IMG/VR virus record: IMGVR_UViG_3300020172_006270
Span: 159,269 to 223,268 of that record
DNA: 64,000 bases
Direction: 5' to 3' (one strand)
Shown here: positions 1-64,000 of the stretch, one piece after another
Layout: the number at the start of each line of letters is the position of its first letter
Numbering within the stretch: the stretch's first letter is position 1
Translations under genes and position numbers: made by a program
Notes under the pieces: model-generated
Seen by the model: the letters and a program-made list of their open reading frames with translations, nothing else
Database searches by the model: none
What the model was told of the DNA's origin: nothing

Positions 1-352
1 TAGTCATCGCATTGCGAGTTGTTTGAGTAGCACCTGTAGCACTGAGCTTGCCCCCACCAGCAACTTGTTGGATAATTGTAGTCAATAGAGTAGCGGTTTT
101 GTTCTTATTCAGATTGTGTCTATCTAGCACCTGGAAAAGACGGTGAACTTGACGTTGAATGTCGTTGGTGATGCCTTCCATTTCCGCTGCTGCTTCTGGC
201 GGTGGATCACGGTCTGTCCCCTGACCAGGATTTTGTCCCTCTGGACTTGGACCTGTAGGTGGCATTTGATTAGCAGCCGGGTTCATCTGGTTTTGAGCAG
301 GCGGCATCCCGTCTTCTTCTTTTAAGCAAACAAAATCATGAAAACTTTTCAT
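1..352 (-). CDS. Hypothetical protein with CTS-like N-terminus (partial, runs off window start)
   Basis: Not in ORF track; manual translation MKSFHDFVCLKEEDGMPPAQNQ..., ATG overlaps the TAA of the upstream ORF (TAATG), open to base 1. Confidence 0.8.
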   Translation of the reverse strand, partial: MKSFHDFVCLKEEDGMPPAQNQMNPAANQMPPTGPSPEGQNPGQGTDRDPPPEAAAEMEGITNDIQRQVHRLFQVLDRHNLNKNKTATLLTTIIQQVAGGGKLSATGATQTTRNAMT

Positions 353-732
353 TATCCCCTCGATGCGGCTGGAGTTTGTGGTTCATCTTGAGGCAACATC
401 TGTGGTGGTTGCTGCTGTTGTGGAGTCATGGGCGGTTGTCCGTGGCCCGTTTGAGCCGCTTGTGGGTCCATGCCACCAAAGAACGCTTCCAGCGTCGAGG
501 ACACGATTGCTTGGGCAAACTGATCTCGTACTTCAGGTGGAACATCCCTGAAGGATTTGATCTTTGGATTTCCTTCACTTAATCGAAGCACTATGGCTTC
601 TTGAAGTTTCCCCACCCTGGGTGCAATAAACGCTTTCATGTCAGGGCTTGTAGGGAACTTCATTGACTTGATGTGATCCCACTCAGCATTTTGAGTGTTC
701 TCTTTGATTCGCCAATCTTTAAGTGATTTCAT
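352..732 (-). CDS. Hypothetical protein, CTS-like N-terminus, Q/P-rich tail
   Basis: MKSLKDWRIKE start; translationally coupled to both neighbours. Confidence 0.75.
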   Translation of the reverse strand: MKSLKDWRIKENTQNAEWDHIKSMKFPTSPDMKAFIAPRVGKLQEAIVLRLSEGNPKIKSFRDVPPEVRDQFAQAIVSSTLEAFFGGMDPQAAQTGHGQPPMTPQQQQPPQMLPQDEPQTPAASRG

Positions 733-1070
733 TATTGCACCGGATTCATGACAATAGTATGTGGGTCAGGCTCGTCAGATTGCCCGGTCTTGAGCAACTT
801 GCCGTTATCTTTAGGGTCAGGCGAAGCATCGGCTTGCCTGACCTTATCGAGAACATGCTTTACCTTGTCATGCCAACCAGAAATCTTTGTGGTTGGAATA
901 TCAAGCAATTGTGAAAGACCTTCTGAGTTGTTGATGACCAATAGAAAATCATCCCAAAACTCATCACGAACGCCTATGCCAGTGCGTATAGCGGACATGG
1001 CCCTATCATCTTGGGGCGTCTTTTCTTTCTGAGCTTGGATATTTTCCCACAGTCGTTGAAACGAACTCAT
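732..1070 (-). CDS. Hypothetical protein, weak CTS-like N-terminus
   Basis: MSSFQRLWE; SD AGGTGG upstream; coupled to next ORF. Confidence 0.75.
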   Translation of the reverse strand: MSSFQRLWENIQAQKEKTPQDDRAMSAIRTGIGVRDEFWDDFLLVINNSEGLSQLLDIPTTKISGWHDKVKHVLDKVRQADASPDPKDNGKLLKTGQSDEPDPHTIVMNPVQ

Positions 1071-1103
1071 TTCCCACCCTATTGAATGACAAAGCTATGT
1101 AAA

Positions 1104-1403
1104 TTAGTCTTCTGATACGATTTGAAGAACGTCGTCGGCATTGCCCAACACATATGTCTTCTTCAAATACATAGCTTGCGAATCAGTGGCGGTAAACGTG
1201 TCGCCGTGGTGCAAGTACCCCTTTGGACCAATACCTTGTGTATTAGTGTGTAACAAGCCAGGGATGTAAATGGTGCGAGTAGCACGCATGTTGTCAGCTT
1301 CAGAAACAGTCTCATTGCCTTCCAGCGTCGTGCGGTTTGGCTGCAAGAAACCTTGACGGTTTACTGTTTCAAGATTTACTCTAAATGTAATTGTTTTCAT
1401 CAC
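1104..1403 (-). CDS. Hypothetical protein, paralog of N-terminal half of 62537..63151
   Basis: SD GGAGG; shares FxVxL..QG, RTIY(I/V)xG and LxxGxxFT with the 62.5-kb ORF. Confidence 0.7.
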   Translation of the reverse strand: MMKTITFRVNLETVNRQGFLQPNRTTLEGNETVSEADNMRATRTIYIPGLLHTNTQGIGPKGYLHHGDTFTATDSQAMYLKKTYVLGNADDVLQIVSED

Positions 1404-1641
1404 TTCCTCCAGTATTGGAATTCTTCTCTGTATCTAGTTTAGGGTTACGCTTTTTCGATATTCCAAAGAATAGCTTTTCAGGGTCTATCTCCACTTGACC
1501 TGACTTGTTTTGAGAGACATTTCTGGATTTAGCTCCAGTTCTCCCGAAATCGAGATCGGCATTGGAACGGTTGTCCCATATTTCGCCCCCGCCTTCTGGC
1601 GCAGTCTTAGATAGCCATTCTTTGAAACCTGATAAACTCAT
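1381..1641 (-). CDS. Hypothetical protein, CTS-like N-terminus, probably leaderless
   Basis: MSLSGFKEWLSK; TAAATA 5 nt before ATG. Confidence 0.7.
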   Translation of the reverse strand: MSLSGFKEWLSKTAPEGGGEIWDNRSNADLDFGRTGAKSRNVSQNKSGQVEIDPEKLFFGISKKRNPKLDTEKNSNTGGSDENNYI

Positions 1642-1646
1642 GCGGG

Positions 1647-1652
1647 TATTTA
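1647..1652 (-). promoter_or_regulatory. Putative late promoter box TAAATA
   Basis: Recurring TANATA motif, resembles T4 late promoter TATAAATA; directly after a terminator. Confidence 0.6.
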
Positions 1653-1665
1653 GGGTTGGCGCAAC

Positions 1666-1699
1666 AAAAAAGCGGACCCGAAATAAATCGGGTCCGCTT
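1666..1699 (-). terminator. Intrinsic terminator
   Basis: Stem agcggacccga/tcgggtccgct followed by T-run on - strand. Confidence 0.8.
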
Positions 1700-1725
1700 A
1701 GGGAAGAGGGGGCTTCAGTCGAAGG

Positions 1726-2304
1726 TCACTGTTTTTCAAAACAGGCCCAAGCAACTTCTCCCATTACATTTGACATATGTGGGATAAGATTGCATTCTTT
1801 GATCGTATCTTCAATGTCTTTTTTTCTGATTTCAATCCAATTCCAACCACAAGTGTTTTCTTCATAATCGTGTGCCATTATGAAATCGCCCGGCTTCAGA
1901 TAAGGGGCGAAAACATTGAATTCTCTGGGCTTGTCTCCACCATCACAGATCAACAAAACTTTCTTTTCTTCCAATATCATCCTGACAATATCTTCTTTTC
2001 CTTCAAAAAACACATTCTCTATGTGTTTCGTCGCTCCATCAATTCGATATTTCATCCATTCAGTTACATCAAAAGTGTGGATTTCTGCAAAGGGATTAAG
2101 ATCGACCAACAACATTGTCAAGCCGCCAAAAGCAGTTCCAATTTCAATTATTGTGTCAAATTGTTTATCTTTGAAAAATTCTTTGAAGCAACCAATGATT
2201 TTTGGAGCTTGGCGCATTTCTGATGAGCCGCAATGACCTTTGTATGGGCCACCACCAGAGACATAATTGAATTTCATATTTACTCCAAAAAGCGGTCCCG
2301 ACAT
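1726..2304 (-). CDS. Class I SAM-dependent methyltransferase (CmcI/Methyltransf_24-like)
   Basis: IIEIGTAFGG motif I, LICDGG, IMAHDY. Confidence 0.7.
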   Translation of the reverse strand: MSGPLFGVNMKFNYVSGGGPYKGHCGSSEMRQAPKIIGCFKEFFKDKQFDTIIEIGTAFGGLTMLLVDLNPFAEIHTFDVTEWMKYRIDGATKHIENVFFEGKEDIVRMILEEKKVLLICDGGDKPREFNVFAPYLKPGDFIMAHDYEENTCGWNWIEIRKKDIEDTIKECNLIPHMSNVMGEVAWACFEKQ

Positions 2305-2347
2305 AATCGGAACCGCTCAGTGGGAGAAAATGGGGAGAAGTGGGAGA

Positions 2348-3307
2348 TTACTTCTTCTTGATTCCACGCCGAACTACGTTCTGGACGGGCATGGCTGCTG
2401 CCATCGAGACTGCGGTTGCACCATGATTGCCCGCAAAATCCGCACCAGCTTCGCCAGTCCAGGCAACCTTCATGGAGTTGGCAAACAAAGGTCCACCATT
2501 CCACGTTGGAGACGCCTGAACTTCATACTTCGGCTGACGACTCAAGACGCTGGCGAAGTCAACTTTCGGCAAAGCAGCCACATCTACCAGCACAGGAGCC
2601 GGTGCCGATTCCACAACATCTTCAGTGAAGTCGGCAACACTCAGGCTGTCTGAGGCGTAATTGGCCGCAGCGGTTTGTCCCATAGCTCGTTCGGCGAAAT
2701 ACTTCGCTTGACGATTACGCATATTGGAGAATCCCTTGCCCGCATCGGCTGAGGTCTTGTTAGACCATGATGCCATATTGGAAGCACTGGTTCCAACATT
2801 GTGTGAGAGTTGTTCCATATACTCCTTGGTGCAACCCATATAGGTGAACGTCCACTTCTTGGTGGCTTCGCATCCCTGGGTCAACTCTTTCAGAGCATCC
2901 CAACTGTAATGACGGTCTTGGTTGGTTTGACCATCAGAGATTGTCACGATCAAGTAGGCCGTATTGGGGTCTTCATGATCGGTCGTGTTCAGCAATTTCT
3001 GAACTGTATATCCCACTGCATCTCGCATGGCAGTATTGCCAAGCGGTTGGAATTCTTCGACATTTGCTTCCGACAGTTTTTCTGCTGGAACATTCCACAG
3101 ATGCTCGAACACTTCACCGTTGAAAGTTACCAACGAGCAGTAAATTTCCTGCGTCTTGGAGTCTTCCTTCAATTGTTGAACTTGTTCGTTGAACCCACTG
3201 ATTGCTCCGGCCTTCGTCGCAGCCATTGAGCCGGACTTGTCCAGAATGATGGCAACATACGTCTTGGGCTTTGCGACTGCTACTGCTACTGCTTTCTTCT
3301 TCGCCAT
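2348..3307 (-). CDS. von Willebrand factor A (vWA) domain protein
   Basis: MIDAS motif ILDKSGSM, T(AMRDA), VTISDG. Confidence 0.85.
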   Translation of the reverse strand: MAKKKAVAVAVAKPKTYVAIILDKSGSMAATKAGAISGFNEQVQQLKEDSKTQEIYCSLVTFNGEVFEHLWNVPAEKLSEANVEEFQPLGNTAMRDAVGYTVQKLLNTTDHEDPNTAYLIVTISDGQTNQDRHYSWDALKELTQGCEATKKWTFTYMGCTKEYMEQLSHNVGTSASNMASWSNKTSADAGKGFSNMRNRQAKYFAERAMGQTAAANYASDSLSVADFTEDVVESAPAPVLVDVAALPKVDFASVLSRQPKYEVQASPTWNGGPLFANSMKVAWTGEAGADFAGNHGATAVSMAAAMPVQNVVRRGIKKK

Positions 3308-3341
3308 TATGATGTACCTTATTTGAGATGTGTGCTAAGAG

Positions 3342-3381
3342 AAAATATCCTGCCCACATACGAATGGGCAGGATATATTTT
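3342..3381. terminator. Hairpin between co-oriented genes (terminator or processing stem)
   Basis: atatcctgccca/tgggcaggatat inverted repeat with A/T flanks. Confidence 0.6.
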
Positions 3382-3389
3382 GCGTTTGC

Positions 3390-4394
3390 TTACTTCTTGG
3401 GAGCGATGTTATTGGTGAAGGTTCCACCACCACCGGCCCGGAAGTTACGAGGCGACTGGTTGCTGATGTAAGCATTGGGCAGAGCAGGGCTTTGACCCCA
3501 AACTACTTGCTTACCCCCGGAAAAAGGGCTGGTGCTTTCGCTGCCTCCGTCGAGAGGAATCTTCAGCGTCGGAAGATCGCCGGTCTTAGCAAGTTCATCG
3601 AACTTGATTGCTGCCTTGCGGTAGCGAGAACGGAGTTTCTTCAGAGCGCCAGCTTCCATCACGGCGTCGAGAGTGTCATGGGCGATTTCATGCGTGACTC
3701 GCAGTTCGCCTTCATCCATTGCAACACGGATGAGTTGACGGACAGAAAGATCAACGCCTTCCCAGCTTCTACCAGTCTGATCGCACGTTCCGTCAGGACG
3801 CAACGGACGATCTCGATACAAAGGATTCTCGTCAGCGTAGTTCTCCGGCAATTCGCCGATTCGGTACGTCTTCTTGATGGCCCCGTTTACATCCACATCA
3901 TCACGACCAGGATAGCCGCCCTTGATTTCCGAGAGCAACTTGAACGTGGTGTCCACGTCCACAATTCGTCCATCGGAATAAACGATGAACTTTTCGCCCT
4001 TGGAAATTGTGGCAAGACGGACCCCGACTGCGTTGCTGTAGTCTTCGGGATCGAATGCTTCCACCAATTCACGAGGCGTCATTTTGTCGGCTTTTTTGCC
4101 GGAAACTGGACGCTTTTCGTCGGTCTTGGAAGCAGCAGATTTACTGCGGAAGATGTCGGCGATTTCTTTCGCCAAGACACGGGGCTTGACCCCGGTTGGG
4201 GATGCTGGCATACAGGCCAGTAAATCCTCATGGGACAGAGCAGAGAGTCTTTCCTCGCTGGTCCCGCCAGAAGCCTTTACGCATTGGATGAATTCGTCAG
4301 GGCTAAGATACCCTGCTTTGCCTTCACCACCCACGGCTTCGTTGTGTTCTTTGATTGCTGCGAGCGCAGCCTCGATACGGTCGTTGTACGACAT
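3390..4394 (-). CDS. Hypothetical protein (334 aa)
   Basis: Long ORF, SD AAGGTGA, downstream of sigma70-like promoter; no family recognised. Confidence 0.8.
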   Translation of the reverse strand: MSYNDRIEAALAAIKEHNEAVGGEGKAGYLSPDEFIQCVKASGGTSEERLSALSHEDLLACMPASPTGVKPRVLAKEIADIFRSKSAASKTDEKRPVSGKKADKMTPRELVEAFDPEDYSNAVGVRLATISKGEKFIVYSDGRIVDVDTTFKLLSEIKGGYPGRDDVDVNGAIKKTYRIGELPENYADENPLYRDRPLRPDGTCDQTGRSWEGVDLSVRQLIRVAMDEGELRVTHEIAHDTLDAVMEAGALKKLRSRYRKAAIKFDELAKTGDLPTLKIPLDGGSESTSPFSGGKQVVWGQSPALPNAYISNQSPRNFRAGGGGTFTNNIAPKK

Positions 4395-4477
4395 TGTTCA
4401 CCTTACTTCTATCTAACTTCTTCTAACTTCAGTGGATTTGGGAAACACTCCCGTCGCTCCACAACTGCGACATCTGA

Positions 4478-4505
4478 ATCTTACCTGAGCAGGACACGAA
4501 GTCAA
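4478..4505 (-). promoter_or_regulatory. Sigma70-like (early) promoter TTGACT-N16-TAAGAT
   Basis: Close to consensus; same architecture at 18363 and 23537. Confidence 0.6.
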
Positions 4506-4541
4506 GTCAGGTTTTTGATTCTGATCTAGTTAGCCGGTTGC

Positions 4542-5339
4542 TCAGTAATTTTTCCAAATCACTTCGACCTTTTTCTCTTTCGTCTTCTGTTGCGACGAGT
4601 GATTTGCAATCTTTTTCTTTTCGACATTCCATTCTTTATACAGTCGATTGTATAAAGGCGAAGCGTATCCGCTAATCATCGCTTTGCCCTGAAATGCGTT
4701 CAAAGCATGAGCCAATTCAATATGATCGTCGGTAGTCATTTCCGACGCATATACGGTTTTGGATACTCGTGTTTCGTGCAAATATGGTGGATCACAATAT
4801 ACGAAAGTATTTGGCGAGTTAAATGCCTTCATGACCTCGGTAGCAGGCTTATTGAAGATATAGACTTCTCTTATTCGCTCTGCTAAATCCGGCAAGCCTT
4901 TTACAGCGGTCATCCATGCGTTGACATCTCCAGGTTGACCGCCTCGTAGACGATTGCTCCAAGCAAATGCTTTTTTCAACCCGCCACGGCTCATGCGTCG
5001 AACAATAAATTCGTTAACCGCTTGATCCAGATAATCGTCGTACTGAGTCTTCTTGCTGGCTCTGTCGAATGTTTCTTCGCAATACTTGCAGAGGTTCAGA
5101 CGCCGAATCAACTCTCTCGGCTCATCTCGTAAAGCCTGATAGATTTGAATGACGTTTGGATCGAGATCGTTCATTATCTCGATGGCAGATTTTTCTTTAT
5201 TCAAAAGGACATTCGCACCCCCACAAAAGGGTTCCAAGTACGTCATTTCTTTGTACTGTTCAGGAAAATGCGAAATGATCCATTGTGCCAAATAGAATTT
5301 TCCACCGTGGCACTTAAACACTGGTCTGATGGTTTTCAT
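4542..5339 (-). CDS. DNA adenine methyltransferase (Dam/D12 class)
   Basis: GGK, YLEPFCGG (motif I), NDLD, YCDPPY (motif IV). Confidence 0.9.
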   Translation of the reverse strand: MKTIRPVFKCHGGKFYLAQWIISHFPEQYKEMTYLEPFCGGANVLLNKEKSAIEIMNDLDPNVIQIYQALRDEPRELIRRLNLCKYCEETFDRASKKTQYDDYLDQAVNEFIVRRMSRGGLKKAFAWSNRLRGGQPGDVNAWMTAVKGLPDLAERIREVYIFNKPATEVMKAFNSPNTFVYCDPPYLHETRVSKTVYASEMTTDDHIELAHALNAFQGKAMISGYASPLYNRLYKEWNVEKKKIANHSSQQKTKEKKVEVIWKNY

Positions 5340-5577
5340 TCGTAATCCCTTGCCCTATCTCGTTGTTGGTATTGGACTTAGGGGCGGCGTGTACCACATG
5401 CCCGCATTTATTGCAGACAAATTCAAAAGGTCCGTAACCGAGCCTTGATCCTTCCCAAAACCATCCTAGACCGGGGTATTTCGGATGACACTGTTCACAC
5501 AACACGTTCATCGTTCGTTCTTCTTCGGGGATTGACTCGTCCATCCAAAGATAACAATCTTCTTGCCGCACGTCCAT
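5314..5577 (-). CDS. Small Zn-finger protein (start revised to 5577)
   Basis: CxxCH and CxxCGH pairs; TAGATA 4 nt before ATG 5577. Confidence 0.65.
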   Translation of the reverse strand: MDVRQEDCYLWMDESIPEEERTMNVLCEQCHPKYPGLGWFWEGSRLGYGPFEFVCNKCGHVVHAAPKSNTNNEIGQGITNENHQTSV

Positions 5578-5628
5578 ACTGTATCTACTCCCGCATAAAT
5601 AAGTTGTTCTTAATAGAGGGTAAAATTC

Positions 5629-5973
5629 ATGAATCCATATTTGCAAGCCTGTCTTCCCGACCAAAGATTGTCAAAAGCGACCCTTTTGGCCATGTTGGAC
5701 AGTCATATTGACACATCAAAGGTGATTGTTGTGTCATCTGGTGAGATTATAGACGTGAGCCAACTGGCTCAAACGGAGATAAACCCTCATTTGAATGATG
5801 GGACGTGGGTGTACTACGAAGACCGCCTCCCAAGGAGGCTGTTGTTGACCAACCAGAACTGGAGAATAGTGAGCTTTAATTCGGCGTCACGTCTGGTTTG
5901 TGTACAGATATTTCCCGCATCGGGTATGCGGGTGCTAAATTTTACATTGCCTCAATTGACGGCAAAATTTTAG
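5629..5973 (+). CDS. Hypothetical protein
   Basis: SD GAGGG, TAAATA upstream. Confidence 0.6.
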   Translation: MNPYLQACLPDQRLSKATLLAMLDSHIDTSKVIVVSSGEIIDVSQLAQTEINPHLNDGTWVYYEDRLPRRLLLTNQNWRIVSFNSASRLVCVQIFPASGMRVLNFTLPQLTAKF

Positions 5974-6230
5974 CCCGCCATTCCGTCTCTAATGCCAACT
6001 ATTACTTTGTCATTTTTAACGGAATAGGCAATTTCGCACCAATCTGAATCCTTGGCAGGATTGTATTTGTGCTTCGCTCTAACCGCCTGGAGAGCCGCTT
6101 TTTCGTATTTTTGCACTATTGCGAGTGCCGCACGCAGTTTTTCAGATTCTTCTCTCGTAATCTCAATGGAGACGTTGGTTAATCCCCAAACTACTCCACT
6201 AGGACCACGTTCGACGCTTTCAAGTTTCAT
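5970..6230 (-). CDS. Hypothetical protein
   Basis: ATGA overlap with gdh stop. Confidence 0.65.
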   Translation of the reverse strand: MKLESVERGPSGVVWGLTNVSIEITREESEKLRAALAIVQKYEKAALQAVRAKHKYNPAKDSDWCEIAYSVKNDKVIVGIRDGMAG

Positions 6231-7492
6231 CTCTGGAAATATCCCTTGTTGCCCAAGCAGGCGTTCGCTGCATTGATTCGCTTCAAAGCTAAGACATATG
6301 CTGCTGTCCGAGCAGAAATATCGTGCTTCATATGCAAGGCGATTACTTTCTCGGTTGCATATACCATCATCTCTCGTAAATCATGATCGACCTCTGGCAA
6401 TGTGCGGCTGATCGCAGTTCGGTTTTGAAGCCATTCAAAATAGCTGACTACAACACCACCAGCGTTAGCCAGAATATCGGGAATCACTAACACTCCACGA
6501 TCATTGAGAATTGCATCAGCCTCATTTGTGGTAGGGCCGTTGGCCATTTCCAAGATCACCTTTGCTTTGATCTTGTCTGCATTGTTAATGGTGATGACGT
6601 TCTCAACAGCAGATGGAGCCAATACGTCAATATCGAGGGACCACAATTCTTCATTGGTGATCTTATCGCCGTCGCCCCATTCTTTGCCACCACTCTCATC
6701 GAGGGACTTGCGGCACGCCGATACATTGAGTCCGTGTTCATTATATGAACCACCAAACTCATTGGTCAGGGCCACCACCTTCAATCCAGAACGGAAGCAT
6801 TTCTCGGCCAACCAATATCCTACCTTTCCGAATCCTTGAATTGCAATTCGGATGTCTTCTGGGTTAGACGGGATATTCACTTTGCTGATACTGTTGTTGA
6901 GAACATTTTCCAGAACGTAATATCCACCATATCCGGTGGCAGAACTTCTGCCTTCAATGCCGCCCAGGGCAACTGGTTTTCCAGTGACAATATCCTTTGG
7001 GTGTCCACCTTTGATTCTTTTATATTCGGAGTACATCCACCCCATGATTCGTTCGTCGGTGTACAAGTCAGGCGCAGGCACATCGACATCAGGACCGATA
7101 AAGTCGATCATGGATGCGATATATGCTTTGCTGAGTCGTTCCAATTCACGGTGCGATAATTTTGTCGCATCAACGCAAATACCGCCTTTGGCACCACCAT
7201 ATGGCAATTTTAAGCACGCACATTTGAACGTCATCCACAGGGCAAGAGCCTCGCAGTGGTCAGCATCTACAGATGGATGGTAACGAATGCCGCCCTTTGC
7301 CGGGCCAAGAGTTGTGTCGTATTGGCATCTAAATGCCTGATACATTTTGAGAGTCCCGTCATCATGTCGCATTGGGATTGTGACATTCAGGGTCTTTTGT
7401 GGATATTGAAGTCGCTGCCAGCTTTCATCATCAATTTCAGCAAATTTATAGGCAGCATCAAGTTGTTTTTTGGCTTCTTCTAACATCGACAT
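6227..7492 (-). CDS. gdhA: Glutamate dehydrogenase (Glu/Leu/Phe/Val dehydrogenase family)
   Basis: GPAKGGIRYHP, LPYGGAKGG, DVPAPD, TGKP, QGFGKVG, EMANGP, PDILANAGGVVVSYFEW. Confidence 0.95.
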   Translation of the reverse strand: MSMLEEAKKQLDAAYKFAEIDDESWQRLQYPQKTLNVTIPMRHDDGTLKMYQAFRCQYDTTLGPAKGGIRYHPSVDADHCEALALWMTFKCACLKLPYGGAKGGICVDATKLSHRELERLSKAYIASMIDFIGPDVDVPAPDLYTDERIMGWMYSEYKRIKGGHPKDIVTGKPVALGGIEGRSSATGYGGYYVLENVLNNSISKVNIPSNPEDIRIAIQGFGKVGYWLAEKCFRSGLKVVALTNEFGGSYNEHGLNVSACRKSLDESGGKEWGDGDKITNEELWSLDIDVLAPSAVENVITINNADKIKAKVILEMANGPTTNEADAILNDRGVLVIPDILANAGGVVVSYFEWLQNRTAISRTLPEVDHDLREMMVYATEKVIALHMKHDISARTAAYVLALKRINAANACLGNKGYFQR

Positions 7493-7584
7493 GAAAAAAT
7501 CCCTCGCACGGTCTGGAATAATGAACCTACAATATTCTAGTATGCGAGGGAGCTAATTCGCAACTGCGAATATTACCAAACCCT

Positions 7585-7890
7585 TCACGGATTTCGACGA
7601 TCTCTAAGCCGTCTTTTTAGCTGCCTTTGTTCTGGTTCCGTTTCTGGCTCTAGTTCTTCGGGTATACTAGGTTCCACCTGTGGTTCTTCTTTTGGCTCCA
7701 CATCAATAGGTGGAGGGACAATTTGAGCAGAGTCGTCCTTCAAAGGACCAGCTTCTTCTTGCCAAGGCTCCACTGTTGGTTTGTCGCCCACGATTTCAGA
7801 AAAGAAATTGGGGTTGTTCTTTTGAACATAAACGCCGCATAGCGCTATAGCTAAGAATGTAGCTATTCCATAAAGGAAATTCCTATCCAT
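7585..7890 (-). CDS. Membrane-anchored Pro/Glu-rich protein
   Basis: N-terminal hydrophobic helix; SD AGGAGG. Confidence 0.7.
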   Translation of the reverse strand: MDRNFLYGIATFLAIALCGVYVQKNNPNFFSEIVGDKPTVEPWQEEAGPLKDDSAQIVPPPIDVEPKEEPQVEPSIPEELEPETEPEQRQLKRRLRDRRNP

Positions 7891-7918
7891 TTGATTGTCC
7901 TCCTATAACAAGGAATAT

Positions 7919-8743
7919 ATGCACAAAATATTGTTCAGCATCGTGCTAACCCTTTGTACTTTTTCCACTCTTGTATTTAGTGAAGAAAGAGACAAAACTC
8001 CAAGGAAGAGACAGGGAACCAATGCAGTTGATAAAAAACTGCACAAACAGTGTATTTACCCAACTGTGAAAATCACAGATGGAGACGAGTCTGGCGGTAG
8101 CGGCGTCGTTGTAAGATCAACCCAAGTCGGGGATAAATGGCACAATACTGTCGTTCTCGCAGCCCATGTTGTTGAAGATGAAGATGTCCTTGAAGTCCAT
8201 GTGGCTGAATACCAGAATTGGTCTGAAATCAAAGACTACAAAAAGCATCGCATGGTGAGCTATGCGATAGACCCAGCCAGAGATTTGGCTGTTGGTTACT
8301 TCGTAAGTGACCAGAAAATGCCAGTGGCAAAACTATGTTTTGAATCAAAACTTTACATAAACACTAAGGTATTCCATTGCGGATATGCCTTATTGGACGA
8401 TGTTAGAATTGACTATGGGCAAGTCACACAGCCTAAAACTCTTCTCCCTAAAGGGTTTCAGGGCTTGATTCGAGCCAATTGCTTTGCCTTTATGGGTGAT
8501 TCAGGCGGTCCATTGTTTTTGGAGGACAATTACCAAGTAATTGGAATTTGTGTCGGCATCCGTTCTCACAGGCACACATTGCTTTCTAATGTGTCTTATT
8601 ATCGTCCTATCTCGGACCTCAAAACTTGGGACGCAGAGCTAAATAATGCTCTTGAATCGGTATATACGGAGTCGGCGGCGTTGCCTTTACTTCCCTTTGT
8701 GAAGTTAAAACTGAAAGAATACGAATACCAGTTGCCAGAATAG
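7919..8743 (+). CDS. Secreted trypsin-like (S1) serine protease (start revised to 7919)
   Basis: Signal-peptide-like N-terminus; triad motifs LAAHVV, RDLA, GDSGGPL. Confidence 0.85.
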   Translation: MHKILFSIVLTLCTFSTLVFSEERDKTPRKRQGTNAVDKKLHKQCIYPTVKITDGDESGGSGVVVRSTQVGDKWHNTVVLAAHVVEDEDVLEVHVAEYQNWSEIKDYKKHRMVSYAIDPARDLAVGYFVSDQKMPVAKLCFESKLYINTKVFHCGYALLDDVRIDYGQVTQPKTLLPKGFQGLIRANCFAFMGDSGGPLFLEDNYQVIGICVGIRSHRHTLLSNVSYYRPISDLKTWDAELNNALESVYTESAALPLLPFVKLKLKEYEYQLPE

Positions 8744-8756
8744 TATGAGGAACTAA

Positions 8757-10298
8757 ATGAGAACATTTACTGAAAGCCTACAAGTCACCACCAATCTCAG
8801 AATGGCCAAAGAATCATTCATTCTGATGTCCGAGCGTGGAGTTGACCCTAATGATTTTGTCGAGTGGTACACAACCGATGGAATCGGCATACAAGACCAG
8901 GGCTTGCTTGTAGAAGCATCCGAAGAATGGTTAGAAGGCCAAATCGCCAACTGGTTTAGAGACTATGCTGGTCAAAAGGGATTAGGCAAAGCTACCAATG
9001 CACTCGCCACAGGAATTGGTGGTGCTGCTGGTGCTGGCTTAGAAACGGCTAAAGGACTCGGTGGTGCCGCAGTTGATAATGCAACTGCTGCTGCCAATAG
9101 AGTTGGTGGGGCATTCAAGGCTGTAACAGGTTGGGGCAATAATCCCGCTCCTGCTTCTCCCGCAGGAGGCTCTGGCACTCCTGGTGGCAATCCCGGTGCT
9201 GCTCAACCACAAGCACAAGCACAAGCACAAGCACAAGCACAACCTCAAGCTCCTGAGCCTGCTTATGCACAACATGCCAAGAATGCGGCGACCGCAGTTG
9301 ACGCACTTTCTAAGCGTATGTCTAAGTCTAAATCGTTGATGGAAAAACTTGGCGGTCCATCTTTCCAAGCGGTAGTTGTTAATTTACTGAATATGCTCAA
9401 GAATCCATCTAATATGGTTCAAGCTGCTCCACAAGCAACTCCACAAGCACCAGCAAGTTCTAGTGCTGACACACCATCTTTTGAGTCAACTGGCTTCGGC
9501 AATTTCACTCGCAAGATTAGACTTCATAATGAAATCAAGACTGGTCTGCGAACTCTTCAACAACATAACATTGATCCTGTCAAGTTTGTTGATTGGTATA
9601 TCGAAGAAGGACAATACCTCAATGAAGGTATGTTTGATGGGGTAAAAGACTGGTTTGGTCGTCAATGGGCTAATGCTAAGGGTGCGTGGGGTCAATGGGG
9701 CAAGGCTGGTGACGAATATCAGGCCCAGAAAGATCAGGGTCGTGATAACGACGCTATTCAGCAAGCAATGCACGCCTTGGGCGAACTTGAAAAGGGAATG
9801 GGAGGCAGTCAGCCAGCAGAAGATTTTGCTGCTGTATTGAAGCAAGTTCAAGCAGGCTTGAATCAAGCATCACAGGCTCCGGCTGCTCCTGAATCACCAG
9901 CCGCCACTCCTGAAGCTGCTCCTGAAGCTGCTCCTGAAGCTGCTCCTGAATCACCAGCCGCCACTCCTGAAACACCTGCTCCATTTGATCCACTACAGTC
10001 ATACATGAAAGAATTGTTGAATGTCTCTAGTGCTGATCCTAAGACCATTCAATCCGAAGTACCAAAGATTATGGACTTTGCCAAGAAAGCAGGAGTCGAT
10101 CAAAACCAATTGTTGTCTCAACTGAAGGCACAGGGAATTGATCTCAAGAAATTGGGATTACCAGAACCAACTTACACTCCACCTTCAGAAGAAGAGTGGA
10201 TGAATGCAGTTCACGGTGGCGCAAACACACCGAGCTTTGAGAATAGAGTTCGTAGTGGAATGCCATTGTTCTTTGAGTATCTTAAACGGCGTGCTTAA
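8757..10298 (+). CDS. Large Ala/Pro/Gln-rich protein with internal duplication, putative internal head protein
   Basis: Repeated (V/I)DPxxFV(E/D)WY module; LVE/LNE/FE sites; QA and PEAA repeats. Confidence 0.7.
   Translation: MRTFTESLQVTTNLRMAKESFILMSERGVDPNDFVEWYTTDGIGIQDQGLLVEASEEWLEGQIANWFRDYAGQKGLGKATNALATGIGGAAGAGLETAKGLGGAAVDNATAAANRVGGAFKAVTGWGNNPAPASPAGGSGTPGGNPGAAQPQAQAQAQAQAQPQAPEPAYAQHAKNAATAVDALSKRMSKSKSLMEKLGGPSFQAVVVNLLNMLKNPSNMVQAAPQATPQAPASSSADTPSFESTGFGNFTRKIRLHNEIKTGLRTLQQHNIDPVKFVDWYIEEGQYLNEGMFDGVKDWFGRQWANAKGAWGQWGKAGDEYQAQKDQGRDNDAIQQAMHALGELEKGMGGSQPAEDFAAVLKQVQAGLNQASQAPAAPESPAATPEAAPEAAPEAAPESPAATPETPAPFDPLQSYMKELLNVSSADPKTIQSEVPKIMDFAKKAGVDQNQLLSQLKAQGIDLKKLGLPEPTYTPPSEEEWMNAVHGGANTPSFENRVRSGMPLFFEYLKRRA
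9209..9242 (+). repeat. (CAAGCA)n microsatellite encoding QAQAQA
   Basis: Tandem hexamer visible in sequence. Confidence 0.85.
9887..9972 (+). repeat. Direct repeats encoding PESPAAT / PEAA
   Basis: gaatcaccagccgccactcctgaa twice, flanking repeated gctgctcctgaa. Confidence 0.85.
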
Positions 10299-11541
10299 TG
10301 ATTTCGATGGCCTCGTCTACGTCGGCCATTGAGAATATCAAATGTGGTCTTAATCGAATTGACCGTTCTCCGCAAGGCAGGACGGTCATTCTTTTTAGTA
10401 GGTTATCTAAGACCGCATTGCGTGCTTCAGGCGTCTCTAAGTCAAACGCCAGCATCAATCCCTTGCCACGAACATTAGTGATGCGTGGAACCGTGAGAAG
10501 CTGCTTCAAGAAGTAGTCGCCTACTATGGCGACCCGATTCAGAATGTCGTCTTCCTTCATGATCTGAGCTATGTGCGTGAATCGGATCATGTCAATAATG
10601 TTGCCGCCCCACGTCGAGTTGATACGACTGGACTGCTTGAATACATTATCGGGAACTTCATCAATACGGGTGGTAGAAGCGAAACCACAGACCTGCGCTT
10701 TCTTCCCGAACGCTATCATATCTGGCCGCAGCCCGGCATGATGTTCGTAGGCCCATGTTGTCCCGGTCAAACCTACGCCGGTTTGAACTTCATCAAGTAT
10801 GAGCATAGCTTCATACTCAAAGGCCATTTTACGCAGGGCTGCAAAGTATTCGGAAGAAAAGTGGTTATCACCCCCTTCGCCTTGAATGGTTTCCAGAATA
10901 ATTGCGGCCACACGGTTTGTCTTGAGAGCGTCTTCTGCTTGTCGCAGCGAGAGTTCTTCGACCACCGTGGTTTCGCTTTCCACCAACGGGAAGTGTATCT
11001 TTGGATTCTTTATTCTGCTCCAATTGAATTTGGGGAACAAGGCAGTCTTATTTGCGAATGTATTGGTTAAAGAGAGTGTGTATCCGCTACGACCGTGGAA
11101 TGCTTGTTCCAGGTGTACGACATCTAGCGAATTAGCGTCGGCTTCGCTGAGGCCGAGTTTCTTCATCTTCCAATCAAATGCTGCTTTCAGGGCATTCTCT
11201 ACGCCCAGGGTGCCGCCTTCGACAAAGAAGAAATGATTGAAGTCTGGTGCAATACCTGCAAACGTATGGACGAACTCAGCCAATGGAACGCTGTAGTAGT
11301 CTGAGTTGGCAATTTTGTGGACAGCATACAGATTGATGCTTTCCATTTTTTCTTTTAGTTTGGGATGGTTCCATCCCAGGGGCATACTTGCGAATTGCGA
11401 GGAGCAATCAAGAAAAGGTTGTCCGGTTTTGGCGTCAACCAAGTGGGTGCCGAAACTTTTTTCAAAATCAATGACAATAGGCTCACCATCGCCGATGGTG
11501 TGTCTTTTCATGACATCATGTACTTGGTCCGGTCTAAACAT
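10282..11541 (-). CDS. lat: L-lysine 6-aminotransferase (class III PLP aminotransferase)
   Basis: VENALKAAFDWK, AFHGRSGYTLSLTNT, ETIQGEGGDNHF, DEVQTG, FGKK, RINSTWGG. Confidence 0.9.
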   Translation of the reverse strand: MFRPDQVHDVMKRHTIGDGEPIVIDFEKSFGTHLVDAKTGQPFLDCSSQFASMPLGWNHPKLKEKMESINLYAVHKIANSDYYSVPLAEFVHTFAGIAPDFNHFFFVEGGTLGVENALKAAFDWKMKKLGLSEADANSLDVVHLEQAFHGRSGYTLSLTNTFANKTALFPKFNWSRIKNPKIHFPLVESETTVVEELSLRQAEDALKTNRVAAIILETIQGEGGDNHFSSEYFAALRKMAFEYEAMLILDEVQTGVGLTGTTWAYEHHAGLRPDMIAFGKKAQVCGFASTTRIDEVPDNVFKQSSRINSTWGGNIIDMIRFTHIAQIMKEDDILNRVAIVGDYFLKQLLTVPRITNVRGKGLMLAFDLETPEARNAVLDNLLKRMTVLPCGERSIRLRPHLIFSMADVDEAIEIIKHAV

Positions 11542-11911
11542 TGAAGAACATCCTCGCCGTGGTCATCAGACAGAGTTGATGAATAAGCTGGTCTAGTCCG
11601 ACTACCACGAAAAATTTATGTACGTCCTGCTTTGCCCAAAAATACTTCGTGAATTGACTGGTGGTAATATCAGTCAGCCAATGTAAAACAAAGTTCACGC
11701 CGATGAACCAGAGGAGAGCTTCGCCGGTTACTTTATCGGCAAATGTAAGCCACGGGTTCAATAGGCCAACAAAGAGGACTAGACTGTATGTAGTGACGTG
11801 TAGGGTTAATGCCCAAGGGTTCTTGCTTTTGTTGTTTGCCATCCATCTGGTTTGGCAAACGAAATCCCCTAACCAATGGTTGAGAAACAAGACCCCTAGC
11901 ATTTCGTACAT
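11534..11911 (-). CDS. DUF3307-like membrane protein
   Basis: HWLGDFVCQT, H..TY, HWLTD, GLDQLIH. Confidence 0.8.
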   Translation of the reverse strand: MYEMLGVLFLNHWLGDFVCQTRWMANNKSKNPWALTLHVTTYSLVLFVGLLNPWLTFADKVTGEALLWFIGVNFVLHWLTDITTSQFTKYFWAKQDVHKFFVVVGLDQLIHQLCLMTTARMFFNV

Positions 11912-11924
11912 GGTCTACACCTTC

Positions 11925-12221
11925 TTAAATCCATCCATCTTTGATCGCCACCTTGATCTCTTCCATTGTAACCTTTCGGCTCAAGGTTTCGGATACCGCC
12001 TCGATAAAATGTTCCTCAATGCTTCGCTGAATCTCTCGGCGATACATTGGTCCCATTTTCATGGCGTCCAAATATGAGTTCATGTCAATTTGCCAATCCA
12101 GAAGCTCACCGTCAATGAAGATGGCTTTTTCAATACCACCGCCTTTGGCTGGCCGCATCTTAACTTCAAATCGTTTTTTTCCCTCTGGAGGCGTCGGGAA
12201 TTGGAGTATTTCTTCGCTCAT
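11925..12221 (-). CDS. Hypothetical protein (start revised to 12221)
   Basis: MSEEILQF..., ACTCTATTAT 4 nt before ATG; avoids overlap with divergent gene. Confidence 0.65.
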   Translation of the reverse strand: MSEEILQFPTPPEGKKRFEVKMRPAKGGGIEKAIFIDGELLDWQIDMNSYLDAMKMGPMYRREIQRSIEEHFIEAVSETLSRKVTMEEIKVAIKDGWI

Positions 12222-12254
12222 GACAATAATAGAGTTCGACTGCGTAAATATTGT

Positions 12255-12791
12255 ATGCGTTTTCACAATTGGCTAGTTTTGCAGGAATCTAACCTACAAG
12301 ACCTCTATACAAGTACGGTTCAAGCCTTCCCCCGGACGACCAAAAGACAACATGCCACCGATTTAGTTCGGATCATCGAGTTGAATTGGACGCCCTTCTT
12401 GGGGGTCAAAACCCTATTCATAAAGGGTATTGCGCATAGCGAAGAAAGCGGAAAAGAATATTCCCCAATGGTATTGTTCAAAGGTGTGAATTATCACAAC
12501 GCCAAGGACAACCAGAATTGGATCGAGATTGTAGCGAATGATGGTCGTCACTACGTCTTTGAAAGACTCAGTAACGATAACGATGTGTTAGTTCGGTGTG
12601 ATTGTAATGATTTCAAATGGCGTTTCAACTACACAGATCACATAGATACATCGTTGTATGGGAGAGTCAGAAAGAAGTACGAAGCGAATGTGAATCCTGG
12701 CTCGGCGAATCCGCTCGAAATGCCGGGAATGTGCAAGCACTTAATCAAACTCGTGCAATCTCTCGATCACGCTGGAATCTTGGAGGATTAA
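12255..12791 (+). CDS. SWIM Zn-finger protein with CTS-like N-terminus (start revised to 12255)
   Basis: CDCNDF...MCKHL; MRFHNWLVLQE; TAAATA 4 nt before ATG. Confidence 0.75.
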   Translation: MRFHNWLVLQESNLQDLYTSTVQAFPRTTKRQHATDLVRIIELNWTPFLGVKTLFIKGIAHSEESGKEYSPMVLFKGVNYHNAKDNQNWIEIVANDGRHYVFERLSNDNDVLVRCDCNDFKWRFNYTDHIDTSLYGRVRKKYEANVNPGSANPLEMPGMCKHLIKLVQSLDHAGILED

Positions 12792-12795
12792 CCAT

Positions 12796-13359
12796 ATGGA
12801 AAAGGAATTTGAATTGTTGATTGAGGCACTGAAAAAGTTCGATGGTTTTACACTGATCGACACCAGTGCTGAAGCAACCTGGATACATTTTAAGCTAACA
12901 GAAGAAACAAGTTTGGTGAACATATCAAACCAAGTTTCGGATATTAAAGAACAACACCCTTGCAGTCTCTTGGTATTGGCCAATCAGGACAATCCAGATG
13001 ACTTCTCGTACCAACTCATCATTGAAGCAGATGATCGGTTGATGGCAATGAAAGTATTGACAAAGAAGTTGAACACCATCCTAGAAGCTGGTGGTGATGC
13101 TATGCGGGCCAAGCATAAAGAATTGGGCCTGCCTGATCTTTCCCTTGTGACCATCCGTCAAATGGCAATGGAATTGAAGCAGCGTCACAACTTGACGTTT
13201 GCTCTGGTTTGGATTGAGAACAATGAGCGAGACAATATCGCTATTGAAGGAAGTGGCAATCCAACGCAGCTTGTGGGCCTCTTGGCAAGAGGATCACACA
13301 TGGCAATCGAATGGGCCGACAAGAACATTAAGTTCTATCGTCCACGAGATGAAGAATAA
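12796..13359 (+). CDS. Hypothetical protein
   Basis: SD GGAGG; followed by terminator. Confidence 0.75.
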   Translation: MEKEFELLIEALKKFDGFTLIDTSAEATWIHFKLTEETSLVNISNQVSDIKEQHPCSLLVLANQDNPDDFSYQLIIEADDRLMAMKVLTKKLNTILEAGGDAMRAKHKELGLPDLSLVTIRQMAMELKQRHNLTFALVWIENNERDNIAIEGSGNPTQLVGLLARGSHMAIEWADKNIKFYRPRDEE

Positions 13360-13372
13360 TCTCTGTAGAAAC

Positions 13373-13408
13373 AAAAACAGGTCCGGTGTATCGACACCGG
13401 ACCTGCTT
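13373..13408. terminator. Intrinsic terminator between convergent genes
   Basis: caggtccggtgt/acaccggacctg stem. Confidence 0.75.
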
Positions 13409-13513
13409 CTGCTTAATTAGAAAGGCTAATAAGGATGAGTTTTGCCTTTTTCCAAAAAGAAATGCTGCCGGGCATTTCAATTTGCTTCATTCAATTCTTT
13501 CGTGTTCAGTTAA

Positions 13514-13852
13514 TTAGCTGCCGATCTTAACGACGGCCCAATTGACTACTGCACCGGAACCACCTGTTGCTGTGAAGCCCCACTGATCGGTGTCTGAAAT
13601 CGCTGCCAAAGCAGTCGATACATAAACGTGTGCGCTTGTGTTGGCCGACAGGATAACGACATAATCGCTAACTGCACCAACCAAAGCTGGAAATTCTACG
13701 ACGCCAGTTGTGCCGGTCAAAGTAATCTTACCAGCAGCAGAAACCTTCGGACCAATCAACTTGGCTACGCCAAGAGACATATGCTCCGAACCCTTCTGAA
13801 TGCCAGCTACACTTCCTGGACCGCTAACGCCTGTTACGCTTGTTGCTCCCAT
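13514..13852 (-). CDS. Small beta-rich putative virion protein, paralog of 25581..25943
   Basis: MGATSVTGVSGPG N-terminus; G/S/T/V-rich; SD AAGGAG. Confidence 0.7.
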   Translation of the reverse strand: MGATSVTGVSGPGSVAGIQKGSEHMSLGVAKLIGPKVSAAGKITLTGTTGVVEFPALVGAVSDYVVILSANTSAHVYVSTALAAISDTDQWGFTATGGSGAVVNWAVVKIGS

Positions 13853-13988
13853 AGTATTTTATCTCCTTTAATACGAGTGAACTTTTTGTTCACAATAGCT
13901 ATGCAGGCCATATTTTTATTCCGATTTCGTCTACATATCTTCGGGAAAAATATTGCGAAACGTATATAGGGTATACAAGGAGACAATT

Positions 13989-14561
13989 ATGACTTATCAG
14001 TGCGGACCAACATTAAAAGACAGCCAGCGACAAGTATTGTACGGGACCATCCTTGGAGGTTCCTCGATCATTCACCCTGAGCGTGGCAAGAACTGCTACC
14101 TCGCCATGCGTGACCACGACAATATGTGGTTGTCCTATAAGATCGAGGTCTTGAAAGATTTTTTCAAGATCGACCAGAATACCATCAAAAAGGACAAGAA
14201 CACTTACAGGTGTTACAGTGTGGCGTTCCCGATTTTCAATGAAGCGTATGAAATGTACTACAAAGACGGGGCCAAGACGGTCACTCGTGAAATGCTGGAG
14301 ATTTTGACAGACGAAGCCTGGATGGTTTGGTTCGTTGATGCCGGTCGGAAAAGTAAAAGAAAAGCCTATCTGCGAACTCACAAGTTTGGAGAAGAAGGCA
14401 CCAAGATCATAGCGGAATACTTTAATTCCCTAGATTGCTTCTGTGATGTGCATCAATGCCGAGGCAGATACGAAATTGTGTTTACCAACAAGGGAGCTTT
14501 TGAATTGCTTTCAATTATCGCTCCCAAGTTGCCTTCGTTCTTGATTGAGAAGTACGAGTGA
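13989..14561 (+). CDS. LAGLIDADG_2-family protein with degenerate catalytic motifs (start revised to 13989)
   Basis: GTILGGSSI and WFVDAG in place of GxLLGDG / WxMDDG; LRTHKF; SD AAGGAG. Confidence 0.7.
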   Translation: MTYQCGPTLKDSQRQVLYGTILGGSSIIHPERGKNCYLAMRDHDNMWLSYKIEVLKDFFKIDQNTIKKDKNTYRCYSVAFPIFNEAYEMYYKDGAKTVTREMLEILTDEAWMVWFVDAGRKSKRKAYLRTHKFGEEGTKIIAEYFNSLDCFCDVHQCRGRYEIVFTNKGAFELLSIIAPKLPSFLIEKYE

Positions 14562-14590
14562 TACATAAGGCAAACCATTGAGGAATTGCC

Positions 14591-15310
14591 ATGTATGATG
14601 CGGTCATTATTTCTGATTTACACCTTGGCAGCACGATTTGTCAAGCAAAGCAAATTTTGAAGTTTTTGCATCTGATAGAAGAGGATCAGAGCTTCACACA
14701 GAGATTGATCCTCAATGGTGACGTTTTTGATTCATGGGACTTCCGGCGATTATGCAAGAATCAATGGAAGGTATTGTCAAAGCTAAGAAAACTTTCCGAT
14801 GAAATTCAAATCATTTGGATCAACGGCAATCACGATGGTCCAGCGGAGATTATTTCTCAGCTTTTAGGCATTGAGGTTGTTGAAGAACTTATATTTGAAA
14901 GTGGAGACAAAAAAGTATTGGCCTTGCATGGTCATATTTTTGATGACTTCATTAGTGATTACCCTGTGCTTACTTGTTTGGCCGATCAGATTTATCGCTG
15001 GCTTCAAAAGATTCATATCTATTGGGCCAGAAGTGCAAAGAAGTGCAGCAAGACATTTCTTCGTTGCTCCGATAAGATTGAACGAGATGCAAAGAAATAT
15101 GCTATTGCAAAAAAATGTCAAATAGTGTGTTGTGGTCATACGCATTTAGAAATAGAGCATCCAGGTGAAATAGGTTATTTCAATAGTGGATGCTGGACAG
15201 AACTGCCTTGTACTTATTTGATCGTTTCCAATGGAGATGTGTTTGTACACAAATTTTATGATGAGCAAGCAAATAATCATAGCGACGGATGCGTGGGAGC
15301 CGCAGCTTAA
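14591..15310 (+). CDS. Metallophosphoesterase, LpxH2/PlcP-like
   Basis: ISDLHLG, LNGDVFD, GNHD, LHGH, CGHTH, NSGCW. Confidence 0.85.
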   Translation: MYDAVIISDLHLGSTICQAKQILKFLHLIEEDQSFTQRLILNGDVFDSWDFRRLCKNQWKVLSKLRKLSDEIQIIWINGNHDGPAEIISQLLGIEVVEELIFESGDKKVLALHGHIFDDFISDYPVLTCLADQIYRWLQKIHIYWARSAKKCSKTFLRCSDKIERDAKKYAIAKKCQIVCCGHTHLEIEHPGEIGYFNSGCWTELPCTYLIVSNGDVFVHKFYDEQANNHSDGCVGAAA

Positions 15311-16274
15311 CGGCGTTGCCCGCACACTCAAACAAACTGCATACTGTCTCTCACAGATGGGACACACAGTCCAGGTTATTCAACCTGGACTCTTTCGTTC
15401 CGTTCCATGTCCATTCTCTTCTGACGTTAGATTGGCATACGGGATTAAGTCCAAGTATTTAGCAGATGTGATTCAGCGACCTTGTGCGGTTCACATCTCG
15501 ACAGAAGGGCCGATAGGCTTGGCTGTTCGTAGACATTGCATTAAAAACAAAATACCTTTCACCACTGCTTACCACACCAAGTTTCCTGAGTATTTGAAAA
15601 AATATACTCACGTTCCGCTTTGGATGACAAGAAGTTACTTGAGATGGTTTCACGGACCTTCTGAAGCAATCATGGCGACCACGCCGAGCTTGATGTCTTC
15701 TGTTAAAGGCATAAAGATTAAGTCTGATGTGAAACTTTGGACTCGTGGAGTTGATTTTGGTTTGTTTCATCCTCGGCCAAAAACCATTGCGATGGATAAG
15801 CCAGTTGGAATATACGTTGGAAGAATATCAAAAGAAAAAAGCATCGAAGACTTCTTGTCCCTGGATTTGGACATTGAAAAAATCGTGGTCGGCGATGGGC
15901 CTATTCTGAATAATCTTAAACGAAAATATCCACAAGCAATATTTACTGGTCCTTTAAGGGGCGAAGCATTAGCTCAGATGTATTGCAACGCAGATGTGTT
16001 TGTTTTCCCAAGTAAAACTGACACTTTCGGATTGGTCGTATTGGAATCAATTGCGTGTGGCGTGCCTGTGGCCTGCTATCCAGTCGAAGGTCCAGGCGAG
16101 ATCATTGGAGATGGACAAAATCCGGGTATAGGCAAAGCCTCGTGGGATTTGAAAGAGGCAGTAGAACACTGCCTAAAAATAAAATCCGTGCAAGCCTGTT
16201 TGACGTTTGCAAAAAAGCATTCGTGGGAGGCTTGCACGGATCAGTTTTTCAATAACTTAACTTTTGCGGATTAA
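15258..16274 (+). CDS. GT4 glycosyltransferase, Agt-like
   Basis: TDAWEPQLNGVARTL, HISTEGPIG, YHTKFPEY, YVGRISKEK, FPSKTDTFGLVVLE. Confidence 0.9.
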   Translation: MMSKQIIIATDAWEPQLNGVARTLKQTAYCLSQMGHTVQVIQPGLFRSVPCPFSSDVRLAYGIKSKYLADVIQRPCAVHISTEGPIGLAVRRHCIKNKIPFTTAYHTKFPEYLKKYTHVPLWMTRSYLRWFHGPSEAIMATTPSLMSSVKGIKIKSDVKLWTRGVDFGLFHPRPKTIAMDKPVGIYVGRISKEKSIEDFLSLDLDIEKIVVGDGPILNNLKRKYPQAIFTGPLRGEALAQMYCNADVFVFPSKTDTFGLVVLESIACGVPVACYPVEGPGEIIGDGQNPGIGKASWDLKEAVEHCLKIKSVQACLTFAKKHSWEACTDQFFNNLTFAD

Positions 16275-16475
16275 CGATCAGAATAACTCCTGGGGACATA
16301 AGCATCCCATTCCCATTTATCTGACCAGCTTTGCCATTCTACATTTCTGTATCGCTTGTTTGGCTTTTGTTTGATTTCAATATTTGAGGCCCGAATATCA
16401 ACATGATAGACGGGCTTTTCAAATACAAAAAAATTACAATAGTCCACAAAATTGAAAGACGTGAAAAGCCTTTCA

Positions 16476-16934
16476 CTATCTGATGTTTAAGCTAAAGCCT
16501 GGAACTCTCAGCGAGAACCCTGGTGGGCAATGCTGCTCGTGATAGTATGGACGATTGCAGCCACGATCATGAACTCCGATCTGGTAGCCCTGAACATATT
16601 CTGGGCAGTTCTGACGCATTCCTAGACCACTCCATCCATCTGAATATCCCTGCCAGAATTCGTTTCTGTTGTGATATTGTGGATAGGCTTGTGGGTATGG
16701 ACGACCAATGATGATCTGTTGTGCTGGTGGCGTCACGATGATTTGTGGCGCAGGTTGCTGTTGTGCTGGTCTTTCTCTTGGGAAATTGCCCTTGAAGTGC
16801 GGAGTGCTTATTTCGATCCGATCTCGGTGATCGCAATGCTCATCTTCGTCAAGAAGCCATTTTCCTGTAATGACAATCGCTACGAATCCTAACAGACCCA
16901 CAACGATAACAGCGACAGAGTTGTTGTTGCTCAT
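16476..16934 (-). CDS. Membrane-anchored protein with GYxDG motif domain (start revised to 16934)
   Basis: TM helix, Q/P linker, FWQGYSDGW...YVQGYQIGVHDR; paralog of 22501..22872. Confidence 0.7.
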   Translation of the reverse strand: MSNNNSVAVIVVGLLGFVAIVITGKWLLDEDEHCDHRDRIEISTPHFKGNFPRERPAQQQPAPQIIVTPPAQQIIIGRPYPQAYPQYHNRNEFWQGYSDGWSGLGMRQNCPEYVQGYQIGVHDRGCNRPYYHEQHCPPGFSLRVPGFSLNIR

Positions 16935-17041
16935 ATCTTCCTCCATGTTGATTGATGATTTCTCTATCAAATGTATTTATGTCTTTCTAAGGGCTTTTTT
17001 GAATAATCAAAGTTGCTTATAATGCACTCAGGAGAAAATAC

Positions 17042-17539
17042 ATGGGTCAGAAGTTTATTTGGTCTGCGGAATGGAGAGACGATAAGACATGGCAGCTTAT
17101 CGCACCGCCTGCTCCTGTACAAATTGGCACACGTCCACATTTGACCATAGAAGAAATAGCCGTGCAGCATGGCAATAATACTGCGTGGATACCCGGCAAG
17201 GCATCCTGGAATGAAACAAAGATCACCTATAACGACGTAGAAAATGAAGAAGGTGGTGCGTTGTTTATGCGATGGGTGTCTGAGCAATATCGTGCCTTAG
17301 ACACAACAGAAAGCCGTGGCTGGCAATCAGAACGAGCGACAGTTATTTTGAGGCTACATGGTGGAAATGGTGAAGTTTTAGAAGTGTGGTACTTGGAAGA
17401 TTCTTTTATCACCGCTCTGGATTTTGGCTGTCCAGGCTACACTAGCTCCTTAGATTACGAGCTAAATGTTGCTGTTAGATATTCCGATGTCAGCTATTCG
17501 ACACCTGATCCTAAAACATGGCTGAAGCCACTTACTTGA
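17042..17539 (+). CDS. T4 gp19-like tail tube family protein (orphan paralog)
   Basis: RPxLTIEE, PGKASW, ITYxD, NGEVLEVWxL, LDFG, VRY pattern of gp19 family. Confidence 0.7.
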   Translation: MGQKFIWSAEWRDDKTWQLIAPPAPVQIGTRPHLTIEEIAVQHGNNTAWIPGKASWNETKITYNDVENEEGGALFMRWVSEQYRALDTTESRGWQSERATVILRLHGGNGEVLEVWYLEDSFITALDFGCPGYTSSLDYELNVAVRYSDVSYSTPDPKTWLKPLT

Positions 17540-17732
17540 CGGGAACTGCTGTTGCACCACCTGCTCCTTTGCAAGCTCCACCTGGGCCGGGACCACCACC
17601 CATGCCACACAATTTTAGATCGTGTGGTTTTGGAGTTGTATCTTTTGGGCCGGGCTTAAACAAAGAGTCTTGAGCCTTCCCTTTGCTGATCCAACCGCCT
17701 TCGTTCAATGATAGCCAATGTTTGAAATCCAT
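17532..17732 (-). CDS. Small protein with CTS-like N-terminus
   Basis: MDFKHWLSLNE; TACATA 4 nt before ATG. Confidence 0.7.
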   Translation of the reverse strand: MDFKHWLSLNEGGWISKGKAQDSLFKPGPKDTTPKPHDLKLCGMGGGPGPGGACKGAGGATAVPVK

Positions 17733-17754
17733 GAAGTATGTACGCTCGGCGCAT

Positions 17755-17786
17755 AAAAAAAGGACGGCATGAAAGCCGTCCTTTAT
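17755..17786 (-). terminator. Intrinsic terminator
   Basis: aaaggacggc/gccgtccttt stem + T7 on - strand. Confidence 0.8.
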
Positions 17787-17804
17787 CCTTCCCGCAATTG
17801 GGTA

Positions 17805-18290
17805 CTACTTCTTCAACTGATACAACCCACGTCCCGACCGTTCGATGTAGCCACGTTTGACCATCCGACTCAGTTCGACACTAGGATTGGTGGAGTTTCC
17901 GTGCTTCTCCAGGAAGTCTTTGATTTGCTTCGTGTCCAACGGCCTTCCGTTCTTGCGAAGACATTCTGTAATCAAAGTTCCCGTCGCATCAGACGGTTCA
18001 CGAGTTCGACTTTCAGACCTTGGAGGCTGACTCAGGGTTTGACTCATCAATGGGCCGACATGCTTCCTCAACGAGTCTCGTAAATCGTTGATTTGATTCT
18101 CGTGGCCTTTGATGTCCTGTTTCCGTTCCTCGATCTGTTCTTCGTGCCATTTGATCTTCTCCAAGACCTTTCCAATGGCATTGTGAAGTCCAAGAATCTC
18201 TTGTTCGTCCGTGTCGGCAATGACCGGGGCGACAATCTTTTCCGGTTCTTCTGTTGCGGTGGCGTCCATGCCCTCTTGCGTTGTAGTCAT
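17805..18290 (-). CDS. Coiled-coil + C-terminal winged-HTH protein
   Basis: Heptad region then PLDTKQI...LSRMVKRGYIERSGRGLYQL. Confidence 0.7.
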   Translation of the reverse strand: MTTTQEGMDATATEEPEKIVAPVIADTDEQEILGLHNAIGKVLEKIKWHEEQIEERKQDIKGHENQINDLRDSLRKHVGPLMSQTLSQPPRSESRTREPSDATGTLITECLRKNGRPLDTKQIKDFLEKHGNSTNPSVELSRMVKRGYIERSGRGLYQLKK

Positions 18291-18362
18291 AGTTTGACTC
18301 CGTGAGGGGTTGACCAGCAGAAATGTAATTGGACGGCACGCTGATCTGTACTGCCAAGTTTT

Positions 18363-18390
18363 ATTTTACTTGGTGGACAACCGAATGCAA
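18363..18390 (-). promoter_or_regulatory. Sigma70-like promoter TTGCAT-N16-TAAAAT
   Basis: Same spacing as 4478 and 23537 promoters. Confidence 0.55.
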
Positions 18391-18398
18391 GCAGAATC

Positions 18399-18710
18399 TT
18401 ATCCGTCGAATTGAGAAACTTCCCAAGGATCGGTGATGCTTCTGTGGACTTTTGTTGGCTTTACAACCCCATAATCAACAAAAGCCTCATCAATTAGTTT
18501 CTTTCCATAACGTGTCAAAATGTCCTTGGTTGGAATGAACACATTTGGATCAAGGACAACTGGCGTTTGCGTGATGGGAATATATGGTGCGTAGAAATAT
18601 CCGCTGTCCATATAGGAACTTCCTTTGAATCCCATGAGATTTCCCCCGCCCGAAAAAAGAGGGTCTTTATAGGTTTTGAGTCGTATTTCTTTTGGTTCTC
18701 GGTCGATCAT
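18399..18710 (-). CDS. Stand-alone copy of major capsid protein C-terminal segment (mini-gp23)
   Basis: 45/62 aa identical by manual alignment to MCP segment YKDPLF...RYGKKLLRE. Confidence 0.85.
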   Translation of the reverse strand: MIDREPKEIRLKTYKDPLFSGGGNLMGFKGSSYMDSGYFYAPYIPITQTPVVLDPNVFIPTKDILTRYGKKLIDEAFVDYGVVKPTKVHRSITDPWEVSQFDG

Positions 18711-18762
18711 ATTTCATTATATTCACTTTCAAAGAATATGTACATCGGGAGATAAATAAGCT

Positions 18763-19494
18763 ATGAACTTTTCAGAATGGTTATCAACTAATGAAGCTCG
18801 CTGGCGAGGCCCCGTAGGTGGAGCCTTTGGCCGTGATTCTCGTCGTATGCAACAACAACAAAAGCCGGTGACACCTGTGGCAAAACCAGAAGAAGAATCG
18901 CCCAAGCCAGATTTAGGACATGCTCCCAACCCTGCTGAACGTACTCCACCGCCTCAAATGCGTATGGGCAATAGGTTCCAGAATATTGACCAGAGAGTTC
19001 AATATGGAAAGAGCATTGAAAAGCAAATATTTGATAGCTTGGTTCGATGTGGGATGAAGCTCCGTGAACCGTCCAGCCAAGAAGATATGTACGACAAGAT
19101 TGACGGCTGGTGGGAAACGCCGAGTGGTGAGAAGCCTATTCAGATCAAATATCGTGACACCGGAGATGATATTCTCTTCGAGGTAATGAAGGATTATCGA
19201 CGTGGCGTGCCAGGAAGAGACATGGTTGGTAAAGCTGAGTTTTATGCCGTGCTAACTCGTGCCGGAGGCAAAATCGTATTAGTGAGCGTTGCAGAAGCCA
19301 AAAAGCTCATAGAAGAGATGCGTACCAGAGCCGAAGATGAAGGGTTTGACCAGCGTGGCAACTTCCGCATGGGTGGTGCAATATTGCGAGTTCGACCTGA
19401 TCCACGATCACAACAAGATAAACTCATGGCGTATATTCCGGTTTCAATGCTCAAGCAAATCACGCCGCCATGTTCTGCCCAAGTAAAATTCTAA
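18763..19494 (+). CDS. Putative PD-(D/E)XK nuclease with CTS-like N-terminus
   Basis: E...DMYDKIDGW...IQIKYR; MNFSEWLSTNE; TAAATA 4 nt before ATG. Confidence 0.6.
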   Translation: MNFSEWLSTNEARWRGPVGGAFGRDSRRMQQQQKPVTPVAKPEEESPKPDLGHAPNPAERTPPPQMRMGNRFQNIDQRVQYGKSIEKQIFDSLVRCGMKLREPSSQEDMYDKIDGWWETPSGEKPIQIKYRDTGDDILFEVMKDYRRGVPGRDMVGKAEFYAVLTRAGGKIVLVSVAEAKKLIEEMRTRAEDEGFDQRGNFRMGGAILRVRPDPRSQQDKLMAYIPVSMLKQITPPCSAQVKF

Positions 19495-19501
19495 GGGCTA
19501 T

Positions 19502-20122
19502 ATGCTTAAAATTTTAAGGTCAAATGTGCCATCAACTCGTTTGGAATTGATTTCACATCTAATCCAAGAACTTGATTATAAAACTTACTTGGAAATTGGT
19601 GTGGGTGTATTCGATACCTTTAATCACATTGAATGCCCACATAAAGTCTGTGTAGACCCGGCTAATGTCGAGGCCACATATCACATGACTTCAGATCAGT
19701 TCTTTGCCATCAATACGCAAAAGTTCGATTTGATCTTTATTGATGGACTGCATCAGTCAGATCAAGTCGATAAAGACATCCTTAATTCTTTGAAGTGCAT
19801 CAATGAAGGCGGCACTATTGTCGTGCATGATTGCAACCCTTTTCTGGAAGAACACCAAACATATTTTCAAACCACTATTGCATGGACTGGTGATGTTTGG
19901 AAGTCCTTTGTGAAGTTCCGTAATTCATGGAACCTGCCTGCATATGTGGTGAATATTGATTGGGGGTGTGGCGTGATTGAATGCGACATCCCTGCAACTC
20001 AAATCCATAATTTCAACAGAAGCATCAGTTGGAATGAGTTTGCTATTGAAAAGGACAAATTGTTGGGGCTAATTCATCCAAATGAACTTATGGAAAAAGT
20101 GAAGTCTCGCCAGAAAGGATAA
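19502..20122 (+). CDS. Class I SAM-dependent methyltransferase (Methyltransf_24-like)
   Basis: YLEIGV, FDLIFIDGLH, IVVHDCNP, WTGDVWK. Confidence 0.85.
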   Translation: MLKILRSNVPSTRLELISHLIQELDYKTYLEIGVGVFDTFNHIECPHKVCVDPANVEATYHMTSDQFFAINTQKFDLIFIDGLHQSDQVDKDILNSLKCINEGGTIVVHDCNPFLEEHQTYFQTTIAWTGDVWKSFVKFRNSWNLPAYVVNIDWGCGVIECDIPATQIHNFNRSISWNEFAIEKDKLLGLIHPNELMEKVKSRQKG

Positions 20123-20154
20123 ATACATTCGGTTCCTTTGGCATAGGAGGCTGT

Positions 20155-20271
20155 ATGAACCGAATATGGAAATTCATCAAGGAGATTTTTCACGACGATG
20201 GATCGTGGGGAAAAATCGAAGCAGCACACATCAGAAGACTCATTTTGTTGTATTATCGGCGTCGGGATTAG
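20155..20271 (+). CDS. Putative 38-aa small protein
   Basis: Below track cutoff; TAAATA box, SD AGGAGG, MNRIWKFIKEIF... Confidence 0.45.
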   Translation: MNRIWKFIKEIFHDDGSWGKIEAAHIRRLILLYYRRRD

Positions 20272-20617
20272 GCATTTGATGATAGTTTTTTCCTTTACCT
20301 AAACAAGCCTGCTCGATAAGCGCAATGTAGTAATCATCAAGATTGTCGATGCCGAGTTCTTGCTCGCCGAATCCGTTTTTGCGAAGCAAGTTTCTCATAC
20401 TCATGCCCCAACCAAAATGGTGCGTCACCCACCATCTGGTTGGGCTTTCTTGTATCATATCTGATACAACTTCAATCAAAGGCCGCTCAGGGTCTTTGTC
20501 TTCTTCTTTGCCTGTCTGTTGGGATAGCCAGTTATTCAAAAAAATAATGGCACCATCCAATGTCTTAGGCGGTGAGTCTTTGCTTACTTCCCAAGGGTCG
20601 GTGATTTTGCGTGTCAT
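20240..20617 (-). CDS. Hypothetical protein starting with ITDPWEVS motif (start revised to 20617)
   Basis: ATGA overlap with hydrolase stop; HHFGWGMSMRNLLR. Confidence 0.7.
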   Translation of the reverse strand: MTRKITDPWEVSKDSPPKTLDGAIIFLNNWLSQQTGKEEDKDPERPLIEVVSDMIQESPTRWWVTHHFGWGMSMRNLLRKNGFGEQELGIDNLDDYYIALIEQACLGKGKNYHQMPNPDADNTTK

Positions 20618-21492
20618 CTTCCATCCAATAAATGCGACCAAAGTAAATCGTAATCAATATCAGCCAGGATATAATCCCCTTCGGGATTAGGCTTCGTGGT
20701 CCAACCACTTTCTTCTTTCACGGCATTGCCACGAATCCATTTGCCGATCTCAGGATGCAGATGGCAAGCAGCGGCAGTAGGGTCGTGAAACTTTTTGGAA
20801 TCATGTCGTTCCAAATACATCAATGCTGCCTTCTCAAAGAGATTGTGTGCAGCGACGTTTTTAACGACAACTTGATTGTCTCTCTTTTCCCAGGCTTCTT
20901 TGTTGAATAGAACCGTGTGACAAATGTTCTTGCCGACCATTCGTCGCTCACCAATATTGCCTGAAAGGAATGTAACGCCAGCAGGCCGGTCCCCATTCAG
21001 GTTGAACGTCGGCATCCAGTTCTTTCCCTCGAAATCAAGGTGTGGTTGCTTGGGGCCATAGAGAGAATAAGGCAGGAAGCCGCCCTGCATTGTGGCCCTT
21101 TTGAAATGAGTCTCAGGGTGTTTGCTCATGTATTTGCCAACACTCGAAACCGGGCCGATGATAAACAACTCACTCTCCGGGTAAGCGGCGACAACATCTT
21201 GAATGATGTCTACGCCTAACCCGTCAGCTTTCTGCTCAAGAGGGTAGTTATACTCCTTGAGCAGTTGATGATGAATCGAACCTGAAGACAGCTTGGTTCT
21301 ATCAGTCTTGCTCGTACCGATAGGGATTTTTAGCCCGGTTTCCTCACATAGAAATCTGGCAATGGCTATCTGATCGGGGTCGCCCGGAGAAATGAGTATG
21401 GCTCGAAGATTGACCCCGGCTGCGATCAGATAAGAGATCGCAAAGAAATCATCAGGGTCATGACCAATATCTGTTTCTACAATTAAATCCAT
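20614..21492 (-). CDS. Nucleoside hydrolase (IU-NH family)
   Basis: ETDIGHDPDD, IGP, MQGG, FN, FHDP. Confidence 0.8.
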   Translation of the reverse strand: MDLIVETDIGHDPDDFFAISYLIAAGVNLRAILISPGDPDQIAIARFLCEETGLKIPIGTSKTDRTKLSSGSIHHQLLKEYNYPLEQKADGLGVDIIQDVVAAYPESELFIIGPVSSVGKYMSKHPETHFKRATMQGGFLPYSLYGPKQPHLDFEGKNWMPTFNLNGDRPAGVTFLSGNIGERRMVGKNICHTVLFNKEAWEKRDNQVVVKNVAAHNLFEKAALMYLERHDSKKFHDPTAAACHLHPEIGKWIRGNAVKEESGWTTKPNPEGDYILADIDYDLLWSHLLDGR

Positions 21493-21499
21493 GTTGACA

Positions 21500-22450
21500 T
21501 TATACCTTCTTCCTGTTCGGGGAGAAGCCATTCATTAAAACGTGCAGGGAGTCTAGTCTGGTGTATTCTTCAAATGTCATCCACTCGCTGCCAGTCAACA
21601 ACAGTCTTGCTATTTCTCTTTTACTTTCTTTTTGAGCCTTGGTCCAGTCCAAGTGATGGATGTGCTTCCATAGTCCAACCGTGTAATATACAGCAACAAC
21701 GAGCAGCACGTCCACATATGGCAGTTTCTTTTGTATTTCATGCAACCGTTCTTTGGTGGCATACAGATAAACGTCTGGATACATGCGGTGCATACTTTCT
21801 GGGCCTCTCACATGCAGAGCTTTGACTTCGTGTTCTATTTGAGTCTTCTCAACCAAGGCACAATACAGACCAAATTCATCAAAGGTGTCTGGGTTCTGAT
21901 ACATCGACATGGTGATATGACCACCGAATTCTTCGTCATATTTCTTTTGGTTTTTGGTCAAGAACGTATTGCGAACAAAAGAGAAGTCGATGCCGAACTC
22001 GATTGCATTTTGGACAATGCTGCTGTGAATCGCCTGAGCGCCTTCCCAAATCCTGTTGTGCATAATTTGGTCGTTCAACATGATGTTGCGATATGACCCA
22101 CGAGGCAGAAATCCACGAATCATTTTGGGATCATCTTGAATGGGCGGCTTTGCGAAGAACCAAATATCCTCTTCCATAAACAAAAACCATTCAGGATATA
22201 TTTGGTACTCTTTTATGATTCTGGGAAAATGTTTCCAAAAGTTGATGAATCCGTTTTCCGTCACATTCTGGGCAATGAAGGGAATGTAGGTAACTTGATT
22301 GTCGTTCTTCAGGCCGAAAGACTCAATAAAAGCTGGCAATGTAATGATGAAAATGTGATCGTCTTCCGACAACGCCCACTTCAAGTTTCGTACATGAATG
22401 TCAATTCCATCAGGAAATTGGCCGACCATCGTGATAGATGCAACTCGCAT
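21500..22450 (-). CDS. Putative GT-A glycosyltransferase-like protein
   Basis: FLFMEEDIW (ExD) after a beta-alpha N-terminal region. Confidence 0.45.
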   Translation of the reverse strand: MRVASITMVGQFPDGIDIHVRNLKWALSEDDHIFIITLPAFIESFGLKNDNQVTYIPFIAQNVTENGFINFWKHFPRIIKEYQIYPEWFLFMEEDIWFFAKPPIQDDPKMIRGFLPRGSYRNIMLNDQIMHNRIWEGAQAIHSSIVQNAIEFGIDFSFVRNTFLTKNQKKYDEEFGGHITMSMYQNPDTFDEFGLYCALVEKTQIEHEVKALHVRGPESMHRMYPDVYLYATKERLHEIQKKLPYVDVLLVVAVYYTVGLWKHIHHLDWTKAQKESKREIARLLLTGSEWMTFEEYTRLDSLHVLMNGFSPNRKKV

Positions 22451-22500
22451 TTAACCCCCGAATTTTTCTGGTGTGCAGTATATACGGTAAAGGAGGACTT

Positions 22501-22872
22501 ATGAAAAAGAGTTTCTTTGCCGTACTAATGTTGGCGATCCTTGCCACTCCTATTGTGGTCTTGAGTATCATCGGCATTATGCGAGTCAAGCCGGAGGTCC
22601 ATCAGCCTATAAATGAAGTTCCTGTAGAAGTGAAGCCAGTTCAGCCTGCAACACCATCAGAAACACCAGTCGCACCAGTTACACCAGCAACCGGAGTGCC
22701 GACTCAGCCAGTCAGCCCAACAGCTACTTTTATGAGTGGATATTGGGATGGTTGGCATGGAAAGTGGCTCGGTCCAATTCGTTGGACATTGAGTGATGAT
22801 TATCGTCAGGGTCATATGCTTGGGTCTTATGACCGGAGAAACGGCATTGACCGTTATCCAGCACCTAAGTAA
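22501..22872 (+). CDS. Membrane-anchored protein with GYxDG motif domain
   Basis: SD AAGGAGG; TM helix, P/T/V linker, FMSGYWDGW...YRQGHMLGSYDR. Confidence 0.75.
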   Translation: MKKSFFAVLMLAILATPIVVLSIIGIMRVKPEVHQPINEVPVEVKPVQPATPSETPVAPVTPATGVPTQPVSPTATFMSGYWDGWHGKWLGPIRWTLSDDYRQGHMLGSYDRRNGIDRYPAPK

Positions 22873-22877
22873 ACGAC

Positions 22878-22907
22878 AAAAGCCAGGGGAAAAATCCCCT
22901 GGCTTTT
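22878..22907. terminator. Bidirectional intrinsic terminator
   Basis: aaaagccagggg/cccctggctttt. Confidence 0.85.
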
Positions 22908-22932
22908 GCCTTTTCACGCATTCGCAGAAAAA

Positions 22933-23478
22933 TTACTTAGAGTAACTTCCGTATGCCATGTTGCCCGTCAACCGGGAATACGTTCCATCGGAAATCTTGG
23001 CGTAACTGCCATTTGGCAGTCTTCCATAAGACTCGCCGTCGATCTGAATGCCAGCACCACCAGGGAAACCTTCTTGGTGAGGGTTCGGCGGCTGAATCTT
23101 CTTTGGCGGCAAAGGAAGTTCTTCCGGCTGAGTGGTCTTCTTTGGAGCCGGAGCAGGGAACTCACGGTACTCGCCCTTATACGGCAGATAGTTCGGCTCA
23201 GGCATCACGGCCTTCTTGCCTTCAGTGTATTGAGGCTGAGGTTGAGGCTGACCAACAATCACATATCCACCGCTCGAAGAACAACCGCTGTTGTAGCTAT
23301 AGACGGGAGCAGAGTGGTAAAAAGGTGCCGAGTGGAACACTCGCCCACCAAAGACATGGCCAGAGCCACACTGGTTTCCACCAAAGAAACGCCCGCCCGT
23401 GTTGCACTGAGCCGATGCGGTGTCGCTCCAAGCGACGAGGACTGCGATTGCAGCCACGATTACAAGAAACTTCTTCAC
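22933..23478 (-). CDS. Secreted low-complexity Gly/Pro/Tyr-rich protein
   Basis: Signal peptide ending ASA-Q; SD AAGGAG; GTG start. Confidence 0.75.
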   Translation of the reverse strand: MKKFLVIVAAIAVLVAWSDTASAQCNTGGRFFGGNQCGSGHVFGGRVFHSAPFYHSAPVYSYNSGCSSSGGYVIVGQPQPQPQYTEGKKAVMPEPNYLPYKGEYREFPAPAPKKTTQPEELPLPPKKIQPPNPHQEGFPGGAGIQIDGESYGRLPNGSYAKISDGTYSRLTGNMAYGSYSK

Positions 23479-23536
23479 TGCAAGACTCCTTCAGAGAATC
23501 GGAAATTCCAGTCGGTCGTTCCAACTGATCCCCCAC

Positions 23537-23564
23537 AGTTTACTCGATCTCGGTCGGAAGTCAA
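23537..23564 (-). promoter_or_regulatory. Sigma70-like promoter TTGACT-N16-TAAACT
   Basis: Same spacing as 4478 and 18363 promoters. Confidence 0.55.
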
Positions 23565-23568
23565 CCCG

Positions 23569-23811
23569 TCATTTCTTCTGCACCAACTTGGTGAACTCGC
23601 TGTCGGAAAGGTAGGTTTTCGGGTTGCGAAGAATCTTTTCCATCAGTTCTTTCCCCCGTGGGCTGTTGAGATGCTCCCAGATGAAACGTCGGGTGGATAT
23701 ATCGTACTGATCGAGTGCGGTTTTCAGAGCAGATACGAGGGTCGATATAGCCTGGACTTTATTGTTGCCCCGGTCTTTGCCTTCGTTGATGTATTCCTTG
23801 AATGATTCCAT
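23569..23811 (-). CDS. Small protein with CTS-like N-terminus
   Basis: MESFKEYINE; TAGATA 4 nt before ATG. Confidence 0.75.
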   Translation of the reverse strand: MESFKEYINEGKDRGNNKVQAISTLVSALKTALDQYDISTRRFIWEHLNSPRGKELMEKILRNPKTYLSDSEFTKLVQKK

Positions 23812-23898
23812 GCTTTATCTAGGGTATTGGCTAAAGTTATTGTCGGCACTGCCGATATAACTTGTAACTTCCAACTACTTTCAACAACTAGGTGAACT

Positions 23899-24351
23899 AT
23901 GAAAAAGATCAACAAAACCGACCCCGCACGAATCAAAGCTGGCGACCTGATGGCAATCGTGCATTATGTCAAAGTTAAGAGTGCCATTCCAAGCAACTAC
24001 GAACTCTTCACATCCGACGTAGACTTAGACAACCACACCATGCGAGTTCAAGGAAAAGAACTTCTGGAATGTGCCTTCTCTGCCGATCAATACTCCGAAG
24101 AAATCAAAGTCTCGAAGACACAAGCAGCGGAACTGTTGATTCATTCTCCCAACCGCCCATTCACGGTCAGCTTCAATAAGACTGATGGCTCGGAACGCAC
24201 ACTGAGAGGCCGTCTGATCTCTCCAGAGCCACTATTGGGTCGGTCAATGGTAGAAGACCTGGATGAAACCAGCGACCATAAATTGCGACAAGTGGATCAC
24301 AGAACGATCAATTGGTTGATCGTCGAAGGCACGAAGTATATCGTGAAGTAA
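23899..24351 (+). CDS. Protein with C-terminal SH3/WYL_2-like beta-barrel
   Basis: FTVSFNKTDGSERTLRGRL; SD AGGTGA. Confidence 0.6.
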   Translation: MKKINKTDPARIKAGDLMAIVHYVKVKSAIPSNYELFTSDVDLDNHTMRVQGKELLECAFSADQYSEEIKVSKTQAAELLIHSPNRPFTVSFNKTDGSERTLRGRLISPEPLLGRSMVEDLDETSDHKLRQVDHRTINWLIVEGTKYIVK

Positions 24352-24352
24352 T

Positions 24353-24631
24353 TCAGCACCATACGACTTGGTTTTCTCTAATGAAGTAATGCGTCCTACA
24401 GGGCAATTGAAAGTTGCCGATAGAAGGACTTAGGGAAACCTTCCCATTGTCGTTTGTAAGCGTCCAACCGTTGTGTGGTGGGTTTGGATCAATAGGGGTG
24501 CATACTTGGTGTCCACAGCCACAGCAGCACTTGTGAATGGCAGTAGTGTACTCCAGAGAGATGTAGAGTACGCCTTCTTTCATGTCTTCTGGGATGTAGT
24601 GAACGAATTCGGGCGTTATGTTTGTTAGCAT
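24353..24631 (-). CDS. DUF6527-like Cys/His protein (start revised to 24631)
   Basis: GVLYIS, HKCCCGCG, W.L, SLSPSIGN, CRTHYFI; TAGATA 4 nt before ATG. Confidence 0.75.
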   Translation of the reverse strand: MLTNITPEFVHYIPEDMKEGVLYISLEYTTAIHKCCCGCGHQVCTPIDPNPPHNGWTLTNDNGKVSLSPSIGNFQLPCRTHYFIRENQVVWC

Positions 24632-24705
24632 GGTGTATCTATTGTCTCGCCACAATTTGTTTTGATGGCTTGCTGGCTAAATACATTAGCCACAAAGGAG
24701 ATGAT

Positions 24706-25164
24706 ATGGCACCACAAGAAAATGAACAGAATCCAATGTCTCTTGAAAACCTACCTGCTTACTTGAAGTCTCTTAAAGAGAAAGGAAGCACAGGTGATTG
24801 TCTTGTTGATATGGGAAGGATTGAGGAACCAAAGAAAATGCCTAATAAATGGTTATGGACTCAGCGAATCTTGTTTACGCTTGCTATCTGCATGATCGCT
24901 GGCACAACCGGGTTAATTACTTATGATTTAGCGTCACGACAAGAGCTTACTGTCGTGGTGAATCTCAACAAAGACGCCAACCCAGCCCAGGCAATTCCAG
25001 AAATGGTTTCTGACAGTGGCGGCACTGTTATAGCAGTCAAACAACATGACAGCACTTCAGCTTATGAAGTCAAGGTGTCTACCCGCAAGAGCCGGAAAGC
25101 GCTTTTGGAATGGCTCAACAAGAACAAGAACGTCAAAGAAGTGAAGCTAAAAGAAGACAAATGA
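24706..25164 (+). CDS. Single-pass membrane protein
   Basis: SD AAGGAG; central TM helix. Confidence 0.7.
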   Translation: MAPQENEQNPMSLENLPAYLKSLKEKGSTGDCLVDMGRIEEPKKMPNKWLWTQRILFTLAICMIAGTTGLITYDLASRQELTVVVNLNKDANPAQAIPEMVSDSGGTVIAVKQHDSTSAYEVKVSTRKSRKALLEWLNKNKNVKEVKLKEDK

Positions 25165-25577
25165 TAATTGAATTCAAACAATGGTTGGAGAATAGCTTTC
25201 CAGAAGCAGCCTGGGGTCCATCTTCTTTAGTTGGAAGCAATGGAACTTCGCTCAGAGTCAATGGTGGATACATCGACATTCAACCTGTTACTAAATGGTC
25301 GCCCAGAAGCCAATCTGTAATCGACTTTTACGTTGATGAAGCCAAAAGGAATCAAGGAATTGGAGATTGGCTAGTCAAACAAGCTAAATTGAAATTCAAA
25401 GATTTGGGAGCGCAAGTATCATCAATTCCTTCGATGAAAGTTTTCTTCAATAATGGATTTAGAAATCCAAATATGGCAAATCAATCATTTGAAGATCATG
25501 TGAAAGAATTTCAAAACAATGGCTCATCACTCTTCCTAGCCATGAATGACGACCAAGGAAAGCCTTACTTTAATTGA
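25161..25577 (+). CDS. GNAT acetyltransferase with CTS-like N-terminus
   Basis: FYVDEAKRNQGIG (AcCoA motif A), FFNNGF; MIIEFKQWLE. Confidence 0.75.
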   Translation: MIIEFKQWLENSFPEAAWGPSSLVGSNGTSLRVNGGYIDIQPVTKWSPRSQSVIDFYVDEAKRNQGIGDWLVKQAKLKFKDLGAQVSSIPSMKVFFNNGFRNPNMANQSFEDHVKEFQNNGSSLFLAMNDDQGKPYFN

Positions 25578-25580
25578 CGT

Positions 25581-25943
25581 TTATTCAACAGGAATAGCAG
25601 CTTGACCTTGGCTTATGACAGCGTAGGAAATTGATTTGTTGATTCCACTAACGCCACCCATGAAAGTCAGGTTGACTAAATAGCCATCACTTTCAGCACC
25701 ACCTACACTTACAGCAAACTGATCGACTCCCAGAGCAGTACAGATATAGGAATAACTATAGAATCCTCCTGGCAATGGATCGGGGAATTCTAGTGTGTAG
25801 CCACCCCCGCCGTTTAGCGTAGCTATGCCAGCCACGATGATTCGTGGTCCTGCTAATGGCACATATGTATCACGATTATTGTGTGGACCTTTACTTGTTG
25901 CTGCGCCTGGTCCTGATACGCCTGTTACTGATGATGCTCCCAT
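25581..25943 (-). CDS. Small beta-rich putative capsid decoration/fibre protein (start revised to 25943)
   Basis: MGASSVTGVSGPG; directly downstream of MCP; TACATA 4 nt before ATG. Confidence 0.65.
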   Translation of the reverse strand: MGASSVTGVSGPGAATSKGPHNNRDTYVPLAGPRIIVAGIATLNGGGGYTLEFPDPLPGGFYSYSYICTALGVDQFAVSVGGAESDGYLVNLTFMGGVSGINKSISYAVISQGQAAIPVE

Positions 25944-25965
25944 ACTGTATGTATTACAGCGCAAC

Positions 25966-26003
25966 AAAAAACCCACTGGCTTTCACCAGTGGGTCTTGTT
26001 TTT
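25966..26003. terminator. Intrinsic terminator after MCP
   Basis: acccactgg/ccagtgggt with T-runs on both strands. Confidence 0.85.
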
Positions 26004-26027
26004 TCTTTTCTACTGACCTGTCATTGA

Positions 26028-27464
26028 TTAGATGACGAAGTTAGCGATGCTCATACGAGCATAGAACTTGGCACCTTCACGCAGCAATTTCTTGCCGTAG
26101 CGTGTCAGAATACCCTTGCGTGGGCAGAAGGATTCTGGGTCGAGGACCACAGGTGTCTGTGTCAGTGGAACGTATGGGCAGTAGAAGTAACCACTGTCCA
26201 TGTAGCTGTCGCCCTTGTAACCCATCAAAATCTGGTTGGATGGGAAGAGAGGGTCTTTGTACAGTCTCCAACGGTTGTTAACAGTACCAACATACTGGAT
26301 GCCCAGGCTGCTAGTGAATGTTTCGCTTGGGGCTGGAGCAAAACCTGCGGTTGCTGTCTCGAAGATCGAGGCAACTTCAGGGCTGGTTACGAGCCAGTTA
26401 GCTCCACCACGAAGCGTCTTACGGTGGATGACGTTAGAAACTTCAACAACCTTGACATACAACGACTCATACTTTTCCTTGATGGTTTCACCAAGAGCAG
26501 TATTGAAGTCCCAAGCGGTTACTGTACCGCTGTTGTTGCGAAGGTCGGTTAGAACTTCACGGTCGATTTCGAGGTTGATTTCCTGGGCCAATACAGCGGT
26601 CAGTTCGGCTTCTGCGTCCAGGTTGTGCTGGCTGCGGAGGTCTTGCTGTGCTTCATAGGACCATACAGCCTTCAACTTACGGGTCTTGGCGGCAATTTCT
26701 TCCGACTCGATCACGAGGTTGATTTCTGGGAGGTCTTGCTGGCACTCCATGTTGTACTCATAGCTGATGACAGCGTGGTTAGCGCCAGGAGCCGAGTTCC
26801 ATGTGAGGGCGAGTTCGCCAGTGTTGTTGTTCAAGCTACCTGCTGTAACCTTAACGCTAGGAGCGCCAATGTCAGTGAAGGTGAAGCTACCACCGGACGA
26901 AACGATGAATGTCTGGACAGCAGTGCTGCCATCATAAATCGTACCAGTTACAGTACCGGCCAAAACTGGTGTGTGTTCCAAAGGAGTGAACACAGCAGCG
27001 GTGTCAGTACCAGCGTCAGTCGAGGTCGTCTCGTTCTGAATGAACTGGTGGGTGTAGAAGATGTCCAGGTTGGCAGTACCGTCAGCGGTCTGCATCAACG
27101 AGTTGGCGTCATCACCAGGGAAACCACCGTTGTTAGAAGCGCCACGGGTTGCACCCTTGTTGCTGCTATAACGGAAGCGTAGGTAATACACCAGACCTGT
27201 TGGGCCTAGCAATGGCTGAACGCTAACAATCTTGTTGGCGATCAACTGTGGGTAAATACGACGGACAAGCGGAATCGAGATTCGCTTGAACTGAGCGATG
27301 TCGCCAGTGTCGGTTGAGACTTCATTCATGAGTCTCTGGTTTTCGAGTAGAACTGCTGTGGCAGAGCGAACGTAACGGTCCTGAATACCTTCGAGGAGTC
27401 CGGTCTTGCCCCAACGAGATTCTAGCTCCTTAGCCTCATTCAAAAATCGAGAATTTGCGTTCAT
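26028..27464 (-). CDS. gp23: Major capsid protein, T4 gp23-like
   Basis: LLENQ, PLVRR, VQPLxGPTGLV, AKTRKLKAVW, QDLRSQH.LDAEAEL, EINLEIDRE, YCPYVPL, TRYG. Confidence 0.97.
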   Translation of the reverse strand: MNANSRFLNEAKELESRWGKTGLLEGIQDRYVRSATAVLLENQRLMNEVSTDTGDIAQFKRISIPLVRRIYPQLIANKIVSVQPLLGPTGLVYYLRFRYSSNKGATRGASNNGGFPGDDANSLMQTADGTANLDIFYTHQFIQNETTSTDAGTDTAAVFTPLEHTPVLAGTVTGTIYDGSTAVQTFIVSSGGSFTFTDIGAPSVKVTAGSLNNNTGELALTWNSAPGANHAVISYEYNMECQQDLPEINLVIESEEIAAKTRKLKAVWSYEAQQDLRSQHNLDAEAELTAVLAQEINLEIDREVLTDLRNNSGTVTAWDFNTALGETIKEKYESLYVKVVEVSNVIHRKTLRGGANWLVTSPEVASIFETATAGFAPAPSETFTSSLGIQYVGTVNNRWRLYKDPLFPSNQILMGYKGDSYMDSGYFYCPYVPLTQTPVVLDPESFCPRKGILTRYGKKLLREGAKFYARMSIANFVI

Positions 27465-27508
27465 ATTAGAGTTATCCTCTGGTTATGTGTTGCTTGGAGT
27501 TAAAAGCC

Positions 27509-28405
27509 TTATTGAGCTTGTTTCAAACCCGACAGGATCAACAGTTGATCCACGTCATTGTTTGTGGGTGCAGCGTATTCCGAAATCACTACACCATCAT
27601 CGGATGTCTTACCTCTCCCCGTTACATTCGTTGCATTCGTTGTTCTTTCTTTCTGCTCGTTGACAACCTCGGTCTTCTTCACAGACTTGATGGCCTTACG
27701 GCTCTCTGTGATAAGTTCCTGAGACTGACGCACGGCTTCGTTCAACTTGGTGTTTTCTGTGGAGAGACGGATGTTGCGTGCTTCCATAATGCGAAGCTGG
27801 CCCTTCATCTCTTCTACACTCTTGTTGACTTCTTCCAGCTTGCTGGAAGAAACTGATGCGAAATCATCGTCCGACAAGTAGTTGCTGGTCAGATCAATGA
27901 TCTTGTCCAGAGTAACCTTGTGTTCGGCCATACGAGGATCGTTTAATACGTCCCGCTTGGCTTGTTCATAGATTTCCTGGCCCTTGAATTGCAAGAACTG
28001 GTCAACCTTATCGACAATGTATTCCTTCATCTCAGCCAGTTTCTTGTCGTACTCTTCGTACATCTCGACTTCTAGCTGCTGATTCTTGTCTCGCTCGCCC
28101 TTGAGCATCTGGTATGCTTCTTCATACCCTTCCTCAAGTGCTGCCTTGTACTCTTCACCCTGAAGCTCAAGACGGTTACGAAGATCGCCAATAATAGCGT
28201 ATGCTTCTTCGTAGCCTTTCTCTGCTGTCTTTTCAGCGTTCGCCAACTCGCTAGTAAGCTCGGCGTAGGCTTCTTCAAGTTTCTGATTGTACTCAGTTTC
28301 GAGATTTACCTTAGCCTGCTCTAGCATGTCCTTGACGGCGGCTGCGACTTCGTTAATCTCAGATTCAGGTAGGAGCTTCTTCAGTGCTTCTGTAATCTTA
28401 TCCAT
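27509..28405 (-). CDS. Prohead scaffold/core protein, gp22-like
   Basis: Acidic coiled coil between protease and MCP. Confidence 0.75.
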   Translation of the reverse strand: MDKITEALKKLLPESEINEVAAAVKDMLEQAKVNLETEYNQKLEEAYAELTSELANAEKTAEKGYEEAYAIIGDLRNRLELQGEEYKAALEEGYEEAYQMLKGERDKNQQLEVEMYEEYDKKLAEMKEYIVDKVDQFLQFKGQEIYEQAKRDVLNDPRMAEHKVTLDKIIDLTSNYLSDDDFASVSSSKLEEVNKSVEEMKGQLRIMEARNIRLSTENTKLNEAVRQSQELITESRKAIKSVKKTEVVNEQKERTTNATNVTGRGKTSDDGVVISEYAAPTNNDVDQLLILSGLKQAQ

Positions 28406-29088
28406 TAGCCTAACCTCGCTTTGATATTGCTAGTTTGTTGTTCAATGATCCCGCCCAAGCAAGCAATAAGTGCTTCTTTATTTACATTATGTATGCGGCT
28501 ACATTCATTTTTCGCCACATTTTTGTGAATTTCAGAACTTGGTGCTGGTGTGTAACTTTCTTTCTTGCCAACGACCTTCTCCTGAAAGGCGTTGTAGGTG
28601 CTAGGATCAGCAACAGCATCGAAAGTAATTAGCTTGTAGCTTTCGCCAATAACTAAAATTCCATTCTCATCACTGCGACCGTTGCCAACGCCTCGGCTGC
28701 TGATTCCAACTCTCACCCCGTCAGACAAAAGACTTCGTAGTATTCTGCCGTGCGGTGTATTAAGAATCTCTCCTTCACCCATGAGGTTGTTTCCCTCCCA
28801 CCACAATTTAGTGATGACGTGAGAACATTTCTCAAAGTGAATGATCGAATCTGTAGGGTGATCTAACTCTCCCACCAGCCCACGGGCTTCTACGATGGGA
28901 ATCAATTTCTTGACGTTCTCATCGAGAACACCATAGGGGTAAATTCTTTTGTTTTTGTTAACTGCCTCGGCCTCTTGGAACTTGCCCTTGAACTTAGTCA
29001 GCCCCTTATCGGTAGCTGACTCGTTCAAATTCAAGACAAACCCGCCATTGTCACAGCAGTCAACGAATAGACTTAATCTTTCATCCAT
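28405..29088 (-). CDS. gp21: Prohead protease, T4 gp21-like
   Basis: NKNKRIYP, GELDHP, SHVI, TPHG, GISSRGVG, FDAVADPS. Confidence 0.95.
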   Translation of the reverse strand: MDERLSLFVDCCDNGGFVLNLNESATDKGLTKFKGKFQEAEAVNKNKRIYPYGVLDENVKKLIPIVEARGLVGELDHPTDSIIHFEKCSHVITKLWWEGNNLMGEGEILNTPHGRILRSLLSDGVRVGISSRGVGNGRSDENGILVIGESYKLITFDAVADPSTYNAFQEKVVGKKESYTPAPSSEIHKNVAKNECSRIHNVNKEALIACLGGIIEQQTSNIKARLG

Positions 29089-29111
29089 TGACGCACTCCT
29101 TTTTGTGTGTG

Positions 29112-31016
29112 TTAGACCTTGGTTTCGCCTTTATCGACAACTAGGTTGTCGGACTTCATCTTGTACTTGCTCTTGTCCCAAGGGGAGTCAGGCACATACG
29201 GGTTCTTCAAGTTCGGCCATGTATCGCCAGACTGCCAACGGCTCCAATCGCTTTCGCCGTCATCAACTGCCGACTTCTCTTTCATCTTGTAGTCACCGAA
29301 AGGCTTCGGTACATATGGGTTCTTCATGTCCGGCCAAGTGTCTGCACCGCCAATGTTGCTCCATGAACGATTTCGCATTTCATCTGCTAGTCCGTTCTTG
29401 TAGCTCTTGCCGTCAGATACCGGAGCTTCGTCGCCCCAATCGCCGGTGTACTTGGATGGAACTGCATCATGCTGTTTAGCGTTCCAAGACATTTTTGGGT
29501 GATCGCCATTAACAGTGTGGTGTACATCACTGTTTGAAACGTCCCATGTGCTTTCAGCACCGGAAACATTCGCCTCAACTAGATCGTGCAGGTAATTGGC
29601 AATAGCCTCTGCAAGATTCAGGTCAACTTGAACTTCACGGTTCAGAACAGCAGCACATTCCTGCATGTAGTTCTCAACTTCAGCCTTGGTTGCTTCGTCG
29701 CCAGTTTCAGCAGCAACACGGTGGACTTCGTGGAGAGCCTTGAACAAGTCAGCAAACACTCGCAGATCAGCCGAGTCAGACTCGTCTAGCTGGGTGTAGA
29801 ACTTGTCAGCAACAGTCTTGAATTCCTTGTAGGAATCTTCACAAGTCTTGCATTCAGCGGTCAGGTCAGCAGTGCTACCGGCCAGGGAGCCGATCTTACG
29901 AACTCGATCTGTGAAGGCGTTGTGAGCAGTACGGAGAATTGCTTCTGCCATGAAAGAACACATATTGTCGTCATAATTGGTGACATTAGCTGTCTCCAAT
30001 GCTGTCGAAATCTGCTCTGCCAATTCACCTTCGGTGATGTACAGAACGTCCGGCCAACGGCTGACAATAGCTTCTAGGGTTTCTTCGAGTGAAGAATTGT
30101 CCGAAATATTGTTGTATCGCTTCAGATCGGTCATCGCCTTGATGAAAGTCTGGTCTTCTGAGAGCTTCTTGACGTTTCCACGGAGAACCTTGATCTCATG
30201 ATCCATAGTCTTCCAGTTGAAGGTCAAAATCTTGCCCTCGTTACGCTTCTGGATTGTTGGCATAGCCACACCAGTTACGTTGCCTCTGTCGTCTGTCTGA
30301 ATCATGGATTCGGACATTACAGGGCCAAATTCTTTGTAGTCCAAATAGCTCATGACGTTCTCGCACATCATCGACCATTCCTTAATGGTGGTCGGCTTGA
30401 CTTTACGAGCGTATGTACGCCAACGTGGGTTGGAAGAACCACCTAACTGCTTAGAAGCAGATGATCGCTTGCGACCGAGTTGTTCTTTCTGGCTCTTGGA
30501 TACACGGGAGAGGGTTTTGTTGCGTGAACGAGTACGCTTGGCGACCAAAGAACGGCTCTGCTTCTTGCCCCGCAGCGGAGAGTTGCTGCCAGTAGGCTTG
30601 GAAACAGTGACCTTAAATGCTTCGCTGACGAGCAATTCACGTCGAACGAACGGCATAGAAAGATAAGCCTCAAACTGCTGGCTTGCCTTAGCGTCGTTGC
30701 TCTCAAGTAGTGAATCTACCATATTGACTAGGATTTGGCGGGCGTTTTTCTTCTCGCTTTCCTCTTCAATAACCAATTGTTCAAGGTTCTCAAGAACCAA
30801 CTGGTCCTTGTCTAACTTGTAGCTGGCGTGTACGAAACTTCCGTCCGGTGCTTGGTATGTGACATCGGATTCCCCGAAGGTGAATAACTTTAAGTCATCT
30901 ACACCCAAGGTTTTTGCCAGCACTTCTTCTGCCCCGATTAACTCTTCCTGGGCGTTTGTAAGTGATGCTTCTTCGATTTTCTTAAACGCATCGAAGCTGA
31001 TTAGTTTTCTTTTCAT
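29112..31016 (-). CDS. Large head-core/assembly-like protein (start revised to 31016)
   Basis: First gene of head operon, SD GGGAG; MKRKLISFDAFKKIEE; basic central segment; C-terminal tandem repeat. Confidence 0.7.
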   Translation of the reverse strand: MKRKLISFDAFKKIEEASLTNAQEELIGAEEVLAKTLGVDDLKLFTFGESDVTYQAPDGSFVHASYKLDKDQLVLENLEQLVIEEESEKKNARQILVNMVDSLLESNDAKASQQFEAYLSMPFVRRELLVSEAFKVTVSKPTGSNSPLRGKKQSRSLVAKRTRSRNKTLSRVSKSQKEQLGRKRSSASKQLGGSSNPRWRTYARKVKPTTIKEWSMMCENVMSYLDYKEFGPVMSESMIQTDDRGNVTGVAMPTIQKRNEGKILTFNWKTMDHEIKVLRGNVKKLSEDQTFIKAMTDLKRYNNISDNSSLEETLEAIVSRWPDVLYITEGELAEQISTALETANVTNYDDNMCSFMAEAILRTAHNAFTDRVRKIGSLAGSTADLTAECKTCEDSYKEFKTVADKFYTQLDESDSADLRVFADLFKALHEVHRVAAETGDEATKAEVENYMQECAAVLNREVQVDLNLAEAIANYLHDLVEANVSGAESTWDVSNSDVHHTVNGDHPKMSWNAKQHDAVPSKYTGDWGDEAPVSDGKSYKNGLADEMRNRSWSNIGGADTWPDMKNPYVPKPFGDYKMKEKSAVDDGESDWSRWQSGDTWPNLKNPYVPDSPWDKSKYKMKSDNLVVDKGETKV

Positions 31017-31185
31017 AATCAATTGACTCCCTGTGCTGTTGTTGGATTCCTCATGCGCAACTGCTTCACTGCTGCTTGTGATGAGGGTATGTATTAACTC
31101 TATCTCAAATTTTACACCGTAATTCGTAAAATCCCTCACCGCCTAGTACATAGGTATGCAGAGAACATCAAAAACGGGATTCAAA

Positions 31186-31587
31186 ATGAAAACATTTCAA
31201 GACTATGTGAGCTTAAAAGAGTTAGCAGCATACGATGTTGGCACTAATGTACTTGGCAATTCCAGCCTGGATGCCAATTCGGAAAAGGCTCTGACTGCCG
31301 CTATGCAGGCGTTCGAGGTCATAATGTCCAAGAACAGCCAAGCTGCCGCACAGTTCCTCAACCGTATGTCCGAAGTAATGCCCGAAATTAAAGCAATACT
31401 TCAGCAACATGGATTAGATAGTTTCAAAGACGGTAATTTCAAAACAGATATGCGAAAAGGAGCTTCAAAAGGCCGCAGGGTAATTTCAAAAGGTCTGGCC
31501 GATGTGTCTCCCGAAGATGTAAAAAATCATGGGACCGATGTATTGGCTACAAATTCCGCAGATTCTTTCCACAACCCAATTGGTTAA
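31186..31587 (+). CDS. Hypothetical protein with strong CTS-like N-terminus
   Basis: MKTFQDYVSLKE; alternative ATG at 31156. Confidence 0.7.
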   Translation: MKTFQDYVSLKELAAYDVGTNVLGNSSLDANSEKALTAAMQAFEVIMSKNSQAAAQFLNRMSEVMPEIKAILQQHGLDSFKDGNFKTDMRKGASKGRRVISKGLADVSPEDVKNHGTDVLATNSADSFHNPIG

Positions 31588-31669
31588 CAAAACCACGTCA
31601 GATAATTGTTGATCTTTTTGAATACATATGGATGCCTAATGTCCCGTTGTAACAAGGAGGAGCTTCAAT

Positions 31670-32587
31670 ATGGACGAACTTTGTGTTATCACCGTTTTTT
31701 TCAACCCTGCTGGCTTTACATCCCTATTAAGTAATTACTTCATCTTTGCCGAACAACTCAAGCGGCAAGGGGTGAGGTTAATCACCGTTGAATGTGCTTT
31801 TAATGGTGGTCCGTTCTATATTCCTGATGGCCCGGATGTCCATCGCTTGCGTAGCAATAGTATTATGTGGCAGAAGGAACGCCTAATAAACTATGGCGTT
31901 ACGAAATTGCCAGACGATTGCAAGTATTACGCTTGGATCGACTGCGACGTGCTTTTCCACTCAGAAGATTGGGCGCAGCAAGCCTGCGACAAACTCAAAA
32001 CGGCTGATGTCATTCAGCTATTCAAGAAGGTTTACTACATGCCTAAAGGCATGTTGAAGTACGACGGCAGCAAAATTCCAAACCTTCAAAGCGTTGCATG
32101 GCAATGGAAGATTCACAAGAATTGGCTACACCGTCGCCGCCAGCGTGAATTAAACTTTTCGGTCCCTGGATTTGCCTGGGCCGCTCGTCGTGATACTTTC
32201 AAAGAATTGGGTGGTCTTTATGACCGCAACATCGTTGGAAGTGGCGACACATTTTTCGTTGATTGCTACTTGGATTCGTGGGACATCCACGGATTTGCTA
32301 GTAAATTCAACGATCACATGAAAATAGACTTAATGAAATGGTGTGACGGATTACGAGCCAATAAGCCAGTGCTGGATTATATCCCCGTGGATATTTCTCA
32401 CTTGTGGCACGGCTCTTTGAAGAATCGTAAGTACATGGACCGCCATGACATTATTTTGAATTACGACTACAATCCAAGCACTGACATCACATTAGTCAAT
32501 GATGTTTACGAATGGTCTTCGGACAAGCCTGGGATGCACGATGACATCCGACAATACTTCTTCAACAGACAAGAAGACCAAGACTAA
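31670..32587 (+). CDS. GT-A fold glycosyltransferase-like protein
   Basis: WQKERLIN, AWIDCD (DxD), GSGD, HLWHG; SD AAGGAGG. Confidence 0.7.
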   Translation: MDELCVITVFFNPAGFTSLLSNYFIFAEQLKRQGVRLITVECAFNGGPFYIPDGPDVHRLRSNSIMWQKERLINYGVTKLPDDCKYYAWIDCDVLFHSEDWAQQACDKLKTADVIQLFKKVYYMPKGMLKYDGSKIPNLQSVAWQWKIHKNWLHRRRQRELNFSVPGFAWAARRDTFKELGGLYDRNIVGSGDTFFVDCYLDSWDIHGFASKFNDHMKIDLMKWCDGLRANKPVLDYIPVDISHLWHGSLKNRKYMDRHDIILNYDYNPSTDITLVNDVYEWSSDKPGMHDDIRQYFFNRQEDQD

Positions 32588-32835
32588 CGCTTGGCGTACC
32601 AAAATTGATGAGCTTTCTTGAGGATGTCCTCGGAAAGCTCAAAGCCGCACATATCGCCAACAACTGAATCCACGCCGCATAGCGGACAGATCACAGTTTT
32701 GTCATTGTCGGTATAGTCTTTAATTTCCGTCACGTTGAAAATCTTCAAACAGTGAAAACAACCGGCGTTAGTGGATTGCTCCACTAACTGCCGGTTTTTC
32801 ATTGCTAACGTGGGGAATTGTGTGATTCCTGTCAT
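32584..32835 (-). CDS. Small Zn-ribbon protein
   Basis: GCFHCLKIF...TVICPLCGVDSV. Confidence 0.8.
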   Translation of the reverse strand: MTGITQFPTLAMKNRQLVEQSTNAGCFHCLKIFNVTEIKDYTDNDKTVICPLCGVDSVVGDMCGFELSEDILKKAHQFWYAKR

Positions 32836-35378
32836 TAACCCTCGTCGCCTACGCTATAGTCGATGTCTTCTCGGTCCTGCTCGGCTTCGTAGTCTTGAAT
32901 CTCAAGATCATACTTCTTGATGTCCTCTCCATCTGGCTCTGGAATATTCGCACCTTCAGGTGCCTTCGAGCCTGGATCAGCATCGGGCGTTTCATCTGCC
33001 CCAGAAGCCGTCGCCGTTGGTGGAGGAGGAGCGCCTGCCCCACCGCCTGCTGCCGCCATTGGATCACCGCCTGCCATCGGATCAGGCGACATGCCCGGTC
33101 CACCCGGTTCGGTTCCAAGTTCTCCCTGACCACCGCCTGCATCAGCCCCAGGAATGCCCACGCCCAATAGCTGTGGATTTTGTGCCAATACTTGCAGTTT
33201 GAGGTCTTCCAGCTTTTGCAACTTCAGACGTGCCAACATTTCGTCAGCTTCGTCTTCAGAAAACTTCAATATCTTTGTGACAATATCATAGTCAGCCATA
33301 AGCTGACCACTCTTTAACGTGCCAGCATTAGTATAGCGGGCCGTAACCACTTCCGCACGGGACAGTTCCCGCCAATCCGAAGGAGCCGTCATCTTGATCT
33401 TCAAGTCTTGATAGCTTTCTTCAGGATACCCTCTTAAATGCAAGTGGTGTTCTGCCATTTCCAGGATTCCATCCTCGAAGTGACTTTGCAGCCGCTCAAT
33501 CATGCGAGCGAATTTAACGTCTTGAGCAGACAAAGTAATTCTTGTCGCTCCTGGGTCTTCATTATTGAAATAGTTCTTCGGGAAATTCAAGCTGGTCAAC
33601 AACTTGTTTCTGAAGTAAACGGCGTCATCAATTTCACCCAGGTTTTCTGCACCCGGCAAAGTATCAATACGAGTGTTGCTATTTGGTCGAATTGGTAGCC
33701 AATAGTCCTCGTCCTGAGCAGGTGGTTGCCAGCGTTCTTCTACAGAATTCGCCCCAGGTGTTCCACGACCACTTGTAACCTTACGCTTGCGGAATTGATC
33801 CTTTAGTCGATCAATAAATGCTTCAGCCTTGAATGGAGGAAGCTGTCCAACGTCAATATAGAATACACGACGTTCTGGCGCACGGGTGAGTCGATAGACC
33901 ACCATTGCGTCTTCCATCAATCTCAAGCTGTGTGCCGGTCCACGGGCCGGTTCGATCAAGCTCTGGCCATACGGATAGAATGTCTTGCGATCATCGCCGA
34001 TTCGGAAGTGAACGATCTGACTCGGAGCGAACCGAATGGCTGTCGTCTGATTCAATTCCATTTCATTCTGGCCGGTGACTGGTCCCCGCACGATGGCCTG
34101 ATAATCGGGGCCTTCTTTACTTTGTTGGTACTCGATCATCTTGCCCTTCACCGTCTCAATGCGATACATCGTTTCGGGAGGCAATGGCATAGCCCGATAA
34201 ATGCCCTCTTTGGGATTGTCCGGGTTGATTACCATTTCAACGAACCAGTCTCCAGCAATGCACAGGTTCTTAAACCATGTCCAACCCTGTCGGTTCATAT
34301 TGAGCATCTTGCGATGCAACAACAGGAATTCTACTTCTTCACGGATTTCATCGTTGGCCGTAAGCACCTTGAAGATATTGCCATCTTCATCTTTTTGACA
34401 ATTGTGCAGGATCACAGAATCCGTGGCGAAGCATTTGTGTCCTTCAACTGAGATGTCGTAAACATCTTGCTCTGGTCCTTCCTCAACGCCTATGACTCTA
34501 CGGCGATCTTCATGCTTGTACAGAGTTCTAATCTCTGCTGGCGTGAAACCTTCTTTCTTGACCCAGCCATCTATTGATGACCAATCAAAATCCAGTTTTT
34601 TGGCAATTTGACGGGTGGTTAGTCCACCACCAATCATGCGAATCACCCTATTCACTTTTTCATATGCAGGGTTGCTTTTGCCAGTTTTCCAGTCGTCAAC
34701 AAATTGACGTTCGCTGATCCAGCCCTTCGTGAAGGTGAATAGGCGAGGAAATTGTTTATGTTTGAGTTCAGATGCCGCTGACAACCGATAGAATGGCATC
34801 AATTCGTCACCGAACCGAAGTTCTCCAGTTTCTACCCATGTTCCATCTTTCTTCAGAACACGATGATCTGAAGTAGCGGTGAACTTTGTCCCATTGTCCA
34901 TGACAATAGTTGTAGTTTTAGCTCGTTTGACGAGTCGTGGGGCGAAAGCCCAACCCAGGTTGTAGTCTTTTTTCTGGGCGTCATAACAGTAAACCAAAAA
35001 TCGTTCTTCGGCTCTCTTCTCTGCTAACTCTTTTATGGTAGTGAACCCGAACGGCGTAGCGATCTTAGTGTCACCGGCAACGCAGGCTTCGTCAGCAAAG
35101 ACCGTCATTGCCATTTCGATTTCCGGGACATTACGCAGACGCTCATACTCTTTATACCGCATGGAGCGGTTGGATAGAGTCGTCGTGTCGATCATGTCGT
35201 TGGTTTGACGGTAGCTTGTTTGGCCACCCGGTCCACCACCGCTTTGAAAATCCGTCCCTAGAGCTTCTGGTTGCGCAATACCAGCAGTCCCGAAGTTCTT
35301 AGGGTCTTTACGAGCCGACAGAGGGTCTTTCTCTGTGGCGTATGCGAACAATTTGAAAAAGTCTGACCAAAGTGGCAT
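32835..35378 (-). CDS. gp20: Portal protein, T4 gp20-like, intein-containing
   Basis: LRLMEDAMVVYRLTRAPERRVFYIDVG, EDYWLP, IDTLPG, LGEIDD. Confidence 0.95.
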   Translation of the reverse strand: MPLWSDFFKLFAYATEKDPLSARKDPKNFGTAGIAQPEALGTDFQSGGGPGGQTSYRQTNDMIDTTTLSNRSMRYKEYERLRNVPEIEMAMTVFADEACVAGDTKIATPFGFTTIKELAEKRAEERFLVYCYDAQKKDYNLGWAFAPRLVKRAKTTTIVMDNGTKFTATSDHRVLKKDGTWVETGELRFGDELMPFYRLSAASELKHKQFPRLFTFTKGWISERQFVDDWKTGKSNPAYEKVNRVIRMIGGGLTTRQIAKKLDFDWSSIDGWVKKEGFTPAEIRTLYKHEDRRRVIGVEEGPEQDVYDISVEGHKCFATDSVILHNCQKDEDGNIFKVLTANDEIREEVEFLLLHRKMLNMNRQGWTWFKNLCIAGDWFVEMVINPDNPKEGIYRAMPLPPETMYRIETVKGKMIEYQQSKEGPDYQAIVRGPVTGQNEMELNQTTAIRFAPSQIVHFRIGDDRKTFYPYGQSLIEPARGPAHSLRLMEDAMVVYRLTRAPERRVFYIDVGQLPPFKAEAFIDRLKDQFRKRKVTSGRGTPGANSVEERWQPPAQDEDYWLPIRPNSNTRIDTLPGAENLGEIDDAVYFRNKLLTSLNFPKNYFNNEDPGATRITLSAQDVKFARMIERLQSHFEDGILEMAEHHLHLRGYPEESYQDLKIKMTAPSDWRELSRAEVVTARYTNAGTLKSGQLMADYDIVTKILKFSEDEADEMLARLKLQKLEDLKLQVLAQNPQLLGVGIPGADAGGGQGELGTEPGGPGMSPDPMAGGDPMAAAGGGAGAPPPPTATASGADETPDADPGSKAPEGANIPEPDGEDIKKYDLEIQDYEAEQDREDIDYSVGDEG
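34401..35084 (-). mobile_element. Intein (228 aa) in portal protein
   Basis: Block A CVAGDTKI, block B ATSDHRVL, block F VYDISVEGHKCF, block G ILHN followed by Cys+1. Confidence 0.92.
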
Positions 35379-35465
35379 AATTTATCCCTCTCTAATTAAG
35401 TAAAGTACCGGCAGGTACAATGCTAGTTATTAAGGTGAATGTGTTTTTTCTACCAAAGGACCGTA

Positions 35466-36077
35466 ATGAAGAAAATACTTTTCGTTTGCAGCCATCTACA
35501 TTCGGGTTCTTCTGCGTTATGTGACGCATTAAATCACCATCCTCGGATTCAGGGTTACAACTTAGCGGCTCGCAGTCCGTATGTTGGACCACCGAATCTA
35601 TTGACACTCACAGAGCAGCATCATAAGTTAGATAATCGGTCGGCAATTTACATGGATGAATTGCTTCATAATCATCACCTTTCAACGAAGGCAGCTTATA
35701 AAGAGTGTAAGTTCATCTATGTTGTGAGAGAACCTGCTGCTGTTTTGAATTTATTGATCGGTAATGAAAAAATGAAACCGTCCTTCGCCGTTAGGTATTA
35801 CACCTATCGACTCAGACGGTTGTGCGAGATGGCCAAGCGAACGCCTGGGGCTGTATTGTTGACTTGGGACGATTTAGTGGAGAATCGAGGAATTCCGCTG
35901 ATTGAAGATTACTTGAATCTCCGTCAGCCTATTTCCTACGACCCTACATCTTTGGCTCCCTTCAAAAGAACTTATTCTACCGATCTTGTCGGCTTGCAGT
36001 TACGCTCGAAAGTGGAAGATACCTACCAACGATACCTGTATTACCTGAAAAATCAAAATCTTCATTATTGGTCTTAA
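35466..36077 (+). CDS. Sulfotransferase-like P-loop protein
   Basis: HSGSSALCDALNHHP, FIYVVREP, LLTWDDL. Confidence 0.6.
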   Translation: MKKILFVCSHLHSGSSALCDALNHHPRIQGYNLAARSPYVGPPNLLTLTEQHHKLDNRSAIYMDELLHNHHLSTKAAYKECKFIYVVREPAAVLNLLIGNEKMKPSFAVRYYTYRLRRLCEMAKRTPGAVLLTWDDLVENRGIPLIEDYLNLRQPISYDPTSLAPFKRTYSTDLVGLQLRSKVEDTYQRYLYYLKNQNLHYWS

Positions 36078-37044
36078 TTGGCAATACTGGAGCTTCCTTG
36101 ATAAACCACAATACACCAGTCCAAGTTCGAGAGTATTCGCTCACGATTTCCTCTCGTGTAGGGTTTCTTTGGTGTGTTCCAAATTCCATAACAACTGCAA
36201 ATGCACCATTGCGATAATACCAGTCTACTTCGCTGCCATGAATGGGTCGGCCATACATATTGCAGGCACGATCCATTCTGTAGTCACACATCTTTCCCAT
36301 TTGTCCAACGATACGCTGGTAGTCAGCCTCGTTAGGACATTTTTGATTCGTGTCTCCGAACGGAGTTAAAAAGATGCGACCGAAAGTGTGTCCTGAAATG
36401 ACAGCGTTGGGTTTAATCTTTAAGAAGAAATCCTGTAGAGCTTGAATGCTAGGCGTCGATTTGTAAGTGGGACGGGACGGACCAGGGAAGTCACGATTAG
36501 GGTCAACTCCATCAACGTGGCGGCTGTGTGGATAACTGTCAGGAGAAACAACTGGAATGATGTAAATGTCTCTGGACTCAATCAAATCGGTAATTTCTTT
36601 GTTCTTCCCATAGCCAGCCAGGAGATTACCTGCGTAAGCCATGACGCAACCTGTGGACCAAGGTTCATTTCCGTGAATACAACCAGTGATAAGAACTCGT
36701 GGGCGATCTTTTACTTCAATTTTGTTGCATATTCTGATGTAACAAATATCAACGCCTCTTTTTGTTTTGCCATAGAATCCAACATCTGTTAGATCAGGCG
36801 CTTCTTCTTGCCATTTTTGAACTTGGTTTATAACTTCTGAATAGCTTAAATGCGGCGGTACTTGAACAGTAATGTTCGGCAAGCGTGGAGTTTTGGGTGG
36901 CTCAGGAATAACTTCAACAGGCGGTTGAACCTGAGTGATTGGTTGTGTCTGCAATTCACGATTATTGCGTGTTTTGACGTTGAATGCGACAAATAGGGCT
37001 AATGTGAGAACTCCTACGGCCCAACCTAAATTGAATCCTTTCAT
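35977..37044 (-). CDS. Membrane-anchored M14 zinc carboxypeptidase
   Basis: IHGNE, PVVSPD, DPNRDFP, ISGHTF, MEFG; N-terminal TM. Confidence 0.88.
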   Translation of the reverse strand: MKGFNLGWAVGVLTLALFVAFNVKTRNNRELQTQPITQVQPPVEVIPEPPKTPRLPNITVQVPPHLSYSEVINQVQKWQEEAPDLTDVGFYGKTKRGVDICYIRICNKIEVKDRPRVLITGCIHGNEPWSTGCVMAYAGNLLAGYGKNKEITDLIESRDIYIIPVVSPDSYPHSRHVDGVDPNRDFPGPSRPTYKSTPSIQALQDFFLKIKPNAVISGHTFGRIFLTPFGDTNQKCPNEADYQRIVGQMGKMCDYRMDRACNMYGRPIHGSEVDWYYRNGAFAVVMEFGTHQRNPTREEIVSEYSRTWTGVLWFIKEAPVLPIKTNNEDFDFSGNTGIVGRYLPLSSVTASRQDR

Positions 37045-37121
37045 GTGCCTCCCTTGGCTTCAAATACTTCCGTGTACTCTATATATGGCACACGGTATTT
37101 ATTTGCGAAGGGCGTGACTCA

Positions 37122-37358
37122 ATGATTGGATTTACAAACTGGTTGAACAGACGAGACGAGAGTTTTGGTGGATCGGCTGGCGATCCATCAGGGGCCGGTT
37201 TGGATCAACCTGAGAATGGGGAAAGAGAAGTCGCTATTGAACCTAACTCTTCGCTTGATGGAAGTGATCGACCGCCTACTGCTAAAAACCGCAGCAAGAG
37301 AATTGTGGGTCGTGCTGGCGGTGTGATCTTCAGCAAGAAGAAATGTAACTGCAAATGA
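37122..37358 (+). CDS. Small protein with CTS-like N-terminus
   Basis: MIGFTNWLNRRDE; ends at terminator. Confidence 0.6.
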   Translation: MIGFTNWLNRRDESFGGSAGDPSGAGLDQPENGEREVAIEPNSSLDGSDRPPTAKNRSKRIVGRAGGVIFSKKKCNCK

Positions 37359-37387
37359 AAAAAGCCCGGCAAATTGCCGGGCTTTCT
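37358..37387. terminator. Bidirectional intrinsic terminator
   Basis: aaagcccggcaa/ttgccgggcttt. Confidence 0.85.
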
Positions 37388-37389
37388 CG

Positions 37390-38118
37390 TTACTTACTTG
37401 GTTGGAGTATGTAATCTTTTGGATAGACCCCTTGTGGGCCATTTCTATCTACAATTGGAATCTCCGGTACTATTGGTCGGTATTTTTGTGGCACAATGTC
37501 GTTGTCGGCATACACCACACAAATCCACCCATCCCAACGACGGTTAAATTCTTCCATAGTCCAAGTGCGAATCTTGAGCGAACTATCGCTGTTGTTGATG
37601 TACTTGACTATTCCCTTTTGTTCGTCGTAATGCACCAAGGTCATTGCGTGACCTGGGACTGCGAACAAACAACCACGTCTTTCTTGGACAACTGACTTGA
37701 TGATTAAACTACGATCAGACCTACTTGTTGTCTGTTCGTATCTCACCCGTAGTTGTTTTAGTTTAGTGGCGGCACTGCTTGGACTAGCATAGCTTTTGCA
37801 ATCTGCTAAGTCAGTCATGTTGATTAGTTTTGGTTCTTCAGCGTATCGTCCGCAAGTTTCAAGCGAACACCATACACACTGAATTCCCGTCTTGTTGAAG
37901 ACACGATCCTTCATTGGGATCGGCACCATTACATCGGTGAGGTCTTCGTCCGCTTCTCCTTCATACTCAGCTACAGGATTCTGTACTGGAATGCCAGGAT
38001 TTGGATTTGGATATTGATGATTGGTAGTTTGTCCACGCAAAGTGTGTTTTGGAAGCGTGATTGCAACGCTGCTCAAAGCCACAACTGCGCAGGCTAAAAC
38101 CGCAAGCAACTTCTTCAT
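37390..38118 (-). CDS. Secreted papain-fold (C39-like) cysteine peptidase
   Basis: Signal peptide; QCVWCS, GHAMTLV, YINNS; SD AGGAGG. Confidence 0.65.
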   Translation of the reverse strand: MKKLLAVLACAVVALSSVAITLPKHTLRGQTTNHQYPNPNPGIPVQNPVAEYEGEADEDLTDVMVPIPMKDRVFNKTGIQCVWCSLETCGRYAEEPKLINMTDLADCKSYASPSSAATKLKQLRVRYEQTTSRSDRSLIIKSVVQERRGCLFAVPGHAMTLVHYDEQKGIVKYINNSDSSLKIRTWTMEEFNRRWDGWICVVYADNDIVPQKYRPIVPEIPIVDRNGPQGVYPKDYILQPSK

Positions 38119-38136
38119 GAGCCTCCTGCTCGTGCG

Positions 38137-38769
38137 TTAGTTGTTTACGTTCAGATACTCCTTATAAAAGACAAGTTCTCCAGGGGCCAGCAGCAAATAC
38201 TTTCGCCACATTAGCCAGAACTTCCATTGTCTTTTCATATACTTACAAATGAGATCACGTTGCTCATCTGCAAGGCTCGCCTCCGAACGATATACTGAAG
38301 ATATATAGCCCTGGCAGGACGATAAATGCGGGGTATAGATGCGAACGAACTGCTTCCAGAGCCAGTTTATCCGCCTTTTGGTGTGAAGTGTGCTTTCTGT
38401 CGTGTTTTCGTAGTAGTAACCATACAACTCAGGAGACATCGGTTGTCTAAATGAGTTGTGGTGTGAACTGATGGATTCTTGGTGATATGAAAGCAGCGAA
38501 TGGTTTGGCAATATAGTTGCCGGGTGATTGAAGACTCTATTCTTCTCTATTCGACATTCAGTCATGAATGGTAGCGCTTGCTCCTCCGAACACTGACTTA
38601 GATGCCAGTGCTTTATTGAGTAGTGATCGCTTGGCTTAAATTCCTCACAAATGGTGACGACTACCTTTTGGTAGTCGTCACCATTTGTATAGAGGAACAA
38701 AGAAGACGGAACGACTAGCCACTCTTTAATGAGATCGGTGCGGATTAAGTATTCAAGCGCAGGAGTCAT
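38137..38769 (-). CDS. Hypothetical protein
   Basis: 210-aa ORF filling the gap in a co-oriented run. Confidence 0.6.
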   Translation of the reverse strand: MTPALEYLIRTDLIKEWLVVPSSLFLYTNGDDYQKVVVTICEEFKPSDHYSIKHWHLSQCSEEQALPFMTECRIEKNRVFNHPATILPNHSLLSYHQESISSHHNSFRQPMSPELYGYYYENTTESTLHTKRRINWLWKQFVRIYTPHLSSCQGYISSVYRSEASLADEQRDLICKYMKRQWKFWLMWRKYLLLAPGELVFYKEYLNVNN

Positions 38770-38776
38770 TCATTAG

Positions 38777-39136
38777 TTACTCGTCATCGTCGTCATCATC
38801 GTCATCGTCGAAGTCATCATCATCGTCGTCATCGTCGTCGTCCCAATCGTCATCGTCGTAGTCGTCGTCTTCATCATCGTCGTCATCGAGATCATCCTCG
38901 TCGTCGTCATCTTCATCTTCATCCCAATCGTCATCGAGGTCGTCATCGTCCTCGTCGTCATCGAGATCGTCATCGTCTAAATCATCATCGTCGTCGTCCT
39001 CGTCGTCGTCATCGTCGTCTTCGAGGTCGTCATCTTCCCAATCTTCGTCATCATCGAGGTCGTCCTGGGCAAAGACAATACGATCCTCTTCAATATCGAA
39101 ATCGAGTTCACAATCGCTATAGTACAGGCCGCTCAT
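38777..39136 (-). CDS. Poly-aspartate acidic protein (119 aa; start revised to 39136)
   Basis: SD AAGGAG; about 95 C-terminal residues are D/E with sparse L/W/Y/F. Confidence 0.8.
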   Translation of the reverse strand: MSGLYYSDCELDFDIEEDRIVFAQDDLDDDEDWEDDDLEDDDDDDEDDDDDDLDDDDLDDDEDDDDLDDDWDEDEDDDDEDDLDDDDDEDDDYDDDDWDDDDDDDDDDFDDDDDDDDDE

Positions 39137-39188
39137 GGGTATTCTCCTTTTTTGATGGTGACGGCAATACATATCATAGGAGGAGCCT

Positions 39189-39620
39189 ATGAAAAAACTA
39201 CTGCTTTTTGCGTCTTTATGTTTACCAATTTTTGCAGGTTGCACCGCAGCCCCATTGCTTATCAGCCCAATTGTGACGGGTGTAATCATGTGGAAAGACG
39301 GTGAAGCTCACAAATATTATAACGAGGAAGCCCATACTCTGTATCGGGCTACGAAAACATCTTTGAAAGAATTGGATCATCCAATTATCAAAGAGGAACC
39401 CTACAGGGACGGCGGCTACTATATCGTTGCTGGTGAAGGTGATAAATTCAAGATCACCATCCGACAAGTAAAGCCGCACATCACTGAGGTCAAAATTCGC
39501 ATAAACTTCATGGGCGACAAGCCTTATGCGGAGTTGGTGTATCGCCAAATTGACTCAAACACCAACACCATCGACTTTGATGACCAAGGTAAACCAACAA
39601 AACGTAAACAAAGACGGTAA
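39189..39620 (+). CDS. Lipoprotein, DUF3568-like
   Basis: Lipobox FAGC; TEVKIRI..GD; SD AGGAGG. Confidence 0.7.
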   Translation: MKKLLLFASLCLPIFAGCTAAPLLISPIVTGVIMWKDGEAHKYYNEEAHTLYRATKTSLKELDHPIIKEEPYRDGGYYIVAGEGDKFKITIRQVKPHITEVKIRINFMGDKPYAELVYRQIDSNTNTIDFDDQGKPTKRKQRR

Positions 39621-39636
39621 GTCGGTCAATGGGTCT

Positions 39637-41373
39637 TTAGCAGACTTTTCTTGACGCACTGCTGCCATATTTATACGTTGTTCTTCCTCCGGCCCTGACA
39701 GTGGTATAACAGCCAACTTTCGGGGCCGGAGTCGTTGGTACAGGGTCACAATCGCATGATCTAGGCTTGCAATTGGCATTGTGGCAGGCAACACAGCCGG
39801 AATTATTGGCTGGCTTCCACGGTTTGCCATATTCTGGGGCATTCGGATCACAATAGTTGGGCTTACCACAGGTGCAAACAATTTGCTTACGCATGAGCTT
39901 GCCATGACGGTTCTCGAACAGAGCGGAATCATGTTCGCCGACCAAGCCGCCATCATTCAATATACGCAGGCAGTTATATGCTGCGTCCAGAATTTCTCCC
40001 TCATGGGATTCCGATACGCCCACCAATTTATCATTGTCGAAATAATATGCCGTTTGATCTGGCACGGTAATTTCCAAGTCGAACAATGGATTCGCATCCA
40101 AAGCCGTCACTGGTCCGAGTTTATCTGACAACTTCATTGTCTTGGTCGTAAGCGTGCGGACAATTTTCATGTCGCCATACGTTTGAACTTCGTGCGGCTT
40201 TTTGATGTCTTTCAAAACGGACTCGACATCGGCATCTTCCAGCATCATTACACGTTGACGTAATATTCCTCTCTGAGAAAATACCTCACGCATAATAGTT
40301 TGATATTTCCCGCCCTCGGCGTGGTCAATTGCCAACATCTGTTGTGCAATGGCGTCGAACAAGCGAACCGTAGTCGGTGCCTGCACAACAGCCTTCAGCA
40401 AATAATTTGCAACAATGTCTCTGGACAATTTCATTCCATCACGAAGAACGTGGCCCTGGTTAATGTGAGCTACGCCAATTCGCACAACGATTTCCCAGAA
40501 GGCTCCAGTGAACACACGGCTAAAGCTGTGCGATTCGCCTAACAGTTGATCGTCTCGACCTTCGCTTGGCAATTTTTCTGGTTCTGTGTAGTTGAATACC
40601 TGGGTCATATCTCGCAAGCAATTTGGCAACTCGCCATTTTTGCCTTCTGTCAGGTGGTGCAATCCCGTTCCCATCTCTGCCGCAAGACGAGTTATGATAT
40701 TTGACTTCATTAAGTCGCCATTGGTTTCAATGATGGCGTGGTCAATTAACTGATCGTACTGTAAAGAAATCAACGCAGCCGTCATGTCGCCGAAGGCTTC
40801 ATGGAAAGCCCAAACCTCGGCAGCTTGAGTGTCCCACCAATCTGGTCGCAGGATGTCTAGGAACGCATGACCGAACTCATGAACAACGACCGGGCGTGCG
40901 TCACAAGCAAAGATGTTTTTGTTTATCTTTGGATCGCCAAAAAAGAAGAATCGTAGTGATCCACGATCATAATAAGCGTTAAGGTCTTTTCCAGCACGAG
41001 GCATCAGGATCAACGATTGTACCGCTGCCCAATTTCTGATTTGCTTTGGAGATTTGCTTGCCATATACACGAGAGCATCGTGTACCATAATCTTTAACGC
41101 CAGAGCTTGCTGCTGAAGACTTCCCAACGGATAGCCGCCACCCATTTCACCAATGGATCGCATGGCCAACATTGTGTCTGCTGGCTCCAGCACATTGACG
41201 ATCATGTTTGGGTAGGTTGGATCACTCAGGTAAACTTTAGTATTCGGGTCTGTTGGACGAGCCACTGGCACAGGACGTGGTTTTCTGTTGACAATAATTG
41301 CCTGAGCCGTCACTTCGTCTGATGTTTTTCCTAGACTTTTGATCCAGTTGATTATTCCTTTAAGCATCTTCAT
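39637..41373 (-). CDS. Gluzincin metalloprotease (M4/M36-like) with Cys-rich tail
   Basis: NAYY, VVHEFGH, AFHEAFGD, ESHSFS. Confidence 0.82.
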   Translation of the reverse strand: MKMLKGIINWIKSLGKTSDEVTAQAIIVNRKPRPVPVARPTDPNTKVYLSDPTYPNMIVNVLEPADTMLAMRSIGEMGGGYPLGSLQQQALALKIMVHDALVYMASKSPKQIRNWAAVQSLILMPRAGKDLNAYYDRGSLRFFFFGDPKINKNIFACDARPVVVHEFGHAFLDILRPDWWDTQAAEVWAFHEAFGDMTAALISLQYDQLIDHAIIETNGDLMKSNIITRLAAEMGTGLHHLTEGKNGELPNCLRDMTQVFNYTEPEKLPSEGRDDQLLGESHSFSRVFTGAFWEIVVRIGVAHINQGHVLRDGMKLSRDIVANYLLKAVVQAPTTVRLFDAIAQQMLAIDHAEGGKYQTIMREVFSQRGILRQRVMMLEDADVESVLKDIKKPHEVQTYGDMKIVRTLTTKTMKLSDKLGPVTALDANPLFDLEITVPDQTAYYFDNDKLVGVSESHEGEILDAAYNCLRILNDGGLVGEHDSALFENRHGKLMRKQIVCTCGKPNYCDPNAPEYGKPWKPANNSGCVACHNANCKPRSCDCDPVPTTPAPKVGCYTTVRAGGRTTYKYGSSASRKVC

Positions 41374-41421
41374 CTCCTTTTGTGTCAAAGACACTGGTAT
41401 ATATTCAGCGGAGGATGAATC

Positions 41422-41940
41422 ATGAGCAGAGAACAACAGATAAAAGAAGCCCGAACCATAGAAGCCATGAAAAAAGGTTACATGGGGTTAGAAGGCAAAT
41501 TTTGCAGCATTACCAAGTACATCGGCCAGCCGATATTCCATCAAGGAAGTCGTGTGTTTGAGCAGACATTTCTTGATGATCCTTATGAAATTCCTGAAGC
41601 TGACGATATTCCCATGATGGAAGAAGACCAAAATTCCTACGAAGTTGGTCAACAGTTTGATGGGTTGACTCGTGGAATGAATCTGACCATTTCAGTCGCT
41701 TATCATTTGCGTGAGATCACTTGCCGGTATGAAGGAAGAATTGTTTATAAGGAAATTGCTGGAGAACTCGAAGGGTATGCGCCTGAACCCGCCTGGGAAG
41801 ATAAAATAGAGATATTGGCTGCACTCGCCAGGAAGCTCGAACGGCAGGATCGACCAATTGAACGTCGTAAGCTAATCGAGTCAAATCAAAAGAAAAGAAC
41901 CGAAATACTTGAATACTTGAAGTTAAAATGGGGACTCTGA
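41422..41940 (+). CDS. Hypothetical protein
   Basis: TATATA box and SD GGAGG. Confidence 0.75.
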   Translation: MSREQQIKEARTIEAMKKGYMGLEGKFCSITKYIGQPIFHQGSRVFEQTFLDDPYEIPEADDIPMMEEDQNSYEVGQQFDGLTRGMNLTISVAYHLREITCRYEGRIVYKEIAGELEGYAPEPAWEDKIEILAALARKLERQDRPIERRKLIESNQKKRTEILEYLKLKWGL

Positions 41941-41986
41941 TGAAAGAGAAATTTGAAATGAGTATATATCGAAAAGGAGTGATCCT

Positions 41987-42346
41987 ATGAACGACATCCT
42001 GCGTGATCTATTGTTGAACGGGTTCATGATTTACCCGAACAATGGCAAATTTATCGTCAAAAAAGAAGCCGTCCCGTCAAACCTAATTGTCCTCAAAGAA
42101 ACTGAGTACGACAGTTACGAGCTTGCCGTTGAAGCTGCTGGAGCCATGCTTAATGCCCCTCAAATGGTGGATTGGGTAGTTATTGCCCGATACAACCGTG
42201 GGTTAGGGATTGAGTATAAAAACCTCCCGGATGTTCGGGCTGCAAACAAAGAACAGGCAAAAGCTCTTGCTGAGTGTATGGCAGGAGAACTATTAGGCGG
42301 TTCTACCGTGGTAATATCCGAAGTTAAAGTGCGTCTAAAAATTTGA
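41987..42346 (+). CDS. Hypothetical protein
   Basis: TATATA box and SD AAGGAG. Confidence 0.75.
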   Translation: MNDILRDLLLNGFMIYPNNGKFIVKKEAVPSNLIVLKETEYDSYELAVEAAGAMLNAPQMVDWVVIARYNRGLGIEYKNLPDVRAANKEQAKALAECMAGELLGGSTVVISEVKVRLKI

Positions 42347-42402
42347 CCTGACGAGGATACATAACTGAAGACCGTCTCTTCATTAAAAGAGGGAGAAAAA
42401 TT

Positions 42403-43020
42403 ATGGATGACTTCAAAACTGAGAAATGGACGCTGGATGATGGCCGTCGAGCCGAGCGTCGGGTCACGGAAAATACATCTGAAAATGGGCAGTCCGAACG
42501 AGTAGTCGAATTGCACGTCGAAGACGAGCGACCCCTAAGACTCCAGCAGCGTGTAGTGGAAAAGAGCAAGCCTATCGTTTATGAGCGTAAGGTTGAAACT
42601 CTTGACCCAAAGACAGGTAGTGTTGTAGAGCAGCGGGTTGAATCTATTGAACCCAAAGTGCAAATGCAGTTGGTGGAACATATCGCTTCTGCAAGCACCG
42701 TCGCCGCACAATCTATCCAAGATGACTGTGATTGCCACGTCACCAAAGATGAAATGATTGAAACCATTGTTGCCGCTATTAAGGCAACTCGTGAAACAGC
42801 CCCGGTTCGAGAAGTGGTCCGTGAGGCACCAGTTCAAACGGTTCGTGCGCAGTCTGCACCAAGTTCAGGCAGCTTTACAAGTGGCTTGAATAGTCTTGGT
42901 TTGGCTGATGAGATCGCAGGACGTGTCGATCCAAATGGGATGTCGATGATGGATAAAGTATTGCTAGGAGTCATTGCGGCTCAGATTGTGGGTCTTGGAT
43001 ACATAATTTTCTTTATGTAA
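42403..43020 (+). CDS. Tail-anchored membrane protein
   Basis: C-terminal hydrophobic helix; TACATA box, SD GGGAG. Confidence 0.75.
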   Translation: MDDFKTEKWTLDDGRRAERRVTENTSENGQSERVVELHVEDERPLRLQQRVVEKSKPIVYERKVETLDPKTGSVVEQRVESIEPKVQMQLVEHIASASTVAAQSIQDDCDCHVTKDEMIETIVAAIKATRETAPVREVVREAPVQTVRAQSAPSSGSFTSGLNSLGLADEIAGRVDPNGMSMMDKVLLGVIAAQIVGLGYIIFFM

Positions 43021-43233
43021 GCTAGGATATAACCATGCCGAATGAAGGCTGGCGGTCATTACTAGAGTCAACAACATGGGGAGGTTGTGCTATTACTTTG
43101 CATAACCTCCCCTTTGGGTATACTGAGATTGTTGTTGCATTGGCCAAGCCAGCATCTACTGTAATCGTTTCTCATTCTCGCTCATCGCTATATGAGCTTC
43201 AGAAATCTGCTGCCTCCTGGGACTTCCCAGATT

Positions 43234-44265
43234 TTAAGGCGTCACCAAGTCACTAGCCGTTAAAACATACGGCAATTCAATTGCAGTGCTGGGCGTTGTG
43301 TTGGCACCAGAATAAGTGTTGACGATCTTCTTTGCCAATTGTCCAGCCTTTGCTCCAGCTTGCCAAACAATCTGAGTCGTAATGCGACCCGATCCGTCGA
43401 GCGTGTTCTTTGTGAACATATAACTGCTGGTGCGGCCTCGCAGATGCGCCCAATCTCCCAACATGGTGCTGTAATCCAGACCATAATCTGTAACCATCTC
43501 ATACTCAGCAGCACTCAACCATTCGCCTGTTGTTCCAGCCGTTGTGACGTTGACTGGTACTGTGAAGGTGTTTGGTCCAGTCACAGTCACTACTCTGGAG
43601 CCATTCAGAGTGGGTGTGCTATTGGAGTCCACAAAGTAAACCACATCATTGTTGGAGAGTCCGTGAGCGACAGACGTGACGACTGATGGGTTGGCAGCAG
43701 TATTGCCCGTAATTGCGTGACTCAAACGAACAAGTCGCCCATTTGACTCTGGCGTAGCAAAACGATTTGCAATGGTGTCCTTCTCAAAATAAGAAGGAAT
43801 GTCAGCGACACCAGCAAACTTATTGAACTTGAGCTTTAGTTCTGCGCCCGTATTGGAAACATATGTGCGGAAAGCTGTATTTGATTTCTTTTGACGGATG
43901 AATAAACGGAATGGACCTCCTGCACCGCCCCGTGTTCCGTTGTCAATTCCTGCCGTGAACCAGTCAGAGAACCCAGCAGTAGAATTCAGGATGTCTCTGA
44001 TTTCAGATGCCAGTGTTGCCCCAGGTGTTGCCCCGGCCACATTTACAGTCAATGAAGCGAAGTTCTTGAATTCTGGATCGTAGGCGAAATTGATCGTAAG
44101 GTTCCCACTGGCCGAAAGGTCATAGGGTTCCATGTTCCAGGCGATAAATGCTTCGCCTTTGTTTTTGTTTGCTGGCACTTTGAAGGTAAGTGAATACCCT
44201 TTGTAATCGCCTAGCGTCCAGTAGCCTTCGTATTCGGCATCAAATAGATTTTGGAAGAATGACAT
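43234..44265 (-). CDS. Putative virion structural protein
   Basis: T/G/S-rich; ANPSVVTSVAHGLSNNDVV...LNG...VTGPNTFTV module typical of phage tail proteins. Confidence 0.65.
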   Translation of the reverse strand: MSFFQNLFDAEYEGYWTLGDYKGYSLTFKVPANKNKGEAFIAWNMEPYDLSASGNLTINFAYDPEFKNFASLTVNVAGATPGATLASEIRDILNSTAGFSDWFTAGIDNGTRGGAGGPFRLFIRQKKSNTAFRTYVSNTGAELKLKFNKFAGVADIPSYFEKDTIANRFATPESNGRLVRLSHAITGNTAANPSVVTSVAHGLSNNDVVYFVDSNSTPTLNGSRVVTVTGPNTFTVPVNVTTAGTTGEWLSAAEYEMVTDYGLDYSTMLGDWAHLRGRTSSYMFTKNTLDGSGRITTQIVWQAGAKAGQLAKKIVNTYSGANTTPSTAIELPYVLTASDLVTP

Positions 44266-44286
44266 TGTTACCTTTCAGTTCAAAAG

Positions 44287-44335
44287 AAAATACCCGTCTA
44301 GCTCGATGTATTTAGAGCGTGACGGGTATTTTTTT
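44287..44335. terminator. Long hairpin with TAAATA box in its loop
   Basis: aaaatacccgtc/gacgggtatttt stem. Confidence 0.65.
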
Positions 44336-44356
44336 GAGAAACTTACTGAGTAAGGT

Positions 44357-44659
44357 TTAAGCTCCTGATTCGATAATATCGAGAAGGGGCTTCCTGACCA
44401 GTGTGCTTTTGTTGGGGTTTAGCTTCCGAATGGGACTATCTGTTCGGAGCGAAACGCCCTTGGCAATACGATCACGCCTGTAGGTCTTCACTGGAGCTTT
44501 TCCAGCAGTTCTGATGGTTCTTCCTTCTCGCAGTTCATAACCACGGATAAATTCCTTGGTTTGTTCCACGACAAGCACTGTTCGACGCACTGGATGGGTA
44601 TGTGTACCCTTGTACCAGAAACGGGCAACCGGCATATTTTTGACTATTTCGTACTTCAT
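44357..44659 (-). CDS. Basic WYL-like protein (start revised to 44659)
   Basis: FWY...RTV...IRGYEL...KTYRRDRI. Confidence 0.5.
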   Translation of the reverse strand: MKYEIVKNMPVARFWYKGTHTHPVRRTVLVVEQTKEFIRGYELREGRTIRTAGKAPVKTYRRDRIAKGVSLRTDSPIRKLNPNKSTLVRKPLLDIIESGA

Positions 44660-44669
44660 CGTCGTTTCC

Positions 44670-45203
44670 TCACTTCCTGAGAATCTCATTGAGCAATTCT
44701 GCCGCATATTTGGCATTGCTCAATAGTTTATTTGAAAAGCGATTGTCGGTCAACGGAACCTTGAACAACATATTTCTTTTCACAATATCCGGGATAGTAT
44801 CCGGTTCCATCTGATCTTCAGGCAGTTCCACTTCGGCGACCGCCATATACGTTTGATTTTTGTAGTCTTTGAAAAAGTCCAGTTCCCAGGTATTTTTCCC
44901 GTGCTTGACAATATACCGAACCTTTTCCAACTGGTTCAAGGCCAACAACCAAAGATCATTGAAGTCTCTTTGATCGAGTTTGGTTTCCACTTCAACGCAC
45001 CGCCCAGCGGTATTGACCTTGAGCGTGAAGTAGTAGGATTCTGAACCATTGGATTTTTTAACTGACTTTCGGATGCGTGTGGTGATTCCTCGTGTGGCAA
45101 TGAGGTATCCCTGAGAGATCGAATACTGCTCAGAAGAAAGCTCATTGACGGCCATCTCGCACTCGGTCTTCAACACATACTTCCGCTCGTTTTCGGTCGG
45201 CAT
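44670..45203 (-). CDS. CYTH-domain (triphosphate tunnel) protein
   Basis: ENERKY, ISQGYL, RIR, TLK, EVE, KVRY, WELDFF, AEVEL. Confidence 0.9.
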   Translation of the reverse strand: MPTENERKYVLKTECEMAVNELSSEQYSISQGYLIATRGITTRIRKSVKKSNGSESYYFTLKVNTAGRCVEVETKLDQRDFNDLWLLALNQLEKVRYIVKHGKNTWELDFFKDYKNQTYMAVAEVELPEDQMEPDTIPDIVKRNMLFKVPLTDNRFSNKLLSNAKYAAELLNEILRK

Positions 45204-45215
45204 TATTTTCCCTTT

Positions 45216-45647
45216 TTAGAGTCCACGCACGATTTGTTTGAAATGATCCAAGTCTTCACGGCTGGCTTGCACCTGTCCTTCGAGGAAGATTTCAAGCCAT
45301 GTTCCATCAACGCCGCCCAAGTCGTCGGCGTCTTTCATCCGTTGCACATAGTTATTGACGACTTCTTCTTCCATTGCAACAGCATATTCCATGATGTCTT
45401 TAGGGTCGGTGTATTTTCCGAAATCATTTGACTCAAAAGTGGCAACGCCACCCAAACCAATGATAACGTCTGAAAACTGCGACACATGCAGCATTTCTGA
45501 AGCTGCCTCTTTGAGAAACAACTCCTTGTATTCAGCACAATGCAGGCCAGTCACAGCGCTCGCATGATACAAGTAAAAACGTAAATGCTTCCATTCATTT
45601 TTGAGGTCGTCATTCAACATCTGAATCATCTTGTCTTTGTTCATCAT
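45216..45647 (-). CDS. Ferritin-like / bacterioferritin-family protein
   Basis: LNDDLKNE...Y, EMLH, LGG, EEEVVNNY, EDLDH. Confidence 0.85.
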   Translation of the reverse strand: MMNKDKMIQMLNDDLKNEWKHLRFYLYHASAVTGLHCAEYKELFLKEAASEMLHVSQFSDVIIGLGGVATFESNDFGKYTDPKDIMEYAVAMEEEVVNNYVQRMKDADDLGGVDGTWLEIFLEGQVQASREDLDHFKQIVRGL

Positions 45648-46775
45648 TTAATCCTTGTGAAAATGTACATCTTTGTGTCCGTGATCGTGCGTGTATTCCA
45701 TCTCCCGGAATCCACCATAATTGAACGATGGCTTGGTATCTGAATTGACGACTTTCCACGTCAATTCAAATCCATACTTTGCTACCTTCTCAATGCCAGA
45801 GAAATTGATTTTATCTGCTGTATCTCTCGGCGTGTGATAATTGTCGTGCATTCCAGTGTGCAAGAACGCAATTGGAACCTTCTTATTGTAGAAGCAAGCG
45901 TGATCGCTGCCACCACTGCTACGGCCTGTAATGCTCTTAGCAAATGAGTATTTTCCACTCAATTCCCCAATGATGCTCGACACGTCAGGAGAGCTTTCCC
46001 CTTCGTTGAAGGCAACGGCAGTGCGAGCTTTGCCCAAATATCCAACCATATCCATATTGAGCATGAATATATGCTTGCGAATATTGGGGTCGCCTTTCGG
46101 GAAAATAGGGTTGTCGCAATAATATCGTGACCCAATTAACCCCATTTCCTCGGCACTAAAAGACATAAAGACCACGGTTCTTTTGTTCTGACCACGCAGA
46201 GACGCAAAGGTTTTGGCTATTTGAAGCAAAGCCACCGTCCCTGAAGCGTTATCGTCAGCCCCAGGGTGAATTTTCCCGCCACCCGACCGGCTCATGGCTG
46301 GTCCCCAGCCAATGTGGTCCATGTGTGCGCCAACAACTACGATCTCATCTTTTAATTCGGTGCCTTCAATCCAGGCAATGATATTCTGCGTGAAATCATC
46401 ACCAGTTTCATTGTTCGGCCCAGGATTCATTCTTTTGATATTGAACTTTTGATATGCCGTATCGAGGCCGAAACTTTCATATATCTTTTTCAGATAATCG
46501 GCAGCGACAACATTTCCTTTTTTGCCCGACATTCGACCTTCAAGCTCGGCAGAACACAAATATTCTAAATGTTTTTGCAATTCGCTTTCAGATATATCTG
46601 CGATGGCTTCATCATAAGTCTTTTTGCGTGGCGGGTCCACGTCAGGTGGCGGCAAAGGCTCGACCGGAGGAACGAATTCTTCTTGAACAATGGGCGGCGG
46701 GACATCACGTTTGCTGATATACACAGCAAGCAAAATGATTCCCAGCGACAGTACAACGAGAGGGAGCTTACGCAT
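45648..46775 (-). CDS. Membrane-anchored M28 peptidase (start revised to 46775)
   Basis: GAHMDH, GADDNASG, AEEMGLIGS, NMDM, SDH, YHTPRD. Confidence 0.92.
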   Translation of the reverse strand: MRKLPLVVLSLGIILLAVYISKRDVPPPIVQEEFVPPVEPLPPPDVDPPRKKTYDEAIADISESELQKHLEYLCSAELEGRMSGKKGNVVAADYLKKIYESFGLDTAYQKFNIKRMNPGPNNETGDDFTQNIIAWIEGTELKDEIVVVGAHMDHIGWGPAMSRSGGGKIHPGADDNASGTVALLQIAKTFASLRGQNKRTVVFMSFSAEEMGLIGSRYYCDNPIFPKGDPNIRKHIFMLNMDMVGYLGKARTAVAFNEGESSPDVSSIIGELSGKYSFAKSITGRSSGGSDHACFYNKKVPIAFLHTGMHDNYHTPRDTADKINFSGIEKVAKYGFELTWKVVNSDTKPSFNYGGFREMEYTHDHGHKDVHFHKD

Positions 46776-46869
46776 GGCAAACCCTGTTTTATTAGTGTGT
46801 TGGCTATATATTCTGTCCAAACAACCTACAAGGAAGCGAGGACTCCAACTTAATTAGAAAAGGAATATA

Positions 46870-48741
46870 ATGGATCAAGCCGTATTTTTCAAGAGCAAAC
46901 GTGACTCTGTTTGGCGGGGCAAACACAAAACCCTGGAAGAATTCTATAAGAGTGGTGGGAAGATACTTAAACGAGGGGAGGGCAAAAAGAGTCGTCTCCA
47001 ATATGATCCCGACTATTACACTCTCGACAAGTATGAACTTGAAATTGATCCCGATGAGCCGCTGGAAAACTTCGATACTTACGATTCGGCCCGTCGTCAA
47101 AAAGAGATCATCAAGTGCTGCAACAGCTTCGCTTATTTCTGCCACAAATATGTGAAGATTCTTCACCCGATGGATGGTTTGATTCCTTTCGTATTATACA
47201 ACTATCAGCGAAAGGTTATCCAAGAATACGAAAACCACCGATTTAACATCATCAGTAAGTTTCGTCAAGGGGGACTGACGACAGTAACTTTGCTGTGGGG
47301 CATGTGGCGCTGCATGTTCCAACTCGACCAACAGATCATGATCTTGGGTCGAACTGACCGTGACGCCACAGATATTGGCATGATGGTGGATCGTTCCATT
47401 GAGAACTTCCCAGATTGGTTGAAGCCAATAAAAGATGGTAAGTGGAATGACCACATGAAGATGTTCACGGACACCGGGTCGGCCTTAAAATTTCACTCTC
47501 CTGAAGCTGCTCGTGGTAAGTCCGTTACATTCTTGATTGTGGACGAAGCTGCGTTCATTGATGACATGGACAAGCACTGGAAAGCTATGTGGCCTATCCT
47601 TTCGACGGGTGGTGGTTGCACCCTTGTATCCACGGTTAATGGTCTGGGCAACTGGTATGAACAAACCTACCACGAAGCACAAGAAAAGCAAAACCGATTC
47701 AATATCATCGACTTGGATTATTGGGAACATCCCGACTACAACGACGATGAATGGGTTAAAGAACAAAAGGCACAACTCGGCGAGAAAGGCTTCTTGCAGG
47801 AAGTGTTGCGTGAGTTCCTTGGCTCCGGTGACACTTACTTCTCTGCTAAGGTCATCACACAACTCACAGAGCAAACCAGAAACAATTACCCTAGCCGCAA
47901 GTTATTCCCGAAATGGGTCAACAAGGCAGGCCGTATTGCTGTGTTGGAAAGTGAAGACCACAACAAGGGTGCTATGTGGGTCTGGAAAGAACCAATTGAT
48001 GGCCATGAATATATCATTGGCGCTGACGCCTCTGAAGGCCAAGGCAACAATAACGACAATTGCTGTTTTCAGGTAATTGATACAGCAACTTTGGAACAAG
48101 TGGCCGAGTTTTACTCCAATATCATTGTGCCTCACGAATTCGCTCAGGTGCTTAATGAAGTGGGCATTTATTACAACAATGCTCTGATTGTTGTCGAAAA
48201 CATGGGTCCAGGCGGGGCTGTTCTAAGCAACCTGCAATTCACCTTGTTTTACGAGAACCTTTATTACGAAAGCCTTAAATCGGCCAACGTAAAACCGGGC
48301 ATCAAAATTGGTCAAGTAAACCGATCTCTATATTTGGAATCTCTCCAAAATCGGCTATTGAACCAAACTGTGCGTATTAACAGTATGCGATTTGTTATGG
48401 AACTTCAGACTTTTGAGTACAACCCTGTCACTCGCAAGGCTGAAGCCCAAAAAGGCAAGCACGACGACGCTATTATGTCTATGTGTATGGCCCTTTATGT
48501 TCGTGATTCCATGTTGCGAGACATACCTATGGGGGCAGAGATTCCGAAAGAAGTAACGGCCACGCTAAAAGCTCAGGTATATGAAGAAATCAAACGTGAA
48601 TTGATGGAAGGAAGACCAGAAGATTTCCTTATGGATGATGAAATAGACCTTTTAGCGCCCGACAAAGATACTGTCATGCCCGGTGTTATTTTCAACATTG
48701 AGCGTCGGAACGATAGACTGCTTAAAGAATTTGGGTGGTAA
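46870..48741 (+). CDS. gp17: Terminase large subunit, T4 gp17-like
   Basis: LYNYQ, KFRQGGLTT, IVDEAAF, VSTVNG, GADASEG, VENMGPG, HDDAIM. Confidence 0.95.
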   Translation: MDQAVFFKSKRDSVWRGKHKTLEEFYKSGGKILKRGEGKKSRLQYDPDYYTLDKYELEIDPDEPLENFDTYDSARRQKEIIKCCNSFAYFCHKYVKILHPMDGLIPFVLYNYQRKVIQEYENHRFNIISKFRQGGLTTVTLLWGMWRCMFQLDQQIMILGRTDRDATDIGMMVDRSIENFPDWLKPIKDGKWNDHMKMFTDTGSALKFHSPEAARGKSVTFLIVDEAAFIDDMDKHWKAMWPILSTGGGCTLVSTVNGLGNWYEQTYHEAQEKQNRFNIIDLDYWEHPDYNDDEWVKEQKAQLGEKGFLQEVLREFLGSGDTYFSAKVITQLTEQTRNNYPSRKLFPKWVNKAGRIAVLESEDHNKGAMWVWKEPIDGHEYIIGADASEGQGNNNDNCCFQVIDTATLEQVAEFYSNIIVPHEFAQVLNEVGIYYNNALIVVENMGPGGAVLSNLQFTLFYENLYYESLKSANVKPGIKIGQVNRSLYLESLQNRLLNQTVRINSMRFVMELQTFEYNPVTRKAEAQKGKHDDAIMSMCMALYVRDSMLRDIPMGAEIPKEVTATLKAQVYEEIKRELMEGRPEDFLMDDEIDLLAPDKDTVMPGVIFNIERRNDRLLKEFGW

Positions 48742-48745
48742 ACGA

Positions 48746-49708
48746 ATGTCGTTCATGAAATACCTTGAAAATAAAGCTCGACCAAGCATCCTTGTCGTCA
48801 TGGACGAATACAAGGAAAAGCTGCACGCTGATATGGCGAGCCTTATGCTCAAACCAGACAAACAACTTATCGAAGCTCGTAAAAACATCGTCAACATCAA
48901 AGAGGTCGCCAGAACACTATCAGAACTGGCGTATCCGTTATCTGACGAGTTCAAGATGGCAATACGCACAGGTGATCCTAAAAGAGTAAATCACGCCCAC
49001 ATGACCTTCCGTCGCTGGGTGGATTATCACAACGCAGATCGTGCCTTGTCTGACAAGATTGAGACAGCAATGTTTCAATATCAGACCAAGTTGTATGGAA
49101 AAGAATTTGGTCCAGAAGAAGCTGATGCGGTTGCCAAATCTTCTTTATCTGAATCAACGGCTATTCTCGACCAGATGGCCCACAATATAAATTTGGCAAT
49201 ATCCAAAATCCCTACATGGCATAATCATAAAATTGTCATAGAGGCCATTTGCCCAGAAGTGGGATGGGTGGTTTCAGAAGCCAAAATCACCGTAGGCGAA
49301 GCGTTCCATGCAGTTTTCTTGTACGAACACACGTCAACGGGATTTAAGGCGAAATTGCTCACAGAAGAGGACATGCCTGCAAGTCTTAAAGTTGACATGC
49401 AAGATTTGCTGGCAAAGCTAAGAACCAACCCTAAATACAACAAGATATTGACTTTGTATATGACAAGGCCAATATCCGAACGTCGATATTTTGAAATTGC
49501 AAAAAGAGATTTGTCACTTGGAATTGAAGCGGTTTTGCCGAGCCACATCACCTTGGCGACAAGTCCTTTGCCTGGAGATTCCGATGTATGGAAAGTCCGG
49601 GTTGAAGAAAAATATCTCAAAGAATATCTCCATGAGGGAGATGTAAAAGAATATCAAGTCATCGGGGAAGAAGCCCCAATGCGCTGGATTGAAAGGATGA
49701 GTAAATGA
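48746..49708 (+). CDS. Hypothetical protein with CTS-like N-terminus (start revised to 48746)
   Basis: MSFMKYLENK just after terminase stop. Confidence 0.7.
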   Translation: MSFMKYLENKARPSILVVMDEYKEKLHADMASLMLKPDKQLIEARKNIVNIKEVARTLSELAYPLSDEFKMAIRTGDPKRVNHAHMTFRRWVDYHNADRALSDKIETAMFQYQTKLYGKEFGPEEADAVAKSSLSESTAILDQMAHNINLAISKIPTWHNHKIVIEAICPEVGWVVSEAKITVGEAFHAVFLYEHTSTGFKAKLLTEEDMPASLKVDMQDLLAKLRTNPKYNKILTLYMTRPISERRYFEIAKRDLSLGIEAVLPSHITLATSPLPGDSDVWKVRVEEKYLKEYLHEGDVKEYQVIGEEAPMRWIERMSK

Positions 49709-50043
49709 AAACAAACACAAACGAGACAAAAGCGGCTTTGCAGAAAGCATTAGCGCAAGTACCGCAAGACCATGCTTTGTCAGAAGTACGTTATCACATA
49801 CGGGCCGCTCTAGGAAAGCTGGAGACTGTTGAGAAGAAACGGGATCGTCGTGAGGTTAACTCGGAACGTCGTGAATTGGCACGGGGCCAAGGCAATGCGT
49901 ATTCGTATGATCCATTCCGGGCAATTCAGGCTATTGACGAAGAAATCGCCAAAGAAAAAGCCAAGATTGAAAATATTCAACGCCGCCGTACACAAGATGA
50001 CGAGAAAGATGACGGCGATGAGCTTCAAACAGTTCTTGGTTAA
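49705..50043 (+). CDS. Small coiled-coil protein
   Basis: Overlaps upstream stop by 4 nt; charged helical composition. Confidence 0.7.
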   Translation: MKTNTNETKAALQKALAQVPQDHALSEVRYHIRAALGKLETVEKKRDRREVNSERRELARGQGNAYSYDPFRAIQAIDEEIAKEKAKIENIQRRRTQDDEKDDGDELQTVLG

Positions 50044-50575
50044 TGAAGGACGTAGAAACAAATACGACTACTCTTCATTATTGGTCGAACCGCCAGAAGA
50101 AATTGCAGACAATGTAATTTCTTGGGGGTGGGATCATGTACCTAATGAATCCGTGTTTCTTGATCCTAAAGACCCCAGCTTTGGTCGAGAAGATGACCCT
50201 CACATTACTTTAATCTATGGCATTCACACAGACATCTTAAAAGAAGTGTCTGATCTGTTTGTTGACGAGAAAGAGTTTGAGTGTAAGTTGGGCAAGATTG
50301 ATATGTTTACGAAAAGCGATAAATTCGATGTGCTAATCGTAAGCGTGGAATGCGAAGAGTTACACAGGCTAAATCGTAAGATGCGAAGAAATTTAGAAGC
50401 CACTGAAAGCTATCCTGTTTATGTGCCTCACGTTACAATTTGCTACCTGAAAAAAGGTCAAGGCAAACAATACATTGGCAATGACGTTTTTGTAGATGAA
50501 AAGTTTACGATCAACAAGATTTTCTTTTCTTCAAAGACTGGCGAAAAAACTCCAATAAAGTTAGGTGCAAAATGA
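50018..50575 (+). CDS. 2H phosphoesterase, Acb1/T4 gp57B-like (start revised to 50018)
   Basis: Two HxT motifs PHITLIYG and YVPHVTICY; MSFKQFLVNE. Confidence 0.8.
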   Translation: MSFKQFLVNEGRRNKYDYSSLLVEPPEEIADNVISWGWDHVPNESVFLDPKDPSFGREDDPHITLIYGIHTDILKEVSDLFVDEKEFECKLGKIDMFTKSDKFDVLIVSVECEELHRLNRKMRRNLEATESYPVYVPHVTICYLKKGQGKQYIGNDVFVDEKFTINKIFFSSKTGEKTPIKLGAK

Positions 50576-51087
50576 AAAAAGATTGGCATGGCTTAGTTAA
50601 GATTCTCGAAATCCAACACGTCCGAGATGGCAAGGTGATCTGGGAAGAGAAAAATCTACTCAACACTTTGCATATTGGTGGAGAAATGTTTATGTTGACC
50701 TGTGCATTTGACAGCAGCCCAGGAACATACCCACCAGCAAACTATTACTTCGGACTCGATAATCGAGGGGCAATCACCGTTGATGATCTCATGACGGATA
50801 TTGCCGATGAGCCATCTGGCAATGGATATTTGCGGCAGGCTGTAAGCTCGTCAAATCAATTTACAATTGACATTGTAAGTGGCGTTTACCGAGCCACCAG
50901 CCAGATCGTTACCTTTAGTGCAACAGGCGCAGGCTGGGGTCCAGTATCCAATTTGTTCATGGCGACTAGCGCAGATGGGTCCGGCATTTTATTGGCCAGT
51001 AATCCACTATCAAATTCAATTACATTGACAAATGGCGATGCCATCAATATGCGCATGGCCCTAGCCCTCAGAGATGTGCCAGCTTAA
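50572..51087 (+). CDS. Putative tail/baseplate structural protein
   Basis: NGYLRQAV, VTFSATGAGWGPV, ITLTNGD pattern. Confidence 0.65.
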   Translation: MKKDWHGLVKILEIQHVRDGKVIWEEKNLLNTLHIGGEMFMLTCAFDSSPGTYPPANYYFGLDNRGAITVDDLMTDIADEPSGNGYLRQAVSSSNQFTIDIVSGVYRATSQIVTFSATGAGWGPVSNLFMATSADGSGILLASNPLSNSITLTNGDAINMRMALALRDVPA

Positions 51088-51533
51088 CTCATGGTGTCTT
51101 GAAGCAATTCGTCAGGCTTAATTTCAACAAAATGCACCACATTAAATTTGTGAATGCCTTGTTGAACTTTATTGTATTGCCTGAACTCCAACCATTCAGA
51201 ACCGCCGTCTTTCACATCCAACAGTCTTTCCGATGTGCCTAGCTGAACTGCTACAACATCCTGGACTTCTTCAGGCACATTGTCGCCACCAAGCTCCAAT
51301 TTCTGCGGCAGATTGATGTTGTAGCCTTCTTCCATAGGCATGATTGCCTTGTTGATAGCTTCGTTCGTCAATTTGTACTTACAGAACATTTCTTTAGCAG
51401 GCTCGGAAGTGGTGCCACGATGGAACCATACCGGCACACTCACGCCCATAACTTCAAGAGATTCGCCAGAATGCAGCTTATAGCGTTGCTCTCGGTTCAA
51501 ATAGATGTAATGCGAAATAGTCAATGTTGCCAT
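51084..51533 (-). CDS. Hypothetical protein
   Basis: SD GAGG; TATATA box. Confidence 0.7.
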   Translation of the reverse strand: MATLTISHYIYLNREQRYKLHSGESLEVMGVSVPVWFHRGTTSEPAKEMFCKYKLTNEAINKAIMPMEEGYNINLPQKLELGGDNVPEEVQDVVAVQLGTSERLLDVKDGGSEWLEFRQYNKVQQGIHKFNVVHFVEIKPDELLQDTMS

Positions 51534-51589
51534 TCTTTGTTCCTCACGAATATATAGATGGTAGGAGTCTTCATGCTAAGGAGTAGCAA

Positions 51590-52489
51590 ATGTTCAAATT
51601 ATCTTCTATTCTTGTCTTGTTGGTTAGTTTCCTGGCCCCGATTGCCAGCGCCGAAACGCCCTCTGTGTATTCATATGATCCATTAGACAATATGCCGATT
51701 ATGGAGCGTCGGCCTACTGGCTTTGCAGGCATGGCTCCAATCGAGCAACGTGGTCCAGAGTTCCGTAAGTTTCTCGCTGCATCTGTCAAAATCAGCGTGG
51801 GCGGCGGTTCTGGTTCTGGAACCATTGTTTATTACGATGCAGCTAAAAATCTCGCTTACGTCGCATCTTGCGGGCATATGTGGAGTCAAGGAACCATGTC
51901 CGTAGAAGAAGGCAAGCGTCGAAATATGACTTGCAAAGTAATCACTTGGTATCATAACGAAAAGAAGCTGGACTCTCCCAAGAGTTACAATGCCAATGTA
52001 ATATTCTATAGCTATATCAGCGGTCAGGATACGTCACTTGTGACTTTTACTCCAGATTGGCAACCTGAGTATTTCCCCATTGCTCCTGTGAACTACGAGT
52101 ACAAGGCTGGTCGCCATGCTCACTCATTGGGATGTGATGGCGGCAATGAGGTCGCACACTATGACATTGAAATAATTGGACTTGGTGGCGGTGATTTGGT
52201 TACGAATCAAAACAGCCCACGCCCAGGACGTTCTGGTGGTGGGCTGATGGATGACGACGGATATTACATCGCAACTTGCTGGGGAACTCAATATCGTGAT
52301 GGAAGCGGCAAGGGATATTTTACGCCTCTATCTGCCATTCATGGATATTGGAACAAGCAAAGTGGATATGAGTTCTTGTTGAACCAGAAGCCGGGCGGCA
52401 CAGCAGCACGCCAGATTCCGGTCAAAGACCGCAGTGGTCCTCAAGGCACATATAAGCCAGAATATATTTTGCTTCCAGGTGGACGTTAA
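51590..52489 (+). CDS. Secreted trypsin-like (S1) serine protease
   Basis: Signal peptide ending ASA; GSGT, SCGH, DTSL, PGRSGGGL. Confidence 0.85.
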   Translation: MFKLSSILVLLVSFLAPIASAETPSVYSYDPLDNMPIMERRPTGFAGMAPIEQRGPEFRKFLAASVKISVGGGSGSGTIVYYDAAKNLAYVASCGHMWSQGTMSVEEGKRRNMTCKVITWYHNEKKLDSPKSYNANVIFYSYISGQDTSLVTFTPDWQPEYFPIAPVNYEYKAGRHAHSLGCDGGNEVAHYDIEIIGLGGGDLVTNQNSPRPGRSGGGLMDDDGYYIATCWGTQYRDGSGKGYFTPLSAIHGYWNKQSGYEFLLNQKPGGTAARQIPVKDRSGPQGTYKPEYILLPGGR

Positions 52490-53133
52490 TGTTGAAAGTT
52501 GAAAAAAGACATCATTATATCCAATTTGGACTTGGAGATCGGTGGGCTTCTGTTTCTTTTCTTCTCAGAAAATCAGAAGAAAAAGGCCGTCCAATCTTTG
52601 TTGATGGTGACTTCGACCCAGAACATCTTTACGAGTTAGCCAGTTGTTTTGATACAACTGGCAAACTCATTTATGAGAAGGGTCATCCAATATTGCCAAT
52701 GAATTACCATGATGCTTTTTCAACAAAATATCTTCCAACCAAAAAGACTTGGAGAGATACAAATAGCAACGTGGTGGCATACCAATTCGATGGCATTTCT
52801 TCATTCTGGAATAAAAATCCACCAGACGAAGAAATAGCTGAATTTTTGAGCTATCTTTCTCGCCGTGGATTTACGCCAGTAGATTTAGGACACATGAAGC
52901 CATTGCCTTATATCATCGAAACATTAGCCACATGCAAATTCTTCGTTGGATGCGCAAGTGGTATAGGCCACATCAGTATGAGCGTCAATACGCCTATGTA
53001 CATTATTTTGCACAATCTGCAAGAAGGCACTGGCCCACCATACAGTGTTGAATATCAACAAACAGTTTACAGCAGCAAGCCAGATGTTCAATTCTTCAAA
53101 TATCTGAAGGACTTGATGAACCATTTAGGTTAA
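52489..53133 (+). CDS. GT9-like (GT-B) glycosyltransferase-related protein
   Basis: GLGD, FFVGCASGIGHI...NTP. Confidence 0.55.
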   Translation: MLKVEKRHHYIQFGLGDRWASVSFLLRKSEEKGRPIFVDGDFDPEHLYELASCFDTTGKLIYEKGHPILPMNYHDAFSTKYLPTKKTWRDTNSNVVAYQFDGISSFWNKNPPDEEIAEFLSYLSRRGFTPVDLGHMKPLPYIIETLATCKFFVGCASGIGHISMSVNTPMYIILHNLQEGTGPPYSVEYQQTVYSSKPDVQFFKYLKDLMNHLG

Positions 53134-53901
53134 GCTGTAAAATGGACAAATCTTCCGGTAATCACATCGTCGGCACTGGTCATTCACACGACCGTAGACA
53201 TCATCAGGATGGGTGCCGATAATTTCGTTATATGCGTCGTGCAATTCCTGCTCGGCAGAAATCAGCGATTCTTCACTGAACTTGGTGGCGATTAAATCCC
53301 CGCCTTCCAGGTAATATAACGCAGCCCGAATATTCTCGGCCTTTGCCCCGAATTCTTTTTGCACAACCCGTGCGTAACAACGAAGCTGAATATCGTTGCG
53401 GATCGTATTTGCAGTCTTCCGGTAAAATCCCTTTTTCGTCGTCTTGTAATCCAAGATGAAATATTTGTCGCCACGGATAATCAATCGGTCGATAAATCCC
53501 GTGATGAAATGCTTTTCGGGCGGCTGGAGATCGTAATGGAATTGCCATTCCAAATGGCCGTCAAATCCAATGCGGTCGCTTAATTGCTTGAGATTCCGAA
53601 TGTGTTCTGGTAACTTCTTTTTATAGCTCGCATCCAGAACTGGTGGCCCTTGCCCCTTCTCGACTTCGATAATTCCGTGCAGGCAGTCGTGGGCAATATC
53701 TTCAATTGCACGTTGGCCTTGTTCTTGGACGTATACTTCGGCTATCTTATGAACCAGTTTCCCGTACACGAAGTACGGCTGGACCGGACCTTCAACCGGA
53801 ACCTTCAGGTGGTATCGGAATTTGTATTTGGCTTGGCATTCATTCCAGGTTTGCTTACGAGAAACGCTGATGTGTTCACAGATCAAATGGTCTTGGCTCA
53901 T
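53125..53901 (-). CDS. PD-(D/E)XK Cas4/RecB-like nuclease
   Basis: C..KY, GKLVH, GFIDRL, LDYKT, QLRCY, CRRCDYRKIC (4-Cys staple). Confidence 0.88.
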   Translation of the reverse strand: MSQDHLICEHISVSRKQTWNECQAKYKFRYHLKVPVEGPVQPYFVYGKLVHKIAEVYVQEQGQRAIEDIAHDCLHGIIEVEKGQGPPVLDASYKKKLPEHIRNLKQLSDRIGFDGHLEWQFHYDLQPPEKHFITGFIDRLIIRGDKYFILDYKTTKKGFYRKTANTIRNDIQLRCYARVVQKEFGAKAENIRAALYYLEGGDLIATKFSEESLISAEQELHDAYNEIIGTHPDDVYGRVNDQCRRCDYRKICPFYSLT

Positions 53902-53964
53902 AATGACTCCACCAAAGGGTAAGTATATTGTAAAGTATATGGATCAGTCGAACTAGAGGGAAAT

Positions 53965-55014
53965 ATGTCTGTTGACTTCAACAAATTTGTGAAATGGGCA
54001 ACCGCCCGCTTTGGCGAGGACAATATTCTCGTCAAGGGTAAAGAAGTACGCATCAACAGCATATTCGACAAAGGCGACGACGATTATCACCTTTGGTGTT
54101 CGCCCACAGGCGGCAAGAAGAAGCGAAAGTTTGGTGTATATCACTGCTTTAAGACTGACCAGAAAGGCAGTCTGGTAAAGCTGGTTCAGATCGTTGACAG
54201 TTGCGACAGAGAAGACGCACTGACAACACTTGATGGCCGCACCAGCATTCGGGACTTAGAGAAACAGCTTGAGGCCATGTTCGCCGATCCGGTCGAACAG
54301 GAGCCAATAGTCCCCAAGCCAGACTTGCAATTGCCATTAGGATGCGAGTTGATTTCTGCCCTCGGCACCAATAATTGGTGGCGAAAGAAGGCAGAAGAAT
54401 ACCTTACAAATCGGCATCTTCCAATTGATGGTCTGTATATCTGCACAGAAGACAGATACAAAGCCAGAATCATCATTCCCTATTACGACCGCAATAAAAA
54501 GCTCGTCTATTGGAATGGTCGCCATATTGGAAAGTCTAAATGCAAGTATCTCGGTCCACCTAAAGAGGTTGGCGTCGGCAAAGAAGATGTCGTTTTCATG
54601 GCAGGCCCCTGGCCGAGTGCAGGTGCGACTCTCTATCTTTGTGAAGGCGAATTCAACGCAATCAGCCTGTCTCTCTGTGACTTAAATGCCGCTGCCTGCG
54701 GTGGCAAAAACATGAGCGAAAAGCAAGCTCTAATGCTCACGGACTACAAAATCGTATTGTGTCTTGACCGAGACAAAGCCGGTAAACAAGGCACTACGAA
54801 GATGACTTCCATGATTTCTTCGGTGGAAACCGTCAAGGGAAATGAAAAACTAAAATTCGTGATCCCACCGCCAGGATATAATGATTGGAACGAAATGTTG
54901 GTCAAATTAGGGCCAGCAGTTCTGCATCACTATATTCAAAAAAATCAGCGGCCACTTGACTATTCTTGGCCTCACGGAACTCATGCAAGTTATGTCAAGG
55001 ATTTACTCGGTTAA
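53965..55014 (+). CDS. DNA primase (TOPRIM), gp61-like
   Basis: YHCFK, YLTNR, RIIIP, WNGR, KYL, CEGEFNA, CLDRDKAG, DWNE. Confidence 0.85.
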   Translation: MSVDFNKFVKWATARFGEDNILVKGKEVRINSIFDKGDDDYHLWCSPTGGKKKRKFGVYHCFKTDQKGSLVKLVQIVDSCDREDALTTLDGRTSIRDLEKQLEAMFADPVEQEPIVPKPDLQLPLGCELISALGTNNWWRKKAEEYLTNRHLPIDGLYICTEDRYKARIIIPYYDRNKKLVYWNGRHIGKSKCKYLGPPKEVGVGKEDVVFMAGPWPSAGATLYLCEGEFNAISLSLCDLNAAACGGKNMSEKQALMLTDYKIVLCLDRDKAGKQGTTKMTSMISSVETVKGNEKLKFVIPPPGYNDWNEMLVKLGPAVLHHYIQKNQRPLDYSWPHGTHASYVKDLLG

Positions 55015-55017
55015 GGC

Positions 55018-55431
55018 ATGAAAGCACTTACAGTTAAAAAACTCCAGGAAGCATTTGTGGGCAAGGTATGCACCATACTCACTTCTACCGTTGCCAAGAC
55101 GGACTTCCAGGACCAGCAATTCTCTGACTTCTTTACGGCAATTGTCGAGTCTTTGGATGAAGATGGCATCTTCGCCAAGCACCACATGACAGGATGCCGG
55201 AACTATTACACTTGGCCACACATCATAGGCGTTCTTGAAGAACAAGTGATTCAACAAGATGACCCTAAGTATGAAGAAATCATGCAGGAGATCAAAAAGG
55301 CACCTGTTGAGCGTCAACAGAATATTGTGCCTGTTGATCCTAATGCTTCCCTTTTTGTAGACCCCGAAATGATGGCATCCCTGGCACGACAAGCTAAGGA
55401 GGCCCAAGGAAAAATGTTGAGGAAACAATAA
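55018..55431 (+). CDS. Hypothetical protein
   Basis: Coupled between primase and glpX. Confidence 0.75.
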   Translation: MKALTVKKLQEAFVGKVCTILTSTVAKTDFQDQQFSDFFTAIVESLDEDGIFAKHHMTGCRNYYTWPHIIGVLEEQVIQQDDPKYEEIMQEIKKAPVERQQNIVPVDPNASLFVDPEMMASLARQAKEAQGKMLRKQ

Positions 55432-56372
55432 TGCGTAACAATATGGATTTGATCCGTGTAACTGAAGCTGCTGCAATCGCTGCCGCAGCCTGGGTGGGCA
55501 GTGGCAAGAAACTAGAAGCTGATTTGGCCGCTACTAACGCCATGCGTGACAGACTTGATCGCATGGATGTTGCAGGAACAGTCCAGATTGGAGAAGGCAA
55601 AAAGGACCAAAGCTATGGTCTTTTCAAAGGCGATCTCGTTGGACGTGGCTGGCACCATAATGAAGATGGCGAAATCATTATGTGGGATCGAAATACAAAT
55701 GAAGTGGACATCGCTCTTGATCCCATTGATGGAACAACGCCCACGGTAACGTCAGGGCCAGAAGCCATGAGTGTTATTGCTATGGCCGACAAAGGGGCCA
55801 TGTATGACACAGATGAGCATTACATGCTTAAACTAGCTGTCAGTGGCGATGTAGCCCGCAGAACCAATCTGTACCTTAGCACGCCATTGCCTGCATTGTG
55901 CAAGCAAGTTGCCGACGTATTGAATAAGCCTGTAGATAAATTGATGGTTTGTATTCTTAACCGTCCACGTCACGAAGAATACATTGCCCAAATGAGAGAG
56001 CTAGGAGTCAGAATCAAACTGATCCAGGACTGTGACATCTCTGGTGCAATCGCTGCTGCCGATGGTGGAAATATTGATATGCAGTTTGGCGTAGGTGGCG
56101 CACCTGAAGCTGTAGTCACTGCTGCTGCGGTCAAGTGCCTGAGAGGATTCTTCTTAGCCCAAGTTTGGGACAAAGATGTGGGTCTAAAGGGAGACACCTT
56201 CTCCCATGATGACTTGGTGAGAAGTCACTGTTGTTTTGCTGCCACCGGAATTACTGATGGCAGTCTATTGAAGGGAGTTTCTGTGAACTCTCGTGGTCCT
56301 ACAACTCACAGTGTCATTATGCGATCTGAAAGTGGCACAGTCCGCTGGGTTCAAACCAGACACGGCAATTAG
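55431..56372 (+). CDS. glpX: Fructose-1,6-bisphosphatase class II
   Basis: RVTEAAAIAA, IGEG, DIALDPIDGT, YMLKL, RPRH, GVGGAPE, ATGITDG. Confidence 0.93.
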   Translation: MRNNMDLIRVTEAAAIAAAAWVGSGKKLEADLAATNAMRDRLDRMDVAGTVQIGEGKKDQSYGLFKGDLVGRGWHHNEDGEIIMWDRNTNEVDIALDPIDGTTPTVTSGPEAMSVIAMADKGAMYDTDEHYMLKLAVSGDVARRTNLYLSTPLPALCKQVADVLNKPVDKLMVCILNRPRHEEYIAQMRELGVRIKLIQDCDISGAIAAADGGNIDMQFGVGGAPEAVVTAAAVKCLRGFFLAQVWDKDVGLKGDTFSHDDLVRSHCCFAATGITDGSLLKGVSVNSRGPTTHSVIMRSESGTVRWVQTRHGN

Positions 56373-56767
56373 TTTTTGGACTTCAGATTGAAGCTGCCAA
56401 TGTAACGACTACCATCAAAGGTTCCCTTGAATACGCCAGGGGATTCTTTGCTCATTTCGCCCTTCCATTCATAATCAGCACCGTCAATTTTGGCGGTGCC
56501 TGTTAGTTTATCGGGAGGACCACTGAACTTCACTTCGTAGTCGAATTTAACGCCCATCCAGATTCCATAGAAGCGACCTTTCCATTTGTCGCCTCCCAGG
56601 TCTGTAACTTCGGCAGTCATAATGCCGTCGAGTTTTCTATTGGTCGTAATCCACTCCCCTTCATAAACGAACTGAGCCGCTTCATTAGCGGCTACAGTCG
56701 GATGGATTGTGGATGTCGTTGTTGCCAATACTGTCATTAGCAACAAAGCTGCAAATGCACTTTTCAT
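56369..56767 (-). CDS. Secreted beta-barrel-like protein
   Basis: Signal peptide; G/W/F-rich strands. Confidence 0.75.
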   Translation of the reverse strand: MKSAFAALLLMTVLATTTSTIHPTVAANEAAQFVYEGEWITTNRKLDGIMTAEVTDLGGDKWKGRFYGIWMGVKFDYEVKFSGPPDKLTGTAKIDGADYEWKGEMSKESPGVFKGTFDGSRYIGSFNLKSKN

Positions 56768-56770
56768 CTA

Positions 56771-58672
56771 TCACCTTTTTTGAAGTTGTTCTTTGAAATA
56801 TTGCGTTCTCTCTGTGAACGAAAGCATTTCAATCTTCTTTTGTTCTACTAAAGGCTGTGGCACGCCTTTACGTTCATGAAGACGCTGTTTGTAAAAGTTC
56901 TTCACATCTGTTGCATTCCACTCTATTTCCATATTGGCAAGTTCGTGAACTCCCAACTCGCTTTCGAGTTCAGCAAGGTCTGCTCGGTCTTTCATATTCT
57001 TCAAATGCAATAGCAATTGACGTTTTGTATCTTCGTCCGACAACGCTTTAATGCGAACCCTCAAATCATCTTTGATTTGTCTGACAGACTTTTCTTTTGG
57101 TTCTTCTTTCGGCGTCGGATTTGGAATGGCCTCGGCACCATCCATGCCCGCAACTCTGGTCTTTGGATCAGGCGGTGCATCTGTAGGAGTGTCGTCGCCC
57201 TTGTGCATAGGCTCGCTCAATCCAGAGCCGTCTCCAGTGAACTTTTTCACTTCAGGGACTTCATCGCCAATACTTCCAACACGGTCCCTCAAAGAAGGCT
57301 TGGCTGGCTCAGGGGTTGGCATTGTAGGGGCTGGATCAGGCATAGGCGCAGTCTTTGGCACTTCAGTCTCATCGCCGCCCATTGCTGCATCACGAGCCGC
57401 ATCAACGTCCGAAGGGGCCGTTGAACGAGGCATCTTTCTACGAGCCTCTTCAGTCGTTGCTTTTGCTTTTTCTACTCTGGACTGAAAGTCCATTGCATTT
57501 TTGATTGGATCGCCATCTTGTTCCCAACGACCCAGACGGTGCAAGAAGTCAAACCAGTGTGAACCAACTTTCTTGTTGCCGCACTTTTTGCTGTCTGGCA
57601 ACTTGCCTTCTTTTTGAGCGGCAAGAATGTTTCTTCGTGGATCGCCAATACGCATAATCCAAGGCATCTTGAAAATACCGTGGTCGTTTAAGCAGCCATC
57701 AACCTTGGTTCCAGAACCATGTGATGCTCCACCACCATAGATGTCCCATTTGGCTTTCTCATCAGGATTAAGTTCATCCCAACGCTTACCACTGGACGGT
57801 GGCGTAAACAATGCTCCCTTTTCAGAAGCAGCAGACGCAGGACTAGCACTTGGGCCAGCGGGACTTGGAGAAGCACTTGCTTTGGCCTCAAGACCATTTT
57901 TGACACTAATGAACTCATCTTCAGCAATTTTTCTAATTGATGCTTTTTTGCTTTTAAGCCTGTCGATTAAATCTTGTGCTTTTTTTGCATCCAATTTTCC
58001 AGTTTTGCCCCAATCGGCGATTATGCCGATGACTTGATCCATGCCTTTATCCATCTTGGAATCAGGCTCCTCTTCAACAGGATTTGGAGATACAGCAGGC
58101 TCAGATACAGCAGGCACTTCAGGTTCTTCTTTTGTTCCCATTGAAGCAGCGGCAGACATAGGAGAACTGTCTTCTGCACCGCCAATAATAGACATGAGCT
58201 TTTGCTTGAGTTCTTGAGCTTTGGTGTCGATCATGCCTACCAGACGTAGGTTCTCAGCACCAGCAGGAACATCTTCGTTGAGTTGTTCTTCTAGTGATTC
58301 GCAGATGTCTCGAAGAGACTTATAATCGGCCAAAGAGAGATTGTTGGGATTGAAAGATTCCTGAGTAGAACCCAGGTCGTCGCCGAGCTTGTTTTGCCAG
58401 AAATATGGGTTGGTTTGGTTGTAACGACCGTGCCACATATTGGACATAGTGTTCTTAAAGCGGTCCCATAGACCCCGACGTTGCGCAAGGGGCGTCATCG
58501 GGTTCATAAGGGTCCGTTTCAGATCAGAAACCCAAGCATCAACGATTTGATTGACTTGTTTTTGGATATTTGCAGCCTTCTCGTGTTTTAGCACGTCTTC
58601 AGGCTGGACTCCAGTTTCAACGTCAGGTGCGGCTTCTGTAAGCCTATTGCGATATTCTTTGAATCCCAGCAT
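56771..58672 (-). CDS. Large Pro/Ala-rich protein with CTS-like N-terminus, putative internal head protein
   Basis: MLGFKEYRNRLTE; internal LNE/LVE sites; TATATA box and SD AAGGAG. Confidence 0.7.
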   Translation of the reverse strand: MLGFKEYRNRLTEAAPDVETGVQPEDVLKHEKAANIQKQVNQIVDAWVSDLKRTLMNPMTPLAQRRGLWDRFKNTMSNMWHGRYNQTNPYFWQNKLGDDLGSTQESFNPNNLSLADYKSLRDICESLEEQLNEDVPAGAENLRLVGMIDTKAQELKQKLMSIIGGAEDSSPMSAAASMGTKEEPEVPAVSEPAVSPNPVEEEPDSKMDKGMDQVIGIIADWGKTGKLDAKKAQDLIDRLKSKKASIRKIAEDEFISVKNGLEAKASASPSPAGPSASPASAASEKGALFTPPSSGKRWDELNPDEKAKWDIYGGGASHGSGTKVDGCLNDHGIFKMPWIMRIGDPRRNILAAQKEGKLPDSKKCGNKKVGSHWFDFLHRLGRWEQDGDPIKNAMDFQSRVEKAKATTEEARRKMPRSTAPSDVDAARDAAMGGDETEVPKTAPMPDPAPTMPTPEPAKPSLRDRVGSIGDEVPEVKKFTGDGSGLSEPMHKGDDTPTDAPPDPKTRVAGMDGAEAIPNPTPKEEPKEKSVRQIKDDLRVRIKALSDEDTKRQLLLHLKNMKDRADLAELESELGVHELANMEIEWNATDVKNFYKQRLHERKGVPQPLVEQKKIEMLSFTERTQYFKEQLQKR

Positions 58673-58705
58673 GATTTCTCCTTGCTTTATATATCTCTGC
58701 TGAGA

Positions 58706-59164
58706 TTAGTTATGATCGCTAACGTATTCACCAATCTTTTTTAGGGACATTAGGCAAGAATCGAATCGGTGATAGTCGCTAGAAATATAATCCAGGGCTA
58801 TTTCATCAAATTTGTCCGAAATCTCATCGTCTACTTCAAAGTAGATTGCTTTGCCTTTCTTCCCGACAACCTTGTACTTGTGCATGAGAATATAAGCGGC
58901 AGCACCCAAGTCCGTTACGAAGCGGTGATTCCTCGTCTCGAAGTTGTATTCGCCGATCTTCTTCAGCGACATGATGCAGGCATCAAATCGGTGAAACTCA
59001 CTTGATAAGTAATCAAGGGTCAATTGGTCAAACTTCTCAGCAGTATGGTCTTCAGTGAGCAAGAAGTAAATATCCTTGCCTCGGCGACCAATAACCTTGA
59101 TGTCGTGCATCAACAAGTATGCTGCGGCTCCAAGGTCGCTAACACTCTTCTGATTCTTTTTCAT
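58706..59164 (-). CDS. Two-repeat protein (DUF5659-like; start revised to 59164)
   Basis: Duplicated DLGAAAY.LMH...IYF...LDY.SS..HRFD.C.MSLKKIGEY. Confidence 0.7.
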   Translation of the reverse strand: MKKNQKSVSDLGAAAYLLMHDIKVIGRRGKDIYFLLTEDHTAEKFDQLTLDYLSSEFHRFDACIMSLKKIGEYNFETRNHRFVTDLGAAAYILMHKYKVVGKKGKAIYFEVDDEISDKFDEIALDYISSDYHRFDSCLMSLKKIGEYVSDHN

Positions 59165-59228
59165 TTCTAGCCTTTCTCTTTCTGTAAATCCCGCATCCAA
59201 ATTGAATGCGGGATGGGGTTGCATCTTC

Positions 59229-60179
59229 TTAGAACACTTTCTTCAACTGGCCTGCGACCAGCTTTCCTACGGTCCTCTCTGCGATCTTAGCAGAAACCAG
59301 ACCTTTCAAACCACTGTATGCAGCCTGAACTTCACTGTATGTGATTTTAGTCTGCGCACCATTGACGCAAAGGACATCGTTTTCCCACTGCAAACATAGA
59401 TGAGGAACATTCAAACGAATTGCTTTGATAATTCCATCTGGGTCTGCAATCTTGTTGGCTCCGAAAACCTTATCAATAGCCGCCATACATTTGGTAGCGT
59501 TATTCATCAAGTCGTTCCCGGTGTCCTTTACCAAGCCTTCACTGATGTCGCTCTTGTGTTCAAAAATCTGTCGCTTCTTCTTGCGACAGGTCCACAAGTT
59601 ATTGTGGCTAAAACCAGTGCTGCGAGCTTCGTGATAAGCTGTCCCGTCGTATTCCGATTCAGTAAGTCCCGAAAGAGTTAGGTTCTCCTTCAAGCCATCA
59701 TCTAAAACCTCAAGTGGCTTTACATTCTTCTCAGAGGCCATCTTGCGAATATCACACAGGTCAATAATGCCATCCTCAGCAGCGACATTCCAATCCAAAT
59801 TGTCCTCTCTTGGAGTGAAGCCACCAACGGCAGCTTCGTGCATTAGGCCAACTGCAATGGGAATGAAATACTTTTCATCGACCCATACTGTTTCTTCTTT
59901 ATCGTTAATGGTCTTGAAGCCATAGCTTGGCTTGCCCCGAACGTATTCATGCCTTTTTTCAATCACCGGATACTTTTTACCAAGTGTGAAACTCAAGTGC
60001 TTGATGTTATTGTTTTGCAAAAAATGCAAAGGTTCTGGTGCATATTCCATCATCGAGTATTCTTTAGGTTTCTCGAAGCTGGTATTCGTCTTCTCTTCGT
60101 GTTCTCTTCGCTCGCTACCCGACATTTCTCCGAGTGGCTTGTAAAAGCGATCTGTATCCTCTGTTGTAACTTCGTTCAT
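59229..60179 (-). CDS. Hypothetical protein
   Basis: 316-aa ORF in co-oriented run. Confidence 0.75.
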   Translation of the reverse strand: MNEVTTEDTDRFYKPLGEMSGSERREHEEKTNTSFEKPKEYSMMEYAPEPLHFLQNNNIKHLSFTLGKKYPVIEKRHEYVRGKPSYGFKTINDKEETVWVDEKYFIPIAVGLMHEAAVGGFTPREDNLDWNVAAEDGIIDLCDIRKMASEKNVKPLEVLDDGLKENLTLSGLTESEYDGTAYHEARSTGFSHNNLWTCRKKKRQIFEHKSDISEGLVKDTGNDLMNNATKCMAAIDKVFGANKIADPDGIIKAIRLNVPHLCLQWENDVLCVNGAQTKITYSEVQAAYSGLKGLVSAKIAERTVGKLVAGQLKKVF

Positions 60180-60202
60180 TGGTTCTCATCCTTTTTTCTA
60201 AC

Positions 60203-61207
60203 TTACTTTGCTGCTTCCGCTGCCAGCAGACAGCCACGAGCAACACTGTATAACGGATCACTTGGCTTAATGATCTCGCCGATTTGAATAGGCAAATCAG
60301 CCTGCTGAATCGTTTCCTTAAAGATGGTAGCAAAACCATAAGGAGAAGAAGTTCCACCAGCAATTACCACGTCAACCGGAGCGTCGGCACGAACCGATTT
60401 GGTAATGTCTGCAAAACCCTTCTTGATACCCTGTACGGTATGTTCTATCATCAGCCTGTATTGAGTATGAATGGCTCGTTCCACCAACGAGGCAGGAGCC
60501 TTAGTCAAGTCAATCTTCGTCTTTTCTCTATTGATGAAAGAAATTGACTCGCCCGTGGCCTTAGCAGCCTGACGGTCGATCCAATCTCCTGAGTTGACAA
60601 TCGAAAAAGCGAAAACAGGATTGCCATACATCGCATAGCATAGGTTAACCATGCCAGCACCAAAGCTCACGCCAATACCAGTGAAAGCCTTCTTGCCAAG
60701 TTCTGCATAGACCAGAGCTAGGGCTTCATTGATTGGGTGTGCATCTACCTTTCGACCCGTCTCATCCTTGTATGCCTTGAAGATGGCTTCAAGGATTCTC
60801 TGGTGATAATCGGCGTCTGTATCTTCATTGATGGCGTTGGCTGGTACGCAGTAGTACAACACTTCGCCGTCTTTTGTAAGGCCGTCAATCAATGAGTGCA
60901 TCATGATCGACATAATCTGGAATGCGTCTTTTTCTTTTGGATTAACGCATCCGTGAATCATGGGCCGCTTCAGTTCAAGCTGGCTCATTGTGTAAGTCAT
61001 ATTGCAAGCCGCCTCGCCCAATGCGTAGGCTACCTTGTCCCGTTCAATCAACGGGACGCCTGCCGTCTTCATCATGTTAAAGACGAAACGATTGTCTAAC
61101 GGGAGTTCCAAGAAAGCATTGACTTCTCTCTTGTATACAAAATCTCCCTTGTCGTCTCTGTGGCAGCAGACGAGATTGTATGTTCCGCAGTCAAATCCAA
61201 TTGGCAT
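60203..61207 (-). CDS. Actin-fold ATPase (MreB/ParM/FtsA superfamily)
   Basis: Phosphate-1 IGFDCGT, connect-1 INEALA, phosphate-2 VSFGAG, adenosine IAGGTS, connect-2 VARG. Confidence 0.85.
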   Translation of the reverse strand: MPIGFDCGTYNLVCCHRDDKGDFVYKREVNAFLELPLDNRFVFNMMKTAGVPLIERDKVAYALGEAACNMTYTMSQLELKRPMIHGCVNPKEKDAFQIMSIMMHSLIDGLTKDGEVLYYCVPANAINEDTDADYHQRILEAIFKAYKDETGRKVDAHPINEALALVYAELGKKAFTGIGVSFGAGMVNLCYAMYGNPVFAFSIVNSGDWIDRQAAKATGESISFINREKTKIDLTKAPASLVERAIHTQYRLMIEHTVQGIKKGFADITKSVRADAPVDVVIAGGTSSPYGFATIFKETIQQADLPIQIGEIIKPSDPLYSVARGCLLAAEAAK

Positions 61208-61210
61208 AAT

Positions 61211-61441
61211 TTACTCCCGTTTTCCAAAATCAATTTTAGGTGAAGACCCAAAGTCAGGAATCATAAACTCACTATCTTTAGGTGATTCCATTTTCTTTTC
61301 AGTTCTTTGTTCCACTGCTTGTGCAGAAACCTTAACACCATCGGTGTTTAAGTTTATGGTTAGCTCCAAGGCAATTGATACCTGGATTTCACCATCTTGG
61401 GTCAATATTTTGACCGATCCTGGTTTGATTAGCTGTGGCAT
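61211..61441 (-). CDS. Small hypothetical protein upstream of actin-like gene
   Basis: Tightly coupled ORF. Confidence 0.7.
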   Translation of the reverse strand: MPQLIKPGSVKILTQDGEIQVSIALELTINLNTDGVKVSAQAVEQRTEKKMESPKDSEFMIPDFGSSPKIDFGKRE

Positions 61442-61476
61442 ATCCTATTTACCTTCCCTGCTATTTTTTTCCCAAA

Positions 61477-62463
61477 TTAAGCTAGTGATATGCGATTTTT
61501 TCCATATGGCCATCGTTCAAACATTATCCTGATCCCGGTCTGTAATTCCTCTCGACTTAGCTCGGTCAAGCAGGGTTTTTGAGCTTTATTGCACTTGGGA
61601 CAATCACCGAATTTGAAGCACGGTCCACAATCCCAATTACCATTATCACGGTGTTTCTGAACTAATACGAAGTTAAAATGCTTCCCATAAGCCTTTCCAT
61701 CTGCAAATGTAAAGATGCCTACGAGCGGCTTTTTGAGTCCTCCGGCCATGTGAAAGGTTGCAGTATCAACAGATATGACATAATCTGCCACTGCTATGTA
61801 CGCCATCCACTCTTTGATAGTAGCCCCATATATCCCTGGGACGCCCAGGCGTGTAAGGTCTGCTATCTCTTTGTTATGTAGTCCAACCAAATTGCAATCT
61901 TTTGTGGCCTCAACGACAGCCTCAATTTGAGATGGCATCAAAGTCTTCACGGCCATTTTTGAGACTGGTGCAAATAACACGGTCGGCTTGCTCGCATCTG
62001 GAGCAATGACTCTTAACTTCTTGCGACAGTATTCCAGAAACGCTGGGTTGAATCGAAACTGCATTTCATGTTTGTTTAACGTGACGCCACAGTATTTAGC
62101 CCATATATCCGCTCTGTGTTCCAGGCACATTGGAGCGTTTAGGTTTTCATATCTATCTGCAATTGAGACGCAGGTATTGTAATGATTGATGTAGTCGTTG
62201 ATGTTGACTGTCCTGGAATCAACTACTTCACTAAGACAGGGATGATCTTTGGCGGCGTCCATGTATTCTGGCAAGCAAGCAAAAATCAAATCGACTTCTG
62301 GACATATGGCTTTGAAGTCGGCGAATAGCATTCGTTGCATTAAAACATCGCCCAATCCTCCTTTGTCGTGCCATATGAGGATGCGATTTCGTTTGATGTG
62401 GAAGTCCCTAAGACTCAGTGGTTTAGGCTTAGAAACGGCGGCTGGTTTACGAAGATGTCCCAT
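61477..62463 (-). CDS. GT9-family glycosyltransferase (heptosyltransferase-like)
   Basis: GGLGDVL, VISVDTATFHMAGGLKKPLVGIF, Cys-rich C-terminus. Confidence 0.82.
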   Translation of the reverse strand: MGHLRKPAAVSKPKPLSLRDFHIKRNRILIWHDKGGLGDVLMQRMLFADFKAICPEVDLIFACLPEYMDAAKDHPCLSEVVDSRTVNINDYINHYNTCVSIADRYENLNAPMCLEHRADIWAKYCGVTLNKHEMQFRFNPAFLEYCRKKLRVIAPDASKPTVLFAPVSKMAVKTLMPSQIEAVVEATKDCNLVGLHNKEIADLTRLGVPGIYGATIKEWMAYIAVADYVISVDTATFHMAGGLKKPLVGIFTFADGKAYGKHFNFVLVQKHRDNGNWDCGPCFKFGDCPKCNKAQKPCLTELSREELQTGIRIMFERWPYGKNRISLA

Positions 62464-62484
62464 GCCATGATAGAGTGTGTCAAT

Positions 62485-62520
62485 AAAAAAACCCCGGTAG
62501 GAGATTCCTACCGGGGCCTG
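62485..62520 (-). terminator. Intrinsic terminator
   Basis: ccccggtagg/cctaccgggg + T-run on - strand. Confidence 0.8.
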
Positions 62521-62536
62521 AAATTCAAAGAATCAA

Positions 62537-63151
62537 TTAGCTATTGCAGACGCTCTTGACCGAGACAAGAACTTGAACTGCTGTGGTGCTACCACCAGAA
62601 ACAGTGTTTGCAAACTCCAACTTCGTGACCGAGAGATCGCCGTGGTTGAAGACCTGGGTTTCGCCAGCGCCAAGATCGAAGATTGCATTTGCTGTGCCGT
62701 TCAGACGAACCTTGACAGCAGTGCCGCCCTGGTTAGCAATCTGTACGAACACTGCGAAGCCGCCTGTGTCGCCAAGGATGTCCACGACGTTAGCCGTGTA
62801 GGTCGATCCATTGGTAACAGACAGGTCGTAAACCTTCGGAAATACGTTTTCGTCGGAAACGTCGCTGTATACAGAGCCGTCATCGGTAACGACTTCAATG
62901 AAGGCGTCGGCCAATGCGCACTGAGGATAAGCAAAACGCTTCCAGTAGTTGCAGTCGGTGAACTGTTCGCCGTCCTTCAACTTACGATATGTGTGATTTG
63001 GGCCAGCAACGTAGATTGTACGTTGAATCGAAGGACTCATTTCAGCACCCAATTGGCTATGATTCAAAGCCGAAATGGATGTTGCTGTTGCTGGGTTCAG
63101 GTCCATATATCCCTGAGCAATGCTGTTCAAAGCTACCTTAAATACGCTCAT
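62537..63151 (-). CDS. Putative structural protein (start revised to 63151)
   Basis: SD AGGAG; beta-rich C-terminal half; N-half resembles 1104..1403. Confidence 0.65.
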   Translation of the reverse strand: MSVFKVALNSIAQGYMDLNPATATSISALNHSQLGAEMSPSIQRTIYVAGPNHTYRKLKDGEQFTDCNYWKRFAYPQCALADAFIEVVTDDGSVYSDVSDENVFPKVYDLSVTNGSTYTANVVDILGDTGGFAVFVQIANQGGTAVKVRLNGTANAIFDLGAGETQVFNHGDLSVTKLEFANTVSGGSTTAVQVLVSVKSVCNS

Positions 63152-63204
63152 GTTTTCTCCTAAGAGTGTATCAGAGTTGTGTGATTCCCCTAACTTCACA
63201 TTAG

Positions 63205-63822
63205 CTATGCAGGTAACATGAGGATTTGTCCGCTTGGGAAGAGTTTCTTGAATAGATTCTCACCAAATCCCGTTGGAATCAACGTCACGGCCCTGCCAGC
63301 GGCGGCAGCTTGATAGAATTCCTCATTTTCAACACCCACAACCCAGCCTGCATCTTCAGTGCTTCCGTTGATCTCCGGCTGGTATCCTTTACTTTGAATG
63401 TGAGATATTGCCAGTTTGATTTGATTGCCTGTAAGTGTTTTTACAGGAGCGATGGCATTTGTAAGGAGAACGCACTTTTTGTTTCTCAACGGTTGGTCGG
63501 CCCGAATTGGACCAAAAGGGATTTCAGATTCATTCATGAATTCCTCTATTGGATTTGATTGCATGTCACAAAGCAATTCACGAACGTAGCCAAATAAATG
63601 CTTGTTCTCTTTTAATTCTTCTCTTGTGATTATTCTCTCTTCACCTTTGAGTAAATAAGCTGAGTCTTCTCGACACGCCAAGTAAACCTTGACTCCAGGG
63701 AAAGCGGACTCCATATAGGGTCTGAGCAACTTTAGTTGAACGATGTGTTCTTTGTTATTGCCGAAGTAAGCAATACAATAGTTGTCTTTGACTTTGGCGT
63801 ACTGAGGTAAAGGTATTGGCAT
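63205..63822 (-). CDS. Hypothetical protein, possibly degenerate GT-B fold
   Basis: WVVGVE..FY.AAAAG..V resembles GT9 C-terminal motif. Confidence 0.5.
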   Translation of the reverse strand: MPIPLPQYAKVKDNYCIAYFGNNKEHIVQLKLLRPYMESAFPGVKVYLACREDSAYLLKGEERIITREELKENKHLFGYVRELLCDMQSNPIEEFMNESEIPFGPIRADQPLRNKKCVLLTNAIAPVKTLTGNQIKLAISHIQSKGYQPEINGSTEDAGWVVGVENEEFYQAAAAGRAVTLIPTGFGENLFKKLFPSGQILMLPA

Positions 63823-64000
63823 GAATAAAAACCATAATGAAGCTATTGCTGGAACAAGTGCGTTTCAGGCTTTTGCAAAAGAGTTTGGCCCGGACGACGT
63901 TTACAATAGAATTATAGTAGAAGAAATCCTGAAGGCATTATTGGGCATCAAAGATAAAGAAGATGCCGAGGAGAAGAAAGATGGCAATAAAATCAACTGA

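What the first reader, a model, noticed from the sequence alone, without database searches (positions are those of the whole stretch)
7919..52489. Six non-virion proteases from five families, five with export signals
S1 (7919+, 51590+), M14 (37044-), C39-like (38118-), M4/M36-like (41373-) and M28 (46775-). All but the M4/M36-like enzyme have a signal peptide or TM anchor, several with Pro-rich stalks. Many other exported or anchored proteins accompany them (7585, 16476, 22501, 22933, 24706, 39189, 42403, 56369). Inference: an extracytoplasmic proteolytic programme, such as lysis of a protein-rich envelope, receptor destruction for superinfection exclusion, or nutrient scavenging.
Basis: partly seen in the sequence, partly recalled or inferred. 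Interest (0 to 1): 0.68.

Follow-up and report, generated by a model that had tools for sequence, protein, structure and literature searches.

The report
Exported protease set in huge phage
A freshwater giant T4-like phage carries six intact protease genes besides its capsid-maturation protease. Five have export or membrane-anchor signals, and most recur in related 0.5-0.6 Mb phages, which points to protein digestion in the host cell envelope for a purpose not yet tested.

Summary
All six genes lie at the stated coordinates, and every family call is supported.

- **Family calls:** S1/Trypsin_2 (7919+, 51590+), M14 and M28 rest on Pfam, family alignments and motifs. The C39-like and M4/M36-like calls rest on AlphaFold models matched to solved structures.
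- **Active sites:** catalytic residues are intact. In the three families I aligned, they are kept in at least 116 of 120 homologues.
- **Export signals:** five of six proteins have N-terminal hydrophobic segments. Three look like cleavable signal peptides and two are membrane anchors followed by Pro-rich stalks. The thermolysin-like enzyme has none (0 of 120 homologues).
- **Genome:** the window is the last 64 kb of a 223-kb contig, about 46% complete, of a T4-like huge phage from freshwater.
- **Conservation:** the genes are not sporadic additions. Five of six recur in a 546-kb relative whose terminase is only 53% identical. M14, the C39-like gene and the HEXXH gene keep their place between portal and terminase in a 603-kb relative. 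M28 sits beside the terminase gene in two other relatives.
- **New detail:** the C39-like and second S1 families share a conserved 25-residue C-terminal tail of unknown role.

The purpose is untested. Endopeptidases combined with amino- and carboxypeptidases favour bulk digestion to amino acids. Lysis or receptor destruction remain open. No RNA data were available.

The parts
7919..8743 (+). S1 (PA clan, Trypsin_2) serine endopeptidase no. 1, 274 aa. Signal peptide MHKILFSIVLTLCTFSTLVFS. Candidate triad H83, D122, S195 (GDSGG).
   Evidence: Pfam PF13365 E 4.5e-13 and PF00089 E 2.7e-5. Motifs read. A 43%-identical homologue with a signal peptide lies in LR756511.1. Nearest Atlas clusters are all viral Trypsin_2.
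51590..52489 (+). S1-like serine endopeptidase no. 2, 299 aa. Signal peptide ending ASA|E. Invariant H96, D147, S215. Conserved C-terminal tail (about residues 271-296).
   Evidence: Pfam Trypsin_2 E 3.5e-4, below cut-off. At least 559 homologues, many with PF13365. Alignment A3 invariants. Leader in 112/118 and tail in 114/120 homologues.
35977..37044 (-). M14 zinc carboxypeptidase, 355 aa. N-terminal membrane anchor (residues 3-21) plus Pro-rich stalk (residues 25-70). H123, E126, R184, H219, E287 present.
   Evidence: Pfam PF00246 E 1.8e-27. Nearest solved structures are carboxypeptidase A4/A2/T. 78% identical and syntenic in a 603-kb relative; 53% identical in a 546-kb relative, with anchor and stalk kept.
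37390..38118 (-). C39-like papain-fold cysteine peptidase, 242 aa. Signal peptide (possible lipobox VLAC). Invariant Q80-C81, H157, D178. Same C-terminal tail as S1 no. 2 (about residues 215-240).
   Evidence: No sequence-family hit. At least 237 homologues. Alignment A1. AF2 model pLDDT 85.8. Foldseek PDB top hits are C39 domains 3zua, PCAT1, LahT, ComA, TMt about 0.7. Atlas fold search.
39637..41373 (-). Thermolysin/fungalysin-like (M4/M36-like gluzincin) metallopeptidase, 578 aa, no export signal. Invariant H165, E166, H169, E192, D196. Invariant Cys-rich C-terminal about 80 aa.
   Evidence: Motifs. At least 409 full-length homologues. Alignment A2. AF2 pLDDT 80. Foldseek PDB top hits 4k90/7z6t (M36), thermolysin, ProA, LasB, aureolysin, prob 1.0. 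0/120 homologues have a hydrophobic N-terminus. Present in all three large relatives checked (L001, LR756511.1, G001:C90).
45648..46775 (-). M28 aminopeptidase, 375 aa. N-terminal membrane anchor (residues 3-21) plus Pro-rich stalk (32% Pro). Di-zinc ligands H151, D174, E209/E210, D242, H292 present.
   Evidence: Pfam PF04389 E 3e-40. Nearest solved structure is Vibrio/Aeromonas leucyl aminopeptidase, ligand columns aligned. 66% and 53% identical copies sit beside TerL in two other relatives.
28405..29088 (-). gp21/S77-type prohead maturation protease. This is the virion protease, not part of the six.
   Evidence: phrog_207 E 3.6e-48. PF03420 Peptidase_S77 on the L001 orthologue.
39189..39620 (+). 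DUF3568 lipoprotein (lipobox FAGC) inside the protease cluster.
   Evidence: Pfam PF12092 E 2.4e-11. Sequence read. Conserved in L001.
7585..7890 (-). Small anchored protein: N-terminal TM plus Pro/Glu-rich stalk. It lies divergent from S1 no. 1.
6227..7492 (-). Glutamate dehydrogenase, an amino-acid nitrogen metabolism gene close to S1 no. 1.
   Evidence: Pfam PF00208 / PF02812.
10282..11541 (-). Class-III aminotransferase.
   Evidence: Pfam PF00202 E 1.4e-76.

Best explanation
The six genes encode catalytically competent peptidases that belong to the long-term gene stock of a clade of freshwater T4-like huge phages.

Five are sent across the host inner membrane. Two S1 endopeptidases and a C39-like cysteine peptidase carry cleavable-type signal peptides. 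An M14 carboxypeptidase and an M28 aminopeptidase stay tethered by an N-terminal anchor and a Pro-rich stalk. The architecture suggests a diderm host, so their workplace would be the periplasm or envelope.

The set combines endopeptidases with both kinds of exopeptidase. The most likely job is therefore stepwise bulk digestion of envelope or periplasmic proteins and peptides down to amino acids during infection. That would feed the very large protein demand of such a phage. Weakening or remodelling of the envelope would be a by-product.

The thermolysin-like enzyme has no export signal. It acts in the cytoplasm, or only after lysis.

Shown: folds and families, intact active sites, conserved leader segments, conservation and synteny.

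Inferred: export, topology, substrates and purpose.
For: Families and folds.

Active-site residues are invariant in alignments A1-A3 and kept in at least 116/120 homologues. M14 and M28 ligands are present.

Hydrophobic leaders occur in 115/120 C39-like and 112/118 S1 no. 2 homologues although the leader sequence itself is not conserved. None occurs in 120 HEXXH homologues.

The anchor plus Pro-rich stalk is kept in M14 and M28 orthologues.

Conservation:
- M14, C39-like and HEXXH are syntenic at 78-81% identity in a 603-kb relative.
- M28, HEXXH, C39-like, S1 no. 2 and M14 are present in a 546-kb relative with TerL 53% identical. There M28 is more conserved (66%) than TerL.

Endo plus amino plus carboxy complement: nearest solved enzymes are leucyl aminopeptidase and carboxypeptidase A/T.

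Glutamate dehydrogenase and an aminotransferase lie within 3 kb of S1 no. 1.

Other proteins with a TM plus Pro-rich stalk, and a lipoprotein, in the same window suggest a diderm envelope as target.

Background: exo-acting M28 versus endo-acting M4/M36 classes in nitrogen mineralisation (10.1101/2022.03.11.484050). Huge phages encode many envelope-directed proteins (10.64898/2026.10.24.761521).
Against: - No trained signal-peptide or topology predictor was available.
- The M14 anchor has more basic residues after the hydrophobic segment than before it. By the positive-inside rule this could put the enzyme in the cytoplasm.
- No peptide or amino-acid transporter was seen in the window.
- Glutamate dehydrogenase does not co-occur with the proteases. 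It was not found on the 546-kb phage contig that has five of them, nor in LR756511.1.
- Four of the genes sit in the head/packaging block, which fits a late, egress-related role at least as well.
- There are no expression data.
- The host is unknown.
Confidence: 0.4

Rival explanations
1. Targeted envelope remodelling rather than bulk digestion. The exported enzymes would cut specific host envelope proteins late in infection: outer-membrane tethers, an S-layer or surface receptors. This would help lysis and egress, or destroy receptors for superinfection exclusion or to stop progeny sticking to debris.
For: M14, C39-like, HEXXH and M28 lie between portal and TerL, on the strand of the head genes. 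They are accompanied by a lipoprotein and by anchored proteins with Pro-rich stalks. No T4-lysozyme, SLT, Amidase_2 or M23 gene was found in the 223-kb contig. None of the first three was found in the complete-looking 595-kb relative.
Against: Exopeptidases of the leucyl-aminopeptidase and carboxypeptidase A/T types are poorly suited to cutting folded envelope proteins. The contig is only about 46% complete, so the absence of an endolysin means little. LR756511.1, which lacks four of the five exported enzymes, must still lyse its host.
Confidence: 0.25
2. Processing enzymes for the phage's own exported proteins. The C39-like and S1 enzymes would mature or activate other phage-encoded secreted proteins, or each other. 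The shared C-terminal tail would be a pro-segment or docking tag.
For: C39 enzymes classically remove leader peptides (fold matches to PCAT1, ComA, LahT). The two tail-bearing families co-occur, are next to each other in the 546-kb relative, and are both missing from LR756511.1. Many phage-encoded exported proteins are present.
Against: No double-glycine leader substrates were identified. M14 and M28 exopeptidases are not explained. The complex prediction of the two proteins gave no verdict, which is not evidence either way.
Confidence: 0.12
3. The M14 enzyme, and possibly others, acts on peptidoglycan stem peptides. This would be an anchored or signal-arrest-release-type lysis or wall-remodelling enzyme rather than a protein-degrading one.
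For: From general knowledge, the M14 family includes murein-peptide amidases (MpaA, gamma-D-Glu-DAP peptidase I). The anchor is moderately Gly/Ala-rich, and the stalk of about 35 residues could reach the wall. Neighbouring Atlas clusters partly carry DUF2817 or AstE_AspA domains.
Against: The nearest solved relatives are protein carboxypeptidases A4/A2/T, not MpaA-type enzymes. No wall-binding domain was seen.
Confidence: 0.1
4. The hydrophobic N-termini are not export signals. The enzymes would stay in the cytoplasm or be packed into virions, acting on host cytoplasmic proteins or being ejected.
For: Export was not predicted with a trained tool. The charge flanks of the M14 and M28 anchors are ambiguous. 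The genes sit in the structural block.
Against: Leaders with n-h-c layout and AXA-type sites occur (ASA|E in S1 no. 2). They are conserved as a feature in more than 94% of homologues despite sequence drift. The families concerned are typically extracytoplasmic. No T4-type capsid-targeting sequence was seen at the HEXXH N-terminus, by my own reading of the sequence.
Confidence: 0.08

Closest known systems
Secreted bacterial M28 leucyl aminopeptidases (Vibrio/Aeromonas proteolytica AAP; Legionella LapA)
   Same: Same fold and all five di-zinc ligand positions. Extracytoplasmic.
   Different: About 30-35% identity to cellular enzymes. It is tethered by an N-terminal anchor and Pro-rich stalk rather than secreted with a propeptide. 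It is phage-encoded and sits beside the terminase gene.
M14A/B carboxypeptidases (carboxypeptidase A4/A2, carboxypeptidase T)
   Same: The HxxE, NR, H and E motifs and the Pfam domain over its full length.
   Different: No pro-domain. It has a membrane anchor plus stalk. Specificity is unknown. Nearest clusters are viral.
C39 bacteriocin-processing peptidase domains (PCAT1, ComA, LahT) and free-standing C39-like enzymes
   Same: Papain-like fold with Cys, His and Asp in the C39 order. TM-score by target about 0.7.
   Different: Not fused to an ABC transporter. It has its own signal peptide, a Gln directly before the Cys, no Pfam C39 match, and a conserved 25-residue C-terminal tail shared with an S1 protease.
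M4 thermolysin / M36 fungalysin
   Same: HEXXH plus a downstream Glu in an EAxxD motif. Fold matches at probability 1.0.
   Different: No signal peptide or FTP/PepSY propeptide and no Pfam M4/M36 match. It has extra beta-rich and Cys-rich C-terminal parts. Only one significant look-alike exists among known viral protein models.
HtrA/DegP-type Trypsin_2 proteases
   Same: Chymotrypsin fold with a His-Asp-Ser triad. Exported.
   Different: No PDZ domains. They are small single-domain proteins. S1 no. 2 carries the C-terminal tail.
Envelope-directed proteins of huge phages (sortase B, PspA, outer-membrane proteins; bioRxiv 10.64898/2026.10.24.761521)
   Same: The same theme: large-genome phages encode proteins aimed at the host envelope. 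That work notes peptidases as a widespread auxiliary class.
   Different: A search of that paper's main text for peptidase, protease, periplasm and secretion terms found no account of an exported multi-family peptidase set or of the shared tail.

Membership tests
S1 / PA-clan serine peptidase (Trypsin_2), gene 7919-8743 | Profile match above the curated cut-off | tested here: met
   PF13365 50.6 bits against a cut-off of 27.6.
S1 / PA-clan serine peptidase (Trypsin_2), gene 7919-8743 | His-Asp-Ser triad in that order, with a GDSGG-type serine motif | tested here: met
   AAH83, D122-LAV and GDS195GG, read from the sequence. No structure-based check was made.
S1 / PA-clan serine peptidase, gene 51590-52489 | Profile match above the curated cut-off | tested here: inconclusive
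   The protein itself scores 21.8 bits against a cut-off of 27.6. Many close homologues carry PF13365 in precomputed tables.
S1 / PA-clan serine peptidase, gene 51590-52489 | Conserved His-Asp-Ser triad | tested here: met
   H96, D147 and S215 are invariant in 27 sequences. GRSGG and CGH occur in 120/120 homologues.
M14 zinc carboxypeptidase | Profile match and zinc/catalytic residues (HxxE, H, catalytic E, substrate-binding NR) | tested here: met
   PF00246 97 bits. H123, E126, N183-R184, H219 and E287 aligned to carboxypeptidase A4.
M28 aminopeptidase | Profile match and five co-catalytic zinc ligands (H, D, E, D, H) plus the general-base Glu | tested here: met
   PF04389 138 bits. H151, D174, E209/E210, D242 and H292 aligned to AAP.
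C39 cysteine peptidase | Sequence-profile membership (PF03412 / PF13529) | tested here: not met
   No Pfam, NCBIfam or PHROG hit at E <= 0.1. It is therefore 'C39-like', not a filed member.
C39 cysteine peptidase | Papain-like fold with the Cys...His...Asp order and an oxyanion Gln | tested here: met
   Foldseek top hits are C39 domains. Q80, C81, H157 and D178 are invariant.
C39 cysteine peptidase | Cleavage after double-glycine leaders | not testable with these tools
   This needs biochemistry. No candidate substrates were found.
M4 / M36 gluzincin | Sequence-profile membership | tested here: not met
   No Pfam or PDB sequence hit.
M4 / M36 gluzincin | HEXXH plus a third zinc ligand Glu about 20 residues downstream, in a thermolysin-type two-lobe fold | tested here: met
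   H165, E166, H169, E192 and D196 are invariant. The fold matches M36 and M4 enzymes at probability 1.0, TMt 0.5-0.6.
Sec-exported / signal-anchored protein (five of six) | N-terminal basic n-region, hydrophobic h-region, small residues at -3/-1 or an uncleaved anchor | tested here: inconclusive
   A hydropathy heuristic and reading of the sequences support it, and the feature is conserved in families. No SignalP/DeepTMHMM run was possible. The charge flanks of M14 are ambiguous.

The most novel reading that the evidence does not exclude
The 25-residue C-terminal tail, (I/L)P(I/V)xD(R/K)N..QG.Y...YILxP, is carried by two unrelated exported proteases, the C39-like and S1 no. 2 families. In the 546-kb relative both tails carry a further C-terminal extension. 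The tail could be a phage-specific docking or sorting tag. It would bring both enzymes to one envelope target or partner, forming a phage-built periplasmic degradation machine. The anchored amino- and carboxypeptidases would finish the digestion.
Probability: 0.15. Interest if true: 0.75.

Novelty: new variant of a known kind. Interest (0 to 1): 0.5.

Why it matters
Phages are known to recycle host DNA and to carry metabolic genes. A conserved, multi-family set of exported peptidases would add protein digestion in the host envelope to what very large phages do.

Two of the families have no database model, so they give new entry points for enzymology.

The set is a tractable hypothesis for three questions about 0.5-0.6 Mb phages: how they meet their amino-acid demand, how they leave their hosts, and how they prevent re-adsorption.

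The shared C-terminal tail is a short, testable candidate for a new targeting signal.

Tried and rejected
- **T4 late promoter:** TATAAATA is not enriched (1 match, 1.0 expected), so timing could not be assigned. A TATATA box lies upstream of four of the protease genes, but its timing class is unknown.
- **Host inference:**
  - The closest cellular M28 genes are only 33-36% identical and spread over several phyla.
  - Glutamate dehydrogenase is 40-43% identical to genes in genomes of three different phyla.
  - Bins that hold related phage contigs disagree: Bacteriovoracaceae, Chloracidobacterium, Neisseriaceae.
  - Only weak hints remain: Shine-Dalgarno use, a GT9 heptosyltransferase-like gene, and a Bdellovibrionota-labelled M14 cluster.
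- **Complex prediction** of C39-like with S1 no. 2: no verdict. This counts neither for nor against binding.
- **Tail search:** an HMM of the tail found no third carrier in the 223-kb contig or in the fetched loci.
- **Cultured phages:** tblastn against 50,697 phage records found 0-8 records per protease. Among them the only syntenic relative is LR756511.1, which has just S1 no. 1 and HEXXH.
- **Endolysin families** PF00959, PF01464, PF01510 and PF01551 were not found in the contig. This is uninformative at 46% completeness.
- **Expression:** no RNA run holds the stretch.
- **The large representative-protein search** was not used. The word search and the folds left no family open.
- **Capsid targeting of HEXXH:** by my own reading, its N-terminus does not resemble a T4 capsid-targeting sequence, so I rejected that idea.

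Full report
**What the window is**

The window is the last 64 kb of a single 223,268-bp contig. CheckV rates the contig about 46% complete. It carries four T4-type head and packaging genes:
- gp23 major capsid protein, 26028-27464(-).
- gp21/S77 prohead protease, 28405-29088(-).
- gp20 portal with an intein, 32835-35378(-).
- Large terminase, 46870-48741(+).

The nearest deposited phage is the uncultured 595-kb LR756511.1, with capsid protein 80% identical. Closer relatives are a 602,679-bp ENA contig (terminase 95%, portal 93%) and many metagenomic contigs. A 546-kb contig binned into a Bacteriovoracaceae MAG (terminase 53%) is a more distant relative. DNA like the window occurs in freshwater, lake and sediment metagenomes from 16 studies. 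No RNA run holds it.

**The observation**

All six ORFs are there, with good Shine-Dalgarno sequences for five of them.

Pfam places three above the curated cut-offs: 7919-8743 in Trypsin_2, 35977-37044 in M14 and 45648-46775 in M28.

The second S1 candidate (51590-52489) scores below the cut-off by itself. It belongs to a family of at least 559 proteins, many flagged PF13365. H96, D147 and S215 (in NSPRPGRSGGGL) are invariant in that family.

- *C39-like protein.* It has no sequence-family hit. Its AlphaFold model (pLDDT 85.8) matches C39 peptidase domains first: 3zua, PCAT1, LahT and ComA, with TM by target about 0.7. It also matches bacterial Peptidase_C39 clusters in the ESM Atlas. Q80-C81, H157 and D178 are invariant in 36 sequences.
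- *HEXXH protein.* Its model (pLDDT 80) matches M36 fungalysins and M4 thermolysin-type enzymes first, at probability 1.0. H165, E166, H169, E192 and D196 are invariant.

The M14 and M28 zinc and catalytic residues align with carboxypeptidase A4 and with Vibrio/Aeromonas leucyl aminopeptidase.

**Export signals**

Five of the six have an N-terminal hydrophobic segment, against about 7 of 81 other ORFs in the window (Fisher p = 1.2e-4).
- S1 no. 1, S1 no. 2 and the C39-like protein have the short basic-hydrophobic-small layout of cleavable signal peptides. An example is the ASA|E site in S1 no. 2.
- M14 and M28 have a segment of about 19 residues followed by a stalk of 22% and 32% proline.

The feature is conserved even though the sequence is not. 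It is present in 115/120 C39-like and 112/118 S1 no. 2 homologues, and in the M14, M28 and S1 no. 1 orthologues I read. It is absent from all 120 HEXXH homologues.

I had no trained predictor, so export is an inference. The M14 anchor has more basic residues behind the hydrophobic segment than before it, which leaves its orientation open.

- 39189 is a DUF3568 lipoprotein with a FAGC lipobox.
- 22933(-) has an ASA|Q signal.
- 7585 and 22501 have a TM plus a Pro/Glu-rich stalk.
- 42403 has a C-terminal TM.
- 56369 has a signal peptide.

**Conservation**

These genes are rare in deposited phages: 0 to 8 of 50,697 records per protein. They are common in metagenomes, with at least 237, 409 and 559 homologues for the C39-like, HEXXH and S1 no. 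2 families, mostly 45-90% identical and full length.

| Relative | What it carries |
|---|---|
| 603-kb ENA contig | M14 (78%), C39-like (78%) and HEXXH (81%), in the same order between portal and terminase. No M28 beside the terminase. |
| 546-kb contig and a 10-kb contig | M28 directly beside the terminase, at 66% and 53% identity. |
| 546-kb contig, further genes | HEXXH (38%), C39-like (54%) and S1 no. 2 (59%) within 6 kb of each other, and M14 (53%) elsewhere. |
| LR756511.1 | Only HEXXH and S1 no. 1. |

Matching contig lengths in the three homologue tables suggest that many more contigs carry two or three of the families together. This is an inference.

None of the six has a paralogue in the other 159 kb of the contig.

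**A new detail**

The C39-like and S1 no. 2 families end in the same tail of about 25 residues, (I/L)P(I/V)xD(R/K)N..QG.Y...YILxP. It is present in 109/120 and 114/120 homologues and in no HEXXH homologue. An HMM of the tail finds no third carrier in the contig. The two genes are close neighbours in the 546-kb relative, and both are missing from LR756511.1. A complex prediction of the two proteins gave no verdict.

**What it most likely does**

This much is shown: active-site-intact peptidases of five families, a conserved leader or anchor on five of them, and long residence in this phage lineage.

The purpose is inferred. The set pairs endopeptidases (two S1, C39-like, thermolysin-like) with an aminopeptidase and a carboxypeptidase of the protein-digesting kind. 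That combination is what organisms use to take proteins down to amino acids (background: 10.1101/2022.03.11.484050). Glutamate dehydrogenase and an aminotransferase lie beside S1 no. 1. I therefore favour bulk digestion of envelope or periplasmic proteins and peptides, with amino-acid salvage, at confidence 0.4.

Three points count against this reading:
- No transporter was seen.
- Glutamate dehydrogenase does not travel with the proteases in relatives.
- Four of the genes sit in the head/packaging block, which suits a late, egress-linked role.

Four rivals remain open: targeted envelope remodelling for lysis or receptor destruction, processing of the phage's own exported proteins, a peptidoglycan-peptide role for M14, and non-export.

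No T4-lysozyme, SLT, Amidase_2 or M23 gene is in the contig, but more than half of the genome is missing.

**Comparison with what is known, and novelty**

Each enzyme belongs to, or resembles, a known family. The M14, M28 and S1 proteins are new members of their families. The C39-like and thermolysin-like proteins fail the sequence-profile test but meet the fold and active-site tests, so they are new families within known clans.

A recent preprint shows that huge phages encode many envelope-directed proteins and mentions peptidases as a common auxiliary class (10.64898/2026.10.24.761521). A term search of its main text found no account of an exported multi-family peptidase set or of the tail.

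I rate this a new variant of a known kind, with interest 0.5.

Noticed in passing
window 32835-35378 (-): The T4-type portal gene carries an intein (PF14890, residues 113-326). The same arrangement is present in the 603-kb relative.
   Followed up: partly
window 60203-61207 (-): A full-length match to the Volactin actin-like family (PF25216, E 4e-69). It is 66% identical in LR756511.1. This is an actin-like cytoskeletal protein in a huge phage.
   Followed up: no
whole contig; in the window at 37080, 41398, 41963, 46805, 51551, 58688, 13963, 22479: The hexamer TATATA occurs only 33 times in 223 kb. Most copies lie within 100 nt upstream of an ORF start, usually 10-80 nt. They include M14, HEXXH, M28/TerL and S1 no. 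2. No -35-like box accompanies it. It is a candidate phage promoter of unknown timing class. The T4 late motif TATAAATA is not enriched.
   Followed up: partly
window 6227-7492 (-), 10282-11541 (-), 55431-56372 (+), 20614-21531 (-), 45216-45647 (-): Metabolic or auxiliary genes: glutamate dehydrogenase, class-III aminotransferase, GlpX-type fructose-1,6-bisphosphatase, an inosine-uridine nucleoside hydrolase-like protein and a ferritin/Dps-like protein.
   Followed up: partly
window 38777-39289 (-): The ORF ends in a run of about 100 residues of almost pure Asp/Glu. Its long form overlaps the DUF3568 gene, and the orthologue in the 603-kb relative is shorter (114 aa), so the true start is probably further downstream.
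   Followed up: no
window 61477-62463 (-) and 15231-16274 (+): A GT9 heptosyltransferase-like gene and a GT4 glycosyltransferase gene. With the enriched AAGGAG ribosome-binding sites, they hint at a diderm host that uses Shine-Dalgarno sequences, which would argue against Bacteroidota.
   Followed up: partly
window 39637-41373 (-), residues 497-578: The thermolysin-like protein ends in a block with about ten invariant cysteines (CxC, CxxC, CxC spacings). AlphaFold models it poorly. It could be a zinc-binding or a disulfide-rich module.
   Followed up: no
G001:C90 (546-kb contig), loci L003, L014-L016, L019: A contig of huge-phage size with terminase, M28, HEXXH, C39-like, S1 no. 2 and M14 is filed inside a Bacteriovoracaceae MAG. 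Other relatives are filed in Chloracidobacterium and Neisseriaceae MAGs. This is most likely mis-binning, though a host link to Bdellovibrionota cannot be excluded.
   Followed up: partly
window 22906-23805 (+) versus 22933-23478 (-): Two long ORFs overlap on opposite strands. The minus-strand one begins with a clear signal peptide (ASA|Q) and is Gly/Ser/Tyr-rich, so it is the more credible gene.
   Followed up: no

What the first reader, a model, noticed from the sequence alone, without database searches (positions are those of the whole stretch)
37390..52489. Two unrelated secreted proteases end in the same 21-aa C-terminal tag
C39-like peptidase ends IPIVDRNGPQGVYPKDYILQP-SK (~37393..37461) and the S1 protease ends IPVKDRSGPQGTYKPEYILLP-GGR (~52415..52486): 13/21 identical, no gaps, different catalytic folds, 14 kb apart. 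Both also have a signal peptide and Pro-containing pro-segment. Established: C-terminal tags shared by unrelated exported enzymes usually mark sorting systems (LPXTG, PEP-CTERM, T9SS CTD), but this one has no TM helix and matches none I know. Inference: an undescribed sorting or docking signal.
Basis: partly seen in the sequence, partly recalled or inferred. Interest (0 to 1): 0.75.

Follow-up and report, generated by a model that had tools for sequence, protein, structure and literature searches.

The report
Shared C-terminal tag on phage peptidases
A conserved 21-residue tail ends three structurally unrelated exported protein-cutting enzymes in a clade of uncultivated freshwater giant phages; it matches no known sorting signal and is most likely a new docking or recognition peptide whose receptor is still unknown.

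Summary
Protein A (37390-38118, minus strand; C39-like cysteine peptidase fold) and protein B (51590-52489, plus strand; chymotrypsin fold) share only their last about 23 residues: 13 of 21 identical, no gaps, BLASTP E 2e-6.

The tail is not a chance match or a recent DNA copy. It is kept at the very C-terminus of nearly all listed homologues of both families. It forms an island of conservation behind a variable linker. Synonymous sites are scrambled.

A profile of the tail, searched against 1.84 billion proteins, found 52 hits. 48 belong to three peptidase families: A, B and a third, caspase-like family. Three more are short fragments and one is a false positive. The family members whose context was read sit on huge-phage contigs. 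Almost all family A and B members have signal-peptide-like N-termini. No non-peptidase protein, and hence no ordinary bacterial protein, carries the tail. No Pfam or NCBIfam model matches it.

The tag is therefore new and specific to phage peptidases, not a copy of a host sorting signal. My best reading (confidence 0.4) is a tethered docking peptide that brings the soluble peptidases to one shared partner in the cell envelope. That partner probably belongs to the same exported accessory module, which is missing as a block from a close relative. The receptor was not identified, and a cis-acting prosegment role is not excluded.

The parts
37390..38118 (-). Gene A: exported C39-like (papain-fold) cysteine peptidase, 242 aa. 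Cys81 and His157 are invariant in the family.
   Evidence: ORF; 237 homologues; invariant columns; AF2 pLDDT 89.9; Foldseek hits to C39/PCAT peptidase domains, E 5e-5.
38053..38118 (-). Signal-peptide-like N-terminus of A (MKKLLAVLACAVVALSSVAITL...).
   Evidence: Hydrophobicity scan; 109 of 120 family members have such an N-terminus, and 9 of them contain a lipobox-like motif.
37399..37461 (-). Tag of A: IPIVDRNGPQGVYPKDYILQP, followed by SK and the stop codon.
   Evidence: 51.3 bits; family logo: Tyr at -4 in 99%, Pro at 0 in 100%.
51590..52489 (+). Gene B: exported chymotrypsin-fold serine protease, 299 aa. His96, Asp147 and Ser215 (in GRSGGG) are invariant.
   Evidence: ORF; Trypsin_2 below the cut-off; 559 homologues; invariant columns; AF2 pLDDT 89.5; Foldseek chymotrypsin fold.
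51590..51652 (+). Signal peptide of B (MFKLSSILVLLVSFLAPIASA, then ETP).
   Evidence: 108 of 118 family members have a hydrophobic N-terminus.
52415..52477 (+). Tag of B: IPVKDRSGPQGTYKPEYILLP, followed by GGR (52478-52486) and the stop codon.
   Evidence: (48.3 bits).
35977..37044 (-). M14 zinc carboxypeptidase with an N-terminal signal anchor and no tag. It belongs to the same exported accessory module.
   Evidence: Pfam PF00246, 1.8e-27; core in G001-G004; absent from LR756511.1; found fused to a tagged S1 domain in P0290.
39189..39620 (+). DUF3568 lipoprotein (lipobox LPIFAGC), a candidate envelope partner.
   Evidence: Pfam PF12092, 2.4e-11; present in 30 of 52 A loci; present in G001-G003 but not in G004 or LR756511.1.
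45648..46820 (-). M28 aminopeptidase-type peptidase with an N-terminal signal anchor (probable start MRKLPL at 46775) and no tag. Same module.
   Evidence: Pfam PF04389, 3.4e-40; core in G001-G004; absent from LR756511.1.
7919..8743 (+). Second exported S1 protease, 274 aa, without a recognisable tag (ends ...LPFVKLKLKEYEYQLPE).
   Evidence: Pfam Trypsin_2, 4.5e-13; sequence; no tag-HMM hit. A weak S1-like match in LR756511.1 (E 0.0039 to the B-family profile) shares near-identical N-terminal motifs with it by eye and also has no tag; no alignment was run.

Best explanation
The tail is a short linear docking or recognition peptide. A variable linker tethers it to the C-terminus of the phage's exported endopeptidases: the C39-like enzyme, the S1 enzyme and, in relatives, caspase-like enzymes. 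After Sec export, the tail binds one shared partner in the cell envelope. That partner is most likely a phage-encoded member of the same exported accessory module: the LolA/LolB-like protein, the DUF3568 lipoprotein, or the membrane-anchored M14 or M28 peptidase. Binding would hold the different peptidases at one place, next to the anchored exopeptidases. Its many prolines and its invariant final Pro would let the peptide survive among these proteases.

Shown: the tag exists, is under purifying selection, sits on three unrelated catalytic folds, is confined to phage peptidases and lies at the C-terminus. The exported module is gained or lost as a block.

Inferred: binding in trans, the identity and location of the partner, and the co-localisation function.
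For: 1. The same motif ends three unrelated folds. These are C39-like, chymotrypsin and caspase-like C14: family D scores 2.4e-9 against Pfam C14, and family C is linked to D by hhalign at 85% probability. The motif also ends an M14-S1 fusion. One motif is unlikely to fit three different surfaces in cis.
2. The layout is domain, then variable linker, then conserved tag. Column entropy is 0.94 / 2.27 / 1.49 bits in family A and 1.13 / 2.18 / 1.70 bits in family B. This is typical of a tethered linear motif.
3. Tyr at -4 and Pro at 0 are essentially invariant. The tag lies 0-6 residues from the end in the listed A and B members.
4. Purifying selection, not gene conversion, maintains it. Only 4 of 13 identical residues share a codon, and 36 of 63 nucleotides match. 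Other genomes show the same.
5. Each complete genome carries 2-3 tagged peptidases. The genomes range from 35% to 53% GC, so their hosts probably differ.
6. A profile search of 1.84e9 proteins gave 52 hits: 14 in family A, 23 in B, 11 in C, three short fragments and one false positive. No non-peptidase family carries the tag. This argues for a partner that travels with the phage.
7. All six signal-peptide-bearing core ORFs (LolB-like, M14, A, DUF3568, M28, B) are missing from LR756511.1, whose major capsid protein is 80% identical. 86 of 114 core ORFs are present there. Fisher p = 1.4e-4.
8. Within genomes, the last six residues of the A and B tags are more alike than in permuted pairs (4.05 vs 3.35, p = 2e-4). 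Several lineage-specific variants are shared: FVPRP/FVPRP, KIPMP/KIPMP, FIPLP/FIPIP, YILMP/YILMP.
Against: - No receptor was identified, and no complex could be modelled.
- The A-B covariation is not significant once catalytic-domain divergence is controlled (partial Mantel r = 0.19, p = 0.10).
- AF2 gives the tails pLDDT 60-83. That is higher than expected for a free tail and may mean cis packing.
- DUF3568 is missing from G004, which has three tagged proteins.
- The block absence rests on a single genome.
- The host is unknown.
Confidence: 0.4

Rival explanations
1. The tail is a cis-acting C-terminal prosegment. It lies on or in its own enzyme as a pseudo-substrate, latency peptide or folding aid until it is removed or displaced. 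Alternatively, it is simply a proline-rich cap that protects the C-terminus from the co-exported exopeptidases.
For: - AF2 places the tails with pLDDT 83/83/78 in A and 63/79/60 in B, without regular secondary structure.
- Secreted proteases commonly carry prosegments (established knowledge).
- All proteases bind extended peptides in their clefts, so one peptide could in principle fit several folds.
- The invariant final Pro and the K/R-rich trailing residues fit trimming by the M14 carboxypeptidase that stops at Pro. This is inference.
Against: - One 21-residue sequence would have to fit the clefts or surfaces of three unrelated folds with different catalytic chemistries.
- A variable linker separates it from the domain.
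- A mere cap would not need 21 conserved residues, including the D-[RK] pair.
- The second exported S1, M14 and M28 do without it.
Confidence: 0.22
2. The tail is a secretion or sorting signal read by a transport machine. It takes the periplasmic intermediates across or onto the outer membrane. This is the first reader's 'sorting' option, comparable to a T9SS CTD or the C-terminal extensions of some secreted proteases.
For: - It is strictly C-terminal, on Sec-exported enzymes only.
- It is shared by unrelated cargo.
- Some members are lipoproteins, so the proteins are envelope-targeted.
- Huge phages are reported to encode outer-membrane and sorting proteins (preprint 10.64898/2026.10.24.761521).
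Against: - No non-peptidase protein in 1.84e9 representatives carries it, so no host machine with native substrates is indicated.
- It is far shorter than a T9SS CTD, and it has no TM helix or basic tail.
- No curated sorting-domain model matches.
- It is conserved in phages of 35-53% GC, which probably have different hosts.
- No phage outer-membrane channel was recognised among the exported proteins of this genome.
Confidence: 0.15
3. The tail is read in the cytoplasm before export. It would be the C-terminal ligand of the phage's OGT-like TPR-glycosyltransferases, or of a TPR chaperone, marking the peptidases for modification.
For: - Two cytoplasmic TPR+GT9-like proteins (G000:142602-144305 and 54228-55589) have TPRs most similar to those of OGT and SPINDLY.
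- The first is adjacent to the exported LolB-like gene in 4 of 5 genomes, and neither has a homologue in LR756511.1.
- TPR domains classically bind C-terminal peptides, as in PEX5-PTS1 and Hsp70 EEVD (established knowledge).
- A GT9-like ORF starts at B's stop codon.
- Cytoplasmic glycosylation of exported proteins has precedent in HMW1C and Aah/TibC (established knowledge).
Against: - The evidence is purely associative.
- The GT9-like ORF is next to B in only 5 of 80 loci.
- No sequon or modified residue is known.
- Such glycosyltransferases may act on quite different targets.
Confidence: 0.1
4. The tail is a capsid-targeting or cargo-loading peptide that packs the peptidases into the phage head, like the T4 capsid-targeting sequence or encapsulin cargo-loading peptides.
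For: - A lies beside the portal, prohead protease, scaffold and capsid genes in most loci, and B lies near the large terminase.
- HK97-fold shells are known to load cargo through short terminal peptides (established knowledge).
Against: - Over 90% of members have Sec-type hydrophobic N-termini, and a few contain lipobox-like motifs, so the proteins leave the cytoplasm where heads assemble.
- A dedicated prohead protease is present.
Confidence: 0.03
5. The end of the tail is released by proteolysis as a diffusible peptide signal. Lineage-specific variants would then act as 'pherotypes', as in the arbitrium and Phr systems, where the mature peptide is the C-terminus of a secreted precursor and the receptor is a TPR protein.
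For: - Lineage-specific last-five variants are shared by A and B.
- Peptidases and a carboxypeptidase that could trim the tail are co-encoded.
- TPR proteins are present.
Against: - No import system or TPR transcription factor was seen.
- The precursors are large enzymes, not small pro-peptides.
- The whole 21-residue tag is conserved, not just the end.
- The covariation is weak after phylogenetic control.
Confidence: 0.03

Closest known systems
Dockerin-cohesin (cellulosome) docking modules
   Same: A C-terminal module is shared by catalytically unrelated secreted hydrolases and brings them onto one scaffold. Family C even has an EF-hand just before the tag.
   Different: A dockerin is a folded duplicated calcium-binding domain of about 70 aa. 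The tag is 21 aa, is not an EF-hand (Pro and Gln occupy loop positions 5 and 6) and is predicted without secondary structure. No cohesin-like partner was found.
T9SS C-terminal domains, and the LPXTG, PEP-CTERM and GlyGly-CTERM sorting signals
   Same: They are C-terminal signals on Sec-exported, otherwise unrelated enzymes, often proteases.
   Different: A T9SS CTD is a 70-100 aa beta-sandwich. The sortase- and exosortase-type signals have a motif, a TM helix and a basic tail. The tag has none of these features, matches no NCBIfam or Pfam model and occurs on no host protein.
PTS1-PEX5 and other C-terminal-peptide/TPR pairs
   Same: A short extreme-C-terminal peptide on unrelated enzymes is read by a single receptor. 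The phage encodes TPR proteins.
   Different: PTS1 is a tripeptide that needs the free carboxylate. Here 0-6 variable residues follow the motif in most members, and the motif is 21 residues long. The phage TPR proteins are cytoplasmic glycosyltransferase fusions with no shown link to the tag.
Encapsulin cargo-loading peptides and the T4 capsid-targeting sequence
   Same: A short terminal peptide is shared by unrelated cargo enzymes of a phage or phage-like shell, and the genes lie in the head module.
   Different: That cargo is cytoplasmic. A and B carry export signals.
OMP C-terminal beta-signal and DegS/DegP-activating peptides (YxF-COOH)
   Same: These are periplasmic recognition of an aromatic-rich C-terminal peptide, read by BamA or by PDZ domains.
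   Different: Those signals need a terminal aromatic residue with a free carboxylate. The tag ends in Pro plus variable residues.
C-terminal extensions or propeptides of secreted bacterial proteases (aqualysin, halolysin CTE, D. nodosus subtilases)
   Same: They are a C-terminal extension on a signal-peptide-bearing protease (PMC3480457 and PMC3158780 were listed; only their abstracts were seen).
   Different: Those are family-specific folded domains of 100 aa or more, not a 21-aa motif shared across folds.

Membership tests
Sortase (LPXTG-type) cell-wall sorting signal | An LPXTG-like motif followed by a hydrophobic TM segment and a basic tail. | tested here: not met
   The tails end ...YILQPSK and ...YILLPGGR. 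Only 2-3 residues follow the motif and there is no hydrophobic stretch. No NCBIfam hit.
PEP-CTERM, GlyGly-CTERM, IPTL-CTERM and other exosortase/rhombosortase signals | A short motif plus a TM helix plus an Arg/Lys cluster at the C-terminus, with a cognate sorting enzyme in the genome. | tested here: not met
   No TM helix. No NCBIfam model matched whole proteins or isolated tails at E <= 1. No exosortase-like gene was noticed among the annotated ORFs, but a genome-wide search for one was not done.
T9SS C-terminal domain (type A or type B) | A folded beta-sandwich of about 70-100 aa at the C-terminus (TIGR04183 or TIGR04131). | tested here: not met
   The tag is 21 aa behind a 12-aa variable linker. 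AF2 shows no strands after residue 212 in A or 274 in B. No NCBIfam hit.
Dockerin | Two 22-residue calcium-binding loop-helix repeats, with a cohesin partner. | tested here: not met
   No Pfam dockerin or EF-hand hit in A or B. The loop positions do not fit an EF-hand (sequence). No partner is known.
Peptidase family C39 / C39-like (protein A) | A papain-like fold with a catalytic Cys on the N-terminal helix and a His on a beta-strand. | tested here: met
   Foldseek top hits are 3zua, PCAT1 and the ComA peptidase domains (E 5e-5 to 1e-3). Cys81 and His157 are invariant in 119 sequences. No Pfam sequence match. Double-glycine specificity was not tested.
Peptidase family S1 (protein B) | A double beta-barrel chymotrypsin fold with a His-Asp-Ser triad and a GxSGG motif. 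| tested here: met
   Foldseek finds at least 500 chymotrypsin-fold hits at E <= 1e-3. H96, D147 and S215 in GRSGGG are invariant. Pfam Trypsin_2 scores 21.8 bits, below the 27.6-bit cut-off.
Peptidase clan CD (caspase-like), tag-bearing families C and D of relatives | A caspase fold with a His-Gly ... Cys dyad. | tested here: inconclusive
   Family D matches Pfam Peptidase_C14 at 2.4e-9. Family C aligns to D across the GHG and SC motifs (hhalign probability 85%), but it has no PDB or Pfam match of its own. No structure was predicted.
A host-recognised sorting tag of any kind | Native host proteins carry the same signal. | tested here: not met
   The tag profile against 1.84e9 representatives gave 52 hits at E <= 1e-3. 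All are peptidase families A, B or C, short fragments, or one false positive. Very divergent host versions could be missed.

The most novel reading that the evidence does not exclude
These phages build a multi-peptidase machine in the host envelope. The 21-aa tag acts as a minimal 'dockerin' that plugs endopeptidases of three different folds onto one phage-encoded receptor, beside membrane-anchored amino- and carboxypeptidases. This would be a cellulosome-like assembly principle for proteolysis, carried as a transferable accessory module.
Probability: 0.22. Interest if true: 0.8.

Novelty: new variant of a known kind. Interest (0 to 1): 0.62.

Why it matters
Short terminal peptides that address unrelated enzymes to one place underlie protein sorting and modular enzyme complexes, and they are useful tools. 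Here a previously undescribed peptide marks only the exported peptidases of a widespread, uncultivated clade of freshwater jumbo and huge phages.

If the tag docks them to a common receptor, two things follow. It would show how phages organise a set of six or more peptidases in the host envelope, whether for lysis, nutrient release or receptor removal. It would also supply a compact, protease-resistant tag-receptor pair.

The block-wise presence or absence of the exported module also gives a handle on what these puzzling phage peptidases are for.

Tried and rejected
- **Chance or recent duplication: rejected.** HMM scores, conservation in homologues and scrambled codons all argue against it.
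- **More tagged proteins in this genome: none.** A regex and an HMM over all six frames found nothing further. The second S1's tail (...KEYEYQLPE) only vaguely resembles the tag and is not significant.
- **Known sorting or docking domains: no match** in Pfam or NCBIfam. An ESM Atlas feature search with the tail gave chance-level scores of 0.80 or less.
- **Homologues in cultured phages: none** for A, B, the LolB-like protein or DUF3568 among 50,697 GenBank phage records.
- **Host from bacterial genomes: failed.** B-family hits lie in MAGs of unrelated phyla (Chloracidobacterium, Bacteriovoracaceae, Neisseriaceae, an archaeon), i.e. probably mis-binned phage contigs. The window has no tRNAs.
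- **Double-glycine idea: rejected.** B ends E-Y-I-L-L-P-G-G-R, which mimics a C39 leader cleavage motif. But GG is not conserved across family B (26 of 112 members end exactly at the Pro, and many others in a single Gly plus Arg) and is absent from family A.
- **Internal IPMKDR in A (residues 67-72) resembling the tag's first half:** it is part of the folded core (pLDDT 97), and the match has E 1.2. Treated as chance.
- **Covariation as proof of a shared partner:** the permutation test is positive, but the partial Mantel test is not. It is kept only as a hint.
- **Literature:** no paper describing the tag was found.
- **Complex modelling, and inspection of tail contacts in the AF2 models,** were not possible with the tools.

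Full report
**Setting.** The window is the last 64 kb of a single 223,268-bp contig. It is a T4-like jumbo phage. It has a large terminase (46870-48741), a Gp20-type portal with an intein (32835-35378), a prohead protease, a scaffold candidate and a major head protein. Near-identical DNA occurs in freshwater, lake and sediment metagenomes. The nearest public record is the uncultured 595-kb phage LR756511.1, with the large terminase 53% and the capsid protein 80% identical.

- Protein A (37390-38118, minus strand, 242 aa) ends IPIVDRNGPQGVYPKDYILQP-SK.
- Protein B (51590-52489, plus strand, 299 aa) ends IPVKDRSGPQGTYKPEYILLP-GGR.
- The two tails share 13 of 21 residues without gaps. BLASTP of the whole proteins finds nothing else significant (E 2e-6 for the tail).
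- AF2 models are confident: pLDDT 89.9 for A and 89.5 for B.
- A has the C39/PCAT papain-like peptidase fold, with Cys81 and His157 invariant.
- B has the chymotrypsin fold, with His96, Asp147 and Ser215 invariant.
- Both start with Sec-type signal peptides.

**The tail is a selected module, not chance or a recent copy.**
- Family A has 237 metagenomic homologues and family B has 559, on contigs of up to 600 kb.
- Nearly every listed member ends with the motif. The consensus is [IL]-P-I-x-D-[RK]-N-x-x-Q-G-x-[YF]-x-x-[DE]-Y-I-[LP]-x-P, followed by 0-6 residues that are K/R-rich in A and G/R-rich in B.
- Tyr at -4 is kept in 99-100% of members and the last Pro in 100%.
- The tag is a conservation island behind a variable 12-residue linker. 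Column entropy for domain, linker and tag is 0.94, 2.27 and 1.49 bits in A, and 1.13, 2.18 and 1.70 bits in B.
- At the DNA level only 4 of the 13 shared residues use the same codon, and 36 of 63 bases match. Other genomes show the same. The likeness is therefore maintained at the protein level.
- A tag HMM scores 51 and 48 bits on A and B, and at most 9 bits on anything else in the genome.

**Who else carries it.**
- In 2.29 Mb of related viral contigs (132 loci), the HMM hits only A members (43) and B members (63). The remaining members have divergent versions, a truncated end, or in one case (L058) no tag.
- A tag profile searched against 1.84 billion protein representatives returned only 52 proteins at E <= 1e-3. 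They are 14 A, 23 B and 11 of a new family C, plus three short fragments and one repeat-protein false positive.
- Family C has a signal peptide, invariant GHG and QLSC motifs, an EF-hand and then the tag.
- A lipoprotein of a 459-kb phage (family D) matches Pfam Peptidase_C14 (2.4e-9) and also ends in the tag. Family C aligns to it at 85% hhalign probability.
- P0290 fuses an M14 domain to a tagged S1 domain, and P0267 has two S1 domains plus the tag.
- Family C and P0290 lie in phage contexts.
- Complete genomes carry two or three tagged peptidases each: A+B here, A+B+C, B+B'+C, A+B+D, and A+B with divergent tags.
- So the tag marks exported peptidases of three unrelated folds and nothing else.
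- Over 90% of A and B members have hydrophobic signal-like N-termini. A few members contain lipobox-like motifs, and some relatives are clear lipoproteins.

**What it is not.**
- No Pfam or NCBIfam model matches it, including the curated C-terminal sorting domains.
- It has no TM helix and is far shorter than a T9SS CTD or a dockerin.
- No non-peptidase protein, and hence no ordinary bacterial protein, carries it.
- B-family hits in bacterial MAGs are scattered over unrelated phyla and look like mis-binned phage contigs.
- GenBank phages have no homologue of A or B.
The 'undescribed docking signal' half survives.

**Genomic behaviour.**
- A and B are syntenic core genes. A sits by the portal, ORF675 and the prohead protease in about 43 of 52 loci. 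B sits by ORF149 and the primase in 75-79 of 80 loci.
- I fetched four complete relatives of 459-572 kb and 35-53% GC. Against them, 114 open frames of this genome are shared with at least three.
- Six of these have signal peptides: a LolA/LolB-like protein (Atlas look-alikes DUF4292, LolB and LolA), M14, A, the DUF3568 lipoprotein, M28 and B.
- All six are absent from LR756511.1, which keeps 86 of the 114 and the surrounding synteny. Fisher p = 1.4e-4.
- The exported peptidase set therefore behaves as one accessory module.
- An exported thioredoxin and two cytoplasmic OGT-like TPR+GT9 proteins are absent from that genome too. One of the TPR+GT9 genes is adjacent to the LolB-like gene in 4 of 5 genomes.

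**Mechanism.**
- One 21-residue sequence sits on three folds, behind a variable linker, always at the end, and only in phage peptidases. This is best explained by recognition in trans by one shared factor that travels with the phage.
- The tagged enzymes are mostly soluble endopeptidases, although some relatives are lipoproteins. The untagged M14 and M28 carry N-terminal anchors. This suggests the tag supplies localisation.
- The proline content and the invariant terminal Pro would protect the peptide from the co-exported amino- and carboxypeptidases. The K/R-rich trailing residues could be trimmed by M14. Both points are inference.
- Within genomes, the last six residues of the A and B tags are more alike than in shuffled pairs (p = 2e-4). 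Striking variants are shared, and their codons partly differ.
- However, the signal is not significant after controlling for catalytic-domain divergence (partial Mantel r = 0.19, p = 0.10). It is only a hint.
- Against a pure trans model, AF2 gives the tails pLDDT 60-83. I could not inspect contacts, so a cis prosegment or pseudo-substrate role keeps about a fifth of the probability.
- Outer-membrane secretion, pre-export recognition by the TPR-glycosyltransferases, capsid loading and a released peptide signal are lesser rivals.

**Verdict.** The tag is real, conserved and previously undescribed. It is a new variant of the known kind 'short C-terminal address or docking peptide'. It is restricted to the exported peptidases of an uncultivated huge-phage clade. 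Its receptor and function are inferred, not shown.

Noticed in passing
window 32835-35378 (-): The T4-type portal gene (Pfam Portal_T4) is interrupted by an intein (Intein_splicing, residues 113-326; C...HNC boundaries visible).
   Followed up: partly
window 7919-8743, 28405-29088, 35977-37044, 37390-38118, 39637-41436, 45648-46820, 51590-52489: The window encodes an unusually large peptidase set: a second exported S1, the prohead protease, M14, the C39-like enzyme, a 599-aa HEFGH zincin-like protein with a Cys-rich C-terminus and no signal peptide, M28, and the S1 protease B.
   Followed up: partly
G000:C1:142602-145366 (outside the window); G001:380426-383377; G003:383846-386466; G004:1668-4406: An exported LolA/LolB-like protein and a cytoplasmic OGT-like TPR+GT9 glycosyltransferase form a gene pair. 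The pair is conserved in 4 of 5 genomes despite 35-53% GC.
   Followed up: partly
LR756511.1 (locus L135 and the whole record): This 595-kb clade member (capsid protein 80% identical) keeps the head and packaging synteny. It lacks every signal-peptide-bearing core gene: M14, A, DUF3568, M28, B and the LolB-like protein. It is a natural deletion or non-acquisition of the exported module.
   Followed up: yes
window 49829-50575 (+): This ORF matches 2',5' RNA ligase / Acb1 (anti-CBASS) 2H-phosphoesterase families (E 2.5e-9 and 3.2e-8). It is a possible counter-defence gene.
   Followed up: no
window 52489-53133 (+): A GT9-like ORF (weak Pfam hit) starts at the last base of B's stop codon, which suggests translational coupling. 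The adjacency is seen in only 5 of 80 related loci.
   Followed up: partly
window 38777-39289 (-) and 39189-39620 (+): A 170-aa ORF whose C-terminal two-thirds is almost pure Asp/Glu overlaps the DUF3568 lipoprotein gene on the other strand by about 100 bp. It is found in only 5 of 52 loci and may not be a real gene.
   Followed up: no
window 45216-45647 (-) and 50572-51087 (+): A ferritin-like protein lies next to M28, and a protein like podophage fibre Gp80 lies next to ORF149 and B. Both are core in relatives and have no homologue in LR756511.1.
   Followed up: no
proteins P0272, P0251, P0291, P0265; G003 A and B (loci L130, L139): In some relatives the tag is followed by 20-60 extra low-complexity residues. 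This may reflect read-through, frameshifts or stop-codon reassignment in those phages.
   Followed up: no
window 35439-36077 (+): A conserved 212-aa ORF next to the portal (43 of 52 loci; also in LR756511.1) has no family match. Its N-terminus (KILFVCSHLHSGSS) is faintly sulfotransferase-like by eye only.
   Followed up: no

What the first reader, a model, noticed from the sequence alone, without database searches (positions are those of the whole stretch)
38777..39136. Near-pure poly-aspartate protein
After a 24-aa head, about 95 residues are D/E with only 11 spaced L/W/Y/F and no basic residue. Mixed GAT/GAC codons and a good SD argue for a real gene rather than slippage. Established: acidic phage proteins such as Ocr and Arn mimic DNA. 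Inference: a polyanion decoy for nucleic-acid-binding defences or nucleoid proteins, a chaperone for basic proteins, or a cation sink.
Basis: partly seen in the sequence, partly recalled or inferred. Interest (0 to 1): 0.6.

Follow-up and report, generated by a model that had tools for sequence, protein, structure and literature searches.

The report
Poly-aspartate partner of phage protease
A real, conserved gene of a group of very large freshwater phages encodes a floppy protein that is about three-quarters aspartate and nearly always sits just after a thermolysin-like protease gene; nothing like it has been described, and its job is still untested (my best guess is a disposable polyanion in head assembly).

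Summary
Window 38777-39136, minus strand, encodes 119 aa: a 24-aa head, then 95 residues made of 74 D, 10 E, 6 L, 3 W, 1 Y and 1 F. Net charge is about -90. Asp codons are mixed (GAC 42, GAT 36) and a GGAG Shine-Dalgarno lies 7 nt upstream.

The window is part of a T4-like huge phage; its closest deposited relative is a 595-kb uncultured phage. The gene is not a one-off. In 65 of 66 IMG/VR loci that carry the upstream 576-aa gene, one acid-rich open frame follows it on the same strand. That gives 53 unique proteins:
- 48-171 aa long
- pooled tails 84% D+E, 4% W, 0.6% K+R

The heads are not conserved. The upstream protein folds as a thermolysin/fungalysin-like zinc protease with an intact HExxH...E site. 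Two related huge phages without this protease have no poly-Asp tract.

The module (172-aa gene, protease, poly-Asp gene) always lies between the terminase and portal genes. My best reading is inferred, at about 0.3: an expendable disordered polyanion cleared by its own protease during head assembly, a functional analogue of T4 gp67. Rival readings are a protease regulator, an adaptor for basic proteins, or a DNA-mimic decoy. There are no expression data.

The parts
38777..39136 (-). Poly-aspartate protein CDS (119 aa, P0001): 24-aa head plus 95-aa D/E tail studded with L/W/Y/F
   Evidence: orthologues
39144..39147 (-). Shine-Dalgarno GGAG within an A-rich leader, 7 nt before the ATG; the same AAAGGAG leader is kept in the orthologues
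39637..41367 (-). 576-aa thermolysin/fungalysin-like zinc metalloprotease (TLP). It has HEFGH plus a downstream Glu, no signal peptide, no FTP/PepSY propeptide, and a Cys-rich C-terminal tail. An upstream TTG at 41436 is a less likely start
   Evidence: AF2 pLDDT 81.7; Foldseek hits to M36/M4 enzymes, E 1.7e-6 and weaker; invariant H163 E164 H167 E190 D194; no Pfam hit
41422..41940 (+). 172-aa protein transcribed divergently from the TLP. It is the third constant member of the module; fold unassigned
   Evidence: present in 69 of 69 TLP loci; AF2 pLDDT 83.6, no structural match
39189..39620 (+). DUF3568 lipoprotein gene on the opposite strand between the TLP and poly-Asp genes. It is an insert present in about half of the loci, not a core part
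   Evidence: Pfam PF12092; 32 of 69 loci; absent in LR756511.1
38137..38769 (-). 210-aa gene starting 7 nt after the poly-Asp stop. It is accessory (15 of 69 loci); function unknown

Best explanation
Shown:
- The gene encodes a conserved, extremely acidic protein that is predicted to be disordered.
- It is inherited as a unit with the thermolysin-like protease (TLP) gene just upstream and a divergent 172-aa gene.
- This unit sits inside the terminase-portal block of a clade of T4-like huge phages.

Inferred mechanism:
- The pair is a protease plus an expendable substrate, like the protease-scaffold gene pairs of phage head modules.
- The polyanion acts at or inside the assembling prohead as a DNA-like charge and space filler, a functional analogue of T4 gp67, the acid-tailed scaffold-core protein.
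- It must be cut into short acidic peptides by its own protease before or while the genome is packaged. A nearly pure Asp chain offers few, if any, sites of the kind the T4-type prohead protease cuts in T4 proteins.
- The spaced bulky residues (W, Y, L, F) may serve as cleavage or binding points. They may also be what allows a ribosome to translate such a D/E run at all.

My odds: real translated gene about 0.9; functional coupling to the TLP about 0.75; the specific head-assembly and clearance mechanism about 0.3.
For: Linkage to the TLP:
- A same-strand acid-rich frame follows the TLP in 65 of 66 loci with room downstream, at TLP identity 30-92%. None lies upstream or on the other strand.
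- There are 53 unique proteins.
- The pairing survives a rearrangement in LR756511.1 in which the lipoprotein, 210-aa, 242-aa and M14 genes are no longer found beside it.
- In that 595-kb genome the only (GAY)10-like tract is this gene. Two relatives without the TLP, of 484 and 385 kb, have none.
- One locus has the TLP without the poly-Asp gene (L051). The reverse was not seen in the few genomes checked, which fits a poly-Asp protein that depends on the protease.

The TLP looks active: intact zinc-site residues and a thermolysin/fungalysin fold.

Context: the module always lies near TerL and/or the portal. The window also holds a T4-type portal, S77 prohead protease and Gp23 capsid protein.

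Precedent: T4 gp67 is a 47-aa head plus a 33-aa acidic tail. It is a scaffold-core component that gp21 degrades to peptides (PMC9958956).

Composition is selected rather than mutational. W is 4.15% of tails although TGG is three changes away from GAY, while the one-step neighbours A, G, V and H are rare.
Against: - There are no expression, virion or prohead data; no RNA run holds the locus.
- W is not a classical thermolysin P1' residue, and thermolysin disfavours an acidic P1 (my own knowledge).
- A canonical S77 protease and a scaffold-like gene are already present.
- Relatives without the TLP build T4-like heads without any poly-Asp gene.
- No conserved head or targeting peptide exists.
- The neighbourhood is not purely structural: it holds exported peptidases, a lipoprotein, a ferritin and an Acb1-like gene.
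- The bulky residues have a rival explanation in ribosome stabilisation.
- There is no sequence similarity to gp67.
Confidence: 0.3

Rival explanations
1. Latency factor of the protease. The polyanion holds the propeptide-less, cytoplasmic TLP in check until it is needed. It could do this as a pseudo-substrate whose carboxylates reach the zinc, or by buffering Ca/Zn. This would resemble the inhibitor genes that follow some bacterial protease genes (staphostatins, AprI; my own knowledge).
For: The gene lies on the same strand directly downstream of the TLP in nearly all loci. The TLP has no signal peptide and no FTP/PepSY hit. It has an intact active site.
Against: Length and sequence drift freely (48-171 aa), which is unlike tight inhibitors. 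One TLP locus lacks the gene. The complex prediction gave no answer (not evidence either way).
Confidence: 0.2
2. Adaptor or bait. The polyanion binds basic nucleic-acid-binding proteins (nucleoid proteins, free ribosomal proteins, defence nucleases) and hands them to the TLP. Polyphosphate does this for Lon in E. coli (my own knowledge).
For: Extreme negative charge (median -75). Obligate pairing with a protease. Multivalent bulky residues could dock on the enzyme.
Against: No conserved basic partner gene lies nearby. There is no binding evidence. It is wholly inferential.
Confidence: 0.15
3. Free-standing DNA mimic or anti-defence decoy. It would act either in the cell or after being packaged and injected.
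For: It has polyanion character. An Acb1-like counter-defence gene lies about 10 kb away in the same block, so the region is not purely structural.
Against: It is predicted disordered, whereas known mimics are folded with a fixed charge geometry. There is no Pfam or PHROG match to Ocr, ArdA or Arn families. This reading does not explain the TLP linkage. The gene lies among late-type genes.
Confidence: 0.15
4. Mainly a cis-acting translational device. A D/E run destabilises ribosomes in a Mg-dependent way (as in MgtL) and so tunes the genes downstream; the product itself would be unimportant.
For: D/E runs cause intrinsic ribosome destabilisation (bioRxiv 10.1101/2021.02.02.429294). The 210-aa gene starts 7 nt after the stop in this window.
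Against: Tails of 28-138 codons are far longer than a sensor needs. The downstream genes differ between loci (TerL, 210-aa, 242-aa, others). Bulky residues that counteract destabilisation are selected, which points towards completing translation.
Confidence: 0.05
5. Artefact or non-coding repeat.
For: The tract is low-complexity and attracts unrelated reads.
Against: The tract is reproduced exactly by a second assembly. There are 53 unique orthologues from many samples. Variation is at third positions only, with a conserved start and Shine-Dalgarno.
Confidence: 0.02

Closest known systems
T4 gp67 (PIP), prohead scaffold-core protein
   Same: Small protein with a short non-acidic head and a long D/E tail. 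It is encoded in the head gene cluster of a T4-type phage and is destroyed by a phage protease (PMC9958956).
   Different: No sequence similarity. The gp67 tail is 33 aa of mixed E/D with K and S; here the tail is 95 aa of nearly pure D with W/L/Y/F. gp67 sits directly after the portal gene; this gene sits after a thermolysin-like protease 3.4 kb on the other side of the portal. gp67 is cut by the serine protease gp21.
Protease-scaffold gene pairs of tailed-phage head modules (T4 gp21-gp22, lambda C-Nu3; my own knowledge)
   Same: A protease gene is followed on the same strand by a fast-evolving, acidic gene of variable length whose product is expendable.
   Different: The protease here is a zinc metalloprotease of the thermolysin fold, not an S77/S78/S80-type prohead protease. 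A canonical S77-scaffold pair also exists in the window.
Phage DNA-mimic proteins (Ocr, ArdA, Arn)
   Same: Strongly acidic small phage proteins.
   Different: Those proteins are folded, with carboxylates arranged like DNA phosphates, and are usually early genes. This one is predicted disordered, matches none of their families and is tied to a protease.
Eukaryotic polyD/E disordered proteins (prothymosin-alpha, DAXX/ANP32-type acidic tracts, fish aspolin; my own knowledge)
   Same: Long D/E tracts that work through bulk charge while staying disordered.
   Different: Unrelated lineage and context. None is paired with a dedicated protease, and few approach 66% Asp.
Thermolysin (M4) and fungalysin (M36) peptidases, for the neighbouring gene
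   Same: Shared fold and the HExxH plus Glu zinc site.
   Different: 11-16% identity. No Pfam M4/M36 hit, no signal peptide or propeptide, and an extra alpha/beta domain and Cys-rich tail.

Membership tests
T4 gp67 / PIP | Detectable sequence similarity to gp67 | tested here: not met
   BLASTP of P0001 against P0002 gives no alignment at E <= 100
T4 gp67 / PIP | Gene lies directly downstream of the portal gene, ahead of the prohead protease | tested here: not met
   Portal is at 32835-35378(-). The ORFs between it and the S77 protease are an 83-aa Cys-rich ORF, two plus-strand ORFs of 305 and 143 aa, and a 675-aa ORF. The poly-Asp gene lies upstream of the portal
T4 gp67 / PIP | Short head plus acidic C-terminal tail | tested here: met
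T4 gp67 / PIP | Component of the prohead core, degraded during maturation | not testable with these tools
   Needs prohead proteomics of a cultured relative
DNA-mimic anti-restriction proteins (Ocr, ArdA, Arn) | Membership of the corresponding Pfam/PHROG families | tested here: not met
   No family at E <= 10 (Pfam), 0.01 (PHROGs) or 0.1 (NCBIfam)
DNA-mimic anti-restriction proteins (Ocr, ArdA, Arn) | Stable fold presenting carboxylates in DNA-like geometry | tested here: not met
   ESM Atlas model of this exact sequence has pLDDT 0.43 and pTM 0.08
DNA-mimic anti-restriction proteins (Ocr, ArdA, Arn) | Blocks restriction or other DNA-binding defences | not testable with these tools
   Needs plating and binding assays
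Thermolysin-like gluzincins (neighbouring gene) | HExxH plus a downstream Glu zinc ligand, conserved across the family | tested here: met
   Invariant H163, E164, H167, E190 and D194 in 44 sequences
Thermolysin-like gluzincins (neighbouring gene) | Thermolysin-type two-lobe fold | tested here: met
   Foldseek: 4k90_A at E 1.7e-6, TM by target 0.57; thermolysin, ProA, aureolysin and LasB at E 1e-5 to 1e-3
Thermolysin-like gluzincins (neighbouring gene) | Sequence membership of Pfam M4/M36, with an FTP/PepSY propeptide and a secretion signal | tested here: not met
   No Pfam hit at E <= 10 apart from a chance STI1 match; no PDB sequence hit
MgtL-type D/E leader peptides | Short leader ORF ahead of one fixed regulated gene | tested here: not met
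   The ORFs are 48-171 codons long, and the downstream gene differs among loci

The most novel reading that the evidence does not exclude
The 172-aa protein, the thermolysin-like protease and the poly-Asp protein form a previously unknown two- or three-component proteolytic system of huge phages. In it a protein-made polyanion, a genetically encoded stand-in for polyphosphate or DNA, works in one of two ways. It may capture basic nucleic-acid-binding proteins of the host for destruction. Or it may act as a sacrificial buffer whose consumption times the release of the protease late in infection.
Probability: 0.15. Interest if true: 0.85.

Novelty: new variant of a known kind. Interest (0 to 1): 0.62.

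Why it matters
Proteins that are two-thirds aspartate are very rare in microbes and viruses. Here there is a whole family of them: 53 unique proteins from IMG/VR contigs of many metagenome data sets, with a median net charge of about -75. The family is under clear compositional selection and is welded to a protease gene in a clade of phages whose longest contigs carrying the protease family reach about 460-600 kb.

If the protein is a head-assembly filler, it shows how giant T4-like capsids extend the gp67-type scaffold-core idea using a second protease of a different catalytic class. If it is a regulator or adaptor of the protease, it would be a new way for a virus to control or aim proteolysis with a disordered polyanion.

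It is also a natural test case for how ribosomes get through extreme D/E runs, because bulky residues, Trp above all, are selected at intervals with a median of 7 residues.

Tried and rejected
Searches for relatives of the poly-Asp protein itself:
- Megablast of the locus against deposited phages: no match.
- Pfam, PHROGs and NCBIfam: nothing.
- Word search with residues 1-40: 5 candidates, none significant.
- Back-translated pattern scan of IMG/VR: 593 pattern hits, none a relative by tblastn.
- tblastn against phages: nothing.
- ESM Atlas by features: only unnamed or unrelated acidic clusters.
- Relatives were found only through the neighbouring genes.

Binding and neighbour folds:
- Complex prediction of the TLP with the poly-Asp protein scored 0.00 and gave no answer, so it counts neither for nor against binding.
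- The 172-aa partner folded well but has no convincing match in PDB (Foldseek, VIA wide) or the Atlas.
- The 210-aa and 242-aa neighbours have no family, PDB sequence or Atlas lead.

Timing of expression:
- The T4 late-promoter octamer occurs once, at chance level.
- The sigma-70 and terminator scans are at background.
- A CTATATA-type motif is enriched upstream of genes but absent before this gene.
- The conserved TATGATATG element before the gene is unique in the genome.
- No RNA runs hold the locus.

Other checks:
- The inverted repeat at 39174-39192 does not fold better than shuffles (z -1.0).
- No TLP-poly-Asp fusion exists in 65 loci.
- No strongly basic partner gene lies nearby.
- Literature searches found no description of such a protein in phages.
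- Read laying was given 4201 letters.

Full report
**What is there**

The finding lies on the minus strand. An ATG at 39136 opens a 119-codon frame that ends with TAA at 38777. A GGAG within an A-rich leader lies 7 nt upstream.

After a 24-residue head, the remaining 95 residues are 74 Asp, 10 Glu, 6 Leu, 3 Trp, 1 Tyr and 1 Phe. The single basic residue of the protein (R19) is in the head. Net charge is about -90.

Asp codons are GAC 42 and GAT 36, close to the genome-wide ratio, and no codon is repeated more than three times in a row. Tandem Repeats Finder reports only a 65-66% period-3/6 pattern.

In the 223-kb record only one other ORF reaches 60% D+E in a 30-residue window, at 63% against 90% here. 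Logan's independent contigs of the probable source run reproduce the tract without a difference; they break only inside a 30-nt overlap.

**Where it is**

The window is the last 64 kb of a 223-kb IMG/VR record that CheckV rates 46% complete. It carries T4-type head genes:
- a portal with an intein (32835-35378)
- an S77 prohead protease (28405-29088)
- a Gp23-type capsid protein (26028-27464)
- a large terminase (46870-48741)

The closest deposited genome is LR756511.1, an uncultured phage of 595 kb, with 80% capsid-protein identity. Runs that hold parts of the locus are freshwater, lake and sediment metagenomes.

**It is a family, found through its neighbours**

Nothing is found with the protein itself. 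Loci fetched through the neighbouring 210-aa and 576-aa genes all carry a syntenic acid-rich ORF of 102-134 aa. LR756511.1 does too.

A profile of the 576-aa protein then recovered 69 IMG/VR loci at 30-92% identity:
- Of the 66 loci with sequence downstream, 65 have exactly one frame with at least 70% D+E over 40 residues.
- That frame is always on the same strand and downstream of the 576-aa gene.
- No such frame occurs upstream or on the other strand.

This gives 53 unique proteins of 48-171 aa. Pooled with the window's protein, the tails are D 65.7%, E 18.3%, W 4.15%, Y 2.5%, L 2.05%, N 2.0% and F 0.8%, with K+R 0.64%. Median net charge is -75.5, and bulky residues recur at a median spacing of 7.

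Trp needs three substitutions from an Asp codon, yet it is the third commonest residue. The one-step neighbours Ala, Gly, Val and His are rare. So composition is selected while position is not.

The heads fall into unrelated groups and can shrink to five residues. The tail is therefore the functional part.

**The partner**

The 576-aa protein has at least 621 metagenomic relatives, on contigs of up to 603 kb, all unnamed. With a 44-sequence alignment it folds at pLDDT 81.7. It matches fungalysins, thermolysin, ProA, aureolysin and LasB, with a best E of 1.7e-6.

H163, E164, H167, E190 and D194 are invariant, which is the gluzincin zinc site. It has no Pfam hit, no signal peptide and no FTP/PepSY propeptide.

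A 172-aa gene is transcribed divergently from it in 69 of 69 loci. The other neighbours come and go: lipoprotein 32 loci, 242-aa 33, 210-aa 15, M14 peptidase 14.

In LR756511.1 the block is rearranged and those accessory genes are not found next to it, but the order 172-aa gene, protease, poly-Asp gene is kept. In that 595-kb genome a (GAY)10 pattern with up to 3 mismatches hits only this gene. LR756508.1 (484 kb) and XacN1 (385 kb) lack the protease and have no hit.

One locus (L051) has the protease, without its Cys-rich tail, but no poly-Asp gene. There are no fusions; the gap between the two genes is 69-1913 nt.

**How it may work**

Shown: this is a conserved polyanion, predicted disordered, genetically coupled to a thermolysin-like protease. 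It is always near the terminase and/or portal genes.

Inferred: the arrangement copies the protease-scaffold logic of head modules, and T4 offers a direct functional precedent. gp67 has a 47-aa head and a 33-aa acidic tail. It sits in the scaffold core at about 340 copies and is degraded to peptides by gp21 (PMC9958956).

I therefore favour, at about 0.3, an expendable polyanionic filler of the prohead that its own protease clears.

The asymmetry fits this reading or a cofactor role: the protease occurs once without the poly-Asp gene, and the poly-Asp gene was not seen without the protease. It fits an indispensable inhibitor less well.

Points against the favoured reading:
- Trp is not a typical thermolysin P1' residue, and an acidic P1 is disfavoured (my own knowledge).
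- A canonical S77-scaffold pair is already present.
- Relatives without the protease need no such protein.
- The block also holds non-structural genes: a ferritin, M14 and M28 peptidases, and an Acb1-like phosphoesterase.

The bulky residues also have a different possible reason. D/E runs destabilise translating ribosomes, and this is countered by about 30 residues of preceding chain and by bulky residues (bioRxiv 10.1101/2021.02.02.429294). That could explain both the head and the Trp/Tyr/Leu/Phe studs without any binding role.

**Rivals and limits**

The remaining readings are a latency factor of the protease, an adaptor for basic proteins, a DNA-mimic decoy, or a cis-acting translational device. 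They are listed with odds in the Rival explanations section.

The complex prediction gave no answer. Promoter scans did not settle timing. No RNA data exist. No paper describing such a phage protein was found.

**Verdict**

The decoy interpretation is untested. The key new fact is the near-obligate pairing with a thermolysin-like protease in T4-like huge phages.

Noticed in passing
window 32835-35378 (-): The T4-type portal gene carries an intein (Intein_splicing domain at residues 113-326). The same portal-plus-intein arrangement is seen in related contigs.
   Followed up: partly
window 35977-37044 (-), 45648-46820 (-), 37390-38118 (-): A cluster of further peptidase-like genes lies between the terminase and the portal. 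It comprises an M14 carboxypeptidase with an N-terminal membrane anchor, an M28 aminopeptidase, and a 242-aa protein with a signal peptide and a Cys...His pattern that looks papain- or C39-like by eye. The last has no family hit.
   Followed up: partly
window 45216-45647 (-): A ferritin-like gene (PF00210, E 7.9e-15) lies next to the terminase and is conserved at this place in many related loci.
   Followed up: partly
window 49829-50575 (+): A 2H-phosphoesterase with a hit to the anti-CBASS Acb1 family (E 3.2e-8) lies about 1 kb after the terminase. It is a possible counter-defence gene inside the structural block.
   Followed up: no
G000:C1:145442-146449 (+), outside the window: A 335-aa ORF made of alternating Lys-rich and Asp/Glu-rich blocks (net charge -46). 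It is the second most acidic ORF of the record; function unknown.
   Followed up: no
G000:C1:75075-85385, outside the window: A cluster of 14 tRNA genes, only Leu, Phe, Ser and Tyr. There is no tRNA-Asp in the 223 kb held, despite the Asp demand of this gene.
   Followed up: no
window 46804, 51557, 37079 and other sites in G000: A CTATATA[AT]-type motif is 14-18 times enriched within 70 nt upstream of predicted genes, including the terminase. It is a candidate phage promoter element, and it is not present before the poly-Asp gene.
   Followed up: partly
window 39174-39192: An inverted repeat covers the lipoprotein gene's Shine-Dalgarno and start codon and is conserved in several related loci. 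Its folding energy is not better than shuffles (z -1.0).
   Followed up: yes
window 39637-39870 (-), C-terminal about 80 residues of the protease: A Cys-rich tail with nine invariant Cys, modelled at low confidence. It is missing in the more distant protease homologues and in L051.
   Followed up: partly
L051 4987-6177: This is the one related locus where the protease gene is followed by the lipoprotein and 210-aa-like genes but no acid-rich ORF.
   Followed up: partly
window 29112-31139 (-): A 675-aa ORF between the portal and the prohead protease has a strongly basic segment. It is a possible core protein, reminiscent of the basic tail of T4 gp68; no family hit.
   Followed up: no
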